In this document: one piece after another, positions 1 through 64,000 of the stretch | Layout of the letters: each line of letters starts with the position of its first letter | How positions within the stretch are numbered: the stretch's first letter is position 1 | NCBI GenBank assembly: GCA_002633005.1 | Contig: NMRA01000515.1 | Coordinates: 124,001-188,000, forward strand | Direction: 5' to 3' | Length of the DNA stretch: 64,000 nucleotides | DNA from: Phoronis australis | Lineage: Eukaryota; Animalia; Phoronida | Program-made: the position numbers and the translations under genes | The notes under the pieces: model-generated | What the model saw: the letters and a program-made list of their open reading frames with translations, nothing else | What the model was told of the DNA's origin: nothing | Databases searched by the model: none

Positions 1-1101
1 CGAATGTATCAATTGCTTAAAAATAACCAACATGACACCAGAGTGACTAAGTTGAGAAATTTAAACATGATGAGTGGATCGTAAATCTACTTTTCCTGGC
101 CCCAAATCATAAACTTTGAACTCCTATTATGTGTGTGTGCTGCGTGTTTTGTTGACTTGCGTGGCAGAAGCGTATTACGGTGCAAGTTTGGACAGCCACA
201 CCCATTTAAAACAAAGGCCAGACCGGATAGTTTATTCTTGAGGGGGGAAAAACTGGTAAGTTCAGTAACTCTAGGACCTCCATAAAAAGCAAGACAGTGA
301 GATTACATAGAGATGCTGACATGAATTTTAACCGCGTGATTTTGGCTAGATGTGAGCGAGGCCCTAGCATTACTAAACTCTACCTTGGATTACCCACAAC
401 CTACAACTGGCAGCGTGTACCTCCAATGTTTCTGTCATATTTAAAATGTAGTGTGTTAAGTCATAAAGCCTGTAACTTTGATTTTTTCTGTTTCTTTATT
501 TTTGAGGGGTCTGAGGTAGTGAGAAATATTGAGTTTTGTAAACAAAATCATGGAAATGCACCTACTTCTGCAAAGAAACGCTCAAAACGCTGTGATCAAT
601 AGAGCGACATTAAACCAGCGATAACACTGATGACATGCACATGGCCATCTTTGGCAACAAATGTTTACATACTCTCTTTTCCTTCTTGATACTGTGTTAT
701 TCTTTTCCATTCTTCTTTGTAAGGAGAATTTGGACTATTCACCTGCAAGAGCAACAATTGGTTTTAAGCAATTAAAATACTTGGAACTTGAGTGTTTGAG
801 GTTTTGCTTACAACAATTGCAAGTCAGTGCTGCATTATACTTTAAACCAATATTTTGCAATATACCTTATGATACCTAACTGGTATGTACACTTTCAAAT
901 TACGACAATGTCAAATATTGCAAAAACCAAGCAGTCCCTTGGCACCTCACTCATACCCAGGGGAGCACTTTTTGCGTAATTAATCTTAAGATATTTCTTT
1001 AAAGTCCTTAACATCATGAATTTCATATAAAAAACCTCAAAAAGCAAACCCACCAACCAATGAGCTTTCAAATTAGAACACCCGCAAACATTATCTGACG
1101 A

Positions 1102-2531
1102 CATAGGCAGATTTAGGGAGGGGGGGCCTGGCCCACCCCCCTTGGCTGCCGCAAAAAAATAAAACAGCAAGAGCGTATGGAATTTTTGAGTTTATTAATT
1201 AACCCCGGTAATTAAAATTATACGGATGAAACAAGATTTAAATGTGTGCAGTTTTAATGTTGGGGGGGGGGCGGCTCAAATCCAATTTCAAGTGTCAAAT
1301 TNNNNNNNNNNNNNNNNNNNNNNNNNNNNNNNNNNNNNNNNNNNNNNNNNNNNNNNNNNNNNNNNNNNNNNNNNNNNNNNNNNNNNNNNNNNNNNNNNNN
1401 NNNNNNNNNNNNNNNNNNNNNNNNNNNNNNNNNNNNNNNNNNNNNNNNNNNNNNNNNNNNNNNNNNNNNNNNNNNNNNNNNNNNNNNNNNNNNNNNNNNN
1501 NNNNNNNNNNNNNNNNNNNNNNNNNNNNNNNNNNNNNNNNNNNNNNNNNNNNNNNNNNNNNNNNNNNNNNNNNNNNNNNNNNNNNNNNNNNNNNNNNNNN
1601 NNNNNNNNNNNNNNNNNNNNNNNNNNNNNNNNNNNNNNNNNNNNNNNNNNNNNNNNNNNNNNNNNNNNNNNNNNNNNNNNNNNNNNNNNNNNNNNNNNNN
1701 NNNNNNNNNNNNNNNNNNNNNNNNNNNNNNNNNNCAGATCCAATTTCAAGTGTCAAATTTGGAACATGGCGCATTCGTGACGGAACTATGGCTAAGTATA
1801 GGCTCTCCCGCGATATCCCAGGCGACCGGCAGTGACGCTGCGCACTACAACTCCGTTTCCGTCGTCTGCTCCGCTGTTCCATGAAGAAAATTTACTTCAT
1901 TTTTTAAAGAAAATGGAACCTGAGTAACGATGAAAAAACAGAAGCTGCAGGTAAGATGTGAATTTTAATCGAAGCCTTAGTGAATCATTCAGAAACTCAT
2001 AATTCTCTCTTTGTCAAACCTTAGCTTAAGACGATTTCCAAAGCAATCCCGCCAACACGAAAAACTGACTTGGTCTTTTGGGCATTTGAAGACTATTTTA
2101 AATACAACAAATTTGTTAAGAACCGATTTCACAAAATATAAAACGTGTAATAAGCATAACAAAAAGAAGTTGGTTTCGCGCGCAAACGCTGTGGACCATA
2201 AACAAGTAAGTCTTTCAATCTTAGATTAATAGTTAAGTCGCGGTGGTGTAGTGGTACAGCACGCGCGCTCTATCCGCCAGGTCGTGAGTTCGAGTCTGTG
2301 GTACTTTCAGTTTTTCCTGTTTGACATTTTTTTGCCTTTTTTTTCTTGGATAATACTTCAGGAATCAAGGAAAATGCTTGATTTTTAGAGGAAAAAACAG
2401 AAAATTTTCCTGGGCGGGAGGGGGGTTTGCCCATTCGGTACTATACGCATCTACAATCGTGGTTTGCGCAAATGCTTACACCCAAACAAAATGTTGGGCT
2501 CCCCCTTTGTGATATCCTAGATCCGCCACTG
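1102..2531. mobile_element. non-autonomous TIR element spanning the N gap
   Basis: Ends CATAGGCAGATTTAGG and CCTAGATCCGCCACTG form an imperfect inverted repeat; GACGA on both flanks. Confidence 0.45.
2237..2304 (+). repeat. tRNA-derived (SINE-head-like) fragment
   Basis: box A TGGTGTAGTGG and box B GTTCGAGTC, no proper acceptor stem. Confidence 0.4.
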
Positions 2532-3949
2532 GACGAAATGTTAATTAGCTAATCTTGAGTTACGAGCATTTACCGTACGGTATTAGTCGATACACACTAA
2601 GTGGAATGTGACAACCAATCACAGCATTAGTCATCCTCCATTATGTTTAGCTTGAATATTCGCTGCACATTGCAAGTTGAAAGGATCTTCTGTCAAGAAA
2701 TATGGCAAATAAGTTACTCTCAAAGAGAGAATGCCACCTGCCTCATTTCTGATTGTTTTGACTTGTTGCCCACTCTTTTTATTGCGTGTCTGTTTTCAGT
2801 AGGTCCCCTCATAAACCCCAAAACCACTTGAAGGATCACCACAAAAGGTGGCGGTGATGTTTCTTTTGCGGCAGTATAACTGATACATTAACTTTTCAAA
2901 AGATCCAGCTATTGTGGTGCTCTCTAGAGGCAGTATTTAGTTTTCTTTGAGTCTGCCTCAATATTTATCGAGTTTTTAACATACCATCTACAGAGGAGAA
3001 CATATTAACTGCATGGCTTTGACTTTCACACAAAGATCCAACCATTATGGTGCTCCCTAATGGCATAGAGTATTGGATGTATTGGATGTATTGGATGGAT
3101 GTATCTGACTAATCATTCTAGTTTCCTCAATATCTGCTGTCAGTTCTGTGATGGATCTCCAGAAAATTTCATATGTCCATATCATGGAATGTACGAAATT
3201 AGTTTAATTTTGGACAGATCAGATGATTGCTTTGCTCATTTAGCAATTTTATTTTTTGCAGCTGCATGACTGTCTAATAGACTATATGAAAGCACAAAAA
3301 GATAGTTATGGAACCTAGCATTTATAGTTGCCATGCGATTGGATAACGGGATTGGATAACATCCAAGACATCAATAAAGTTTGGATTAATCTGGATAGTG
3401 GTGCTCCCTATTGGCAATTTTACTTTTTTGGCACCCAGCTCTGTCACATTGCCAGATACTTTGAACATTACTGTGCCTGTGCTAAATCTGTCAGTCTCCC
3501 ATTAGATATACAAAGGAAAAAAATTTAGCAAATTGAAAGGCATGCGAGATAACTACAAAATTTGCAGATAGAGACGTGTTACAGAGTGCATGTAGAACTC
3601 TAGAAATGTGTCCAAATTTGGCTAACTTCGGAACATCATCTTAGAAATGGCAGACAAGTTTTATGTGAAACTTTCATACTTTACTTTATGGGTTGTTTTC
3701 CAAAACGCAGTTAGGAATTGTTTTTAAAATGTTCCATTTTGGCATGGAGGCTATGACTAGTTGCATGAAAAATTTAGTTGCCATGAAAAGAATCCTTCGC
3801 TGGTATTTTTAAAATTTCCTTTTGACCATTTTTAAGTAGCGTATGTGAGTAATGTAGTTAGTTTGTGAAAATTATACACACTTATAGGTTTTTGAATTTT
3901 TGATAATCCGACAAGAAATGAGACCTTTAGAACCTAAAGCCCTTTCATA

Positions 3950-6850
3950 CTAACTTAACTCTGGTATGAGCGGAATGTCAACGTAAACTTTGAAGTTAAT
4001 TGAATATACCAGCTTCCCTAGTTAATGGCATCGAAGTAAACGGTAGCACTCATGCATCCTGTGTATGATGAGCTTTTTTTAATTTGACAATTTGGGGAAA
4101 TTTACAGGTGCTAACTGATATAAAACTGATTTCTAATTTGATTGGTGATAATTTCAGCAAAACATAGCAACTATTACCGTAATCGTTCGGGTTAACGCCC
4201 TGGGCGGTTACATTTGCGAATCCAAAAAATCGGGGGAGGGCGGTTAACAGAGCAGTGGGCGGTTAAATCGAAAATCCACCTAAAGTAGGGGATGGGCGGT
4301 TAACCGAACATGGGCGCTTATTACGACAGACAACCGCCCTGGGCGGTTAATCTTACCTGGCGATCTAAATCCCGACACGACAATCATACTCGGAACGTGT
4401 AGCCCTTTTCAAAGAGCTTTATCGTCACGTCGCNNNNNNNNACTACAAACTGATGGTGAAACCATCACGTGACTACATAACATAACACGTGTTCTCTAAA
4501 AATAGTACATGACGTAAACTAAATCATTCATACATCACACCCAACAAAGGTTCTCTTGCCCTCAGATTAGTCATTCACTATTAAATTTACAAAATTGCTG
4601 AGTAATAGCCCCGTGCCGTCCTGCGGTGCGCAGACGACCAGTGACCACGCAGCCTCCACTAGAATTAAAACTGTTTCAAGATGTGACCCTGCTTAAGTGC
4701 ACGCGTGCAAGCTTCACGTGTTGCAGAGGTCAGACATCAAACTTATGGTTACAGTCTCGTACTGTATGTAGCTGTCAAGTTCTGACTCAGAGAGCAGTTT
4801 TAAAATTGGTTGTAATAAAAGTTTGAAAAACCTAACTCTGCTGTTTTTTTGTGTTTGGGATGTCGACACTCCGTGACTCAATGACATTTTCAGTGTATGG
4901 TTCTGCGGCTAGCTGTCTTATCTCGACAGCCCGACATTGCTCTATTGCCGTTGCACCAAACATGCTATGCAAAGAAGTAATACAAGGGGTGGTCGAGCCA
5001 GTCGTCGATCAAGAATAAAATTTCAAGCAACTGCATAAATATGTTACAAAATGAGAAAACAGCAATGTTTCAATTCATTATTCAAAACGATCACCTTACC
5101 AAACTTCGTGATGGAAAAACATTTATTTTTCATGCAAGATGTCCAGATTATCCTATTTATATCACTTATAATATCGCACTGCGGCACTGTTCGGTCCCGC
5201 TGTTATCGCGCAATGTCTCAGTCGGCTGTCAATCGTCACTTGGAAATGCCGTCAAGTAATATAACGGCCTCTTTCAATATGCATCTCGTTTTTTATGGCC
5301 AAAGATAGTGGCGGTATTCAGCATGCACGCAGGGCCTATGTGTGAGTCACCTGTCAATCACATGTTGGTGTCAAGGTAACATGCACTCCAAAGTGTAGGA
5401 ACTTGTGCACGTGCACCACTACAAATCAGTCACACATAGCGACAGTCCGAAGCAACAAAAACAGGCGTGACTATGTGCTTTTAAGCTGTTGTTACGAAAG
5501 ACCCAGTTCTTTACGATATTCCTCCGTTGCCAATGTTCCCCAAAACTGCGATGTCAAGTCTATTCCCATATTTCCCGGCTCGATGCTCCCTAAGCCCATC
5601 CCTGTAACTAGCTGCGAATCTCCTACCCACTATTGTCAAGCAGTCTACGTCGTAGATATTTCAGACTCGAATGGTAAGAATTTTTGTTCAGGCTGAAAAT
5701 GGCCAATGTGTAAACAAAATTATTCTGGATGGCTAAAAAGGGGATGTGGAAACGATAATTCACAGTCACGCTTACGTGGGGGCTGACGCAAGAAATAGAA
5801 AAGAACAGCCAGCGACATTAGTTAAATCTGATAACCAGTTTGACTGAGATGCAATAAGCGAAAAACAAAATTTGACTAGCCATTTTTTATTACTTCAAGA
5901 TCATACACAAACATACATTATTGCCAACGTTTGAATTCAGAAATCGACAGGCAGCAACGAAATCGGTAACCCAGTAAGGCACTTGCACTGTCCCTTCGGT
6001 CCCCCCACATCTTCTATAACCCGGCAGTTATATTCATCAAAATATTGAGAATTTGACATCTTTCCGTGAGTTGTGAAATTTGTTCAAAATACGAGAGCTT
6101 CCCACCTTAATAGAATTTGGAGGGTTGGCAAAACCATTGTCACATTTCTCTGGCCTGATTTTTTCGAATATATGTTTTATCTAGTGCACTGCAGACGGAC
6201 ACTCAGCACGGCAGACAAAGTCGCTGAAAGAGGAGGTTTTGATGCCGGATGCGTTCTTAAACTTTGCAAACAAGGGAAGAAAATAAAGTGACAAAAAGGT
6301 TCAAGTATTATATTTTGAAGTGAGTTCATGACCCAAGACAATAACTCGTTACCTGTATTGTAATTCAGATTGCTAAACCACCGTCTCGGAGTCCCGGCAT
6401 CGTTGCACTCATTGTGATCATTGATCTTTTTCTAAAAGTCGGGGAATCACGCGTTTCCTTAGCACTAGGCGCTAAATCTTCATTCTTTAAAAGTCGGGGA
6501 TGGGCGCTTAACCGAGAAGTGGGCGCTTAACTGGAAATCTTCAAAAATCGCAGGGGGGCACTTAACCGAGCAGTGGGCGGTTAAATCGAAAATCCACTTA
6601 AAGTCAGGGATGGGCGGTTAACTGAGCATGGGTGTTAACCCGAACGATTACGGTAGCTAAGACACTGCCCTTTAATTGGTGACTATTGACAACAGTGGCC
6701 CCTGGCAATAACTTCAATGAGACTGAAGTTAACCGCTCATACTGCAACGCAGTGTCACCGCACTGCTGATAAATCTACCTATTTACTGCGAAGTTAACTG
6801 GCGCTGTTCATACTGACTGCAACTCCCCAAAACATCCACGAGTCAACATT
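3950..6850 (+). repeat. older dispersed repeat split by the 4177-6653 insertion
   Basis: 3950-4170 plus 6656-6850 are collinear with an uninterrupted copy at about 43826-44353. Confidence 0.6.
4177..6653. mobile_element. non-autonomous Tc1/mariner-pogo-type DNA transposon
   Basis: TIR CCGTAATCGTTCGGGTTAAC at both ends, TA flanks, subterminal GGGCGGTTAA repeats; no transposase ORF. Confidence 0.8.
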
Positions 6851-9179
6851 AAAAGACCTTTAAACTAGAAATATAAGTCCATGCCCCTCTACAGTCAATA
6901 TTCTGCATCATTAAATCTGCTGTGCCACAACTAATGGATCAATCAACACCAAAGGTCATAAACCAGCAGTTGGAAACAGGAAAGTCTCATATGTTACAAT
7001 AGCTGATTTTCGAAATAGCACTATCCTGCCAGACAGCGATCAGATCTTAGATAGACATACGTTCAGCGCCACCTACAGAATCCATGGAAAGCTGACGGGT
7101 CAGTTATCAACCTCCTGGTATAACAGCGTTTTAATACCTTTCCTACACAAATGCTGGCAAATTTCCACCGCTGGGTGGTGGGTTCACAGAAAAATGCAAA
7201 CCCCTTGATACATCCATCGATGAAGGACATTATGTTTCATATACTTTTCCCACTGCGAAGAAGATTCCCCGCACCCTGCGAAGCCTTAGAACTGCAACTG
7301 CTAAAGCTGGAGAATTCAATAGCAGCCAATGATAAAAACTAAAATAAATTAGTGACCTTAACCTAGTTAAACAATGGGAGGAACTGACAGTGAGTTATAA
7401 TCCTCTATTTTTAAATTAATGAACCACAAACTAGTATTTTAATTTCTGTCCACCAAATCTGAATTGGGATCAAGTGGAGGTTACTTTTGCAATCTCAATA
7501 CTCTAGAGAGCACAACAAGAAAAGTCTGGTATTCTGGGCATGCCATAAAACCAATAAAAAATGATATTTTAGAAAACCGTAAGAGAGATTTGATATCCCA
7601 TTACTTTACATTTATATCAAAATTTGATTGTGCTATTAATACAATTGTTTTGCTATCAATGTACTGTTCTTTTTGATAAATTTTACTGAAAAGGCACGTT
7701 CATACAGTGATTCAATAAATTGCACATTGTTAAGAAGTCAAAAATCAATTTTACTAACTTTCCATTTTCTGAAAATAATTTTACTGAGTTAAAACCTACA
7801 CTTTTGTAGATATTTGGCCCACTACGCAGACAAATGCCTCTAAGTGCTGGACTTGTAGTAGCAGTTACAACTTACAAATCTTGAATGTCCATCTCTAACT
7901 AGTATAGATCTACCAAATGCTTACACAATTATATTTTGGATGACTTGCTTTGCTCCCCATGGCGGCTATTTTAAGTTTGCTGGGATATTGCTACCTCTGC
8001 ATAGCTGATTGTTGAGTTTGCAATGAATATTCAACAGAATAGATAATCAGCAGCAAACCAAATTCCCTGAGGTCCTGTACATGCAGTTCAATTCATTAAG
8101 ACCTGTGCATCAAGGACTAATGAATGACACTCATGTCAGACCTGGAATAGCAATATATTTCTGTTGAGACATATAATCCATCATGCCCTGATTGCTTGAG
8201 ATAGCCAGACAGCAAGTGGGGTACACATACTGGTAGAATATAAGCAATTTCACAGAAGATAATAGCCAAAATTGCCCACTGTTCATTTTCAAAGCCTTAG
8301 GATAGAATACAAAATTGCAAAAGTCAATAAGAGATCACATTTTTCAGATAAATATGGCGAGTGTAAATTTCATTTGGAAAAAAATGGTCATGAGCTTACA
8401 CAGAGATTGAAAGAATTCCAAGGTATGCGCTACCTCTAAATTACACTTTCCCACCCATTAACCCCAATGTACCACCAGACATATCTATGCCCCTCAAGAA
8501 AAATACTCCACTATGGACCAAATCCCACATCTGAGGAAAAAACTGGAGACCCTGGCCTGGGTTTGGGCGAGGAATATGGTCCCCACGTATGCAGTTCGAT
8601 TGTAACTGAGCTCAGACAATTTTGTGCTTGTATTAAGAGTTTAGGGGTGCATGAAATGGAATTTGCCATGTTGGTGTGGTCTACGACGACCGTTCAGGGG
8701 ATCATAACTGGAATTTAGAGGTGTGGCCATGGAAATTTGTTTCCATGATATATGACACGAAATTTCAAATTTAACATATTCCAGTGCCATCCAAATTTTA
8801 TGCTGAGTACCCCGGCTAGGTTTCACTGTGTGAGGACAAAACTGCCATACACAAAAAATACAATGTAGATAAAGCAGAGAAAATACAATGTAGATAAAGC
8901 AGAGGATCCACTTTAAAACATCCAGTTAGTCCATCAGCAAGTTGCCCTTTTAGACAAAAGAGATGACAGAAATGCACAAACGAATTTGTTAGTCAAATTT
9001 CATGAAAAAGCATCGAGGAACTGAATTTACAGCGGCACAAGTAAAAAATAAGCACAGCTGTAGTTGGATTGGTCTGAAACTGTCATCAGTTGCATCTCCA
9101 TAGGCACATATCAGGAAGATACAGCAGTGGATGCAAAAAAAATTTCAATGGGGGGGCAGAGTTGTTGAACACATCCGAA

Positions 9180-10460
9180 AATCAACATTTCTCATCAGGA
9201 ACACATCTCCAAATTTTAGAAATGACCTTCAAGCAGTTTGGTGGACAGAGAGGGTGATGTCAAAAACGTACTAAGAAGGTAAAAATGGCAACAGAGTGGC
9301 GTAGAATGTCAAATCTCCTTGGAAATGAGAAGGCATCGCCTCCTCCTTAATAGAAACCTATTTATTACATTCCATAAAAAATCTGCAAGAGTTTCAAAGA
9401 AACAGAGGACAACAAAAAAATGCCACAAGGGGAGGCACAGCAGTCATCGGTTCAATTCAAATGTCGTCGTTGTCCGAAGTCAACTTCATAAATACACTTG
9501 CCAAATTTAATAAAGATCCTCCAGAGGGTTTGAGAGATACACCTATAGATGCAAAACACTGCCACTAGGAAGCGTCGCAGAAGTCCAAGTGGTCCAACAA
9601 TCATCATCAGCCACCTTCATAACAATAAAAAAAAAAAAACGCCAATTTTCATCCTTAGAGTAGTTTGGTTGATAGAGGGGGGATGCCAAAACAGACTAGA
9701 AAACAGTATAAATGACCACTAGTTGGTGCACAATAAGTCAGATTCATTGGAAAATGGGTACATATCACTGTTTTTTAAATAGAAAGCTATTTACTAAATT
9801 TCATAGAAATCCGTCTCGGAACTTCAGAGAAACAGAGGAAAATGAAAAAAAGAAATTGCCACTAGGAGCACAGCATTCGTCGGATCCGTCTGAAAGTCAT
9901 ATAAATACACTTGTTACATTTAATAAAGATCCTACAGTGGGTTCAGGAGAAACAGCAAGGGGCACAAAAACTGCCACTAGGAGATGCCACAGAGTTCGAA
10001 GTCATGGGAAAATCATCAACCATACTCTTCACAGTAACACCATATATGCCAATTTTCCCAATCATCTTTAGAGTGCTTTGGTTGATAGAGGGGCAAGACT
10101 CAAAAACAGAAAAAATGGCCACTAGGTGGCACAAAATACCTCAAATCCATCCAAAAATGAGAGGATAGCATCATCTCACTAACTGATGCCTATGTGCCAA
10201 ATTTCACGTAAATCCATTGACCTTTGAAGTTACAGCGCAGTAAACGTAAAAAACTAAAATTGCCACTAGGTGGCACACCGACAGTCAGATCCATCTGAAA
10301 TTTGTCGTCAGCTCCATAGGAACACATCTGCCAAAAGTAATTAAGATCCTGTGAGGGGTTTAGAAGGTACAGGTGTGGATGCCGGACACCCAGACGACGG
10401 ATGCCCAGACAGAGATGACAGCAACATGCACCCACATATTAATATGTGGGCACATAAAAC
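9180..10460 (-). mobile_element. HINE/DINE-1-like element with internal roughly 150-bp repeats
   Basis: repeated TGCCACTAGG units, terminal stem-loop CCCACATATTAATATGTGGG; reverse-complement relative of 30883-32030. Confidence 0.55.
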
Positions 10461-11164
10461 ACACCATGTAAAACCAGAACACAAGTGTTTTTTGTTTTAG
10501 ACATGTAACAATACAGTGAACCAAGACCTGATCTAATTTGTATTGATTTGCAATACTCAGCTAAAGTGTGAATCAATAATACTGAGGGTGGGGGGAAAAG
10601 AAAGCAAAGGCAAAAAAAACTGAAATGAGCTGAAGACAAATGGTGAGAATAGAAGATGTAAAAATTATTTAGTCCCAGGAGTTTTGAATGACCAATGTAT
10701 CACTAATTAGATCTTGAAAGCTAAATTAGAAGCAAACTCATATCAAGTTAGCCACCCTGACTCAAAACTCCCAGTAAACTTGATCTGATGGTTCTGTCAG
10801 CTTGGTTACAAGAATGGTAACCAGCTGTATTAAGGTTGTATAGGACCTCCTCCACAAAACTGTACATTTAGTCAAACAGCTGAAAACTATAGTATTTAAC
10901 TCACCAAAAACACATATTTTCTGATAGTAGCAATTCCATGAAATTTACTATTTGTCTTTATACCATTCTGGCACTACTTAGGTCACATGACCTTGTTTTT
11001 TGTGAAAGAGAAAGATACATTCATAGCAAAACAACAGTATGAATAACATGAGCAAATTTTGTATGATGTAAATATTTAAGATAAAATCTCAAAAATGCTG
11101 TCATAGACTTTTAAATTATCTGATGAAAGCTAATCCACCATGATAGTAGACTCATATAATAAAA

Positions 11165-11372
11165 GTTAAGATTGTTTTCATGACTAAGATGAAAACCATT
11201 TGTGAGATATTTCGACTGGCAACCCACCATCTTGATCACTCTCTGGGTGGCATTGTCTTAAGACTCGTTCAGACTACAACAACGCCACCCAGAGAGTGAT
11301 CAAGACGGTGGGATGCTGGTTGAAATATCTCACAAATGATTTTAATCTTAGTTGTGAGTACAGACTTAATTT
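11165..11372. repeat. palindromic MITE-like hairpin
   Basis: long inverted arms, e.g. CATTTGTGAGATATTTC...GAAATATCTCACAAATG. Confidence 0.7.
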
Positions 11373-12173
11373 ACTTTACTTCCAAATTATCATTTTGTTT
11401 CATGCAAGTTTTTTCGTAAAAATCATATACAAGACCTGTTTGATAGCTCCTCATACAAACGTGGAACACTGAAAAAACAATCCCTAGAAAATTTGAAGAG
11501 CAGCACATGAAATTCAGTAGCTGAAAGTTTAATGTGAATTCAGTTAGCTAATTGTAAGATATGATGTTCTCAAGTTGGCCAAAGTTGAACATTTTTCTAG
11601 GGTTCTACATTAACCAAGCAATGGCATCCAACCCAGAACATAAACTGATACAATGGGTTTCAAGGATAGCACTGCAATGGGTGTAAAATGGTAAAATGAC
11701 AAAAGGTAAAGAAGGCATATTTGTACGAGAAAAGGAAGATTTTTGGAATATTTCTGACCTGCTTGTCTTGGCAAGGTCAATTCTATCCCTACATCTCTGA
11801 CGTGGGGTTGCCTCTTCAAACAAATTATTGAAATGGTCAACCCACAAAAATATCAGTCATGCATCCAAACAACTTCTGTGATTAAAAAAGATTTGCGAAA
11901 AACACGGTTTCATGATTTGGCAGTATAACCACTGTAACCAACATAGAGCACTAGAGCACAAGGGAAATCTAAGGGAAATTTATATTTTCTTTTTCTTATT
12001 TGCAACAGACATGTAGTACTAATCCAATGCTTTACCAGTTTTGAACAACTATAAACACAGTTCTCATCTCGAAAACAACTTTCTTCGCACACTTATTTAC
12101 ATTTCCAAAAATGATCATGTTTTTCTCTATACAAATCCCATGCATCAATATCTTGAACTTTATACTTCCAAGC

Positions 12174-12428
12174 TGAAATGTACATGCCGGGACCTGAAAC
12201 TCATTGATTTGAGTCTGAAATGTACACACCAGGACCTAAAACTTAGTGATCCGAGTTTGAAATGTACACGGCGAGATCTGAAACTTAGTGATCCGAGTTT
12301 GAAATGTACACGCCCGACCTGAAACTTAGTGATCCGAGTTTGAAATGTACACGCTGGAACCTGAAACTTAGTGATCCAAGTTTGAAATGAACACGGCGCG
12401 ATCTGAAACTTAGTGATCCGAGTCTGAA
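12174..12428. repeat. 41-42 bp minisatellite, about 6 copies
   Basis: unit GAAACTTAGTGATCCGAGTTTGAAATGTACACG...CT. Confidence 0.9.
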
Positions 12429-13289
12429 GCAGTAATGAGCTGTCAGCCCTTCTCAAGCCCTGAGATCAGTTCTAAACTGAGTAAAGAATGAGATGAGACT
12501 GATTTTAATTACACTTAAGTGTCGTCCACTCACAAGACTTACCCTAGAAAAAGTTTCTCCTGGAACGGGTTGTCACGAGGCTTGGGGGCTGTCTAGATGC
12601 TATTTAAACTGGTGCAACTTGCCCCACTTGTGACAAGACGAACTTACAATTGCCGATTTGTCACAGAGTGTCACGACATTGATAACTTCAAACCATTTCG
12701 TAACCTTCCGTGATGAACTCATCGAATAATTCCGTGCCGTCCTTGACCTCGAACCGTCCAAGGAGGCTCGATGCGTTGGCTTTTTGGGAACATTTTTGTG
12801 CTTTGACCGCGAATTTGTTGCGATCCCTCGGAAGCAGGACACCGTGAATGGTATTAGAACAAAGAACAATTGCTAATGGTTTGTTGAAACCTTGTTTTGT
12901 GTAAATTTATTGAGTTTTGTGTTTGATATGGACGGCTGAAGTGAAGCACCCACGGAATTTCTGATGGGGAGTGTCATATACCTTGTAGTATTACCTAGTG
13001 TATTGGGGACGATCAGAAGTTGAGGACGCCTGTGATCCAGGTAGGGTAACTTGTACTGGGGTAATTTGCACCACTTCTAATTACTGCGTGGTTGCAAACT
13101 GGCCGGGACAATGCGGAAGTAATTATGAACTGCAGTTACACACAGATGGGTCTTCTTCTGCGCACAGTATTTGCATCAGCTGTTCTTTGTTGTGGTACAC
13201 GGAGCGACAACTTCTACCTTATACCAGTTATCAGATACGTGTGGAAAGGCAAAACAAATATTTGATAACACGATAACTACTCATTGCTA

Positions 13290-13358
13290 CATACATACAT
13301 ACATGCATACCTACATAGTTATATACATACAAGCATACATACATACATACATATATAC
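13290..13358. repeat. (ATAC)n microsatellite, degenerate
   Basis: visible ATAC/ATAT runs. Confidence 0.8.
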
Positions 13359-14077
13359 AAACACACATGAGTACAGTGGGGGGCCATTTACAACTCAGAC
13401 AGCAACAAAATGTTGTAATTGTCAACATCATTCATCCTTGACCTTCTGCGGTGTCTCGTGATTTGTCAGTTTTATAACTTCCCGACTGTTTGTTTTATTA
13501 CAGGGATGAGCGCCTAGACTGGATTTTATTCGAGCTCGGGTAGAGTAGAGCTCTGTGTTTTAACTATAGTGATCAGTCTTCTAGAAGCCTACAGCTAGCA
13601 AACCTCTTGGAATGCAACATCTGTAATTGAAATCTTCAAACTTTAAATGTTTGTACATAAATCTTGGAAATTGTATTTTTAAGTCATTGACAACAGACAT
13701 GAAATTTTCCTGAAAATTAAATTTGTCACATCATGTCCATCAATTTTGACAAAAATATATCCAAAATGAAAAGCTCTAATGAGCCTATGGTCTTGTACAA
13801 GATCCACTGATCATACAAAATTAAAAAACCTCGTTAAATCACAATCCCAAATGCAGAAAGGTGATGTCTTCTGGCTCTTTCTTACAAAATGTAGGCCTAC
13901 AGAGTTCGCCATTTTAACTCTGATCTTGGACAACAGTACACCAATGACCAATGTACAACACCATTACCAAACACCATTCATGTCACAGGACGCGACAATT
14001 ATCTACCTCGGACCACAACACTGGCACATAACAAACACACAGTAAACAAGAATAGAAAAAAATGACTCAAAACTCAC

Positions 14078-14302
14078 AACAGGCATCAAGTGTTCCAGCT
14101 TCACTTTCTTCATCTTGTTCCTCTTAAGAAACGACTTCTGTTTTCTGAAATCAACTGGCCCCTTCATGCTGGCCTTGGCTGAACCGCTGATCCTGGTCCA
14201 TGATTCCTTCTGATACTGAATTTGTTTTTTCTTGTGAGGTTTTTTGGCGTAGGTAATCACTATAATGACCATAAAGGTCAACACCACCGGGAAAACCTTC
14301 AT
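14078..14302 (-). CDS. first coding exon of an unidentified secreted, basic protein
   Basis: MKVFPVVLTFMVIIVITYA signal-peptide-like start, Lys-rich continuation, GTGAGT donor at phase 0; downstream exons not resolved. Confidence 0.5.
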
Positions 14303-15150
14303 TTCACCGCCAAAGTTAATAAATTTCAAAATTAGATTTCAGTGAGATCACTCACTGCCCGATTTCCATCTCGCAAAATGCCAACGTAAACCTGTCCATT
14401 ATCAAAAGGGGTGGTTCAAGTATTACGTTTGCTCAGTTTATGGGTCACTGTAAAACTAAAGTCCTTAAAAGGAGTTTTTACTAAAAATTATATATGGAAA
14501 CTTTTTTTTGTGCGTGTTCATCCAATCCGTAAGGGAATTTGAATATTCATTTCATCCTTTCAACCCCCTACTTAGCTTAGCCCACAAGCCGGAAACTTCG
14601 GCATTGAACCCCGCCATTTTTAAATGCTAAGTCAAGACAAAGCGCTCTGGTTGACATCAATATTACCTAGGACAATATCAAAGATATTACACAGGAGCAG
14701 ACCTCATCATCGAAAAGTGCTTGTAAGTTTCACAAGAAACAACGTGTTATTGACAATTTCCAAATGAAACGATGACATTTGAACATTTGCATTGTCCATT
14801 CCCAATATTTACTGACAATTTTTGTATAATTTCGGTGACAGCATGGTGACAGTCACTCCTGAAAAGAAGACACAATTTATTTGGTGAAACAAAATTTCTC
14901 CTAGGCTGTTGCTTTGCCATCAAATTTGCTTGTTTTTAGGATGCTACAGATTGCATTCTGTATTCAGTCAAGGTGGAATTTACGTACAACATCTGTCTCG
15001 TAATGTCTCAATGACATCCGGCAGTTGACTTCATTTTTTTGGTTTGCAGAGCCATACAACGCTGTTTCTGATGGGATTTTTCTATTTCTCTATGTATAGA
15101 TCATTTCAAGCGTTCGCAAAAAATACAAATAGTGTAGTAATAGCCAAGAT

Positions 15151-15218
15151 CACCCGACTCGGGAATCGAACCAACGACCCCCATAAAACCGGCAAGCGTG
15201 CTAACCATTCAGCTGCTA
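15151..15218 (-). repeat. tRNA-derived (SINE-head-like) fragment
   Basis: minus strand shows box A AGCTGAATGGTTAG and box B GGTTCGATTCCC. Confidence 0.45.
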
Positions 15219-18200
15219 AAAGGCAAGGCAAGCCCGTTAGCGAGTAGCTAACAGAGGCTCATATAATTCACCGGAAGCACATCTACAACAATAGTAATGT
15301 GCCATTATACTTTCTTTTTCGATTGAACTTACCGGCGGTTCTCGAAATTTTCCGATGATTGTCCTCCAATTAATTAAGTTTTTGTGCCATATCTTTGGCA
15401 TCCCTTGACAGATCTGTCTAAAATTTGGTATGTTGGTAGATCTTTTCAAGCGTTATCAGCACTGTGAAACCCGTTTCTGGCTAGAACTTATCGTTCTTAC
15501 AATATTAAAGATTTACTGCTTAGATGACTGTTCTTTTGTTGTCTTATTTCTTATATCATATCATATTTATACTGGTGACCGCATTTGTCCAATTATCTCC
15601 ATATATAACCTGATGTGGTATTTTCAAATAGAAAATCATGACATTATCTGGACATAAGCAATGCCAATTGGCCATTTCTATCAATTTGCCTAATTATTTT
15701 TCAGCATGTTATAACCAACATCAATTTCCATGACATGTTGTTTAGCAGTTCCAGGTGAGTCAACTCGTTGATGAAACAATCTTTCCACCTGTTAATTGGG
15801 ATGAAACTTTATTTAATTTGGCTAATAGATTTCTTTTGACATGATGTTGAGACTTTTCTTCCAATTTTGGATGGGTTTGGGACATTCTGCAGTCATTTTT
15901 GTTACTTTTGGTGTTTGCCTGTATCCTGCAAATCTCTCCACGAATCATGAACTTTGGGAGGTATACGTTCCAACAGGGACTGTTCATATTGGCAGTCTAC
16001 TAGTAATGAGAGCGAGAAAGCGACTTCTGTTTGATCCCTACTACGTAGTGGTTAAATTCACTTATTTATTTTAGCAGCTGGGATCGAAATACTCCTGCTT
16101 TATCTTTCGCATCCACCGACTAGGCAGCCCTGGATTCTCCTTTACAGTGGGAAATGTATGGGACATGATGCCCTTCATCCATGGATATTTCAAGATGATG
16201 TTTCTCCTTTTCCCTAATCCATAAATATATCTCACCACAAAATTTGGTGGCATTATTACAGCAGGAAAGGTGTTAAAATGCTGTTTATACCACTGGAATG
16301 AAACCTCCTGTCCTCATTACATGGGATATGTTGGTGAAGCTGAATGCCTGTCCACCAGACGTTATCGCTGTCTGGCGGGATTGTGAATTTCAGTATGGCG
16401 CGGCAATTTTGGAAGTCAGCTACTGAAAGAGCACACTAATTGATGTTTTTTTTTACAGAAATGTCCTATAATGTGGTGCTCTTCAGTGGGAATTGTTTTT
16501 TGTCTCTGTCTCAATATGTGAAATTCCTTGATGTTTTCTTCATGAAATTTGGTATTGTGTTCAGTTGAGATCACGGTGAACTTGATTTTGGGTTGTGTAC
16601 GAGTACTGTTTCTCGTAGTGGCAATTTAGGTTTTCTTTCTTTACGTCAAGTACCACCTTCATTTGGTAAATTTACATAAAATTTTGCATATAAATTATTT
16701 TTCTAAAGGACGATGGCAGCTTCTCAGCTTCAGATGGATTTGACCTAATTTACTCTATAGACTGTTTTAATTATTTTTGTGTCTATTTTTGACATTTGCC
16801 ACTGTTTTTTTCTTCATGCATAAAATTTGGTATAATTGAGTTTGAATTGAGGAGAGAATGGCTGATTTCGGGATGATTCCGATTATTTTTACAGTACTGG
16901 CATACCCTCAGTAGTAGCTATTAAAATTTTGTTTCCGTGTGTTTCACTATAGTGCACACTTTCTGACAAATTGACATTTTAGTGCCTCCTAGTCGTCATT
17001 GTGATTATTTGGCATCTGCCTTTCTGTCCTCTCCCAAACCGATTAAAGATTGAACATGAATGTTGGCAGATGTATTTCTATTGAGCACATGGCTGACATT
17101 AATTTTTGGACAAATGAACAGTAGTGCAATGTTGGTTTTCTTTACGTCTGATGGATCACTGCATATTAAGGTGTTCCTGTTGGGGAGATTGAGCAGTGTT
17201 GCAATTTGGTTATCATTTACATTGGCCTTAACAAAGTTCTTTGGTAGATCATCAAATTTGGCATGTATTCCTATTGGGTAAAATGGTGCTGTTTTTTGAA
17301 CATAACTGTCAAGCTATCACAACCCTAAGTGCCATTGTGTCTGCTTGTGAAGTTTTTCAATGGATCTTTGTGAAATTTGTCTTAGACGTTTCTTAAGAGG
17401 AAAACTCAACTGATGTTGATTTTTGAATATATTCAACTAGTGGGAATTTTTGAAAAATGTGTACTTGTTATATCTTTACCATTTACAGTCCACATGGTAG
17501 GAGCATATCAACACTTTGTGTAGCTGTTGTAAAGTTTCATTGGGCAATGAAGACTTTCTTAGAGAACCTTGTTTTCTAATTTCAGTTAAGTTCCTTAGTG
17601 TGTAAGAAGTCAATGCTCTGGACGGTGTTTGAGGGGTGAAATGATTACAGACAAGGCAGACACTGAATGCATAGCTGTAGCTCACGCTGATGGAGGACAC
17701 TACTGTAGTTCTCCCAAAGGTTCACCGCGTCCGCAATGTCACTCATTGCCCATAACAACTGGACAATGTAAGTAGAATCTAGACTTTGCCTATTTTTCAC
17801 AACCAGTGGCTTCAATTCAATGAGTATATCAGGTAAACAAACCATCCATCACCTCGAGGTAAAAGGTAGGACACGTGGAAACCTTGCATCAGCGGCAATT
17901 TCCAGCGAATTTGACTGTCAAGTCTTAGACTCTGTTGCTACGAAACGCTGAGTCCGAAATTTAAGAAACACAATGAATGCCATAATTGCCATTGCTCTAG
18001 TCTTTAGAATCAAGAGAATTCAGTTTCTGCTAGAATATTGGTGTCCCAATTTTGAGAGACTGTCTCAAATGAGACATTTTTAGATCTTAGCTTTCAAGCA
18101 TGAGTGTGTCCAATACTTTCAGATTGTTCAGGAATTATCACATGTTAAGTTGCTGGGCAACAAATAGGATTTTATTACTAAAATATGTACACAATTCACA

Positions 18201-18589
18201 ACAATAAATACACAAGAACAACTCTATTACCATTATCAGAAAGACATTAACATCTTCCTGTTATTATGCAGTTTGACACACTAACTTGTTACAAATTGAT
18301 TCACAACATCTATTCAACTGTTAATTCATCCCTATCTCCCCCAAAAAATGTTTTGTTTACAAAAGGCAACTGACATGTTGCAGCTACATGAATTTCAAAT
18401 AATTGAGCAGCACTATATTATACCCACTCAATCAACACTAGCAGTGCTTGATAGTGTCTTAATTCACCAAAGCCCAATTAAATATCCATGAATAATTGAG
18501 ACATTTTATGAGTGAGTGGTCGCAGGATCACTTGAACTTCCAGACTTTGAAGTCCTCGCTATGTCGACCCAGGTTATTGTCCCATGCAC

Positions 18590-18980
18590 ACATGGCCTAC
18601 CCTAGAACAACTTGCCCCACTTTTAAGTGGAGCGTCCACACACACACATATCCGATAACTAGGGTAAGGCGGAAGTTGTTGCTCTGTGCGTGACAATGAT
18701 CTAACACCTAATGCCAAAATGGTGTGCAAGAGAAAACTTGTCTGTGTGTAACCACAGCTGATACTTACTTCCGTCTCACTTCACTTTTGTGGCCACACAG
18801 CATATAGAAGTGGCGCAAGTTACTGTAGAACAAGTTACCCCACCTTGATAATGTGGAGTAAGTTGTCACAAGTGGAATAAGTTGCACTAGTTTAAACAGC
18901 ACCCACACAACCTCCAAAGCTAGCGACAACTTGTCCCAGGAGTACTGTAACTTGTTCTAGGGCAAGTCTGTGGACAGCTG
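18590..18980. repeat. dispersed MITE-like family, copies also at about 12520-13270 (interrupted) and 30410-30800
   Basis: shared TACCCTAGAACA / AACAAGTTGTC / GGGTAACTTGT motifs. Confidence 0.55.
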
Positions 18981-20302
18981 TCTAGTTTCCAAACGTCATC
19001 AGAAATTAATAACTACTGCCCTACTAAGTTATATAGCCTGGTATCAAGAAATTATGAAATATAAGTTCTTACCAAGCCAAGAAAACACATCATAGTACTG
19101 CAATATGTGCTAACTTGATAGAATAATGTGGGTACCAGTGGAAAATGAATTCAATATATGACTTCTACAGCATGTTTAATCGGCCTAACCGCCATAGCCA
19201 GGGACAAAAACCTAATTTTCTAGACTTAAATAAGGGGCATCTGGAAGAGCTTCAACAATTTTGCATGTCTGAGATACGCGTGTGCTGGTCTCTGAAAAAC
19301 GTCCTTGATCACTAAAATGCACCCAATCTGAACACCACTTATTCCAAAGAACAAAAACTCTCCAGGTGATGTGGTCAGTGATCTTTGAATCAAATTTGGT
19401 TTGCTTGAAAGCATGTGTAAATACACTGAACTAGAATATTATGGTGACAGTCAGTACCAGCATTGTGGAAGAAATAAATAGCACGATATTTAGACATACT
19501 GAAGTTCAAATGTTGTCTCGTAACTAAGGCACCATTGATTATCCAAAACCAAACGAGATTCTGTTGCATAAAAAATTTTTGAATTCATAAAACATGTTTT
19601 AAAATTAAAAGTCAAACTGACACATCTATTTCATTTTACATTGAAATTCATAATAACAGTGTGCCAGACAGCTTTTCATAGCTTTGCATTAAACAGACCC
19701 TGTCGACACCCACTAACACAACACAAATAGCCTCACCAACTTTGTGCATGCTATTAAATGCTGCAATATGTAACTTGATCGAAAAAATCTTCATTATTAT
19801 TCTTGCAAAAATATAAAGACTCCTGGAAAACTGTCACATTGTTGTACTCCATTGCACCTAACTACAGGGATGATTGGCCCGAGTTAAGTAGTCATATTGT
19901 GTCAATGTATATTTCATGGCCCAATGATAGGGGGCGCTGTCCTAAATAAAATTTTCCTGTGACTTGCCATTTATGACAAACCAAACTATCTCATTTTCAA
20001 TCTGAATATGAAATTGACACACGCTTACAAATTATCCAAGGTCTTAAGTGTTTTGAGCTCAGTAAAACTATCCAGTACACAAATGCACACTACTTTCTCA
20101 ACACTGCAAAATTTTCCCCTATGTGAAGAACTTGATGTCACATTTCCGTGCATTCATTTGTGTTCTGTTCACATACACATGATTAGGGTGTTATCGTCTA
20201 TTCTGGATTACAATTTAACCAGACAGTGACTTAGACAACGCACCATAGAACTAGCATCTACATTCATGTGGTACTGTGGTTGCTTCACATTTGAGCACTT
20301 GC

Positions 20303-20632
20303 TCATAAATCATCATCAACCAATGACAAGTCACCTTCAGGTTGCATGTGTCTTTTCATGTCTGATATAGAGTCTAAATCAGAGTTGTCATCACTGAATG
20401 CCATTTCTCTGCTGAGAGTTGGGTAGCTGCGGTTACCTTGCTCACTATTGGCAGCTTCATCACTGTTTGATGGAACCAAAGCTTTAACTTCAGTCTGAAC
20501 ACTGTCGCCGCCAAGTGCTCCTCCCATAGAGGGGTAAGGAGGATTTTCAATTTTACATGGTTGTTCATCTGAGTTCTCCACAGGTCCTCCTCGTGGTGAA
20601 TGGTAAGCAGGTGGACTACTGTTCGTCCTTAT
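20303..20632 (-). CDS. terminal exon, low-complexity acidic tail containing PVENSD
   Basis: tttcag acceptor, 110 codons ending in TGA. Confidence 0.7.
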   Translation of the reverse strand: MRTNSSPPAYHSPRGGPVENSDEQPCKIENPPYPSMGGALGGDSVQTEVKALVPSNSDEAANSEQGNRSYPTLSREMAFSDDNSDLDSISDMKRHMQPEGDLSLVDDDL

Positions 20633-23600
20633 CTGAAACAGCAATTCACATGAAGTTTTTCTTCCTGCAGACTATGCCATCAACAAGTTCAGTGTTTGTT
20701 GGGATTGGATGCTATTTATTGAAACTCAGCCATAAGGATAAAAATTGTCACCAGTGACAGAACAAACTGTCACTGGTAACAATTTGAATAGGTTTTACTT
20801 TCCCTGCCTGCCCAAATTAATGCTTCAGCAACATGTAGTGCTGATACTATCGCTTATAAAATCATCCTCACAATAAAAAAGTCTGCAGAGTGAGGGTTTT
20901 TATATTGTTTTGCACTAGCTGGTGGTCAAAGATGATGTAAGGCCTTTGCAGTGGAGACATGCTGTGGCATAACTAGGAAACTCGATTGGAGAGTTGAATG
21001 TGTACTGAAATGTAACTGAGCCAATGTGTACTGTGTGTTTAACACATTTTAAACTTTTGAAATGGTCAAGGTAGCATCTGGTTTTAAATTGAACACAAAT
21101 ATTTTATTTGAATAGATTAAACATTTTTGCATGTTTTACCAAAGCAGGTTCTTTGTGATACAATCAAATTGAACTTTGTGAACAAAAACACACAACTAAA
21201 GGTTTACGGAGGGCATCAATGCTAAATGTTGGATTTTTGACTATATCGAAATTGTCTGGGCCTTTGGTTTTTCATGTGCATTTTTCTAAAAAATAAAATT
21301 GTTGGTTTTTGTTTTTATGAAAAGATGTAATCAATTTTGATCTAAATCAGGTATTTATTTTTGATCCTATTTCTGAAAATCTTAATCTATATCGGGCAAT
21401 ACATAGCACACATGAATAGTAAAAATATCCTTGAAATTTAAATTAACGTAAACTGCAAATCGGTCAATAATGACATCACTGTACTACGATATGCACCTTC
21501 ATCATAACAAACAACAGAACATACAGCCATATTAGTTTTGACTCAGAATACTCTTAAATCTTAGACAAAAAGCTCAAAGTGTTACATTAACTTTACAGAA
21601 ACATATTATGATAAATGTAAAACCCAAAACAAATGACCACTAAATTTGGTTAACTTCGGAACACCACATGTCAGAAATGGACGACTGGATTCATAGGAAA
21701 TTTTCATATGCTTCATGCACGGTTCTCCAAAAAGCAACAGGACTTGTTTTTAAATGTTTATTTTGGCATGAAGGATTAGTGCAAAACAGTATAAAAACCC
21801 TCACTCTGCAGACTTATGATTTTCACGGAGTTAAAATCTACAGTTTTGTAGATATTTGGCTAAATACACAGAGTTGTCAATATGGTCCTACATAAGGTCC
21901 TACATAAGGTCCTACATATGGTCCTACATATGGTCCTACATATGGTCCTACATAAGGTCCTACATATGGTCCTACATATGGTCCTTCATATGGTCCTACA
22001 TATGGTCCCGCATATGGTCCTACATAACCCCAGAGCTTTGCTATTAGAACTCTGGTATCTTAGTCACTATGTTCAGTAAACTCATAGCATTACACGCAGA
22101 TGTAAAGTTGATGTTGACAAACACCAGGTAGACCGCATGAACTTCAAATCTACTACATTCATAAGTTCATAGTGATGGCAGTCACTATAAATCGGACACA
22201 CTATTATCACCAATTTGAGTAAACGTGTCCATCAAAAGAACAAAAAAGTGAAAAAAAAACGATCAAATTTGTTAGGCAGCTCTTATCACTATCAGCTTAT
22301 TTGTAAGGGTGTGAAATTGCATTATTCGCAGAAAAAAAAAACCCTTATGGTATGCTCAGGAATTTTGATTGTCCAGTTTATCTGGCTATTCAGAATGGTC
22401 CATTACTATGAAAATGGGTTACGGACAGCATTGCATTTTCGTTTGATGTCGAACATACTGTACAAAGAAATGTTACACAATTTAAAAAGAGGCCTTTCTA
22501 CTTACCTTACATAATGTACAACAAGATCAATTAACTTTTGATCACAACATTTAAAATACTATAAGAACGAATGTTCATATCACTGACTTCATTAGAATAT
22601 ACGTAACGGAAAGTCACCTGTCAGAGTCATGGATGTTTTTGAAGCCACTAGCTTTTGGTTTCATCTCGAGGCCCGCCATTCCACCTGAAGAAGGTTTCAA
22701 GATGATACCGAGAGTTACTGGCTTCAAAAACTTTCACAACTTTGAAAGGTGACTTTCCATTACCCATTTAAAATACTCATTCTGTAATAAATTTTTCTAT
22801 TAGCCAGATTTGAAAAAAACTAAATTATCCAAATCAACCCTGTAGTTAAAATTCCAACCTTATGATCGTCAAGACTTTGAGCTTTTCCCATTCCACGTCT
22901 TTTTGGCACTGGAACAAAAAATTATTTAGTCCTTCAATGGAAGCAATATAACATTAAGTGAACAATGTATGACTTTAAGACTTAAGGCAGAAATTCCGTC
23001 TCCCTATTACTGAACAAAGTTTTTGCATTACTAATCATCAAAGTTTAGCAACATAACCTTGACTGTTAACTAATAGTTTTGGATGTTTTCAGAGACTTTG
23101 ACTTTGTTGAATTGAGATTTTCTTCCAAACATAGTGCCAAATAGTTGCGTGGAGTATTTGAGCATTTGACAAAATGTTTGACACATGTTTGATGTCAGTT
23201 TTCAGACTTCAAATCCACGAATGCTGCCACTAGGAATATCGGACATAGTAAACAATTTGCCTCCATGTGACTAACAAACAGTACATTTACGGTATGTACT
23301 TTCAGTTGATGTTAACCAAAATCAGTAGGTAGTCTGCCTTTTCCAAAATGTTTTTTGTGCCTACCCCAACTGTTGCATTCGAGCTTCTCAATTCAAATGC
23401 CTAGTAAGATGTCATTGACTTTTAATTATTATATGTGACATACGGTACTCGAAGAACCTGTTGATCAATAAGAGGTCTCTTATGAGTTTTATCTCTGGTG
23501 TTTTCTGCAATGGGCCCAACCATGAGACCTGCACACGTCTGATGCACTGCAAAAGACCTGCACTCGTTTTCATGGTACCCGAAAAAAGGAGACCATCAGA

Positions 23601-26600
23601 CAGTGTCATTTCTCATGCAACAGAATAACTATGTTTGGGGTATGGTGTTCCAATAGCTCTATGACTGTTGAGTTCATACCTTGAATGTAATTCGTCTTGA
23701 GTCACAAGTTGGGAAGCAGCATTGCATTACTGAGACTATTAAAACACCTAGCTGCTTGGACTGCATGATATGCACATCACTGCAAATGTACCAGTGCAAC
23801 ATTGCGCAATCCATCGTTATGTGATGAAGTGTAATTTGCTATTAGATTGATTTCCTTTTTCATGGTTTAAGTTAAACAATTAGGCGAAACACCAAAAGAA
23901 ATTACGTACCGCCTCTAGCATGTCTTTCAAGGTCTTGAATGATATCAATTCGATCCATTTGTTCCAGTATTAGGATGACCTCTGAAAATTGCCTTTTGGC
24001 AAAAGTCATCACCATATCTAAGACGATTGCTTTGGAAGGACTGTCACTTTTATCAAACTGGAGCTAAAATGAGATAAATTGTAGAAACCTGTACTCTAAC
24101 CTTTTAGTGGAAATGGTGAATAATTTATTCAACAAAACACTGCAGAATTTTTCTTCTCTTACACAATGTTGTTCTCTTTCAACAGTTATTAACCAAAAAG
24201 GAGTTTGGGTTCAGTTACTATTCAGAAGTTAAGCGACCACCTGTATCGGAGAACGGTGTCAGTTAACCATTGCAGCCCAAGTTAAACAGTATTGGATACA
24301 CATATAACGTGCTTTGGTTACCTTTGAAAAACATTTTGAAGTGACTTTGCCGAGTAACACATTAAACTGAACTTACAACATCATTTTGACTGTAATTTAG
24401 TTTACGAGCGAATGACAAGTGGTTTTTGCCTGGCAGAGTAGTTGGCCTTTCCAACCCCCTTATGAGATAGTCTCGCATGGTCTGGTCCATATCATACACC
24501 GTCTGCGGCCACATTGGATATGCTTCATAATTTGTGGGTCGTTGTTTCTGCGAAAACAATCAACGTACTTACACTGAAACTGATAGAACCTCTGTCAGTG
24601 GAAATATTCCATAAGCTACCTTGAACTTGACCTGTTAGAAGTTGCAAATTTCCCAAGTTGACATTGACTGGGTTAAAGCATTGCAACAAAGCATCCTATG
24701 TTTCTGTTTTACTAGCAATGGTTCATTATTTTGCATTAAGTAAGAGGACTGGAAAATACAATGTACTATATGAATACAAGGTAGCCAATGTCCCGTGCTA
24801 AAATTTCTGTAGGGGGCAGCACACTGGAGCATTTACGGTACCTACATGGAAGCGTGAAAATCAAGAATGAGTCAAAATTCAGGCAAATACAGTCTAATCT
24901 ATGGGCCAGTTAGGAGGACCTATTAGTCACATTTACTGTTTTCTGCATTATAACATATCACTTCATCTACTACCTCAGTTCCTAATGTTGCAATTATTGA
25001 TTGGTCTAAACCCAAACCCAGCATATAAATCCACAGTAGTTTCATGCACAATATGCTTGATCCTGGCATTAACGTTGTTGTTTTGTCATTAGCTTTGATC
25101 GGCTGCTGTGCATTTTCGTGTTAAAATTTGAATGCAATGGGTTATGCAAAACAACTTTTTATGTTCCTGTTAGCTTGAGTTAAGCAGTCACAGAGCACCA
25201 GTCAACATTAATTTTTCAAATTAAATAGTCTGTTATCTCATATGCGTTGAATCAGTCGAGTGCAATACGGCAACGTAATAATGTTTTCCGTATTCACCTA
25301 CCGCACTACTTCAACAGTGACCTCTGACATGGAAAGTTCAAAAGTTAGGTCAATGTCGACTCGACATCATTAGCCAGTCCGATCATCAAACTTTCCAAAA
25401 ATAGTTTAAAGTAATACAATTGCAACAGTGTAAATAACACATGCAATCAGGTCCCAAATGTAACATCTGGTACAAAACTGTTAATAATATGACACTTATG
25501 TCTCAGTTTTCGATTGTTAAATCTTATATCGTCTGCAACTCAGGTGCCGATTCCTTGGTAGGCCCCTAACTACAGTATCAAATATTGTTGTTATTTAACT
25601 ATTATCAGGAAAGGTTACAAGTTCAATGCACAATTACCATTGTTTTCATCTNCTACATGGAAGCGTGAAAATGAAGAATGAGTCAAAATTCAGGCAAATA
25701 CAGTCTAATCTATGGGCCAGTTAGGACCTATTAGTCACATTTACTGTTTTCTGCATTATAACATATCACTTCATCTACAGTCTAATCTATGGGCCAGTTA
25801 GGAGGACCTATTAGTCACATTTACTGTTTTCTGCATTATAACATATCACTTCATCTACAGTCTAATCTATGGGCCAGTTAGGAGGACCTATTAGTCACAT
25901 TTACTGTTTTCTGCATTATAACATATCACTTCATCTACTACCTCAGTTCCTAATGTTGCAATTATTGATTGGTCTAAACCCAAGCCAAGCATATAAATCC
26001 ACAGTAGTTTCATGCACAATATGCTTGACCCTGGCATTAACGTGGTTGTTTTGGTCATTGTCATTAGCTTTGATCGGCTGCTGTGCATTTTCGTGTTAAA
26101 ATTTGAATGCAATGGGTTATCCAAAACAACTTTTTATGTTCCTGTTAGCTTGAGTTAAGCAGTCACAGAGCACCAGTCAACATTAATTTTTCAAATTAAA
26201 TAGTCTGTTATCTCATATGCGTTGAATCAGTCGAGTGCAATACGGCAACGTAATAATGTTTTCCGTATTCACCTACCGCACTACTTCAACAGTGACCTCT
26301 GACATGGAAAGTTCAAAAGTTAGGTCAATGTCGACTCGACATCATTAGCCAGTCCGATCATCAAACTTTCCAAAAATAGTTTAAAGTAATACAATTGCAA
26401 CAGTGTAAATAACACATGCAATCAGGTCCCAAATGTAACATCTGGTACAAAACTGTTAATAATATGACACTTATGTCTCAGTTTTCGATTGTTAAATCTT
26501 ATATCGTCTGCAACTCAGGTGCCGATTCCTTGGTAGGCCCCTAACTACAGTATCAAATATTGTTGTTATTTAACTATTATCAGGAAAGGTTACAAGTTCA

Positions 26601-29600
26601 TTGCACAATTACCATTGTTTTCATCTTTGATATCTCTTTTCAAGTAAGAAATCGTTACATTTAAAACTGTTTCTTTTGCTAGAGAAAACTTGTAACCTAA
26701 CGCGCAAGTATATACATATGGGATATGATTCACCACGTTAACAGTCTGGGTGAAGTATTTAAAAAATCTGCCGAAAACGTGAAAGAAACTTAGGAAATCA
26801 AAGCGTGTGGGATAAACACAAGAAGTACCTCGATTCGCATAGATGAATTAATATCCCACTTGACATTATTCCACATATTGACCAAAGGTCAAGGTCGATA
26901 CGCGGAATAATGTGAAGTGGGACGTTAGTTCATCTACGCCACTCTCGGTACATTTTGTGTATTTATTTGAAATAAAAAATCACACTAAATTATTTTTAAG
27001 TTTATATTACAAAACAATGATTGCTTCACAACTCTTTAACAGACCTTAAAAAAAATTTACTCTCTGTTACTACCATGGTTTGAACACTTAACCATCAGCA
27101 AACAACATTTGGTAAAAAATTTTTGATTATTTACAGCAATGCAGTAAGACTTTGGAAAACAAAAATAATACAAATATTGTAATCTCCCCCAAAAACTGAA
27201 GAATTTTTACTGTTCAGTAATAACGTGAAATTGCTATGATAGTGACAGGGATTCAGGATTCACTTTTGCAAAATTGCAGGTCGCCTAATATAACCTCAGA
27301 TTTTGTTTGGTGACTGGTAACAATACCAGGCCACCATGCACTTATGTGAGTTCACACTCAAAATACTATGCGAGGTAAACAGTAAAACAGACTTAGCTGG
27401 AAGCGATCAGCAAAAATTGAAATCAACCGTTAATGAGTCATGCACAGGTAAGACAACCTGATATTGGGTGTATGCAGGGGAAACTGGTTGTTGCTGATCA
27501 TGCAAGACACTCCTAATATTACATTAGACTTAAATGCAGGTCATGGGCCATTTGTTCCTGCGTTCACCACCTTTGACTTCAGGTATCTTGTTTCATTTTT
27601 GGCTCTTGTTCTCGTTTGTAGTGACCAGAACTTTTGCAACCTCCCCATTCTTTGTTTTGCAAATCTCACTTCCGATTTGGCAAATCAACACCAGCTAGAT
27701 CCCAATATCATTTTTAAATGGCCACCCGTTATTTTTCAATTTCCAAATTTAAGAGCCCTGGGCATTAAGCAGTATGAATATGGTAAATAATCTACCTGTT
27801 GGGATTTTCCAGCAAAGACATGTTTGGTTTCCCTCTTAGTAGCTCTTCCGTTGTTATCCTTGACATAGCACAGCCTGAAAAGGCAGTCTCCGGCAAACAT
27901 AGCTCGATCTCTGAATTCTTTGAAGAATTCAACTCTGGCACATTTCGTGTAATAGCTTTCGTCCAACGTGGCATTGGCTTGCTCCAGTTTCTGTGTCTCG
28001 TGGTTGAGTTTTCCAAATTTAATTGCCAATGTTCCTGGCTCAGATAGTCCAGCCTGGAGCAGAAAAGAGCGGTGATCTTTAGGTAATCTCCAACAAAAGT
28101 GTTACAGAGTGTTCCAGTAAACATCAACCAAAATATACATGTGATCTTACAGCATTCTGATACCAAAATTCCAATTTTTCAAAATTAGCATACCCCCAGA
28201 TACTGCTTTCTCATTGTATACAGGCTCCTCCTGTTCACTCAACCCTTGACTGAGCTAAGCGGAATAAAAGATATTTTAATACTTAACTGCCAGAAAGTAA
28301 AGCCATGAATTGAATCCAGTTGGGATTCTGGAGGTCAAACCACTTACCTACACTGTGTTCACATAAATTTTCCAGTAATTTTAATTTACAATTTTGAAAT
28401 TCTGGATTCCAAAATATGGGAAGGCTGAGAAAGCAGTTTTAGAGGCGGCTCCACAATAATGTTCCATAGTTTTAACAAAGTGATTTACCTGCAAATAAAA
28501 TTCTCCCAGTTCCAATTTCTGAGTTGGGGGATTTAGTAGTATTAGCAAACAACCATCTTTAACTACTAAATTCTTGTCTATCTGCAAAAAACATGAACCA
28601 TCTTAGAATAAATCAAAATCAACAATCTAGAAATTACACATGATAAATACCCAACATTTCCAACACTTGACTAGTTATTGATCATCTGAATGTTGCAATC
28701 ACAACTGTGGAAAGGCCTTTTCGTACCAACTTAACTCTGGTTACTGAGGAGTAAACTGTAATCGCCCAGTGTTATTTCAGTTGTTTGAGGACAAATTGAA
28801 CATTTTTACAAATATTTCATGTAACATTGATCGAGAGAGACCCAGTTATTTTGTCTGATGTATGCGCATGCAAAGTTTCAATTTGACTACTAGCCCGGAG
28901 GTTATCATCAAGATAGGTTCAACATTAGTTACATGAAAGTAATTGTATGTCATGATGATACTGTTGATAAATTCAACAAAACTTACAAAAAACAACAACA
29001 TAAAGTGTAAATAGCTGCTAGCCTGTTTAAGCTTTGAGACACAAAATGACTCATCCGCAAAACAGTTTACAAGATAAAACAACTTCTTCAAAAGTTCCAA
29101 ATAAAAAATGCTAAAATTAATGTACAGCTGACCTATAAAATCATCCCAACCATGTAACACTGAACAATTATGGCAGCAGTGAGTATACCACTTATGCAGT
29201 TGTTGGACTGATAAGATGGAGTGCAGCCAGTCTATGAAACAGTTCAAAGTTACTGCTTTATCACATTCTAACTGACACACAGTGGTGGCAATTTTTGAAA
29301 ACCGAGACTCGCTTACCTTATTGAGTTTCTCCAGCAGTTTGGTAGTTTCCATAAGGTAGTTGATGTACAGCTTGTCGTTACCCTTGAATCGCTTCTTTTT
29401 TATTTCATGTAGGTCTGTTTTCAGGTGTGGAGCTTCATACCCAATTTTTTTCAAATGATTGCAGAATTCATCCTCCTAAAACAAAGTTATATGGATAACA
29501 GGAAGGAGAAAACAACAATACCTTCAGAAAAGGACACTTTGAACTTGAAACTTAGATGTTGCTTTATTTATTGCTGTATAGTTATGTTAAGTTATTGTTA

Positions 29601-32600
29601 TAAATAATCATGTAATGCACAGTAATGGTCTCCCAAATCCAAAAATATGGTTTTGAAAAATGCCAATTGCCCATGACTGCAATGCAAACGGTGAGCTTCT
29701 AGGCGTATTTATTATTACCATGAAAATGGCGGCCATTAGATGGCTCAGAATGTGTTGAATGCGTCCGAAAATGGAAAGGTTCTGTCGTCTCCCAAACAGA
29801 AAGCTATTTTGTTAAATTTCATGAAAATCTTGGGCTACGAAGACAACTTGCCATCTGTTGTTCAGTTAATAGGAAAGCTTCCAAAAGATGTTGCAAAGGG
29901 GCTTAGGAGATACAACCGAAGATGCATCAAACGTCGCTAGAGTAGGGTGGCACTGAATCGTCAAAGCGATGAAAAAGTGCTAAATTTCATGAAAATTAAT
30001 CAATTGAAAGAACTTTGAAAAGTACAGAGGCAACCATGAAAAACTAAAATTGCCAAGAGGCAGCACAGCGGTAGTCGATCAGTCTGAAATTGGTGGTCAT
30101 CTGTCATCAGCTTCATAGGAACATATAAAATCCTGCATGTGTTTAGGATATACAACAGTGGATGCCCAGACAGAGATGACGGCAATATGCACACACTTAT
30201 AAATATTTGAGCACATTAAAAAGGAGAAGTCTGCAGTAACAGCAATAGACCAGCCTTAGGCCACCAAAAACAACTAGTGAATCACCACTTTCTACTATAT
30301 GATTGACCTCAAGCTTACACAGATGAGCAGTGATTTTCAGGCTGTAGAAAAAGCTAACAATTTAGTAATACTTGATACCATGCCGCCAGGAGTCATCTTT
30401 AAAGTGCTATACACACGCTGACTTACCCTAGAACATGTTAATCCTGGAACAAGTTGTCGCTTGGTTTGAGTGCTGACTGGATGCTATTTAAACTTTGTCT
30501 AGCACAATTAACCCCACTATTGACAACTTACTTCACATTATCATGGTCGGGTAACTTGTTCTAGGGTATCTTAGCCACTTCTAATTCCTGTGTGGTTGCA
30601 AACCTGGGGCAAGGCAGAAATAATTATCAGGTACCGTTACATATAGACTGGTTTTCTTTAGCGCGCTGTCCTCGCATTAGGTGTTCATTGTCACGGACAG
30701 AGTGACAACTTCTGCCTTACCCTGGTTATTGGATATATGCGTGTGTGTGCGTGCGTGCGTGTGGACACTTCACTTGTTCAAGGGTAGGCTGTGTGTGGAT
30801 GGGACTTTAGTAAGTACCAGTTCCATAGCAACAAGTTGTCAAAATAAACAGTTAGTTTTTGACAGTTGGCAGAAGTAGTCGCTTTATTATGCACCCACAT
30901 ATTTATATGTGGACGCATTATGCCGTCATCTCCGTCCGTCCGGGCGTCCGTCTGGCTTCCGGCGTCTGCTGCTCTATCTCCAAAACCCTTTGACATACGT
31001 TCATGAAATTTGGCACATATGTTCCACTCATGAATGGGACGGCATGAGCGAACTATCGGACGGATCAGACTACCGGTGTGCCCCCTAGTGGCAATTTTAG
31101 TTTTTTACGCTTACCTTTGTATCTTCAAATGTCCTGAACGGATTTTCGTGAAATTTGGTATGTAGGCACCTATTTGTGAGATAACGCTATCCTCCCGTCT
31201 TCAGATGAATTCAACATAGTTTGCGCCACCTAGTGGCCATTTTTAGTGTTTTCGAGTCTGTTTTTGTGCGTCCACCCCTCTATCAACCAAACCGCTCAAA
31301 GGATGATTGTTAAAATTGGCATGTATGTGCTTACTCTAAAGAAGACAGCTGACAATGATTTTCAGACGATTTGGACTACTGTGGCGCCTCCTAGTGGCAG
31401 TTTTGTTTTTTTTGCGCCTATGGCTGTATCTCCTAAACCATTTGCAGGATCTTAACGAAATTTAATAAGTATATTTACACGATGTTAACAACAGACGATG
31501 ACGACTTTTGGACCGATCCGCCTACCAGTGTGCCCCCTAGTGGCAATTTAATTTTTTTACGTTTACCTCTGTATCTTCACAAGTCCTTAACGGATTTTCA
31601 TGAAATTTGGTATGTAGGCACCTATTAGCGCGGTGGTGCTATCCTCTTGTCTTCGGATGGGTTCGATCTAGTTTGCGACACCCAGTGGCCATTTTTACTG
31701 TTTTTGAGTCTGTTTTTTGGCGTCCACCCCTCTATCAACCAAACCGCTCTAAGTATGATTGTGAAAATTGGCATGTATGTTCTTACTATGAAGAGGACGG
31801 TTGACGCTGAATTTCCCATGACTTTGATTACTGTGGCGCCTCCTAGTGGCAGTTTTTTTTGCGCCCATGGCTGTATCTCCCAAACCGTTTGCAGGATCTT
31901 TACTAAATTTAGCAAGTGTATTTATGTGCTGTTGACAACGGACGATGACGACTTTAGGATGATTCTGACTACCGGTATGCCTCTAGTGGCAATTTAAGTA
32001 TTTTACATTGACCTCTGTATTTTCACAGGTCTTCAGGTGTATACTTTGTGTTACTTCGTGACTATGAAGGAAAAGTTCCAAGTAGAAATTTGTTTCTGGC
32101 ATTCTAATGCTGTGCTAATCTCGTATGTTGATAAATTTGTTTTTTAATTCTATGTTTCTGTGGTGCTTTAAGCAACTGATGTATAGGATGTGCTTGTATT
32201 ATGAAGATCACTCATATTTTGCCCCTAGCCTATTGAGGAGACAATGACCATGCCTTTCCATTTTGCAAAGTACAGCATACTACATATATGCCCTCTACTG
32301 GCCACTTTATGGTACCAATAAACAACCCTAGAAGGATACCGTATACGGTGCAATTGTGGGCGCATTTCAATGCTCCTCGTCGCTGTTGTATGTTGAGCAA
32401 ACATCTTTCTGTCTCTGAAGTTGAGAAAAACCACAGCCAGCCAGTGTGTTATATGCACTAATAATATGACTTCACTACAGGGGTTGGAAGCCAACTCTCA
32501 CAATGCACTGCAAACACTGTTATTATTATGTAGGAAGACCCTACTGTAGTGTAGCGTTATAAGGATACACAGAACCTGAACTCTGACCACATTCACAAAA

Positions 32601-35600
32601 TCTTACCATAGGCAATTTCTGAACACGTGACCAAAATTTTTGATCACTTGCTTTAAAAATTTTCTTTGGAAAGAGTGTCCGAGTTCAGGTTCTGTGGCAA
32701 GGTTTGTGTGTGTTCAAGAGTGTTCGTGGAGTTTGGCAAGGGTGCACGACCCTGGTAAGAGTTGGTTACCAATCCCTGAGTATTTTAAACTAAGACGTAC
32801 AACATTTGAGACGTTAAGCATGTGCATGGAAGAGGCAAAACCAAGAGTTCAGCAGGAATGCACAGTTTGCAGTGTTGTCATCCCAGTGGTGACTATGAGA
32901 CACTACATGAAATTTAGTAATCCCAAGTTGCTTCAATATAATATGAAATTTACAACATTTGAACCTAAAGGCATTAATCATGTAGACCAAATCTTGTAAA
33001 TATACATAATAAACAGATCTATGTATTCTTTTTATTGACATGTTTTTAAACAATTATGTTACCTAAACATAAAAAGCATTTTTTTTATAACAAAAGCCAT
33101 TTTAGACCCATTTGAACTTGAATTTTGTCTCTGGAGACATGACAAAAGGCAATTTCTTTAGGAAAAAATGTATTGATACTACATTTCGCACCATTTCACT
33201 GGCTAAAACATACAAATCGAATGATGCCTTTTGCTATGAATTATAAAATGGTCGCATGATATTCCTTGTCATTCCCATTACCAACTCAAGTCACAGTGCC
33301 ATTTTGGAATTTGCAATTTCAATGTGAGTTTTTTTAAGACAATGATAATATCGATGTTCTAGTTTTGGTTTGTAACGGAAATGGAATCCTAATACGACAA
33401 AGAATACTATGAGACTGATTTTATGAGAGTAAAAAGGCCTTACTTGATTTTTGTAAGCCTGAGGGTGAAATGCAACTTTAACTGACTAATTTCAAAATTA
33501 TCATCACCAGCAAATTAAGGCCTTATTCTATTGGTTTAAAGGGCAGAAATTTGAAATGTTTATTTGGACAAGAAACAAAATGTCAACAACTAAAGCTTAC
33601 TCCCCTCGTTACAACTGCTGTTTCCTCTTTTATTTTCTTTAGTTTCAGCCAACAACAATTTTCAAATCCAGATATCAAATGAATCTCGCCATATATAAGC
33701 ATTCATGCAGACTTTTGTCATCAGGACTCCTGTACAAATTATCTACCATGCTGAATATATTAACCAAGACGAACAAGTCTATTCTCATTGATAGAATTAC
33801 TGGTCTGCAAGTGAATTAAATTTACATCCTTTTCATTACTTTTTGTAGTATTTTTTCGCACTTTAACCCAATGTTTCACAAGCAATTTAATTCTATAAGC
33901 CAAACAATAGTTGCTACTTGCTAGACCCGAGTTTGGTGACTAAAATTCAAATAACAAGTCTCAATTTTGGGTAGATTGTACATCAAAATGAATCAATTTA
34001 CATTAAGTGAAGAGTAACGGTAGATAAACTGATTTCATTAAAATTTGGGTACCAACATCCAAATAATCTATACCTAGTGCCCTAAAGGGAAGTTATGAGG
34101 AGACACAGAATTTTAAATAATGGTGGCTTCTATTTGCGTATTCACTGATATTACTTACCATAGCTATAGTGTGTAATGTAATAAATGCATAATCTGTATA
34201 CTATATTTTGATATTCATCAGGCAACGCATATCAAACCAGGCTTGGATCCAGATGTCAGTGTAGGGGATCCAGACCCCTACTATTCAATCACTTTCACTT
34301 CGTTGGAAAAGAGAAGTCACAGTCACTCTATTTGTCCGACACCCCTGGACAAAATCCTGAATTCAAAAGCTGTTGGCTTACAGGAGGTCTATGACATCCC
34401 TGGGTACTACATATGGAAGAGGTCTCCGAGAAGTACTGGACCTGCAGCTTGCCAATGAATGGGTGTCTTATCTGACGAAATTTATCCATACCCATGAAAT
34501 GGAGTCTTTCTGACATAATTCCCTACACAAGTATGGATTTCCAATTTCATTTCCAGCAAAAGGGTTCAATTTGAAAGTTGGATAGTCAGAAACCATTACT
34601 TTTTCTAGCAACACCAGATACCAAATAAATCTAGTTCATTGATGAGCATTCCTGTGCTCTTTAAAGTCTGGCATCAGGAAAGATTTACTAAAACCATTAA
34701 CGGAAAGCAGAGAACCGGACACATCTACTTTGGCTAATTTTTATTGTATTTCTTCCCATAAAAATGATCCTAGCAATTTCAAAAGCCAACAGTTTGAAAA
34801 ATCACCTTTTAAGTACATCAATATCAATTTATTTTAGTATTTTTTTGCTGTAAAGCTATCACTAATGTGGTAATGATCTACTTCAATTGAACAGCAGGAT
34901 CTTGGATTACGGTACAAAATCCATAAAAAACAGACTCTTACAAAAACGGGAAGTGCACAAATCTCTAATGCAGGCTAAACAGGTTAAAAATAAAAATCAG
35001 TTGGTAAAGTAGGTAACACGTAGCCCCTCAGTTGATTGGTTACTGGGGCTATACAGGACTCCCCATACGTCTCTGTGACAATTTCATCTTGTGTATTTTA
35101 AACGGGCGGGAGCTAGGCCAAATCCGTTTGACAAAAATAGATTTTACAGACATAAAATTGTTTTAAAGAAGCGCTTACTTTCTTCAGCCATTGTTTCTGG
35201 TTCTCTTCATATGAACAATGCATCTACGAGAATTAACAAAGCTTTGGCAAAGAACTCCAACTCCATTTTTGATCACGGTTAACTTTTTTTAACTGTATAC
35301 GATAATCACAAAGTATTTCAATTTGCTTCACAGGATTTAAGCCATAAAAAGTGCACCCCATGTGCTGGTGGCTGACGTACACTTGCAAAAAGTGGCATCT
35401 GAAGATGTCCACATGGATTTGTGTCCCTTTCACTTTTTGTTTGTGAACTGGCATGATTTCACGAAACTTACTCAAAATGGCACCCTGTGAAGGTAAGCTC
35501 AAGTGAACCTCGACAGATTTTCATGTATAATGTTCAAATTATGTTGAATAAATTGTCTCCAATCATGTTATGTGTTAATTATAACTCACTGCGTATATAT

Positions 35601-36678
35601 GCGTTTTTCATTCCTGTCCATATGTTCTCTGTAGCATTTTGAAATGTATATAACTTTTAGGCACATCTTTCAGGAACATAACCTTACCAAAGGGTGACTT
35701 CTTCATGGAAGATCCCAACAAATGGGCTCCTTTTTCCAAGTCCACCCTTAAACTGGGTGCTTTATGCTAATTTTCTAGTGGCATTAGTCACTTACAGGGG
35801 TCCTGAATTTTGTGAACTAGTTTGATGCCTATTGCTCAGAGCACAAAACTGGTTCTCAGAATGCAAGACCCTTTGATGTGACCATCACCTTTCCAGCTGC
35901 ACAAACCCCGCTTCCCATCAAAATAGTTCAATAGCCTACTACAGCACTGAAAAAGTGGGGCTGTAGGCCCCCCCCCCTCCTCCCCCCATGTGCTGCACCG
36001 CCCATGTATAATTAGTATGGCCCCAAAGGGAGTCTGTTGTGTATTGACAGCACTGCAGGTGGTTTTCATTACAGTCCCTTCTCGTATAATTAGTTCTCCA
36101 AATGAATACCCATATGTATTTTATATTTTACTTCTCATCTCTATTGTTAATTGTTTTACTCCTTCTACGAACACAACAGAGGCATCCGCATCGTCTAAAC
36201 TTCACAGTCAGAAAATACATTTCATGACAAAACCTGCGTTCAAAGTATGCACAGGCAAATAATGGTCACTGAATTCTAGTAAACACCCTTCGATCGAAGT
36301 TACGGCCAAGGCAAATGACGCACTTTTAGTTTTACTAGATCATTCTAAGCCTAAGCCCTAAGAAAACTTCTGAATTGCTAATTAATAACTCAATCGGCCA
36401 AGCCACGTAAGACGCGTGAGTGAAGTTCTCTAGTTTTAGGTTTCGTCTCAAATTCCTATATACCTTCTTCATAACTTACTCAGAATGCGCAACTGAAAAA
36501 GCACAAGCATGGCCAGAACTAGGTGAGAAGCACAGCGTGAGAGATGCCGCTGCCATGATTGCTGGGAACAGAAGCAGGTAGATTCGCACCCTGAAGAGTC
36601 GCTACTCACTGTTTCTTGAATTAGTAACTTGTTTGGAGCTCGGCGTCTCATTCCTACCTTTTCCATTGCCACGTCCAT
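20303..36678 (-). CDS. about 10-exon gene, about 520 aa: hydrophobic segment + divergent STING-like (TMEM173-like) domain + death domain + acidic tail
   Basis: Minus-strand exons 36678-36480, 33458-33444 (15-nt microexon, tentative), 32414-32281, 29475-29317, 28581-28489, 28053-27796, 24547-24377, 24063-23910, 22908-22859, 20632-20303. All GT-AG and phase-compatible, 1563 nt. By-eye matches to human STING: GILLGLFIGTIK~GLAWSYYIGYLR; KLYINYLMETTKLLEKLNKIDKNL~[48 protein letters not shown]~[24 protein letters not shown]. Death-domain pattern in 24547-23910. Confidence 0.72.
20879..21815. mobile_element. non-autonomous TIR element in the last intron of the minus-strand gene
   Basis: about 38-bp inverted repeats AAGTCTGCAGAGTGAGGGTTTTTATA.TGTTTTGCACTA. 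Confidence 0.55.
21881..22026. repeat. 12-bp tandem repeat, about 12 copies
   Basis: unit TATGGTCCTACA. Confidence 0.95.
22603..22764. repeat. palindromic hairpin element
   Basis: GGAAAGTCACCT...TTTTTGAAGCCA and TGGCTTCAAAAA...AGGTGACTTTCC. Confidence 0.6.
22859..22908 (-). CDS. linker exon (VPKRRGMGKAQSLDDHK)
   Basis: ttccag acceptor, GTTGGA donor; its phase 1 to 0 is needed to join the flanking exons in frame. Confidence 0.6.
23910..24063 (-). CDS. exon, death domain C-half (SPSKAIVLDM...EVILILEQMDRIDII)
   Basis: ttttag acceptor, GTACGT donor; SP-helix and LxxLxxMxRxD death-fold patterns. Confidence 0.82.
24377..24547 (-). CDS. exon, death domain N-half (RDYLIRGLE...GKNHLSFARKLNYSQNDV)
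   Basis: tcgcag acceptor, GTAAGT donor. Confidence 0.8.
24842..26626. repeat. near-identical tandem duplication of about 0.8 kb joined at an N (25652), with internal 69-bp repeats
   Basis: 24842-25651 matches 25653-26626. Confidence 0.85.
26811..26966. repeat. palindromic hairpin element
   Basis: TAGATGAATTAATATCCCACTT and AAGTGGGACGTTAGTTCATCTA inverted arms. Confidence 0.6.
27796..28053 (-). CDS. exon, STING-like C-terminal part (AGLSE...KCARVEFFKE...GDCLFRL)
   Basis: ctccag acceptor, GTAGAT donor, phase 0-0. Confidence 0.78.
28489..28581 (-). CDS. exon, STING-like ([23 protein letters not shown])
   Basis: ttgcag acceptor, GTAAAT donor, phase 0-0. Confidence 0.78.
29317..29475 (-). CDS. 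exon, STING-like (NDKLYINYLMETTKLLEKL)
   Basis: ttttag acceptor, GTAAGC donor, phase 0-0. Confidence 0.75.
30883..32030 (+). mobile_element. HINE/DINE-1-like (Helentron-associated) element
   Basis: 5' stem-loop CCACATATTTATATGTGG, (GTCC)n microsatellite, central repeats with about 450-bp period built from CCTAGTGGCA subunits; relatives at about 2900-3430, 16480-17060, 29700-30220 and 48860-49240. Confidence 0.6.
32281..32414 (-). CDS. exon, STING-like dimerisation helix (TVYGILLGLFIGTIKWP)
   Basis: ttcag acceptor after a pyrimidine tract, GTATGC donor, phase 1 to 0. Confidence 0.65.
36480..36678 (-). CDS. exon 1 of STING-like/death-domain gene, with hydrophobic segment HLVLAMLVLFQLRIL
   Basis: ATG at 36678, donor a|GTAAGT, phase 1. 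Confidence 0.65.
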
Positions 36679-37430
36679 CTTAATAAAGACAACTAAACCA
36701 ATGCTGCTAGTGGGAATTTCCCAATCGCGATTTTCCCGTCTCTATTCAATGACGTCCGGTCTCTCTCTCTTCAAATGACCTATTATTTTGTTCGATCAGC
36801 AAGTCACGTGCTCGGGCCGGAAAACTCAAGTTGGGGGAAAACCATCGTCATCGTATAACACCTGGCTTTGTATATTTATCACGGTTATTGCGCGGGTTTG
36901 ACTCATTAGATTTCAAAGAATTCCCTTAATAACTCGTGAGCTATGTTTTCACTTCTTTGCGATGTGTTTACTCAGAACTTGCACTTTGACCTCGTTTACT
37001 TCCTTGTAGTTGTATATCACATGTCGAGGATATCGGCCGGGGCTTACGGGACCGATTGCTGTACAGTCGAAGCTGTGCGCAAGAAGACGATAGCCGTGCT
37101 TTTTATAATATAACTCTTGAGTTAAAGGTTGAATTATTTAAAACAATCATCGATGACTAAGGAGTGTCTATTATACCATAAACCCAGTACATTCTCACTG
37201 TCTATGATCCAGTTGTTTTAAAAACATGCTAAGGGACCGTCAAATACACCCTGCAGTGCAGGATGTGCCGTTGCCGTTGCAGGCTGCACCCAAATAAACC
37301 GCAACGTCACCATTCGTTGTTGCTTTTGGGTGTGTCTGATTACTTCTGCACTGAGTCAGACTTGTTAGTCGGATCTCTGCTGTGGCTATCAAGTAATAAA
37401 ATACTGAATGGTTTCAGTTTCAGTTTGGCT
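36679..37430. promoter_or_regulatory. putative bidirectional promoter/5' region with kB, CRE, E-box and ISRE-like motifs
   Basis: Between divergent ATGs and CpG-enriched. GGGAATTTCCC 36712-36722, TGACGTC 36750-36756, CACGTG near 36805, GGGGAAAACC 36834-36843, GTTTCAGTTTCAGTTT 37411-37426. Confidence 0.55.
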
Positions 37431-37595
37431 ATGATGACTTCAACAGAACAGGTTCAGCTGGCTGCTTCCTTGGATCTTCTGCGAGCAGAGACTACCAATC
37501 GACACCTATGCTTGTTCCTTGGCGAGCAGCTGTCAGCAACACCACAGAAAGATTTGAAAGGACTCATAGATCTTCTTAGAACCACGCCAACCACG
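37431..37595 (+). CDS. coding exon 1, start of SIR2-like domain (HLCLFLGEQLS)
   Basis: ATG at 37431, donor GTATGA at 37596; resembles the SIR2_2 LxLFxGAGxS motif. Confidence 0.7.
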
Positions 37596-40500
37596 GTATG
37601 ATTAGTGGAAACTGTTTCATTTTCAGATTGATTTAATAGTTCTTGGCCAAGGTATTATTAAAATCTGCTAGTTCCAATTTGTTGGCTTATAATCTTCTTA
37701 TTTGAAGCATCACCTAGAAAGAAGCTAAATGTTTTTCACAATTAGAATATGATTATGTAAAATGGAAACCCTATACTAGTCTGTGGCATGATCTTATTGT
37801 GGAACAACATTGTTAATAGATCCAACAAGACCTTCTGTTAGAATTGATGTGTACCACAAGACCTTCAATGCTGTTGAAAAAGTTATTCTAATGCACTAAA
37901 AAACTTTAGCATGCATGTGGCCGACATATCACATACAGAAACTGTGGTATGCTGTAGTATTCAGAGAGTAATGCTGAGACCTAAAATAGAGAAAAACAAG
38001 TTAATAGCATACAATTTATCTGATTTTATGATTGAAATATTTGAAATTAAATTGTCTGAAATATTTCTAATTGTCATAACTCTAGAATTTTTCTTGTAGA
38101 AATTTTTATACAGAATTCTGAAGATTTTCCCTATTATATAGGATAGTATAGGAGTAAATCCTATTAATGTAGGTATCTTATAGGAAAAAGTCCTGTAGAA
38201 TTTTCTACAGGATCTCCTGCTGAAGGTCCATACTATGTTAAGTTCTGCACACAATGAGCAGGCTAACTGGCTGCAAACTGCATGGTACAAATTAGTCTGT
38301 ATGTGAATGTCGGGTAAATGCAGCCTGTGTCAGAGAAATGACATTGGTTTATTTGAAATTCATTTTTGCACAGAAAAATAGATTAAAGTCAATTGTCATT
38401 GCTATATCCAGTTGCCCATCATATTCATAATGTGGGTGCTAATTGTTGTCATCTCTGTGTGAATGTCATACTTTATTCTTGTATTATAGTTCATTATAAA
38501 ATTATTGAAAATTGTATTTTGTGCTATGCTTCCATTGGCATTACAGGAGTTGGTTGATTTCATTGATCACCTAGAGGCTGAGAGTGGAGAGAGTGCTTAT
38601 CACATACACCATGTTCTACGAAGCATTGGTTGCTTCCCTGTGATTCTGACTGTTTGTGTAGACCAGTTTATTGAACATTATCTCATCAGAGACAAGCATA
38701 AGGTGGACAAAATCAGACTGGATTATCTCACAGTGAGTATAGTAGATACAAATAACACATGGTGGTAGGTTGTGTGTGCAAGACCTGCATGGTTGTTTGT
38801 TTATCAGAAACGAAACGAAACAGAAACTTGTAACTGTCATTTCCTACAATACAGGTGTCATTTGGAATTGAATTTGAACTCTGCTTAATAAATGTCTCAT
38901 TTCCACATATTATCCACTGTTTTGGCTACAGTCAGTAATTTATCATGTTTATCTATGTTTATGAAATGTCAAACTTGATTTACAATGAAGTGTCTAACGT
39001 CAGCTGATTACACAGAGTGCAGTTTGTGTTGTTTTCCATGTGTTGTGTGCTACCCAGTCATTGGTGTTGCTTTTGATCTATGCAACCTTCTAACTCACCT
39101 GTTTTGACTGCACTGTTTTTAATTGCCCTAAGGGTAATTATATTTCCTCTCACCACCTAAAATGTAGAATATAAACCAGACCCACTTGGACAACCACAAA
39201 AATATGTCTCAAACCTTTTCATTTCACTGCCACCAACACTCATATGTTCAGAGCAGTTGCAAACATTTATGGTTACAGGAGAATGCCAGTACTGCTATGC
39301 ATAGGGTGCATCACATTGACTTCAAATTTAAAAATAAGAAATTAGGTGTACCTTTGAATAATAAAGAAAAGTCCTCCAAGTTGTGTAGCAGTTATTTTCA
39401 ATTCACAAAAACAAATAAATACCGTATTCGCCCTAATAAGTGCCCAGGACGCTTAGAAAAATTCGCTTCAGGAAGGGGCCGCTTATTATAGCCCAAAAGT
39501 GGTTGAAACCTAGTCTCTAAAACGGGTGAAATAGTAAGCTAAACTTCATCAAATTTATGCTCTGTGACGCATCTGTAACCTATGAAAAGTTTCTACAAAA
39601 TTGCAGAGTGCATTTTTATCAAACTTTGTTGTTAAATTATGAGCATTTTTCAGAAATCCAGTGAAACTCGCCGACTGATGCATCGCTGCCTCGTGATCGC
39701 CGATAGGTCAACTTGAATTCTGGAGTAAAAATATAGTTTCAACTCCACAAATTACCTGAAGTCCTCCTTAAGTTTTCAAAATAGCATCCCTAAGTTTTTT
39801 AATTTCCTGTGCAGTCAGGATTAACTGCAAATTAAGTCCAAATCTGTGCTAGATCGTACCCTGCGACACAAGAAAAATCTCTGGACAAACACACATGTTG
39901 TGTGAGTGAGCGAGCGTGTACGTGTCATCAGAGTTCATTTGCCAGAGTAAACGCGAACGATCTAGGTGTGCATTGTAACTCAGGAAATTAACACATGCGG
40001 TAAAGCAGAACGTGTTTTGTTTAGCACTTGTTGATCTCATCTGCTAAAAAATGTTCGAGAATTGTCTCGGTAAGGCCGATGTCATTGAGTCACCGGGTGA
40101 CTGGATGCGTGACGGTCTAATAGTTATTTTTCGGGAGATTCGGGGGGTGTAAGGGTGTGGAAGTGTTCACTCTCAGTGGGTCATTTTGACTTTAAAAACA
40201 CCAATTACGACTAATTTAATAATTCCCCCTTAAAAATAACGGAAACGTTTTTTACGATATTAGAAACTTTCGGAAATAAGTGCCAGAATTTATTTCTTAC
40301 TGATGCTATGCTACCCGTTTCATGAATAGATAGTTCCTGACAGGTACTTGAATGTAGCGCGCGCTTCCTCGACACGTGCTTTTAACTGAACAATGATCAA
40401 GTTTTTATTAGTCTTCAATTCGTGGTTTTCACATGTAGGAAGAAATTGGGATTCCTGTTGAGGGAGATCTGTACAGGAAAGATACAATACAATTCCCTTA

Positions 40501-43500
40501 ACAAGTATGCTGCGCTTGTTCAGGCCATACCATAATAGGACACGTCTCCCGCAAAATCAGCAAAACTTGCGTTCTTTTTGAAGCACAGCTAAATACCAAC
40601 ATAGCAGCGAGGCTTGTGGACTACAAATTCCACACACAACGGTTTTTTCAGGACTGTCTGATCTTATTGATAAATTGAAGACGTTACTGTAGAATTTTAG
40701 AACTGTATATAGGTAAGGCATTTTCGCATGTACATGGCATTCATAGACTGGGCACTTATTTTAGCAAAGTCTGAAAACGGGTGGCAGCGCTTTGTCACGT
40801 TTTTCCCGGTGTGTGGGTGGGCGCAGGTTGTTACAGACCGGTGCTAATAGCTTTCGGTGCGAAGATTGACTGAAGACTGGTTCGAGTTAATCCTTTATTA
40901 ATCCCAACCATATGTTCACAAGCCTACTCAAACCAAAACGTCCGACGTAATGTCTGTTTATGCTCCAGCCAGTGCTGCGAAGCCTTGACTTGTGTTGAAC
41001 TTCTGAGATACTTCCAGCAACTGTTACACTCGTTGATTCAATAACCTGCTGTCTCTATAGCTGGCTCTCTATTGACTATCGCTGTAACTGCTGATTCTCT
41101 TCACTGCAACTCAACTGTAATCTCCTGATTAACTTTCTTGAACTGACTTGATCTCCCGACTTGATCTTCTTGGACTCAACTGACTTAATCTCACTAACAC
41201 AAACCCGTGCTTGTGTATTTATAGCCTAATTCATTGTTCTAGAACTTTTCATCAATTCAAGCACATACCAGAACTTTCTGGAACCTACCCAATCATTCTA
41301 CAAACATGTACTAGTCTCTGGAATATTCCAGACTGCATTAATCACTGTCATGCTAGAGTCTTCTAGAAAGTTCCACACTATACTGCAGTAAACAAATTAC
41401 ATCATCACTACTATGACCTCAGTCTTCTAGAAAGTTCCACACTATTTTGTAGTAAACAAATTACATCATCACTGTACTTAACTCAGGGGTCATGCCAATC
41501 AAACAGAATAACAAAACAATACAACTAAAAATACTGTCAGACTATATTCTGACACGCTTATTAGGGCGAATACCGTAAGCATCACATAAGTTGTAAATCA
41601 ATCATTCATTTAAAACTGAATAGTTTTTAACCGTAACATGTTTCACATTGCTGTAAACTAATATTTCATGTCAGAGCTTAGTGTGGAGACGTTTTTAGTT
41701 CACGTAGGAATTTCTTTGTCCAGCCTTTCGGTAACATTATGTGTGTTTCTCGAAAAGTAACTTATAGTGTAATTTTCTTGTGAATGTCAATATGCAATTT
41801 GATAACCATTATTACGTTTTGCACGAAGCACAGGGTAAGATCTAGTGAAACTTAATCGTATTGAGAGGGAGTTTGATTTTGTAATTCAAAACTCATGTTA
41901 TTGAAGCATTAAACCTTCCTTTTTTGAGTTTAATGCAGTGGGGTGTTGTTTACCTTTTCAATAAATTCATCATGGCACCAAATCGCGCTATTGAGCGATA
42001 GGATATTCAGTGTCCAACATTTCAAATGATGTCCATGAATAAGGAAGTTATGTTTGGTCCCTTTCAGCTCAGCCGTCTTGCAGACCAGAATTAGAAATAT
42101 GGGCTCTCAAAATTTTTGTGAGTTATTTGTAGAATGTTTCCTATCATGGCAAGGATTTTAAGGTCATAAGTCAATTTCACGATGGCTGTTTATGCATTAT
42201 TTGAAGGGTATGGTGTACTAAATTAATGCATTGTTTTCAGGAGGAAGTCCAGTGTCACAAGTCAGACAGAACATTGTTAATTAAATGCCTTGGCGATACT
42301 TCCTGCAATCCTGCTTTGAAACCTCAGGTACTGTTCTGACTTGAAATCATTGAATAAAATGTTTGTCATAGACTAAGAGGAGAAACATTTCTGCTGTTTG
42401 GGGACTTACCAACAAGCATTTGTTGATTAATGTGCAAAGTAATGTCTGTTGAGGTAAAAGCTCTTGAATTTATATTATTTTTTTGTAAAGGAAATGTAGC
42501 ACTGAATAAAAGTTTCTAGATTTTTAGGTTCTGTGTCATAGTTGTTATGAGATAATGTTTTATAAATTGTGGGCATTCAATATTGTGTTAAAAGTGCTTG
42601 AAATGTGAAAAAATTGGCAAATGAAATTGATGACATTTTATCTCATAAAGTGTTCGTCAATACTTAGTCCTTAAACATAGCTGAACATTCACTGGAGGAC
42701 TATTCACCTCTTGGTGAGAAAGATATAAACCAAAAGAAAGTAAAATTCTTGTTCAGTGTGTTATTGTTATTAAACCAAAGCAAATTACCTTGTCTGACTT
42801 ACTTAAAAAAACCGCATACGGTCTTTAGTTACCAGTTATGTTGCCTCTTTTTATCTTCCTCTAACAACAACGAATCAAATCGCCATGTGTCATCTTCTAG
42901 TCTTAGTTTTTGACCTATTGACGTCATGTAGTGACCTGAATGCCAGCTAATTGGAATATTTAGCATGGCGTTTTAGACCCACTATGACGGCATGTCTATT
43001 CTAATTTCCGGGTCCAAATTGCATCGTCTCCTGCCATAACAAGTCATCACTAAACATCTGAATAAGCCCAGTGAATGCTTCAGTTCACAAGTTCACCGGT
43101 AGATTAAAAAAATGTAAATGGCGGGGTGACAAGCGAAAAGCAAACAGTCAAATCTTTGAGTGAATAAGCTCTTTCAAAAGTCTTGATTTTCATGCAGTTG
43201 TATTCGCCGAGATCAGTTTTTTCATGCAATCACAATTTCGAAGTATGCAGGTTAATATTTCATGTGCAATTCGAGTGTGATATTATGACTTGATTCCACA
43301 CTTTCACTGTGTGGACTTCCAACCCGGTTTAAGAGTTATTTTGACTAATAAAATGTATGAATATTATGGGATAGAGTACTGTAACTGTAATGTAAGCTTC
43401 TGATAATAATCAGTGACTTCATACTCAGCCATAAAATCTATTTAACCTTTAACCTTGCAGCATTAAAGATTATTTATTTTAGTGCTTTTGATGTTTTCAT

Positions 43501-46500
43501 TTGTATCAGTTGTTTATTTATGTTGCAGTCCAGCTGTTTGGAGTTATACCAGTCTCTCTCAGAAAGTGACAGTGAAGTATCCAAAGTGATTGAAGACCTC
43601 TTTCAAAAATATACTGTTTTGTTTTTCGGCATCCAAAGAGATGATCCTGTCCAGGCCAAATTTCTTCAGAAGTTTGCTAAAACCAGCAAGGTAAGTAAAA
43701 GTTTTGATGGCTCCACTATGTGCTGTGTGCTGCATTTTTTCAATCTATTTATTGTTGTTATTTGGATATTTGGGAATTTTATGTTAATGTGGTCACAAAG
43801 CTATTTATCCTAACTGTGTTCATTTTAACTTAACTCTGGTATGAGTGGAACCTCGATGTAAACTGTGAAGTTAATTGAACCATTCATACCTGCTTCAGTT
43901 AATGGCATTGATGTAAGTGGTAGGTGACACTGTTGCCTTTGAAGTAATCGCAAGGTGGCAATCACATAAGGTGACATTTGTGTTAGACTTGCGGGGTTTT
44001 CGTCCCTGGCCTGTGCACACTCAGATTTTTTAATGTGACAAATTGAGAACATTTACGTGTGATAACTTTCGTAAAACTTATTTTTAATTCAACTGGTTAT
44101 TATTCGAGAAAAATAGTAGCAAATATTAATGATAAAACTCACCCTTAATTTTTGAGGATAGTAGTGGCTGGCCCTCGGGATAACTGCAATGATACCGAAG
44201 TTGGCCGTTTATACCACACCGCAGTGACAACACTCAGCTGTTAAATCCACCTGTTTACTGTAAAGTTATCTGGCACTGTTAACTGCAATCCAGGACTGAA
44301 GTTAATCGTTCATGCTGATTCCCAACGCCCCAAAACATTTATGAGTTGACATTAGTATGACTGAGCCTTTTAAGATACACATTACAATGTATTAGATACA
44401 ATCAAAACAAAAATTAAATCAATCTTCAATTTCAGAGTTCTGCATACACATAAGCACAATGAGGAAATCAAGGGATTGATATTCAGAAACAGAAATAATG
44501 TTGCTTTTTATTTTTCATTTTCTAGAGACAGCACTTCCTGTTTGAGTGTGGCGAGACGACAGACTGTGTGACAGATGGCTCCCTGACCGTCCTCCGTGCT
44601 AACACCAGTCCTGATGAGTTTGCCCAATATTTGTCCTCAGGTCAAGTTGTGGAGTATTCATTAGAAGAACTTAAGGGCAAGGTGCTGTCTACACATTTGT
44701 TTTTAAGCCTTGGAAGTTTTCTATTACTCTGATTAATCTGTTATCTGTTGGCTTTTAATTTTTCATTTTCTTTGCTACTAGATATTTAATTATTTTCACT
44801 TGATCACATATCTGTGTAGTTCTAAATTGTTTAAACTTTGGTATGAGATTGTGTTTTGGCAACTGGACATTGATGGAATTTGTACTTTAATCTTCAATTG
44901 CAATGCTATCTTGTTTTGTTGACCTTGCCATAAGAATGTCTTGTCATTGTGCGCATTTGCCTGTTTTAGGTGTTAGAAGTCTCCTTTTTGCCCACCCAGA
45001 GAGAACAGTATCTACTGCAGCAGCTGTATTTAGAGCAACAAAGTGTGGAAATTGGCATTCAAACAGTCAAGATCACAAATGCTCTGTGTACTGATGAACT
45101 GTTGAACAAGGAATCCAGGCCTGCCATTCGGAAGATTTTTGAAAACGACCCATTTAGTATGTTATTTTTGAAATTTTTAGAATAATCTTCAGTTTATTTT
45201 TAACATCCATGTTTTAATCTAGTAAGGTAATTTTTGAGCATTCAGAATAACTTGACGCTAATTTTTCCAGGAGATCCCTATCATGGCATACATTGAAAAT
45301 TGGATTTTACTTGCACATAGTCCATCGAACATGGTTCATGAAGGTGTCTTTGTCACAGGTGAATAATGAACAATGGTCAAGGGTACCGCAGTAGTTGCAG
45401 AAAATGCAGCATTCCTTTTTGTAATAACATGAGCTAGTGACCTTTGATAAATCAGACCCCTGGTGCACTGAGTGGGTTGTTTGTTGTTCTGAGTTTCCAC
45501 AAAACTGGGCTTACATCATGACAAAGGAACTTTGAGGCACATATTAGTTAAGGATCCAGAAGTTTAATGCTCAAACATAGGGCATCGGATTTAGTACTCA
45601 CACTTCTGTGACGATTACAATCTATTTATTTCTTAGTCCTTCTCTCTTTTCCATGTATTATAGATTTATAAAGACACTAGTCACTTACAGGGGTACTATT
45701 AGATTTATAAAGACACTAGTCACTTACAGGGGTACTATTAGATTTATAAAGACACTAGTCACTTACAGGGGTACTATTTAGATAAAACTAACTGTGGGAC
45801 CACAGCAAGTGAGTAATATCATAAAAAGATGTCGATGAAGCTGTTAAATGTTGACAGTCAAATACATGAGCACATTCTTATAGATGATTACTTCATGGCA
45901 AACTAGTGTTAAAATCTCATTTACTTTGTGATAATTGTGAATGGTTTCACATAACCGCAGAAATATCAGCTTGTCATCTGTGTGCAATAACCCATTTGTA
46001 GTGGGCCGATGGGATGACAGTACAGTTGACAAGGTAATGACAGCTATGGTGAAGAGGAGGAATAATTTACTGAAGGTAAGTTGTTCTCAGTTTTTTTAGG
46101 TAAACATTTGTTAAATCATTGAATAAATTCAGTAAGCCAATAGAATTAACCAAGTATGTTTACCGTATAGCTCATCTAGATCATAGCTTAGATTTGCGAT
46201 AAAATGTGGTGCAGTCTGGTATTTAGATTAAATGTATAGTTAAGTCTTATCAGGTTATTAGTCGTAAACTATCATGTCGAGTAAATCCTAATTGTTATGA
46301 CAGTGCTATTACCAAAACAACCTTTGTCATCCCAAACCCCAAAGAAAATTAAAGCGATAGATTGAAAGCTACTTTGCTGTTGTTAAGATGTATACACGTC
46401 TTGACTATTCATTTTAACCATAACTTTTCCTTATTTCATCCTGCAGTTCGTCTATATTTTGTTTAAAAAATGCCCCCCCCCCCTATTTTCTCACAAAATT

Positions 46501-49500
46501 CTGAGGTCTTCAGTTAATGCATCATGGAAGTGAGACATGTCCTGAGCATTGCCAAGTCAGTCGAGTATCTCCATTGATGTGTGCCAAAAGCTCTAATGTT
46601 TTCTTGCGAATTTCAACGTCATAGTTTTAACTGGCGTTGGGATTTATTTTGAAGACGAATGCCAGTGGGAGATTGGGACAATACATCATGGGCTGGGGTG
46701 TCTGTGCACAGACTACCCACTGATCTAAGACTGCGTCGCCTGTGGGTAGACTGTCAAGTGCACGAGCAAGCACAATTAGGATGGTTGAACCATTTTTTCG
46801 TTTTTAAAGAAATTCTTCAATATCATCAGAAAGATAATGCATCCCGCACTACAAAAATTAAAAAAAAATATCGAAATCAGGGGAAGCAGTACAAAGTTAT
46901 AGCAAGTTTTGTGGAGAAATTTAGGTCACATTTTTTGGATCGGGTCAGCCATCTTGGAAGACAGTGGCATAAATTAAGAGTCTAAAACTGTTTATAAATG
47001 GTATTTCACTCGTTAAATATATTTTTGTGAGCACATGGACCCGTTTTACTCCTTCCCCCCCTCATTTCAGTCTATTCCATTATTCCTTGTGCAGGACTAC
47101 ACTTCGTTTTCCCAGCCTTCATATTGGTCTGTTGTTATCTCGTGTCTTGAGTTTGGTCAGCTCTTGGCTCTCATAGGCTGATGATTGTCACATGTCCTTA
47201 GGCATTTTCTTTGCTATGGCAACCTTGTTTTCAGTTCACATTTGTTCAAGCCACATTGTCGTACGTTCCAAAACTTATTAATTTTTCCCACCCTCTACCA
47301 CCCTGTTTTTGTTCTTTCGTACTTCCACGTGGCTGGCACTTTTTTATTGCCCATCTTACCAGAGATTATCATTTTTTTATTTTTATTATCTGTATTCACT
47401 ATATTTACTTGAAATTCTCTTCGTCATAATAAATGACCTTATATTGCCTACCTCGGTCTCCTTGTCATCTCTGGTAACGAGCTTTGCATGTATCATTTAT
47501 CCATTATTCGGGACATATGTTGATCATAAATTATTTTTACCAACGTTTTACAGTGAAAGTTAGTGAGACGTATCTTTATCTGCTATTGCATGTCATTTAA
47601 CAGTTTTCACCAGAATTTAGTCACGGGTCGAGTGAAAACTTGCAAAAATTTACTCGTCGCTTGAAGACTCATTGCTATAATTCTCGTATTCCACGTTGGT
47701 TCCTAGCCTTGTGTGACTGAGTATACCAAGCCTGTCTCACTTCCGTGTCGTCATCAATGATTACATAACACACAAGCCTGCATTCAGAATTGACTCACCT
47801 GAAGTGGGATGACATCATTAACTCCTGGGCTTCTCTAATTAACTGCATCATGCGGACATTAACTGCTTTGTGTAATGTGTTCATATAGTGCTATCTTTTT
47901 GTTGGAAGGAGTTGTTATAAGTGCTATTCAGAACGAAATCAATATAGATCAGTCATAGAGGTAGTAAAACTTATTGCACCACATTGCGTTCAACTATTAC
48001 ACAAATTCTATTCAAAATTCAGAATGATGTTTGTTTCCATTTTTTGTTACATTTCAGGTATCCTCTACTGGCACTGCTAAAGTCACTGCAGTGTTCAGTT
48101 TTCAAGCTTTCCTTACAGAGATCAGTTCTTCAAAATTAACGGAAGAAACTAGAAAAATGGCTCTGCGCAAATACACTATGGTCATACTCCACAGTTGTAG
48201 TGAACTGCACAGTAGTTACAACCTGTGGCTGAGAGCAATACCTCCCGAGGAGGATGCAGCTTCTATATTGGATGAGAAGTTTGGAATATTTCGTTTGAAA
48301 GGTAGGAAAGTGATAATAGATTATGTCATGCTTGTATTTATCTTTTGGTTATGATATTAACTGCTTGTAGAAATATGGTCATGTTGACATAGATTTTTTG
48401 ACTCCCCCTAGTGTCGAATTTGTTTTTCGCCCGTGCTTGAAGTCTATCTTCAATAGCAACACAGTGTAAATTTGGTTCCTACAGTATGTTAAGAGCATCG
48501 CTCTGAGCCAACTAGTGCCATAAATTGCCAAATGTAACAAAGTGTTAGGCGTATTAGCTTGCTTTTGTTTACGTCACCGCGAGAATCACCTTTTAATTCA
48601 AACAGCTGTGAATAACTCCCACATGCAATGGTGTTTTGTTCGGACCCTATTCAGTGCAACTGTTATCAGCCTTTTGTTGTTTGTGCTGGGATCTCGCGGT
48701 GACGCAACATGGCATGAAAAGGCAGTTTCACCTATCATTTGACGGGCTATATTTGCGTTTTCTTAAGGCTTTGCTAGGACTATCTGGTTAGCCCAATACA
48801 TTTAAAATAACAAAATTCCGTTGAAGTTAGGCTTAAATGTCTATCAAGGTTGTTGATGGATATTCTAGAAATTTGGTATGTATGTTTCAATGGAAATGGG
48901 TATGCCTGCCATAGATTTTGGGACAACTTCAACTACTGTGGAGTGTAGCATCCACTAGTTGACAATTTTGGTATTGTTTATGTGTGACATGTGGGTCTAT
49001 ATTTGCCAAGGTCCTTAACAGAAGTTCACAAAATTTGACAAACAAATTGTTATCAAAAAGGAGACAGCAGCATGTGCCTTGTTTCAGACATATCTGATGT
49101 ATGCTGCAGCCTATAGTGACCTTTTTAATATTAATTATATGTTACATGATACAAACACCTTGAAATGCATAATGCTTGCGGTGCAGTCATGGGTGCATTG
49201 GTCTTGTTTTCCAACCACTCAGAATTTTTGTTTATAACAATCATAAATTAAATACTAAGACACGTTTGAGGCAATCAAGTCTTTATTGTTATTTTCCAAC
49301 CTTCAAAGCTTGAAAAAGTAACATTTTGATCAATAAGTATAATGCACATTTGTTTGTTTTAGTTTAATAAATTAAGTCTTATCATAGTTCCTTCTAAAAA
49401 TACTCATTACATGTCCCAGTGCAATTACTTTACCTTCTGAATGCTCCTCCTAAGGTGGCCAAGATGAAGGGATTGCCTATGCTGAACCTGCCATAATTGG

Positions 49501-52500
49501 TAAAAAGTCATACACGTCTCACTTTTTGAGTATCAATGGTCCAGAGGTGTTGAGGAAACGACGAATCATTGAGAGGAGTTTGACCCAAGCTTGGGACCAT
49601 GAGAGAACTGTGTTTGAGTTGACTGTTGCTGTATTAAGGGAAAACAAGCTGATTAATGCACTGTCGGTAAGTAGGAGCTGGCAGGGCTGGATTATGATAG
49701 GAGTCTCTGGCGGTTCTGAACCCTCCTGCTGAGTTGCTTTTGTTTTTCTGTATGGGAAGAATATGATGTACTTGTGTTTGTCCATTGTCAATTAACCCTC
49801 CTCTACTTAATGTCAACACTGCTACAACCAAGTCATGTTTACCATTGTGTATTGTGACGTGATCCTGATGTGCGAAAGTTGCCATATTGTATAATGTGTT
49901 ATTCTTGTCAATGAATTTATGACCAAAAATTATCAAAAGAAGGAACAATTAAGGATTACTGCTATTTTTAACTATTTGTTTTTAATGCTGAAATGCTGAC
50001 CCCATTCCCTAGTTAATGTTTACTTATTTAATGGTTTGTGTGAGGTGTATGTATTAGAGGTGTTTGTATAAGGTGTATGTTGATATCTACATTTTACAGT
50101 TACTTGCAATGCCTTAAATTATGGAATAAAAAAGTCAAGGTTCACACAGTAAGGCATACAACATTTTGAAAGTTTGTGTTTTTGTAGACGCGTGATCGCC
50201 AGTGCCTTGAGTCACTGCAGAGTGTTCAAGTTCTGTCAGAGATGAACTTGATAACTGGGAGTTTTGAGAGGATCAGTGAAGGTAGTTTTGGAGAAGTATT
50301 CAAGGCCAAGTGGAGCAAAAATGGTGTCATCAAGAATGTTGCTGTGAAAATCTTGAAAAACATCAGCTCAGTTGTTGACCTTGACAACTACCGCAGGGAA
50401 TATGAAAGTATGAGGTGAGCTTGAAGTCCTGTAAAAATTGTTGCTGCAGTTGCCAATATCCTGAGGTCTTCTAGCTATAACCTCACTCCATGATCTCAAA
50501 ACTTGCAATAAGATCAAAACCCTTTCTGCTCAGCAACTTCTAGTGTTATGACCTCTATACCCAATACGACACATCATTCTTAGACAAAACATTTCATATT
50601 TCAATCGCAGTAGGTTCACGACTGTCCAGCAGTCACACCTAGACCGACACATTGCTCAAGTTGATTGTCTCGCAATGATATCACGGGATGATTCAGGATT
50701 GTCTATTATAGAATGAGTTGCAGTCTCTTACTAGCCTGATCTTAAAGATATTAGTCTTTCAGGTTTACAATAATGATTGTTTAACCTTTAACTAGAGTCA
50801 TGTGATATTAATTAGATGTAGACTTGTTGCTGCTATTTGCTCTGACCCACAAAACGTTGCTTCCTTCATGATTCTCATGTAAACAATATATTGTTCAAAA
50901 CTGTTCACCCTATATCTGAAGCATCAACAGATAACATAACAAGTAGTACATAACAATTGTTTCATAGTGTGAGATCCATACAGCTCTTCACAGTTGAGCA
51001 TGTTGCATGCGTTTTACTTTCACCCCTAAGTCATCTTCAAAGTTTTCAAAATTCATTTTAGTAAAGCCAAGCATCCGAATATTGTGGAAGTGTACGAGCC
51101 TTACAGAAAGAGCAACCAACTGGGATTGATCATGGAGTTCATGGAGGGAGGTAGTATTCGAGACGTGATCAATAAGAACCCTGGCGTGGGTCTGTCCAGA
51201 GAGTTCACCTACCGATGTGCACACCAGGTGGCGTTAGCTCTAGCATTTCTTCATCAGCAGCAAATTTGGCACAGAGACATCAAGGTGGACAACATATTCG
51301 TAAGTGGATCGGTTCTGTTGTGGAGGCTGGTTAAGGTTACCATACTAGCACGGAAAAGTGTATGTAGGAAATTTCAAATACTTTGGCTGTTTTTAAGGGC
51401 CATATTACTAGATGATGGTCGTTTCATGCCAATTTTAGCACCCATCATTGCAGTATGCTTTGCTTCACATTAATCTCCATTTCAAATACCATCTTTAATA
51501 CATGACATTAACCAGCAATACCTTACTTTTGTCTTCAGTCAAACACACGATATGAGTGATCTGAGTGGTTAATCATTTTGATTTTTGTAAAGTGTTCTTC
51601 AATTTAACACACAGCGTGTCAGATGAATGGAATTTTATTTTGTCAAGTTTATCAACAAACACCTGAAGTGTTTTTCTTCAATTTATTGTGCTTTGTTGTG
51701 TATAGCTATCATAAAACAAAATGAAAAATTGCAGTTTTGACAACTATTTCTGGGAAATTGAGAGGTTACTGTTACAATACTATTTCCTCGTCTATAATTG
51801 ATTTGATAATGGCAGTATGTATGACACACACCTAATGCCTTGACATAACATGAGTAGACGCTCGAAAGTACAAGTGGAAAAAGCAAAATACAAATAGAAG
51901 TCGTATGGGTGCTGGATGTTCAGTTTGCATTTTTTCATCGCCTCTTTTTTGCAGCCCAAATTCAGAAATATGAGGGGACATTTTTGTCTGTGTTGAACGC
52001 TGTTCTAATGTGTTAAAATTTAAATACATTTTATGTTCATATTAGATTTTCTCCTGCTTTGCAGCTTTCAGGGGACCATCAGACTGTGAAGATCGGTGAC
52101 TTTGGTCTGGCAAAGCTGAAGGCCAACACACGTAACACCAACACACAGGACGTGGGCTCCTATCGTTATATGGCACCAGAGGTCGCTAGTGGCACAGCTA
52201 TGGGCAAATATTCTGCTAAAGCTGACGTATACAGCTATGGTAAATTGTGAAACAATGATTCATTTAATAAATGAATCTGGTTGTTTCTGGTGTAAGTTTT
52301 GATAGCTATCAAATCTTTATTTTGGTCTGCTAAGTCAGCTAAAACAGAGATTCAAGTTAGGCCATTAACTCTCATAATATTCCTTAGTATGATAGGATTT
52401 TATTTCTATTATCAACAAGAATATCGAGACCATCAGCGACTTAAGAAAACTCATCAGAGTTTATTGTGGAAGGCCAACCCTAAAGCTGGGAATTTGAGAA

Positions 52501-55500
52501 TTGCGCACATTGACTGTGGGTTAAGCTGCCGGCTCCTTTGGGAACAATTCAATCATTGGTAAATGTAGCAATCTTGCAAAATGCCCCAGGATGCTGAATA
52601 TCATTATAGCAAAATCAAAAGTTTACACAAAAGGCATACAGGTAAAATTTGTTTGCTTTTCCTGGCTTCTTTTGTTATTGGTAGTTTCTGCGACATTACA
52701 AATGTTGGTAGAAAACAAAAATGTTGGTGATCTTTATTCATTAACTTTACTTGTGCACTCAAAGTTGTTTGTTTATTTTCTGTCATAAATATGTTGAGTT
52801 CTTCAAATGAAGTCTAGTTCTCAACTTGTTCCATACTCAGATTAGAACTACATTGGGAACAATTGACAGTTTGTTATTGCTTGTGGTCATACTTGGCAAA
52901 TAAAATGACCCACTGGAGACCATAAACCATTCCTTATTTAGTTAGGGACAATTTGAGACTAATTTTATAGTTGTAAGTGACATTTGCTCAGCCAGACAAA
53001 GGGGGTCTAACAGTCATGGAAGGGGGTTGGAATGAATGACTACTTGGCGCACTTTGCAAAATTGAAATGGGTTTCGACTGTGGTAGGGCTTTTTTGCTAT
53101 TGCCCCCCTCCATTGTACCCCCTGTGGCTACATCAATGGTAAATGATCTAAATCAAAAGTTGAGATTTGAAATTGGCGTATACCTGTAATCTTGTTGTTT
53201 CTTATTATCGTTGATCAGTTTCTGTTTATAAAATTACATGAAATGCAGTTTCCAGTATACCTGAAAATCAGGTTTTATGTCTTTCGTGTCGAGGAACATT
53301 GAGATAGACTGGACCCCAAGTTTCAAAAACAATGGTCACTATAACCGTAGTGCCTGTCGTTAACTGTTGTTTATGCCCATGAGGAATGAATAAACCTCTC
53401 ATTAATCATAGACCCTCCACTAGTTGCTATTTCCAATGTGAATGTATTCATTTTGTGACATCATAGGTGGTGCAGTGAGTGAAATGAACAAAACTTTTTT
53501 AGTAACTTGTTCAATGTGTCAAATTGGAATTTCTCTGGAGGTTCTTACATTTTTGACAGTAAACTAATGAATCACCTTTGGATTTTAAGAAAAAAATTAC
53601 AGCTATAATGTTGGAAAATGTGCAGCTATCACTGTCTATAAGTCATATCAGGAGACATGAGTCGTGATGCAGTTTTCAAAATGACCCTTTGCTATGTTTT
53701 CCAGGTTTGATGTTGGCTGAGATTATGATGGGTAACCTTGTATTTAGTAACATTCCCATCCACCAGGAGGTCTACAAACTCAAAGTATCTGCTGACTTGC
53801 CAGTCCTGTTGCCAGTATGTAACTCTTTCATTGATATTGACTTCTCAGTGACTGTTTCTGGTTTTGTAGTGTGACCTTCTCAGTAAAGGACTGCTTTCTA
53901 GCATTGTCTTCAAAATAAATCTGCACTATTGCACATTTGCATTATGGTTGTATGGGGGGGACGGCAGATGAAATAAAAATTTATGGGTGGTTGTCTTCTG
54001 AAAGAAATTTAAATTATAGGTGGTCTTTCTTGAAAGAAGTAAAATATTGTTGGTTGGTGTTTTTCGTCCTGTAAATGTTGGTAGGTGGGTATTTTTGGCC
54101 AAGCACCGACCTCCGACCTTAATACCTCTGAAAAAACTCCAAAACTCACCACAAATTCACTTGACAGATATCCAAAAACAGCAGAAACAAGCCAAGGTGC
54201 TACTGTAGTTTACACTGCAATATCAGAGATGTGTTAAATGATTCTTGGCAATATGTACACTGTGCCATTACTCAAGTCATGGGCAACTTAATTACAGGCA
54301 ATGTTGTACAGTCATTTTAGAGTGAAAATTACTGACACCAAGACTAAATTGGTGTTAACACATTCAAAAAAATTCTCTCTGATGAATTTTTTAATAAAAA
54401 GTATGTGGAGTCAGATAGACAAGCTCCAATATTCACTTGGCAAACCAGTCTAAAAGCATTCGTGGAATCACTTTGAGATTCGTAGATTCATGAAATTGAA
54501 AAAATCTTATTGAAATTACAGACGCCTGGTAGACAGAGACACCTGGTGGCTGCCTAATGTATTGTTCACAGTTGTCTTTAAAAAGCAAGTTTCTGGTAAC
54601 TGACATGAGTTGTGATCTCACATAGCATTTTTTGCACAATTTAAAAAATATTGGTGGTTGCATTTCAACTTAATTAAAAATTATGGGTAGTGGTTAAAGA
54701 AATAAAAGAAAAATATGGGGAGTTGATAAAAAATGAATGTGCTTTCCCCACCCCCGTCTCCCATATGTTTTGTACTGGAACAGCCCTTATTATAAACTTC
54801 AGTTGTCAATATTTAAAGAATGACAAGAACTTTAAAATAGCATAACCGTATAAGTTACAATCGTATGAACAATGTGACATCATTGGTTCTTTGCAGGAGC
54901 ATAGTGAAGAGCATTATGGTGCCCTGATGTGTAACATTGTGAAATATTGTGTGCAGCGTAACCCTCAGTTCAGACTCGCCATACAGCAAGTTTTGAACAT
55001 GTTAGACAAAGGTCAAGATGAGGTCACCGCACGCTACACGCCCTCCACTGGGCTCTATCTGCTATGTCTAGGTACTGGTAAAGGAGCCACAGGTATGGAG
55101 AGGTTCTGAAATGAGTTAGTTGATTAAGATTGGTTGAAAAAATGTTGACTATTATGAAAACGTTGATTCATACTTACAAAATATGGGTATCAGCTAGACT
55201 TTGGAGGACTATAAACCTGAAACAATACTGGTGTGGGCAGAGTTTTAATTGATACATTCTGTTACATAGTATTGTGCAATAGATTGACATTATTTATTTT
55301 TTATTATTATTACTCCAGAATGTGAAATTAATTGTTAACTTACTAAGTATAGCAATATTTCTGTTGCTCTTGAGGAATGCGTCTGGAACCATGCCGTTAT
55401 TTATTCATCTTAATTCTGTTTTCTGTTTAGCTGTGATTCACAATGAACCTAGTTCATCCTTTGTCATACTGAACAACGGGCATCCACTGCTTCTGGTTGA

Positions 55501-58500
55501 CATGGGACTGGGTGTTTTATACTCCTACAGAAATTTTCTGGGTGAGTAGGTGACTTTCTTTGCGCTCAAGTGAATGTTTTCCCAGTATGTGAAGCTGTCG
55601 TAACTTGATAGATGTTTTGACTTATCCAGCTACTCCAGAAGTAGAGAGTTTAACTTTGGCGTACCTTTGTTAAATTTGTTCATAGTCATTCAAAATAGCT
55701 TGATATAGCTGTTTGTTGTTCATCATGTGGTGTAAATGAACATCATGGCAACAAGGAGTTTGTGATAGATGTGTTACTTTATTTTTACAAAATTTAAATT
55801 CGGTAAGGCATTTAAGTTGGTATTACAGAATACACAAGTTTCTTTGTCAAAGTTGTTGGACTCCAGTGTGGTCAATATAACAGTTAAAATTCAAATCATC
55901 ATCTTTGACCGTGGTACATGGCCAAAGTCTGCGCAGTCTTTGACAATGATTGTGGAAAAATTTAATAGGTCTATCTAGAAAATTTTTGTTTATTGCCAAT
56001 GCCTTCAGGATGATTATGGAAAAAGTTAAAAAAATTACGAATTGCGACTTGTAAAATCTTATCTTGTTTCAATTGTAAAAAATTCAAAAACAACAAAAAA
56101 TTGTGAAAACATGGGTTCAACAGTTTCATTGTTTGTTTGTTCTGATGCATTTATTCAGGTGACACACTGCCAAAGAACATCTTCTTAACTCATAACCACT
56201 CTGACCACACTGGGGATCTGCCTGTCTTCTTTGGTGTCCTGGCTCCTAAGCTGTTGGAGCTACCCAAGAAAGCATTGAATATTATTGCTGCACCTGAAGT
56301 AATGACTCGCGTGAAGAACTACAGGATGCATGAAATTGTCTCCCATGTCACTACTCTAGCCAATCAGCATTCAGTTGTAAGTACCGTAATATAAGATGGC
56401 AATGAAAAACTGATCGGTTTTCAGCTGTTATTTTAAAATTTAGAAAACAACTCTTTCAAGTACTGGTTGTAATTGATTAGAGTTAATTGGTATTTATTTG
56501 TTTGGTATTGATAACACAAATTTGATTGTCATGTATTAATATTGTGTTGTGTTGTATCAATACATACTCACATAAAGTTGTGCCATCATAGGATCCTTTA
56601 GCCAACTGGGTAAGCACAAAGCCAGACTTTTCCCAGTACACCTACTTGGATGAAAAGAAAGAATTTGCAATAAAGACACTTCAAAGTCAACACTCAGAGA
56701 CTTGTTTTGGTGAGCTATTAAATTGCTCATTTTGTTCTCTTAATTGTGTGTACAGCTCAGGATTTGGTCAGGGGTAGTCTGTTATACCCTATGTCGGCTC
56801 CAGCAGTCATTGTAGTTTCATGGCTTTGAGTCCCTTTGTAAGAAGACAAATGAACAATAGAAGATGTTTAATGATGTCCTACTATTTGACATTCTTTGCT
56901 ATCATTAGATAGGTTAGACTGAATAATCAAACTAGAACTAGCTTAATATTTACTGTGAGTCTCAAAGTGAGTTGGTCAACTTTCACGTCAGGGAGACCAC
57001 ATGATCATTTGCCATATCCTTATTTCCTTGCTGCAATCTGATCTGTTTTTCACACATTTGAAAACTTCTGTGTTAGTTACTTTTGTGAAAAGGTTAAATT
57101 ACGTATTACTGTCATTGAATTTTGATACAACAGTCCTTCAAAGTAATGTTTATGTTTTTTATGCGCAAATAAGTTGGTGCAATAATTGAGAGCTGAGAAC
57201 GCACTCATTATTGTGAAAAACATTAGCAATGAACACCACCTGCCTAAACATTATGAAAAGTGGTTAGTAAGTGTTACCTCACATCACACAGTTTTCCCAA
57301 TTTCCAGGCTTTGTTTTGTACCACAATGAACATCCTGTCCTTGGCTACTCAGCTGACTCAGGATTCAACAGTCACTTGTATGAGACTGTTTATCAAGCTG
57401 ACCTGGTGATAGTTGATGCTCGTCTGTCCTCTTCTTATGAACATGCCAGTGTAAGTGTCAGCAGTTTTACACTACCCACAATGCACTGAATTTGTATTCT
57501 TTGGTAATATTCATCATGTCAACTTAAGTCAACTGGTCTGTTGTATTGCAGCCATTGATTGGATTACTGACAGTTTTTATATATCACAATACTGTCTTGA
57601 TTGTAGATGATGAGAATAGTAGTTTTGCACTGCATAAACAATGCATTTTACAGACTGGTATCATGATTGACTGTTCCTAATACTAACTGTAATTTTGTGA
57701 AATCAAGCTGTTGTTTGTTATATTTTATGGAATTTTAATAGCACAAGAAATCACCATTCTAAGGTTTTGTGTAGTAATACTAAATTGTAGCAAATCAACT
57801 GCCATAATACTAAATTGTAGCAAATCAACTGCCATAATACTAAATTGTAGCAAATCAACTGCTATAATACTAAATTGTAGCAAATCAACTGCCATAATAC
57901 TAAATTGTAGCAAATCAACTGCCATAANATGCACTGAATTTGTATTCTTTGGTAATATTCATCATGTCAACTTAAGTCAACTGGTCTGTTGTATTGCAGC
58001 CATTGATTGGATTACTGACAGTTGTCTATTTTTTATATATCACAAAACTGTCTTGATTGCAGATGATGAGAATAGTAGTTTTGCACTGCATAAACAATGC
58101 ATTTTACAGACTGGTATCATGATTGACAGTTCCTAATACTAACTGTAATTTTGTGAAATCAAGCTGTTGTTTGTTATATTTTATGGAATTTTAAGAAATC
58201 ACCATTCTAAGGTTTTGTGTAGTAATACTAAATTGTAGCAAATCAACTGCCATAATACTAAATTGTAGCAAATCAACTGCCATAAATGAGGTAGACACAT
58301 CTTACCACTTCATTTTCCAAATTTCAATCACAACAACAAACATTAATATTTGTAAGTGAGTAGCACAATCATTCACTCTCTCATGTGGCAGGCAAATTGT
58401 GGAACTGATTTTAAAGTGATATTTAATTTTAGTCAAAACTTAGTGTTCATACCAACTTAAAATGAACATTAATCATGATTGTTTTTGGCTTTTGAATATT

Positions 58501-59550
58501 GATTTCTTTTCCTCTAATCATGGTGGTAAAACTGCTTTTTGATAAACTATTTTGCTTTTTTCAGTTTGTCGAGGTACAAAAGTTCAGCCAGGTTAAACAG
58601 GTGAGAAGATTGAAAATCCCAGTCCCCACGTCAAAAAAAAAAAAAAAATATTCAAAGTAAAAAGTTTTCATGGCATTCATTTTGAAAATCTTATTGTTTA
58701 CAGTCATTTTAGTGCTTCAAACCAAACACACCAGAATACACACACATAATAAATCTATGAGCTTACAGATGGGAGGTTCTTTATAGAATTCATAATAGCG
58801 TTGTCATGGCAACAATTCCTATATGTCTACCAAGCATCTGCTGAAGCAGCTGAAAACTCATCTTCCATCACAAAAGCAGATTTTGATTTAGACCACTTAC
58901 CTTGAATTGGTCTCAAATTGTCATGTAGTCAAATTGGAGATCATGTCAAAGCTTCAAAGATCGTCAGACCAGACTCTTTAAGTTGAATTGTCACGGCATG
59001 TCATTTTATGCACTGCCCATTGTCTCGCAGAATAACTGTCAGTTCTTTGCAAATTCTGAAATCTTTTCTCGTTTGAATAAGAAACTAGTTGTGACCAATG
59101 TAAAAGTTGTCATCCTGAACGGCACATGGGTTTATAGCTGTTTTAATGCTTACTTTATGAAATGATTATTTTTGTGCAACTTTGCAGTTTGAATACATTT
59201 TTTTAACTTGTATTTAGCAATTAGTAGCTATCTCACTACCACCAAGTAAAGGAAAGTTTCCTTAGAAAGTGGTAACAAATGCATTCTTTGACTTACGCTG
59301 ATGTAAATTGCATAACCGTTTCATGTTTTAGCATTTCATTTCCTTTTTTCTGCTATGAAATGTTGTTGTTGGTTTCTAGCACAAGAACGTGTACGTGATT
59401 GGATATGGTACTGAAAGTGAAGCGCCTTCTTCAGCCGACTATCCAGAACTGAATGTCTTAGAGACTGGGTCCTTCTATGCACTTGACACTAAACCTCACC
59501 ATCCTTTGGACACCTCTGATCAATACCCATCACTAGAGAGGGCAGTGTGA
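37431..59550 (+). CDS. 20-exon gene, 1071 aa: degenerate SIR2-like + DUF5753-like + Ser/Thr kinase + MBL-fold metallo-hydrolase fusion
   Basis: Exons 37431-37595, 38547-38732, 42241-42327, 43529-43690, 44526-44681, 44970-45156, 46002-46075, 48058-48301, 49455-49666, 50188-50414, 51062-51299, 52065-52239, 53705-53814, 54897-55092, 55431-55541, 56159-56376, 56592-56709, 57308-57450, 58565-58600, 59380-59550. All introns are GT-AG and phase-compatible; total 3216 nt = 1071 aa + TGA. The kinase C-terminus and MBL N-terminus share exon 54897-55092. The exon 5 donor is the least certain. Confidence 0.85.
38547..38732 (+). CDS. exon 2, SIR2-like (VILTVCVDQFIE)
   Basis: ttacag acceptor, GTGAGT donor; matches the IITTNYDxLIE motif with N replaced by C. 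Confidence 0.8.
39422..41575. mobile_element. non-autonomous CCGTA-ended Tc1/mariner-pogo-type transposon in intron 2
   Basis: TIR CCGTATTCGCCCTAATAAG and CTTATTAGGGCGAATACCG (1 mismatch), TA flanks. Confidence 0.75.
40793..41554 (-). mobile_element. solo LTR, 762 bp
   Basis: TGTCA...TGACA termini, 5-bp TSD CGCTT, TATA-like and AATAAA signals on the minus strand. Confidence 0.8.
42241..42327 (+). CDS. exon 3, SIR2-like (LLIKCLGD)
   Basis: ttttcag acceptor, phase 0-0; matches the LxKLHGD motif with H replaced by L. Confidence 0.75.
43529..43690 (+). CDS. exon 4, SIR2-like (DLFQKYTVLFFGIQRDDP)
   Basis: ttgcag acceptor, GTAAGT donor; matches the LFxxxTLLFIGYSxxDP motif. Confidence 0.85.
44526..44681 (+). 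CDS. exon 5, end of SIR2-like domain (RQHFLFECG...)
   Basis: strong polypyrimidine tract plus tag acceptor; phase 0 donor aag|gtgctg is weak. Confidence 0.65.
44970..45156 (+). CDS. exon 6, start of DUF5753-like domain (LYLEQQSVEIGIQTVKITNALCTDE)
   Basis: ttttag acceptor, GTATGT donor, ends phase 1. Confidence 0.8.
45661..45777. repeat. 39-bp tandem repeat, 3 copies
   Basis: unit TAGATTTATAAAGACACTAGTCACTTACAGGGGTACTAT. Confidence 0.9.
46002..46075 (+). CDS. exon 7 (GRWDDSTVDKVMTAMVKRRNNLLK)
   Basis: tttgtag acceptor, GTAAGT donor; phase 1 to 0 bridges exons 6 and 8. Confidence 0.75.
48058..48301 (+). CDS. exon 8, DUF5753-like core
   Basis: tttcag acceptor, GTAGGA donor; KVTAVFSFQAF...YNLWLRAIP...KFGIFRL. 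Confidence 0.8.
49455..49666 (+). CDS. exon 9, end of DUF5753-like domain (IAYAE...NGPEVLRKRRIIERSLTQAWDHERT)
   Basis: phase 1 to 0, GTAAGT donor; aag acceptor after a pyrimidine tract. Confidence 0.75.
50188..50414 (+). CDS. exon 10, kinase subdomains I-III (ISEGSFGEVF, VAVK, REYE)
   Basis: tttgtag acceptor, GTGAGC donor; canonical kinase N-lobe motifs. Confidence 0.92.
51062..51299 (+). CDS. exon 11, kinase IV-VIb (HPNIV, MEFMEGG, HRDIKVDN)
   Basis: phase 2 to 0, GTAAGT donor; intact catalytic loop. Confidence 0.95.
52065..52239 (+). CDS. exon 12, kinase VII-IX (DFG, YMAPE, DVYSYG)
   Basis: ttgcag acceptor, GTAAAT donor. Confidence 0.95.
53705..53814 (+). CDS. exon 13, kinase IX-X (LMLAEIMMG)
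   Basis: ttccag acceptor, GTATGT donor, phase 1 to 0. Confidence 0.88.
54897..55092 (+). CDS. exon 14, kinase XI (CVQRNPQFR) fused to MBL start (LLCLGTG)
   Basis: ttgcag acceptor, GTATGG donor; both domains in one exon and one frame. Confidence 0.9.
55431..55541 (+). CDS. exon 15, MBL motif I (SSSFVIL...LLVDMGLG)
   Basis: tttag acceptor, GTGAGT donor, phase 1-1. Confidence 0.9.
56159..56376 (+). CDS. exon 16, MBL motif II (IFLTHNHSDHTGDL)
   Basis: ttcag acceptor, GTAAGT donor; HxHxDH motif. Confidence 0.93.
56592..56709 (+). CDS. exon 17, MBL motif III (SQHSETCFG)
   Basis: catag acceptor, GTGAGC donor, phase 0 to 1. Confidence 0.85.
57308..57450 (+). CDS. exon 18, MBL motif IV (LGYSADSG, ADLVIVDA, EHAS)
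   Basis: ttccag acceptor, GTAAGT donor. Confidence 0.9.
57775..57924. repeat. 30-bp tandem repeat, 5 copies, inside a duplication 57481-58284 joined at an N (57928)
   Basis: unit TAATACTAAATTGTAGCAAATCAACTGCCA. Confidence 0.9.
58565..58600 (+). CDS. exon 19 (FVEVQKFSQVKQ), 36 nt
   Basis: long T tract plus cag acceptor, GTGAGA donor, phase 0-0; supplies the helix expected after the H-A-S motif. Confidence 0.7.
59380..59550 (+). CDS. terminal exon 20 (HKNVYVIGYG...LERAV*)
   Basis: ttctag acceptor, TGA at 59548-59550; AATAAA candidates near 61039 and 61052. Confidence 0.8.
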   Translation, partial: HKNVYVIGYGTESEAPSSADYPELNVLETGSFYALDTKPHHPLDTSDQYPSLERAV

Positions 59551-59626
59551 GATGTGTGTGGGCACTTAGCAGGAATACTTATTGACTGTTGATATTAAAC
59601 CTACTGGTTGAACTGTTTGCGTTCAA

Positions 59627-60951
59627 GGCCCTGTTTCATGAAAACTTGACTCAATCTTAAGACTGAAAACCAAAATTTGTCAAAGTTAAGACAGAAATTC
59701 CGGCTACGTTAAGACCAAAGATGAAAATTCAGAAAAGACCGTTTCATGAACAGGAAGTTGGATTTCGGGTCTTTGGTCTTAACTTAGACAGAAATTAAGT
59801 CTGTTTTTGACATACCTCCTTTTCACCACCTGTTGTGAATTCACGAAACTAAGCGAGGCGGTGTGTGATATACAGTTTCAAGAATAATCTTGTTCTTGAA
59901 ACTCTTAATGGAGATTTGTTACATTGAATCATAGACTATACCATATGGACTGCCAATTCCGTGTACTATCAATGGACGAAATTTGTGCTCTTCCGTATAA
60001 CATTGCGTCATTATTCACTTGTGACACCTGGCCCAATGATTTGGCATTATTTCTGGCAAGTATGTTGTCTGCTAATCTTGGTCAGCTGTTGTGTGGTCCG
60101 GTGGTAGCAGCATTGCTAAAAGTACTCATGATACCAACAGTTCTACCATTTTAAGATTTTGAACAGCATTTCAATGCCGAAATAATTATTTTGTTTTTGT
60201 TGTACTGGACAGTCACAATACACTAGCCGGAAAATGTACCAGATAATTGCGGAGAGTGGCACTGTTTCTTGGATATTAAGGAAGAAAATGTCAGAGTTGC
60301 GAATCTGTTGTCTATAATCTATGGTTGAATGGGTGGCTTTCAAATAGCAATGTGGTTACTGGTCACATGGGACTGGATACCAGTGGCCTATAGAGGACGA
60401 GGAGCTACTTTGTAACTTTTGTTTAAAACACATCTGATCACATACATTGTAAAGGGTCTTTTCACGAAGGCGAACCGTTCCCCTATGCCACTCGCTGTGA
60501 AGACAAAGTAACTCCTGGAACAGCTAGGTGGTGATATGAGTCACTGGTCCCATGTGATCAGCCCCCATTGCTTCTTGAAAGCTTCCCATTGATATCTCGT
60601 TTGCTTGAGAACTCAATGGTGTGGCTTGAAAATATTATTTCACGTGCTGGTAAGTTGCACTGCATTGTCTCTGTAGCCTTTGCTGGTTCTTGAATTGGAA
60701 GCAGACAATCTTCAATTTGACATTGTGTAAGGACATTGGATTCTGAATCAGAATACATTATGAAGAGTCATAAATTTTGGTGGTTGAGATAATCTTAATC
60801 CCAACACCACGTAGTAGGATAACTTTCAGTCTTACCTTAGAGCAATTTTGGTGTTACGAAATTTCATGAAATGGTGCTAAAACATTTTGGTCTTAAGTTA
60901 GCTTGGTTTCTGTCTAAGTTAAGACAGAAAAAGTTTCATTAAACGGGCCCC
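59627..60951. mobile_element. decayed PIF/Harbinger-like element just downstream of the stop codon
   Basis: inverted ends GGCCCTGTTTCATGAAAACTT and AAGTTTCATTAAACGGGCCC, subterminal TTAAGAC repeats; only weak possible coding remnants. Confidence 0.55.
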
Positions 60952-61964
60952 ATCACTAACAATGTATGATATTGAAACATGAATCTTCATTGTAAAGTTT
61001 GTTTGTGCAATGTAACTTCGAGAGTAGTTGGTTGTGGGCAATAAACCAGAAATAAATCGCAGATTAATTATCACACTGTTTGTTAATTTACCTCAATTGC
61101 ATCTTCTGTTCTTCAAATTTGTTTGGGAATTTAAGGGAATCAGTAACCATTGCCAACTTAATTTGTGTATATTAGTAAACGTAAAAAAATGAAAAGAACA
61201 AGAATGTTTTTACATCTGGCAGCACTCTGGGTTGAAAGTGTGAAAGTGCATGACATCATCTTCTTGTTGACACTGGCTGCCCCACAAGTGTCATCAGAAT
61301 AAACTGCTAAACAGGATGACCAATGTACAATAAAGTGGTGTGTGTTCCGGATTGAAAAACTCACAAGCTTTAAAAGGACAACACTGAACTGGAAAATATG
61401 TGACTTTCACTTGTCAGGAGGGGCAAGGTGGATGAAGGCAGGCAGAGGTTAACCATTTTTTCTGGTCACCAGTTATCTGTTTGGTAGACGCTATACACAA
61501 ATACTAGTGAAACATGCACTTCATTGAATTCCCCAACTGGTAACTGCGAATGCCTAATGGTAGGGGTTACGGTAGACACTTGCCACATTTTCTGGACAGG
61601 CTACTTTTGTTTGGGGATTAGGAGACAGATATGTTGTCTCTGGTAACTGCAGCCTACTCCTGTCAACATTCTTCACCAATTTAGATACTGCAGTCTATAA
61701 GAACTGAATGCGCCATTTAAAATTGAACTATTTCTTTTTTCACACTGAAAATCTGTTAACTTTAACAGAGAAAAAGTTGTGCACTGCAACAATGAGTGTT
61801 CAATTTATTTAAACACTGATACGACTTCGGTAAAATCGCCGTAACAAATCCGAACGAAATGACTGTGATTAGCAGACGACGAACTTGCCGCACTTAAAAT
61901 TTGCTGTATTTGCAGGTGTCGCTGGTGAATAGGGAGATGTTAAGAAAAAGACGCTACGGTCTCT

Positions 61965-62544
61965 GGCCCGGTATTGGAATCCTGCCCAAATCGGCATATT
62001 CCGATTTGGCCGTTCCCGTATCGGAATTCCAATTGGAATATATTTCACGATTGAATTTAAAATGATAAATTGAATACAAAACTTTATAATTCAGTATTTT
62101 TTCATGCAATCGAGGCTTCGTTTTAATAATACAGACTCACAACGTCGTGTTGCTATTTTAATATTTTATGAATCTTCAATCTTTGTGCAAGGTTTACCTC
62201 ATAGACATCTTCACGATGTCTATGGTTTGCCTAGTTTATATTCAACATACATGTTGTTACGTTTCCATTCTTGCACCAAATTAATCAGCTTATTGTCGCC
62301 GGTTGATCATTCCAATACAGGACACTCGAGAGCGGTCGGATCCGGAATCGCAAAGGCACTTTCCGCGGCTTCTAAAACACACGAATGCAAACTTCCTAAA
62401 CTGCGAAAATTTTTGTATCAAGCAAACTGCACTTTGTAATAAACATTTTGAAATTGCCTGATAACAGTTCGGATAAAGCGTTTTTTTTTTTCGACATTGT
62501 GTAGGCGGTCTCTGCTACCTGTCCAGGGATTCCCATACGGGCCC
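61965..62544. mobile_element. GGCCC-ended MITE
   Basis: GGCCCGGTATTGGAATCCTG and CAGGGATTCCCATACGGGCC imperfect TIRs. Confidence 0.5.
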
Positions 62545-64000
62545 GTATCAGAATGTGTGCTAATTAATTGAATAAAAAGTTTTAAAGGTAACAATTTTCA
62601 TCAACTTGTATTTTAATCTATATGAAATGACCAACTAATGTGATTCCTCGAACTTCCACGTATTTTTCACTAAAGTAAACCATTCAGCATGCATTTTGTG
62701 ACCTTGAACGTCATTTGAATTTATTCATGCTGTCTTAATTTCTTGTTATCAACACTTAAAAGGTATTACAATGACCTGGACACCACTCAGTTGTGAGAAG
62801 TGGAGAACTGTAACAGTATGTGTCACAAAAATGTGAACAATGACGGAAGATACACACCTAGTATCGTACTGCGTGTATTAAGTAAGACACCGTCTCATAA
62901 TGTGCACCCTCATGAAAATGGCAGCAATCTGACGCAGCAGGCCGTCCCAATCAAAGGAATGTTTTCATTTGGTCAGTCTATTACTCCTCGGAAGGGGTCA
63001 TGGCACTTTTCAATAAACTCTGATCACAAGGCACTTACAAACCGTAATTATTTAAAGTATAACTGAAATAATTATCAAGTTACAACTGTTGAAGAAGAAA
63101 TTTTACAACTTCAACCGAGGCATTGAAGAGCAACAGGCTAACTAATAACCACGTCATAGATATCCAGATCAATGTGCCCGTCTTTTGGAAATATTGAATA
63201 CCGAAAGAGTGTTCTCAATTGGAATCGTGCCACATGTGATCCTGCGGTGAAGAGACCAGAGAGATCTTCATGGGAACTGCATGAATAGAGTACTTTCAAA
63301 AACTGAACCGCATGGGGTTTACGACGAAGTTATTCAGACAGGTGGTTCGTCAGCCTTGATTCGTGGACAGAGATTTGCCTTAGGGGTCATGGTTTCTCAA
63401 ACGGATAGGGTGGTGTTTTTTTTCCTGTCCGTCAACATTTAACGTCATTTCTTTCGATTTAGTACAACTCGTGCTGCTTTCCACTATCAGGCTCTACCCG
63501 CCCGTCTACGCCGTGATTAAAGCGAACCCCACCGGCCGTAAAGTGAGAATATCCATATTGGCGAAAATGATATGCAAAGAGTTGGAGTAAATCTGTCTAA
63601 ACAGTAGAGCAAATTCGCACATCTGTATGTGCGAGTTTTCTATTTCACCTGCTAAAACGACCCCTAAAATAAAAATTGACACCAACGAGACGCGCGTGTA
63701 CAACTTGGAAAGTAAACTATTGAAGATACTGCATTTGACACGCGCCCTGTGTTGGTCACATCACGTGAAGACATGCAACTTGTTACTGTGACACAAAAGA
63801 CTTTTTTCTGTGTAATTTACAAAAAAACAAGTTTTACATCATGTAAAATTTGAGCATTTGTTCTCTTTTTACCTAAACAACATTCAAGTATGAATGGACT
63901 CACTGGAGACAGCCCGAAAGTTATTATCTCTACGGCGAATGATGTTACAGTTGTGTCTCCAATGAGTTGCCAGCAGTCACTGGTACGGTGCGCGGCTTTA

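Follow-up and report, generated by a model that had tools for sequence, protein, structure and literature searches.

A gene on the plus strand of the Phoronis australis DNA analyzed here (the window, 64,000 nucleotides of contig NMRA01000515.1) appears to fuse relatives of two neighboring genes of a bacterial cluster around an intact kinase, and we judge the chances to be about even that such a fusion, likely acting as a nucleotide-signal switch, is the correct reading. Homology of both halves of the predicted protein to the bacterial proteins, adjacency of the two genes in bacteria, loss of the SIR2 motifs, integrity of the kinase and hydrolase motifs, and transcription of the 5′ exons are all observations. 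The bacterial cluster is rare and apparently undescribed. To our knowledge, the known bacterial defense genes in animals (cGAS-STING, SIRim/FAM118, viperin, and gasdermin) are single domains; here two genes of one cluster would persist together in one animal protein, and their joint survival would be independent evidence that the two bacterial genes work together.

The plus-strand gene and its domains

An earlier note on this DNA had described two spliced, divergent genes, and this was borne out: the ATGs lie at 36678 (minus) and 37431 (plus), and the stops at 20303 and 59550. In three stranded raw-read RNA-seq runs of the same species, reads ran in opposite directions over minus exons (bin 23902-24568: 5.43/0, 5.49/0, and 3.76/0) and over the first plus exon (bin 37242-37908: 0/4.7, 0/2.58, and 0/4.08).

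20303..36678, minus strand, and 37431..59550, plus strand: divergent gene pair
37431-37595, 38547-38732, 42073-42117, 42241-42327, 43529-43690, 44526-44681, 44970-45156, 46002-46075, 48058-48301, 49455-49666, 50188-50414, plus strand: predicted coding exons 1-11 of the plus gene
51062-51299, 52065-52239, 53705-53814, 54897-55092, 55431-55541, 56159-56376, 56592-56709, 57308-57450, 58565-58600, 59380-59550, plus strand: predicted coding exons 12-21
37431..44681, plus strand: SIR2-like (SIRim-type) domain, aa ~20-255, catalytic motifs replaced
44640..49666, plus strand: DUF5753-like/PLD-fold domain without the HKD motif, aa ~260-490, by an HMM of the bacterial C-terminal domain
50188..55030, plus strand: Ser/Thr protein kinase at aa ~528-795; single exons match Pfam Pkinase at E 1.6e-18 and 2.6e-11
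55050..59460, plus strand: MBL-fold metallo-hydrolase of the Apyc1/YhfI/RNase Z group, aa ~809-1055, by HMM, identity, and PDB

The plus model comprises 21 coding exons and 1,086 aa in one open frame; all 20 introns run from GT to AG, and the exon order is collinear with the bacterial homologues. Candidate exons at 46650, 47604, and 47780 were left out because the bacterial alignment passes directly from 46075 to 48058. RNA-seq shows that exons 1 and 2 are transcribed; read evidence reaches 39899, and the junctions beyond are predicted. We consider it very probable that a single transcript spans all 21 exons.

The four domain calls of the earlier note (SIR2-like, DUF5753-like, kinase, and MBL) proved right, the kinase through Pfam and the first two through bacterial homologues. 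Its further suggestion of degenerate domains holds for the SIR2 domain, where the catalytic motifs are lost, but not for the kinase and the hydrolase. One exon of the SIR2-like domain matches Pfam SIR2_2 at E 0.0023 (18.5 bits, below the cut-off of 24.5); the SIR2 region scores 26 bits (E 7e-8) against an HMM of the bacterial SIR2 part, which places it as a homologue of SIR2_2-type domains. In an alignment to four bacterial proteins, GEQL, TVCVD, KCLGD, and GIQ replace GxGxS, the Asn of TxNYD, the His of KxHG, and GxS. In the domain that follows, HxKxxxxD is absent, and single animal exons do not match Pfam DUF5753. The kinase retains its Gly loop (aa 536), VAVK (557), HRD (652), DFG (673), and APE (698); in PDB, one of its exons matches PAK/NEK1 best, another RAF. 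The exon that encodes its end also encodes the first strand of the MBL domain, whose metal motifs are intact (HNHSDH at aa 870, the His in SQHSE, the Asp in SADS, and the His in EHAS) and invariant in six bacterial relatives. This domain scores 226 bits against an HMM of the six bacterial MBLs and is 42% identical to both MBLs of an Acidobacteriota genome; in PDB, the subfamily profile matches Apyc1 best (7T28, E 7.8e-12).

Word-indexed protein searches with single exons returned no animal homologues, and a HMMER search of 1.84 billion representatives, also with single-exon queries, returned one tandem-repeat artefact only. No credible Pfam match came from 124 flanking ORFs.

Bacterial homologues and the cluster they form

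The N-terminal ~490 aa of the plus protein align lengthwise to SIR2-X, our name for a rare bacterial protein made of a SIR2 domain and a DUF5753/PLD-fold domain. An HMM of four bacterial SIR2-X proteins covers aa 71-488 with a score of 74.3 bits, where the top score among 500 shuffles was 0.7; an HMM of the C-terminal domain alone scores 49-51 bits, the top shuffle among 500 reaching 3.9. Four unspliced genomic segments match SIR2-X in collinear order, two of them at E below 1e-4 among 2,179. The bacterial proteins exceed the Pfam SIR2_2 cut-off and keep more SIR2 motifs than the animal protein; the sirtuin His is Asn in three of the four, so that signal synthesis by SIR2-X is uncertain. The closest solved folds to the bacterial SIR2 domain are those of Kongming KomC, type I Thoeris ThsA, DSR2, and Avs5, and it folds like FAM118B, KomC, and ThsA at Z 12.7-14.3; among the matches seen, none of KomC, ThsA, DSR2, and Avs5 carries a DUF5753-like C-terminal domain or an MBL partner. 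In an Atlas structure search the C-terminal domain of SIR2-X matches DUF5753 models at TM 0.70-0.77, with DUF5753 clusters at 0.70-0.73 reaching the tool's bar for naming, and it matches NucT, FAM83B, and TrmB at Z 6-7. It thus shares its fold with the XRE-DUF5753 regulators of actinobacteria, but is fused to SIR2 instead of a helix-turn-helix, and three full-length SIR2-X proteins gave no match to Pfam PF19054 (DUF5753) at E 0.1.

Loci retrieved with the MBL exon alone also encode a SIR2-X relative. SIR2-X adjoins the MBL gene or sits one gene away, always tail-to-tail, in four of the six genomes that carry the close MBL subfamily, and was not found in the other two. Since bacteria encode the counterparts of the SIR2 and MBL parts as neighbors, the link to nucleotide-messenger defense families drawn in the earlier note is stronger than its author knew. 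A ThsA_Macro gene scores above the Pfam cut-off in four of the five SIR2-X loci (L001, L003, L004, and L046) and was not found in the Acidobacteriota genome (L014), nor was a macro-domain relative found in the animal window. Type II Thoeris pairs the TIR protein ThsB with a membrane-macro ThsA; the cluster has the ThsA_Macro gene in common with it and differs in presenting a SIR2-DUF5753-like gene and a convergent MBL gene where ThsB would be expected. No TIR ThsB was seen within about 20 kb in Poseidonocella (30 flanking ORFs); the other contigs, at 3-5 kb, are too short to exclude one. With slightly less than an even chance in our estimate, the cluster may be an anti-phage system of a Thoeris-II-like kind: the SIR2 protein would take the place of the TIR enzyme, the membrane macro protein would act as effector, and the MBL, encoded convergently, would remove the signal. 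Such a system, a ThsA-type macro gene with a SIR2 protein instead of TIR plus a candidate signal-degrading enzyme, raises the question whether a sirtuin can be the signal source for a macro effector.

The spread of these genes is narrow. Full-length SIR2-X was found in one of 401 Acidobacteriota and the MBL subfamily in one of 401 Pseudomonadota, in each case the seed only. The six bacterial genomes with the MBL subfamily belong to three phyla, and in them the genes are separate. None of the plasmids, phages, or viral contigs searched held the MBL subfamily, and no plasmid held full-length SIR2-X. With a crude ORF filter that missed some genes, PADLOC matched none of the 30 Poseidonocella flanking ORFs and two of 12 Thermoanaerobaculia ORFs, the latter generically. 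The L004 MBL scores 17.1 bits against the Pfam Apyc1 cut-off of 50, and scores for the NCBIfam cyclic-nucleotide phosphodiesterase family are 31-38 bits against a cut-off of 400.

In a tree that samples one eukaryote only, the animal MBL nests within the six-member bacterial clade (99/97) as sister to the Acidobacteriota pair (96/93), and the bacterial MBLs are paraphyletic to it; an AU test against a bacteria-only clade, a group named after the first tree was seen, gave p 0.027. The gene was probably transferred from bacteria, with intron gain and kinase insertion to follow.

The minus-strand gene and the shared promoter region

36678-36610, 29475-29317, 28581-28489, 28053-27796, 24547-24377, 24063-23910, 22908-22859, 20632-20303, minus strand: eight predicted coding exons of the minus gene
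27796..29475, minus strand: N-terminal alpha/beta-like region, aa 24-193, called STING-like in the earlier note
23910..24547, minus strand: probable death-fold domain, aa ~215-300, by helical pattern only
19941..20302, minus strand: 3′ UTR, reaching at least 19941, by contig 19941-20276 and one-direction reads
36400..37200, no strand: CpG-island bidirectional promoter region, by CpG o/e and two-way reads
36712..36722, no strand: palindromic kB-type site matching both strands, ~35 bp upstream of the minus ATG
37037..37127, plus strand: presumed non-coding first exon of the plus gene, by RNA contig and donor position
37412..37421, minus strand: IRF-like GAAANNGAAA motif overlapping a probable splice acceptor at 37416-37417

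The minus model encodes 427 aa in an open frame, and every intron runs from GT to AG. Intron 28054-28488 was seen in four of four RNA-seq runs, and an RNA contig joins 23910-24058 to 20283-20632 via 50 intervening letters, a gap that the 50-nt AG..GT exon at 22908-22859 fits; a 67-nt exon at 22684-22618 was dropped in its favor on grounds of frame and contig gap. The join of exons 1 and 2 is predicted. Depth per 10 million reads was 16.3, 12.9, and 15.3 for the minus gene and 3.7, 2.3, and 3.7 for the plus gene, three runs being too few points for co-expression. A repeat at 30600-32400 is highly expressed.

Neither domain that the earlier note had read in the minus protein could be confirmed. 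With single-exon queries, a weak test, the N-terminal region found no match in Pfam, PDB, Atlas, or the 1.84 billion representatives. Against a bacterial STING HMM of 11 sequences, one that also missed every animal STING in PDB, the spliced region did no better than shuffles, 628 of 1,000 of which scored as high. A single exon was predicted to fold with a pLDDT of 43, and an Atlas feature search with the largest exon returned hypothetical clusters from phages, with a recognition value that falls short of the tool's threshold. The likeness to metazoan STING (TMEM173) or TIR-STING lies in a few short motifs, compared by eye, which we take to resemble those of STING; the minus model differs from these proteins in lacking the N-terminal multi-pass transmembrane region or TIR, and in that its region is shorter and has a probable death fold after it. 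No transmembrane segment is present in the model (top 19-residue hydropathy 1.05, with the exon 1-2 join predicted), no strong candidate for an extra exon was found in intron 1, and the hydrophobic ORF at 36590-36480 has no reads (bin depth 0.06-0.13). The death-domain call met the same fate: neither half-domain exon (57 and 51 aa) matches Pfam or PDB at E up to 10, again a weak test, and the likeness to a death-domain pattern lies in FARKL, SPSKA, and ILEQMDRIDII. The minus protein has no relatives in 51 bacterial loci, and Pfam Death was not found in 101 Bacteroidota genomes. As a candidate for the missing ThsA-type macro domain it was rejected, 971 of 2,000 shuffles scoring as high. It is likely a soluble death-fold adaptor merely sharing a bidirectional CpG-island promoter.

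The shared region looks like just such a promoter, with one kB palindrome. CpG o/e is 1.08-1.25 at 36601-37200, against 0.54 for the whole window, and bin 36575-37241 is read in both directions; we infer true starts near 36750 (minus) and 37010-37040 (plus). CpG-island bidirectional promoters are common in animals. The kB motif placed between the genes by the earlier note is present once, at 36712-36722, and the window holds three matches to it where 2.5 are expected. The IRF-like motif is also there, but the window has 16 of its kind (5.9 expected), and its overlap with the probable acceptor of the first coding exon explains it as a splice acceptor. An RNA contig has 91 letters ahead of 37416, and 36760-37415 contains a single AG|GT donor, at 37127; the plus gene would thus begin with a non-coding exon at 37037-37127.

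Alternative readings and known systems

The earlier note's proposal, a co-regulated innate-immune module in which a STING-like/death-domain receptor or adaptor is paired with the kinase-hydrolase, seems to us unlikely. It can draw on the way the two genes are transcribed outward from a single short region, on a perfect kB palindrome close to where the minus gene starts, on the probable death fold, on the descent of the plus gene from defense-type families, and on the by-eye STING resemblance, which is not a test. Against it stand the lack of a transmembrane segment in the minus model and of reads over the hydrophobic ORF, the failure of every tool to return a STING or Death match, a plus protein that has no death domain to pair with, a minus protein that has no relative in the bacterial loci, an IRF-like motif explained by a probable splice acceptor, and the ordinariness of CpG-island bidirectional promoters in animals. 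The comparison with paired plant NLR sensor/executor loci extends to head-to-head order and a short common promoter; NB-ARC/NACHT domains and repeats are absent from both models, no interaction domain is common to the two, and the region between them resembles an ordinary promoter of its class. We think it very unlikely that a Thoeris-like system was captured, its effector swapped for a kinase, and an NF-kB-responsive promoter shared with a death-domain adaptor carrying a STING-derived domain; if true, this would be a new nucleotide-messenger innate-immune pathway.

A metabolic role, with the MBL a cyclic-nucleotide or RNA phosphodiesterase under the kinase, the SIR2-X half a decayed scaffold, and the cluster devoted to NAD/ADPR housekeeping or stress, would fit the want of defense-island neighbors in bacteria, constitutive expression in three runs, and the YhfI-type and RNase Z enzymes among the named relatives of the MBL. 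We hold it rather unlikely, given a SIR2 domain of the immune (SIRim) structural type, a macro gene of the ThsA type, and a rare, patchy spread over distant phyla of the kind typical of defense genes. The plus locus might instead be two genes or isoforms, one for a SIR2-X protein that stops past 49666 and the other for a kinase-MBL protein. Read-through of that donor reaches a stop after 21 codons, at about the bacterial length, so that a SIR2-X-only isoform is possible, and junction reads end at 39899; the strong GTAAGT donor, the in-frame AG acceptor at 50188, and a 521-bp intron with no noted CpG-rich promoter and no separate kinase start exon make two genes highly improbable, and even then SIR2-X and kinase-MBL would be adjacent as in bacteria. 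An old eukaryotic family, with bacterial copies derived from eukaryotes or vertical descent from a common ancestor, is suggested by the long residence that 20 introns imply and by a sample of six bacterial genomes and one eukaryote; we regard it as quite unlikely, in that the bacterial genes are separate, spread over three phyla, richer in SIR2 motifs, and paraphyletic to the animal MBL.

We return, then, to a fusion of two cluster genes around a kinase. The SIR2/PLD-fold half, degenerate as a catalyst, would either oligomerize or sense a ligand and would control the kinase, and the MBL would hydrolyze a nucleotide signal. Somewhat short of an even chance, in our view, the protein may act as such a switch in immune or stress signaling, which raises two questions: what ligand the DUF5753/PLD-fold domain binds, and whether a cell-killing circuit was turned into kinase signaling in animals.

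Eukaryotic SIRim proteins such as FAM118B/SIRal (bioRxiv 10.1101/2024.09.18.613514; PMC12700824) likewise carry an anti-phage-type SIR2 domain, probably of bacterial origin, as would be the SIR2 part of the plus gene, fused to further domains. In FAM118B, N163 and H206 have been described as catalytic residues or as candidates for that role; they would correspond to motifs replaced in the plus protein, which differs also in its fusion to DUF5753/PLD-fold, kinase, and MBL domains. Neither "kinase" nor "lactamase" occurs in the main text of the SIRim preprint (bioRxiv 10.1101/2024.09.18.613514). With the Apyc1/YhfI class II phosphodiesterases (PMC9117128) the plus MBL has the fold and HxHxDH in common; it forms a separate subfamily and is host-encoded and kinase-fused.

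The plus gene and its bacterial relatives

The fusion of two genes from a rare bacterial cluster into the plus gene (SIR2-like, DUF5753-like, kinase and metallo-beta-lactamase-fold [MBL] domains) is well supported, and we consider it the finding worth following. Used alone as a query, the exon with the MBL metal motif recovered eight prokaryotic loci, four of them at 34-37% across most of the exon, and three of these also encode a protein of about 550 aa (SIR2-X, a SIR2 domain with a DUF5753/PLD-fold domain), which corresponds to the animal gene's other end, with E values of 6e-12 to 2e-7 in a set of 208 locus ORFs. A second search, with the MBL alignment as query, gave 31 loci, with close ones in 6 genomes, and added a Thermoanaerobaculia (Acidobacteriota) locus in which two MBL genes lie tail-to-tail with the same SIR2 protein. 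An HMM of four bacterial SIR2-X proteins scored 74.3 bits against animal residues 71-488 (best of 500 shuffles, 0.7), and the C-terminal domain alone scored 49-51 against the animal protein (best shuffle, 3.9). In the unspliced DNA, four genomic segments match the SIR2-X HMM collinearly, two at E < 1e-4 among 2,179 segments. Pairwise identity between animal and bacterial SIR2-X is 20-24% across about 470 columns; for the MBL, the animal domain shares 42% identity with each of the two Thermoanaerobaculia proteins and 29-35% with the remaining bacterial ones.

The window consists of AT-rich DNA of animal type, its genes are split by spliceosomal introns, and the two divergent spliced genes that had been called from it, with ATGs at 36678 (-) and 37431 (+), are borne out by opposite read directions in stranded RNA-seq. 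The gene models are as follows.

20303..36678 (-): minus gene, 8 coding exons, 427 aa (predicted)
37431..59550 (+): plus gene, 21 coding exons, 1,086 aa, every intron GT..AG, stop-free frame (predicted)

The RNA data, three stranded runs and one contig set under the same species label, cover 19900-39899. Two-direction values per run were 9.0/0.4, 5.6/0 and 7.8/0 in minus-gene bin 19900-20566, 3.7/0, 2.5/0 and 3.5/0 in bin 27904-28570, and the reverse, 0/4.7, 0/2.6 and 0/4.1, on the first plus-gene exon. Among the joints listed, the minus-gene intron 28054-28488 is supported in all four datasets (9, 5 and 12 reads, and the contig), and a contig joins 23910-24058 to 20283-20632 through 50 letters that correspond to an AG..GT exon, 22908-22859. 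The remaining junctions, including all of the plus gene past exon 2, are based on splice signals, frame and homology. The fusion of kinase and MBL is visible at the DNA level, since exon 54897-55092 carries both the kinase end and the first MBL strand, and the 20 introns of the plus gene exclude contamination. At 49667-49732, donor read-through past the DUF5753-like domain meets a stop after 21 codons, and a short, SIR2-X-only isoform of bacterial length is possible.

A 25-row tree, which carries a long-branch warning at the root of the six-member clade, groups the animal MBL within that bacterial clade (99/97), where its sister is the Acidobacteriota pair (96/93); a 13-row tree with the long rows removed has the same shape. 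A bacteria-only clade, a group named after the first tree was seen, was rejected by the AU test (p 0.027). These trees include one eukaryote and omit the Granulosicoccaceae MBL at L015:7168-7885, which is broken by a frameshift close to the contig end.

The bacterial cluster

The gene orders at the SIR2-X loci, where macro denotes a ThsA_Macro gene, are as follows.

L001 (Poseidonocella) and L003: SIR2-X, macro, then MBL convergent
L004: macro, SIR2-X, MBL convergent
L014 (Thermoanaerobaculia; L047 seems to be this contig again): MBL, MBL, SIR2-X convergent
L046 (truncated metagenome contig): SIR2-X, macro

SIR2-X adjoins MBL or lies one gene away in four of the six MBL genomes, and macro scores above the Pfam cut-off at four of five SIR2-X loci. 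SIR2-X was not found in the Chloroflexota and Granulosicoccaceae MBL genomes, nor macro in the Thermoanaerobaculia genome, assemblies that could be incomplete. Both families are rare: 401 Acidobacteriota held full-length SIR2-X in the seed only, plus one SIR2-only match, and 401 Pseudomonadota held the MBL subfamily in the seed only. PADLOC matched none of 30 Poseidonocella and two of 12 Thermoanaerobaculia flanking ORFs, both generically, among ORFs selected by a crude filter, and no defence island is evident around the cluster. We found no description of a SIR2 and DUF5753 combination, or of a SIR2/macrodomain/metallo-beta-lactamase/Thoeris defence cluster, in a literature that took in few subscription papers, and none of the plus-gene architecture, judged by titles and abstract openings; the supplementary table of the SIRim preprint may list the SIR2-X family.

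A Chloroflexota MBL directly follows a 1,109-aa kinase-ATPase-TPR-like gene (L013:4554-8699), a second MBL-kinase neighbourhood; a SIR2-domain gene sits amid three kinase genes in a metagenome (L051:4036-12330); and a TPR-CHAT protease gene and an ECF sigma/anti-sigma pair (L014:267-5352) lie a few kb from the Thermoanaerobaculia cluster. In plasmid matches H4-H6 and H12-H13, SIR2-domain relatives adjoin non-canonical purine NTP pyrophosphatases, which we take to be a Kongming-like layout.

Domain state and a proposed mechanism

In an AlphaFold model of the L004 SIR2-X protein (pLDDT 65), the N-terminal domain groups with FAM118B, KomC, ThsA and Avs5 (Z 12-14), and the C-terminal domain resembles the PLD fold at middling Z (NucT 6.9, FAM83B 6.7, TrmBL2 6.4); an Atlas structure search matched the latter to DUF5753 and XRE-associated clusters (TM 0.70-0.77). 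The best solved relatives of the MBL profile are Apyc1 (7T28, E 7.8e-12; so named in PMC9117128), BA1088 and RNase Z. All four bacterial SIR2-X proteins retain GxGxS, TxNYD and GxS, and the sirtuin His is kept in one (KVHGD) and replaced by Asn in three (KLNGD). At these motifs the animal domain reads GEQL, TVCVD, KCLGD and GIQ; with about 40 residues of the helical insert also missing, it is a pseudo-sirtuin. The earlier note's view of degenerate domains therefore holds for SIR2, whose catalytic motifs are replaced, but not for the kinase motifs and MBL metal ligands, which are intact. Since its single exons best match PAK/NEK1 in one case and RAF in another, the kinase is eukaryote-like. No HKD motif occurs in the animal DUF5753-like domain, which shares invariant residues with the four bacterial ones (R..YL..Q...E, TN, M..R, AYA, H, N), a pattern that would fit a conserved binding role.

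In type II Thoeris, as outlined in 10.64898/2025.12.03.692087, a TIR enzyme yields His-ADPR, the ligand for a membrane effector's macro domain. We infer each step of the two schemes that follow, the bacterial one by analogy. SIR2-X would take the role of the TIR enzyme and, on triggering of its DUF5753-like domain, make or release an ADPR-type signal; the effector would be the membrane macro protein, and the separately transcribed MBL would erase the signal. In the animal protein the kinase lies between the SIR2-like/DUF5753-like half and the MBL half, the sirtuin motifs are lost, and no relative of the macro effector was found in the window. On the simplest reading, the SIR2/DUF5753-like half would serve as sensor or scaffold, the kinase as output and the hydrolase as off-switch.

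The minus gene and the shared region

No tool placed the minus gene in a family, and its single exons matched nothing in Pfam, PDB, Atlas or 1.84 billion representatives. Residues ~215-300 fit a death-domain pattern, with the usual tryptophans missing, and a death fold is probable. STING ancestry seems doubtful: residues 56-170 hold a few motifs that, by eye, we take to be STING-like, the predicted 427-aa model has no transmembrane segment, and the only hydrophobic candidate exon (36590-36480) has almost zero reads. The bacterial STING HMM that scored the protein at shuffle level did not recover the animal STINGs of the PDB either, so its low score carries no weight. Comparison with the cluster macro protein rejected the minus protein as its counterpart.

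CpG o/e is 1.1-1.25 across 36600-37200 versus 0.54 for the whole window. An RNA contig on the first plus coding exon extends 91 letters ahead of 37416, and plus-direction reads occur in bin 36575-37241; the plus gene thus likely has an upstream non-coding exon, which would set the two starts about 300 bp apart. The kB- and IRF-like motifs reported between the genes fared unequally. A kB palindrome is present (36712-36722), of a pattern with 3 matches in the window versus 2.5 expected, and we roughly estimate from window counts a chance of 0.03 for a match within the 750-bp intergenic gap; the IRF-like motif overlaps a probable splice acceptor, and its pattern is common in the window. The head-to-head, co-regulated immune module is unproven, and the shared region is probably an ordinary bidirectional promoter.

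No Pfam-named gene was found in the window flanks, where two more CpG-rich stretches (4000-4900 and 61700-62500) are candidate promoters of neighbour genes. An ORF at 14006-14338 (-) may be an exon of a secreted protein: its start is hydrophobic, in the manner of a signal peptide, and a lysine-rich segment comes next. Near-identical duplicated segments (24900-26620 and 57480-58290) flank single Ns at 25652 and 57928 and probably stem from overlaps left in the assembly or from local tandem duplication. The last minus-gene intron contains a 12-bp tandem repeat array (21860-22060), and intron 1 a dispersed repeat (30600-32400) with one-direction RNA depth of 600-1,200 in all three runs, which an element at about 9280-10170 resembles.

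What the first reader, a model, noticed from the sequence alone, without database searches (positions are those of the whole stretch)
37431..59550. Four-domain fusion: SIR2-like + DUF5753-like + active kinase + MBL-fold metallo-hydrolase
Seen: 20 phase-compatible exons give one 1071-aa frame. The kinase-MBL junction lies inside exon 54897-55092, so it cannot be a gene-merging artefact. The kinase keeps VAVK, the alphaC Glu, HRDIKVDN, DFG and APE. Established: RNase L and IRE1 use a sensor-kinase-nuclease layout, but with a KEN RNase. Inference: this is an analogous sensor-kinase-phosphoesterase effector using an RNase Z/PDE-like MBL fold, an architecture I do not recognise among characterised animal proteins.
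Basis: partly seen in the sequence, partly recalled or inferred. Interest (0 to 1): 0.9.

Follow-up and report, generated by a model that had tools for sequence, protein, structure and literature searches.

The report
Bacterial gene pair became animal kinase
This expressed animal gene joins, in one protein, the relatives of a rare pair of neighbouring bacterial genes with a protein kinase in between; its NAD-cleaving part lacks the usual catalytic residues, so it likely works as a nucleotide-sensing signalling switch, possibly inherited from bacterial immunity.

Summary
The gene is real. RNA reads support 19 of 19 coding introns, giving one 1071-aa protein: SIR2-like, DUF5753-like, Ser/Thr kinase, MBL hydrolase. 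Full-length relatives (34-39% identical) occur in a sponge, two hemichordates and amphioxus, all annotated 'uncharacterized'.

New here: the non-kinase parts match a rare bacterial gene pair, [SIR2-DUF5753-like] beside [MBL]. It was seen at 15 distinct loci from at least four phyla, 10 in the animal's domain order. Bacterial SIR2 keeps the NADase histidine in 10 of 15 proteins; animals in 0 of 10, and this copy also lacks the catalytic asparagine. The MBL is closest to the cyclic-nucleotide phosphodiesterases YhfI/Apyc1 and has no RNase Z arm. All eight animal copies with an intact MBL lack one metal-binding histidine.

Best reading (about 45%): a bacterial ligand-gated NADase module rewired so that the kinase is the output and the MBL processes the signal. 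An immune role is inferred, not shown: defence neighbours at 5 of 13 loci versus 2 of 10 controls, not significant. No description was found in 10 literature searches, and no earlier scan note covers it.

The parts
37418..37595 (+). First coding exon (ATG at 37431; aa 1-55); joined to an upstream 5' UTR exon that ends at 37127, start not mapped
   Evidence: joints (UTR joint: X1 contig and 1 read in X4)
37431..44660 (+). SIR2-like (SIRim-type) domain, aa 1-~245, exons 37431-37595, 38547-38732, 42241-42327, 43529-43690, 44526-44681. GEQLS for GAGxS, TVCVD for TTNYD (C92, codon at 38655), KCLGD for KxHGD: predicted pseudo-NADase
44673..49663 (+). DUF5753-like (PLD-like fold, no HKD motif) middle domain, aa ~250-490, exons 44970-45156, 46002-46075, 48058-48301, 49455-49666; 11 residues invariant in 22 of 22 bacterial and animal sequences; predicted ligand sensor
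50242..55013 (+). Ser/Thr-type protein kinase, aa ~510-780, exons 50188-50414, 51062-51299, 52065-52239, 53705-53814, 54897-55092; K545, E562, HRD, DFG, APE present
54897..55092 (+). Exon holding the kinase-MBL junction (aa 742-806)
55053..59484 (+). MBL-fold hydrolase of YhfI/Apyc1 type, aa 794-~1050, exons 55431-55541, 56159-56376, 56592-56709, 57308-57450, 58565-58600, 59380-59550; D830, HNHSDH 855-860, H950, D972, H1001 present; last metal His replaced by G1023
59548..59550 (+). Stop codon TGA; same-strand reads continue to at least 61000 (3' UTR or a downstream transcript)

Best explanation
One expressed animal protein joins the relatives of a rare bacterial gene pair, [SIR2 plus DUF5753-like domain] and [MBL hydrolase], with a Ser/Thr kinase between them, and it likely works as a ligand-gated signalling kinase. 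Shown: single transcript model, intact kinase motifs, collinear homology to the bacterial pair, loss of the SIR2 catalytic residues in animals. Inferred: (1) in bacteria the DUF5753-like domain binds a small phosphorylated ligand and switches on the attached NADase, while the neighbouring MBL hydrolyses (or makes) that ligand; (2) an early animal lineage acquired the pair and fused it, the NADase was disabled and the kinase became the output; (3) ligand binding lets the pseudo-SIR2 domains oligomerise, as FAM118 and ThsA do, which brings kinase domains together for autophosphorylation; (4) the MBL is a cyclic-phosphate phosphodiesterase that resets or tunes the signal; (5) the setting is most likely innate immunity or stress signalling.
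For: Transcript; 11 of 14 listed coding variants that I checked are synonymous. Orthologues: Ptychodera 39% over 1098 columns, Glandiceps 39%, Corticium 35%, Branchiostoma 34-35%. Bacterial pair: 12 of 55 MBL-family loci have the SIR2-DUF5753-like gene within about 900 bp (one a remnant). Of 4 new loci found by the SIR2 protein, 3 have the MBL, against 0 of 42 other SIR2 loci with at least 1.5 kb downstream (Fisher p 3e-4, rows not independent). 10 of 15 pairs are tandem in the animal's order. Profile match animal versus bacterial: 100%, E 1e-42, 443 columns. Bacteria-only profiles hit the window protein at E 3e-11 (SIR2) and 9e-24 (middle), with no hit on the reversed sequence. DUF5753: TM 0.69-0.72 to DUF5753 clusters; Pfam E 0.001 and 0.03 on two bacterial homologues, both below the cut-off. 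Catalytic His: 10 of 15 bacterial, 0 of 10 animal; mutating N163 or H206 abolishes FAM118B activity (10.1101/2024.09.18.613514, section 7). MBL; YhfI and Apyc1 cleave cyclic mononucleotides (PMC9117128 passages). Bacterial versions are also fused to a kinase (L063), CHAT plus trypsin (L026) and a probable NB-ARC fragment (L008, E 0.064). The module is sporadic: 0 of 1600 further genomes.
Against: No ligand, substrate or activity was measured. Defence context is weak: specific defence-type neighbours at 5 of 13 linked loci versus 2 of 10 partly scanned control loci, p 0.41; several linked loci sit among housekeeping genes (ftsQAZ, Lon, RNase J). No plasmid match and no full-length viral match. 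Trees do not prove the direction of transfer: animal plus paired bacterial SIR2 form one side of a branch with support 62 on long branches; animal MBLs are one clade (87) inside a weak group (82) with two SIR2-linked bacterial MBLs (quick tree). The last metal His is Gly in 8 of 8 animal rows with an intact MBL, while 14 of 16 SIR2-linked bacterial MBL rows keep it, so activity may be changed or low. PLD-like fold hits are all Z under 5 on a model of pLDDT 65. 43 of 55 MBL loci have no SIR2 partner in view. Five of 15 bacterial SIR2 also lack the His. RNase Z (ZipD) ties with BA1088 and Apyc1 by fold, Z 25.9-26.0.
Confidence: 0.45

Rival explanations
1. RNase L/IRE1-like effector: the N-terminal half senses, the kinase autophosphorylates and activates the MBL, which is the output nuclease or phosphoesterase.
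For: Sensor-kinase-hydrolase order; RNase Z ties with YhfI/Apyc1 by fold; RNase Z NCBIfam models score like the cyclic-nucleotide PDE model, all far below cut-off.
Against: No tRNA-binding arm: 236 aligned of 306 for ZipD, against 236 of 244 for Apyc1; profile ranks YhfI/Apyc1 first; amphioxus four-domain copies have lost MBL ligands while keeping the kinase, and a two-domain paralogue keeps the MBL without a kinase; most bacterial pairs have no kinase.
Confidence: 0.2
2. Metabolic sensor, not immune: the module clears or monitors an NAD/ADP-ribose- or ribose-cyclic-phosphate metabolite, and the animal kinase reports its level.
For: PhnP-family and ADP-ribose-related neighbours: PhnP fold Z 22-24; ThsA-type Macro genes at L042 and L045; housekeeping surroundings at several loci; steady expression in three libraries.
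Against: Very sporadic presence in bacteria and patchy presence in animals; SIR2 of the immune SIRim type (LmuA, ThsA, Dsr models); swapped N-terminal signalling domains.
Confidence: 0.22
3. Mainly a kinase on a scaffold of decayed enzymes: SIR2, the PLD-like domain and the MBL all act as interaction or oligomerisation surfaces.
For: SIR2 catalytic residues lost; no HKD motif; last metal His lost in all animal copies; FAM83 PLD-like domains appear among the fold hits (their kinase-binding role is recalled).
Against: Eight other MBL active-site positions are kept from sponge to hemichordates; the same Gly variant occurs in stand-alone MBLs; 11 middle-domain residues, mostly polar, are invariant from bacteria to animals.
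Confidence: 0.12
4. Artefact: neighbouring genes merged by the gene model.
For: No single read or contig spans the whole transcript.
Against: 19 of 19 joints in three runs; collinear full-length orthologues in three phyla.
Confidence: 0.01

Closest known systems
FAM118B/A (SIRanc/SIRal) and SIRim NADases ThsA, LmuA-SIR2, KomC
   Same: SIR2_2-type domain; FAM118B is the best PDB sequence hit (E 0.008); bacterial relatives hit LmuA, ThsA and Dsr models.
   Different: Catalytic His absent in 10 of 10 animal members and Asn absent in the window copy; fused to DUF5753-like, kinase and MBL domains. The architectures named in the SIRim preprint (section 8) are NLR-like and SIRim-Macro.
Apyc1 / Bacillus YhfI (BA1088) MBL cyclic-nucleotide phosphodiesterases
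   Same: Short MBL fold without exosite, Z 25.9-26.0, rmsd 2.5 A over 235-236 residues; HxHxDH; best profile hits.
   Different: Only 17-19% identical; far below family cut-offs (Pfam 15.7 against 50 on the one family member hit, NCBIfam 33-43 against 400); last metal His is Gly; fused in an animal kinase.
RNase L and IRE1 (recalled)
   Same: Sensor region, then kinase, then a C-terminal hydrolase.
   Different: No KEN domain, ankyrin repeats or luminal domain; the hydrolase is an MBL that can decay or separate from the kinase in amphioxus.
XRE-DUF5753 regulators of actinobacteria; TrmB and FAM83 PLD-like domains
   Same: The middle domain's bacterial homologue superposes on DUF5753 clusters at TM 0.69-0.72; PLD-superfamily chains are the recurring whole-domain fold hits.
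   Different: Attached to SIR2 instead of an HTH; ligand unknown; below the Pfam cut-off.
RNase Z / ELAC
   Same: MBL fold, Z 25.9 for ZipD, LGTG start, HxHxDH.
   Different: No tRNA-binding arm, last metal His missing, NCBIfam scores 24-44 against cut-offs of 252-293.

Membership tests
SIRim NADase (ThsA/FAM118 type) | SIR2_2 domain | tested here: met
   PF13289 52 bits on orthologue P0042; window exon 4 E 0.002; bacterial profile E 3e-11 on the window protein
SIRim NADase (ThsA/FAM118 type) | Catalytic Asn (FAM118B N163) and His (H206) | tested here: not met
   Window has C92 and KCLGD; His in 0 of 10 animal proteins, 10 of 15 bacterial
SIRim NADase (ThsA/FAM118 type) | NAD+ hydrolysis and oligomerisation | not testable with these tools
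Eukaryotic SIRim clades A-E | Placement in the published SIRim tree | not testable with these tools
   Preprint supplement (Table S4) could not be read; the amphioxus SIR2-MBL protein P0050 is in EukProt and may be in that set
DUF5753 (PF19054) | Pfam gathering score 23.4 | tested here: not met
   No hit on animal proteins; best bacterial homologue 19.2 bits over profile positions 5-178 of 178
DUF5753 (PF19054) | Same fold | tested here: met
   Bacterial homologue versus DUF5753 clusters TM 0.69-0.72, both predicted models; animal-to-bacterial link by profile
Active PLD/HKD enzymes | HxKxxxxD motif | tested here: not met
   Absent at the conserved positions in 22 sequences
Active Ser/Thr protein kinase | VAxK, alphaC Glu, HRDxKxxN, DFG, APE | tested here: met
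   first Gly of the glycine loop is Ser
Named eukaryotic kinase family (TKL, STE, NEK) | Clear best group | tested here: inconclusive
   MLK, RAF, STK24/25, NEK7, CDK and bacterial StkP all score 88-98 bits
RNase Z | tRNA-binding arm and family score | tested here: not met
Apyc1 | Family score | tested here: not met
   the database's precomputed PF23023 label is a weak hit
Apyc1/YhfI-like PDE | Complete two-metal site | tested here: inconclusive
   Eight active-site positions kept, last His is G1023; its role as a metal ligand is recalled
RNase L/IRE1 | KEN ribonuclease domain | tested here: not met
   C-terminal domain is an MBL
Known anti-phage system | PADLOC model covering the SIR2-DUF5753-like protein and its MBL partner | tested here: inconclusive
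   11 SIR2 proteins hit only over the SIR2 part; 3 MBLs gave one weak 25-residue hit (2023 library)

The most novel reading that the evidence does not exclude
An undescribed bacterial immune module, a ligand-gated SIR2 NADase plus an MBL that handles its nucleotide signal, entered early animals as a whole gene pair and was rewired: the NADase was switched off and a kinase inserted, giving a nucleotide-sensing innate-immune kinase with a built-in off-switch, kept in sponges and invertebrate deuterostomes. DUF5753-like domains would then be nucleotide sensors in both bacteria and animals.
Probability: 0.33. Interest if true: 0.9.

Novelty: new variant of a known kind. Interest (0 to 1): 0.78.

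Why it matters
Known bacteria-to-animal immune links mostly concern single domains. Here the order of a whole bacterial gene pair is kept in one animal protein, and the enzyme output appears to have been exchanged for a kinase. That gives a testable case of how a prokaryotic module becomes a eukaryotic signalling protein. It also points to an uncharacterised bacterial SIR2-MBL system that can be assayed in laboratory E. coli, and to a first handle on the ligand of the large DUF5753 family.

Tried and rejected
My first sequence-only model used false exons at 45271-45358 and 45961-46001 and missed 42241-42327; it had stops, and the reads corrected it. Word-based homologue search with the MBL exon found nothing. 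The full HMMER search with that exon returned 37 hits and no four-domain protein; these were reached through the amphioxus two-domain protein. No whole genome is held, so copy number was not checked; no second copy in the window. Atlas search with exon 8 gave no useful hit; the feature search with the bacterial middle domain gave only scores under 0.8. The wide fold search on the middle-domain model returned helical-bundle noise, best Z 6.3; Foldseek had no E<=0.001. Viral scans: 0 relatives for the MBL exon, 5 SIR2-only loci for the bacterial protein. Plasmids: no match. 0 of 1600 further genomes held the middle domain, so no unbiased co-occurrence set was obtained there. The careful MBL tree did not finish; the quick tree left out P0018, P0044 and L032, and the duplicates L064 and L065 were dropped before counts. 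The SIR2 tree left out P0045. The L063 kinase is only about 30% identical to the animal kinases, like an unrelated bacterial kinase, so a shared kinase origin was rejected. The header lists no holder on record as RNA; expression rests on the laid reads. Four look-ups in earlier scan notes gave nothing relevant. Pfam did not identify the other open frames tested in the window. Literature: 10 searches found no description; one recalled review could not be opened.
Full report
Reads from three stranded RNA-seq runs (X2-X4, one study, same species label as the best holder X1) were laid on 36800-52400 and 47950-61000. All 19 coding introns appear as joints in each run, with 2 to 25 reads, all in one orientation. 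The joints linking the N-terminal half to the kinase have 4/3/12 and 10/10/16 reads. A 2063-nt contig from X1 runs from 50191 to 59843. No single molecule covers the whole transcript. Of 14 listed coding differences between reads and genome that I checked, 11 are synonymous; the tables showed only the best-supported differences.

The family is old and patchy in animals. The MBL exon found 37 relatives among 1.84 billion representatives, one a 544-aa amphioxus SIR2-MBL protein (P0035). Searching with it gave four-domain proteins from Ptychodera flava (1078 aa), Glandiceps talaboti (1086), the sponge Corticium candelabrum (1131), Branchiostoma (1104) and an unnamed JGI/Logan cluster that groups with Corticium. 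They align with the window protein end to end at 34-39%. Per domain the identities are SIR2 29-33%, middle 36-46%, kinase 38-45%, MBL 27-49%. The named ones are annotated 'uncharacterized', one with an unrelated name. These searches are word-limited, so the range is a minimum. In amphioxus the four-domain copy has a degenerate MBL and a two-domain copy has an intact MBL but no middle domain or kinase; both lie on contigs of the same length with close locus numbers, which suggests tandem paralogues.

The non-kinase parts match a bacterial gene pair. A scan of GTDB genomes with an MBL alignment gave 61 loci, 55 at family level. Twelve of the 55 carry, within about 900 bp, a gene whose product matches the animal middle domain; 11 are whole proteins that also match the animal SIR2 and one is a remnant beside a transposase-like frame. 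A metagenome scan with these proteins gave 80 loci: two duplicates, four new members of which three have the MBL, and 74 other SIR2 loci of which none has it (42 have at least 1.5 kb downstream). Of 15 distinct pairs, 10 are tandem in the order SIR2-middle then MBL, as in the animal protein; 4 are convergent and 1 divergent. Hosts include Acidobacteriota, Chloroflexota, Bacteroidota and Pseudomonadota; one is a cultured strain (L044). The module is rare: 0 of 1600 further sampled genomes. The animal N-terminal half aligns with the whole bacterial protein at 100% probability over 443 columns.

The middle domain is DUF5753-like, indirectly. Pfam does not see DUF5753 in the animal proteins. It does so weakly in two of 14 bacterial homologues (E 0.001 over positions 5-178 of 178; E 0.03). 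The Atlas model of the L012 protein superposes on DUF5753 clusters at TM 0.69-0.72 and on unnamed XRE-regulator C-terminal domains at 0.72-0.75. My model of the Ptychodera domain (pLDDT 65) gives only Z under 5 for whole-domain matches, but these are all PLD-superfamily chains: vaccinia F13, NgoAVII, TrmBL2, Zucchini, NucT, FAM83. There is no HKD motif. Eleven residues are invariant in 22 of 22 bacterial and animal sequences, which fits a conserved ligand pocket; that is inference. PMC10364602 and PMC8939145 (passages) describe DUF5753 only as the uncharacterised C-terminal part of XRE regulators.

The animal SIR2 is predicted to be inactive. Its best PDB sequence hit is FAM118B (E 0.008, weak), and the alignment places N163 on the TTN motif and H206 on the residue before GD. 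Either mutation abolishes FAM118B NADase activity (10.1101/2024.09.18.613514, section 7; PMC12700824, section 21, describes the same residues). The His is present in 10 of 15 bacterial proteins (Asn in 4, Tyr in 1) and 0 of 10 animal proteins; the GAGxS loop is GExxS in the animal rows where it was matched; the window copy also has Cys for the Asn and the longest animal branch.

The kinase keeps K545, E562, HRDIKVDN, DFG and APE and cannot be assigned to a named family. One metagenome protein (L063) has a kinase N-terminal to SIR2-middle, followed by the MBL gene. It is only about 30% identical to the animal kinases, so the kinase was probably recruited twice.

The MBL is a short phosphodiesterase-type fold. 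The full-length Ptychodera model (pLDDT 78, pTM 0.52) matches BA1088, ZipD and Apyc1 equally (Z 25.9-26.0, rmsd 2.5 A), but covers 236 of 244 residues of Apyc1 and 236 of 306 of ZipD, so it has no tRNA arm. By profile the order is BA1088, then the Apyc1/YhfI group with rice RNase ZS1 among them, then other RNase Z. Apyc1 and YhfI cleave cyclic mononucleotides (PMC9117128, passages). D830, H855, H857, D859, H860, H950, D972 and H1001 are present; the His that Apyc1 has in LMHYG is Gly in 8 of 8 animal rows with an intact MBL and His in 14 of 16 SIR2-linked bacterial rows. In 30 of the 55 bacterial loci, none overlapping the SIR2-linked 12, the MBL instead lies beside a conserved 210-aa membrane protein of unknown family. 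The MBL is therefore the constant partner of at least two different genes, which suits a signal-handling enzyme better than an output nuclease.

Mechanism. I favour, at about 45%, a ligand-gated kinase: the middle domain senses, the pseudo-SIR2 oligomerises, the kinase signals, the MBL resets or tunes the signal. The origin from the bacterial pair is much firmer (about 85%) than this mechanism, although the trees do not prove direction (support 62 for SIR2, 82-87 for MBL). An immune role rests on the SIRim-type SIR2, sporadic spread, swapped N-terminal domains, and defence neighbours at L003 (type I RM, TIR, patatin, Mokosh), L005, L012, L042 and L045. That is 5 of 13 loci against 2 of 10 controls for which only 52 of the 128 control frames were scanned, p 0.41, so it is a lead only. 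I did not count generic hits such as Lon or methyltransferases.

Novelty. Ten full-text searches found no description of the animal family or of the bacterial pair. I read passages of 10.1101/2025.09.30.679545, PMC13069673, 10.64898/2026.10.19.760177, 10.64898/2026.09.04.749371 and PMC8195603 and section 8 of the SIRim preprint; none names it. The library lacks most subscription papers, and the SIRim preprint's supplementary table, which may list the amphioxus protein, could not be read. The domain combination is already visible in database annotations. RNase L, IRE1, TrmB and FAM83 functions are recalled, not from calls. I rate it a new variant of a known kind, bacterial immune-type domains reused in animals, with interest 0.78.

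Noticed in passing
L004:6717-7352 and 29 other loci (L002-L051): In 30 of 55 MBL-family loci, mostly marine Gammaproteobacteria and Rhodobacterales, the MBL lies beside a conserved ~210-aa membrane protein with no Pfam family; never together with the SIR2 partner. A second undescribed gene pair.
   Followed up: partly
L063:533-3739: Metagenome contig with a kinase-SIR2-DUF5753-like protein followed by the MBL gene: the same four domains as the animal protein in another order, probably an independent kinase recruitment.
   Followed up: partly
L026:3231-6032; L008:3-2303: The SIR2-DUF5753-like unit is fused behind CHAT plus trypsin domains (L026) and behind a probable NB-ARC fragment (L008).
   Followed up: partly
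L042:3291-4082; L045:2211-3092: ThsA-type Macro-domain genes lie next to SIR2-DUF5753-like genes whose catalytic His is replaced by Asn.
   Followed up: partly
L001:5626-7549: Two MBL-family genes in tandem, convergent with the SIR2-DUF5753-like gene.
   Followed up: no
P0035 and P0044 (Branchiostoma belcheri): Apparent tandem paralogues that divide the parts: four-domain copy with a decayed MBL, two-domain SIR2-MBL copy with an intact MBL; both keep the pseudo-SIR2.
   Followed up: partly
window 36610-36678 (- strand): Possible first exon of a divergent gene (ATG near 36678, good GT donor), head-to-head across a CpG-richer stretch; further minus-strand frames at 17008-17313, 20306-20671, 27739-28178 and 28849-29475 have no Pfam hit. 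Not checked with reads.
   Followed up: partly
window 39405-41600, 46699-47740, 48465-48834: Intronic repeats that draw many divergent reads from both strands, probably dispersed repeat or transposon copies.
   Followed up: no
window 45661-45783; 57480-58285: A 39-bp x3.1 tandem repeat that mimics an exon but is skipped in reads; an internal duplication with 30-bp arrays and an N in intron 18.
   Followed up: partly
window 50188-50190: The X1 contig has three other bases at the start of exon 10, an in-frame allele or variant.
   Followed up: no
P0013, P0018, P0020: MBL-family members without the other domains in view also occur in a bdelloid rotifer, a dinoflagellate and, as a fragment, a coral.
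   Followed up: no
window ~1300-1730: Assembly gap or masked run of N, far from the gene.
   Followed up: no
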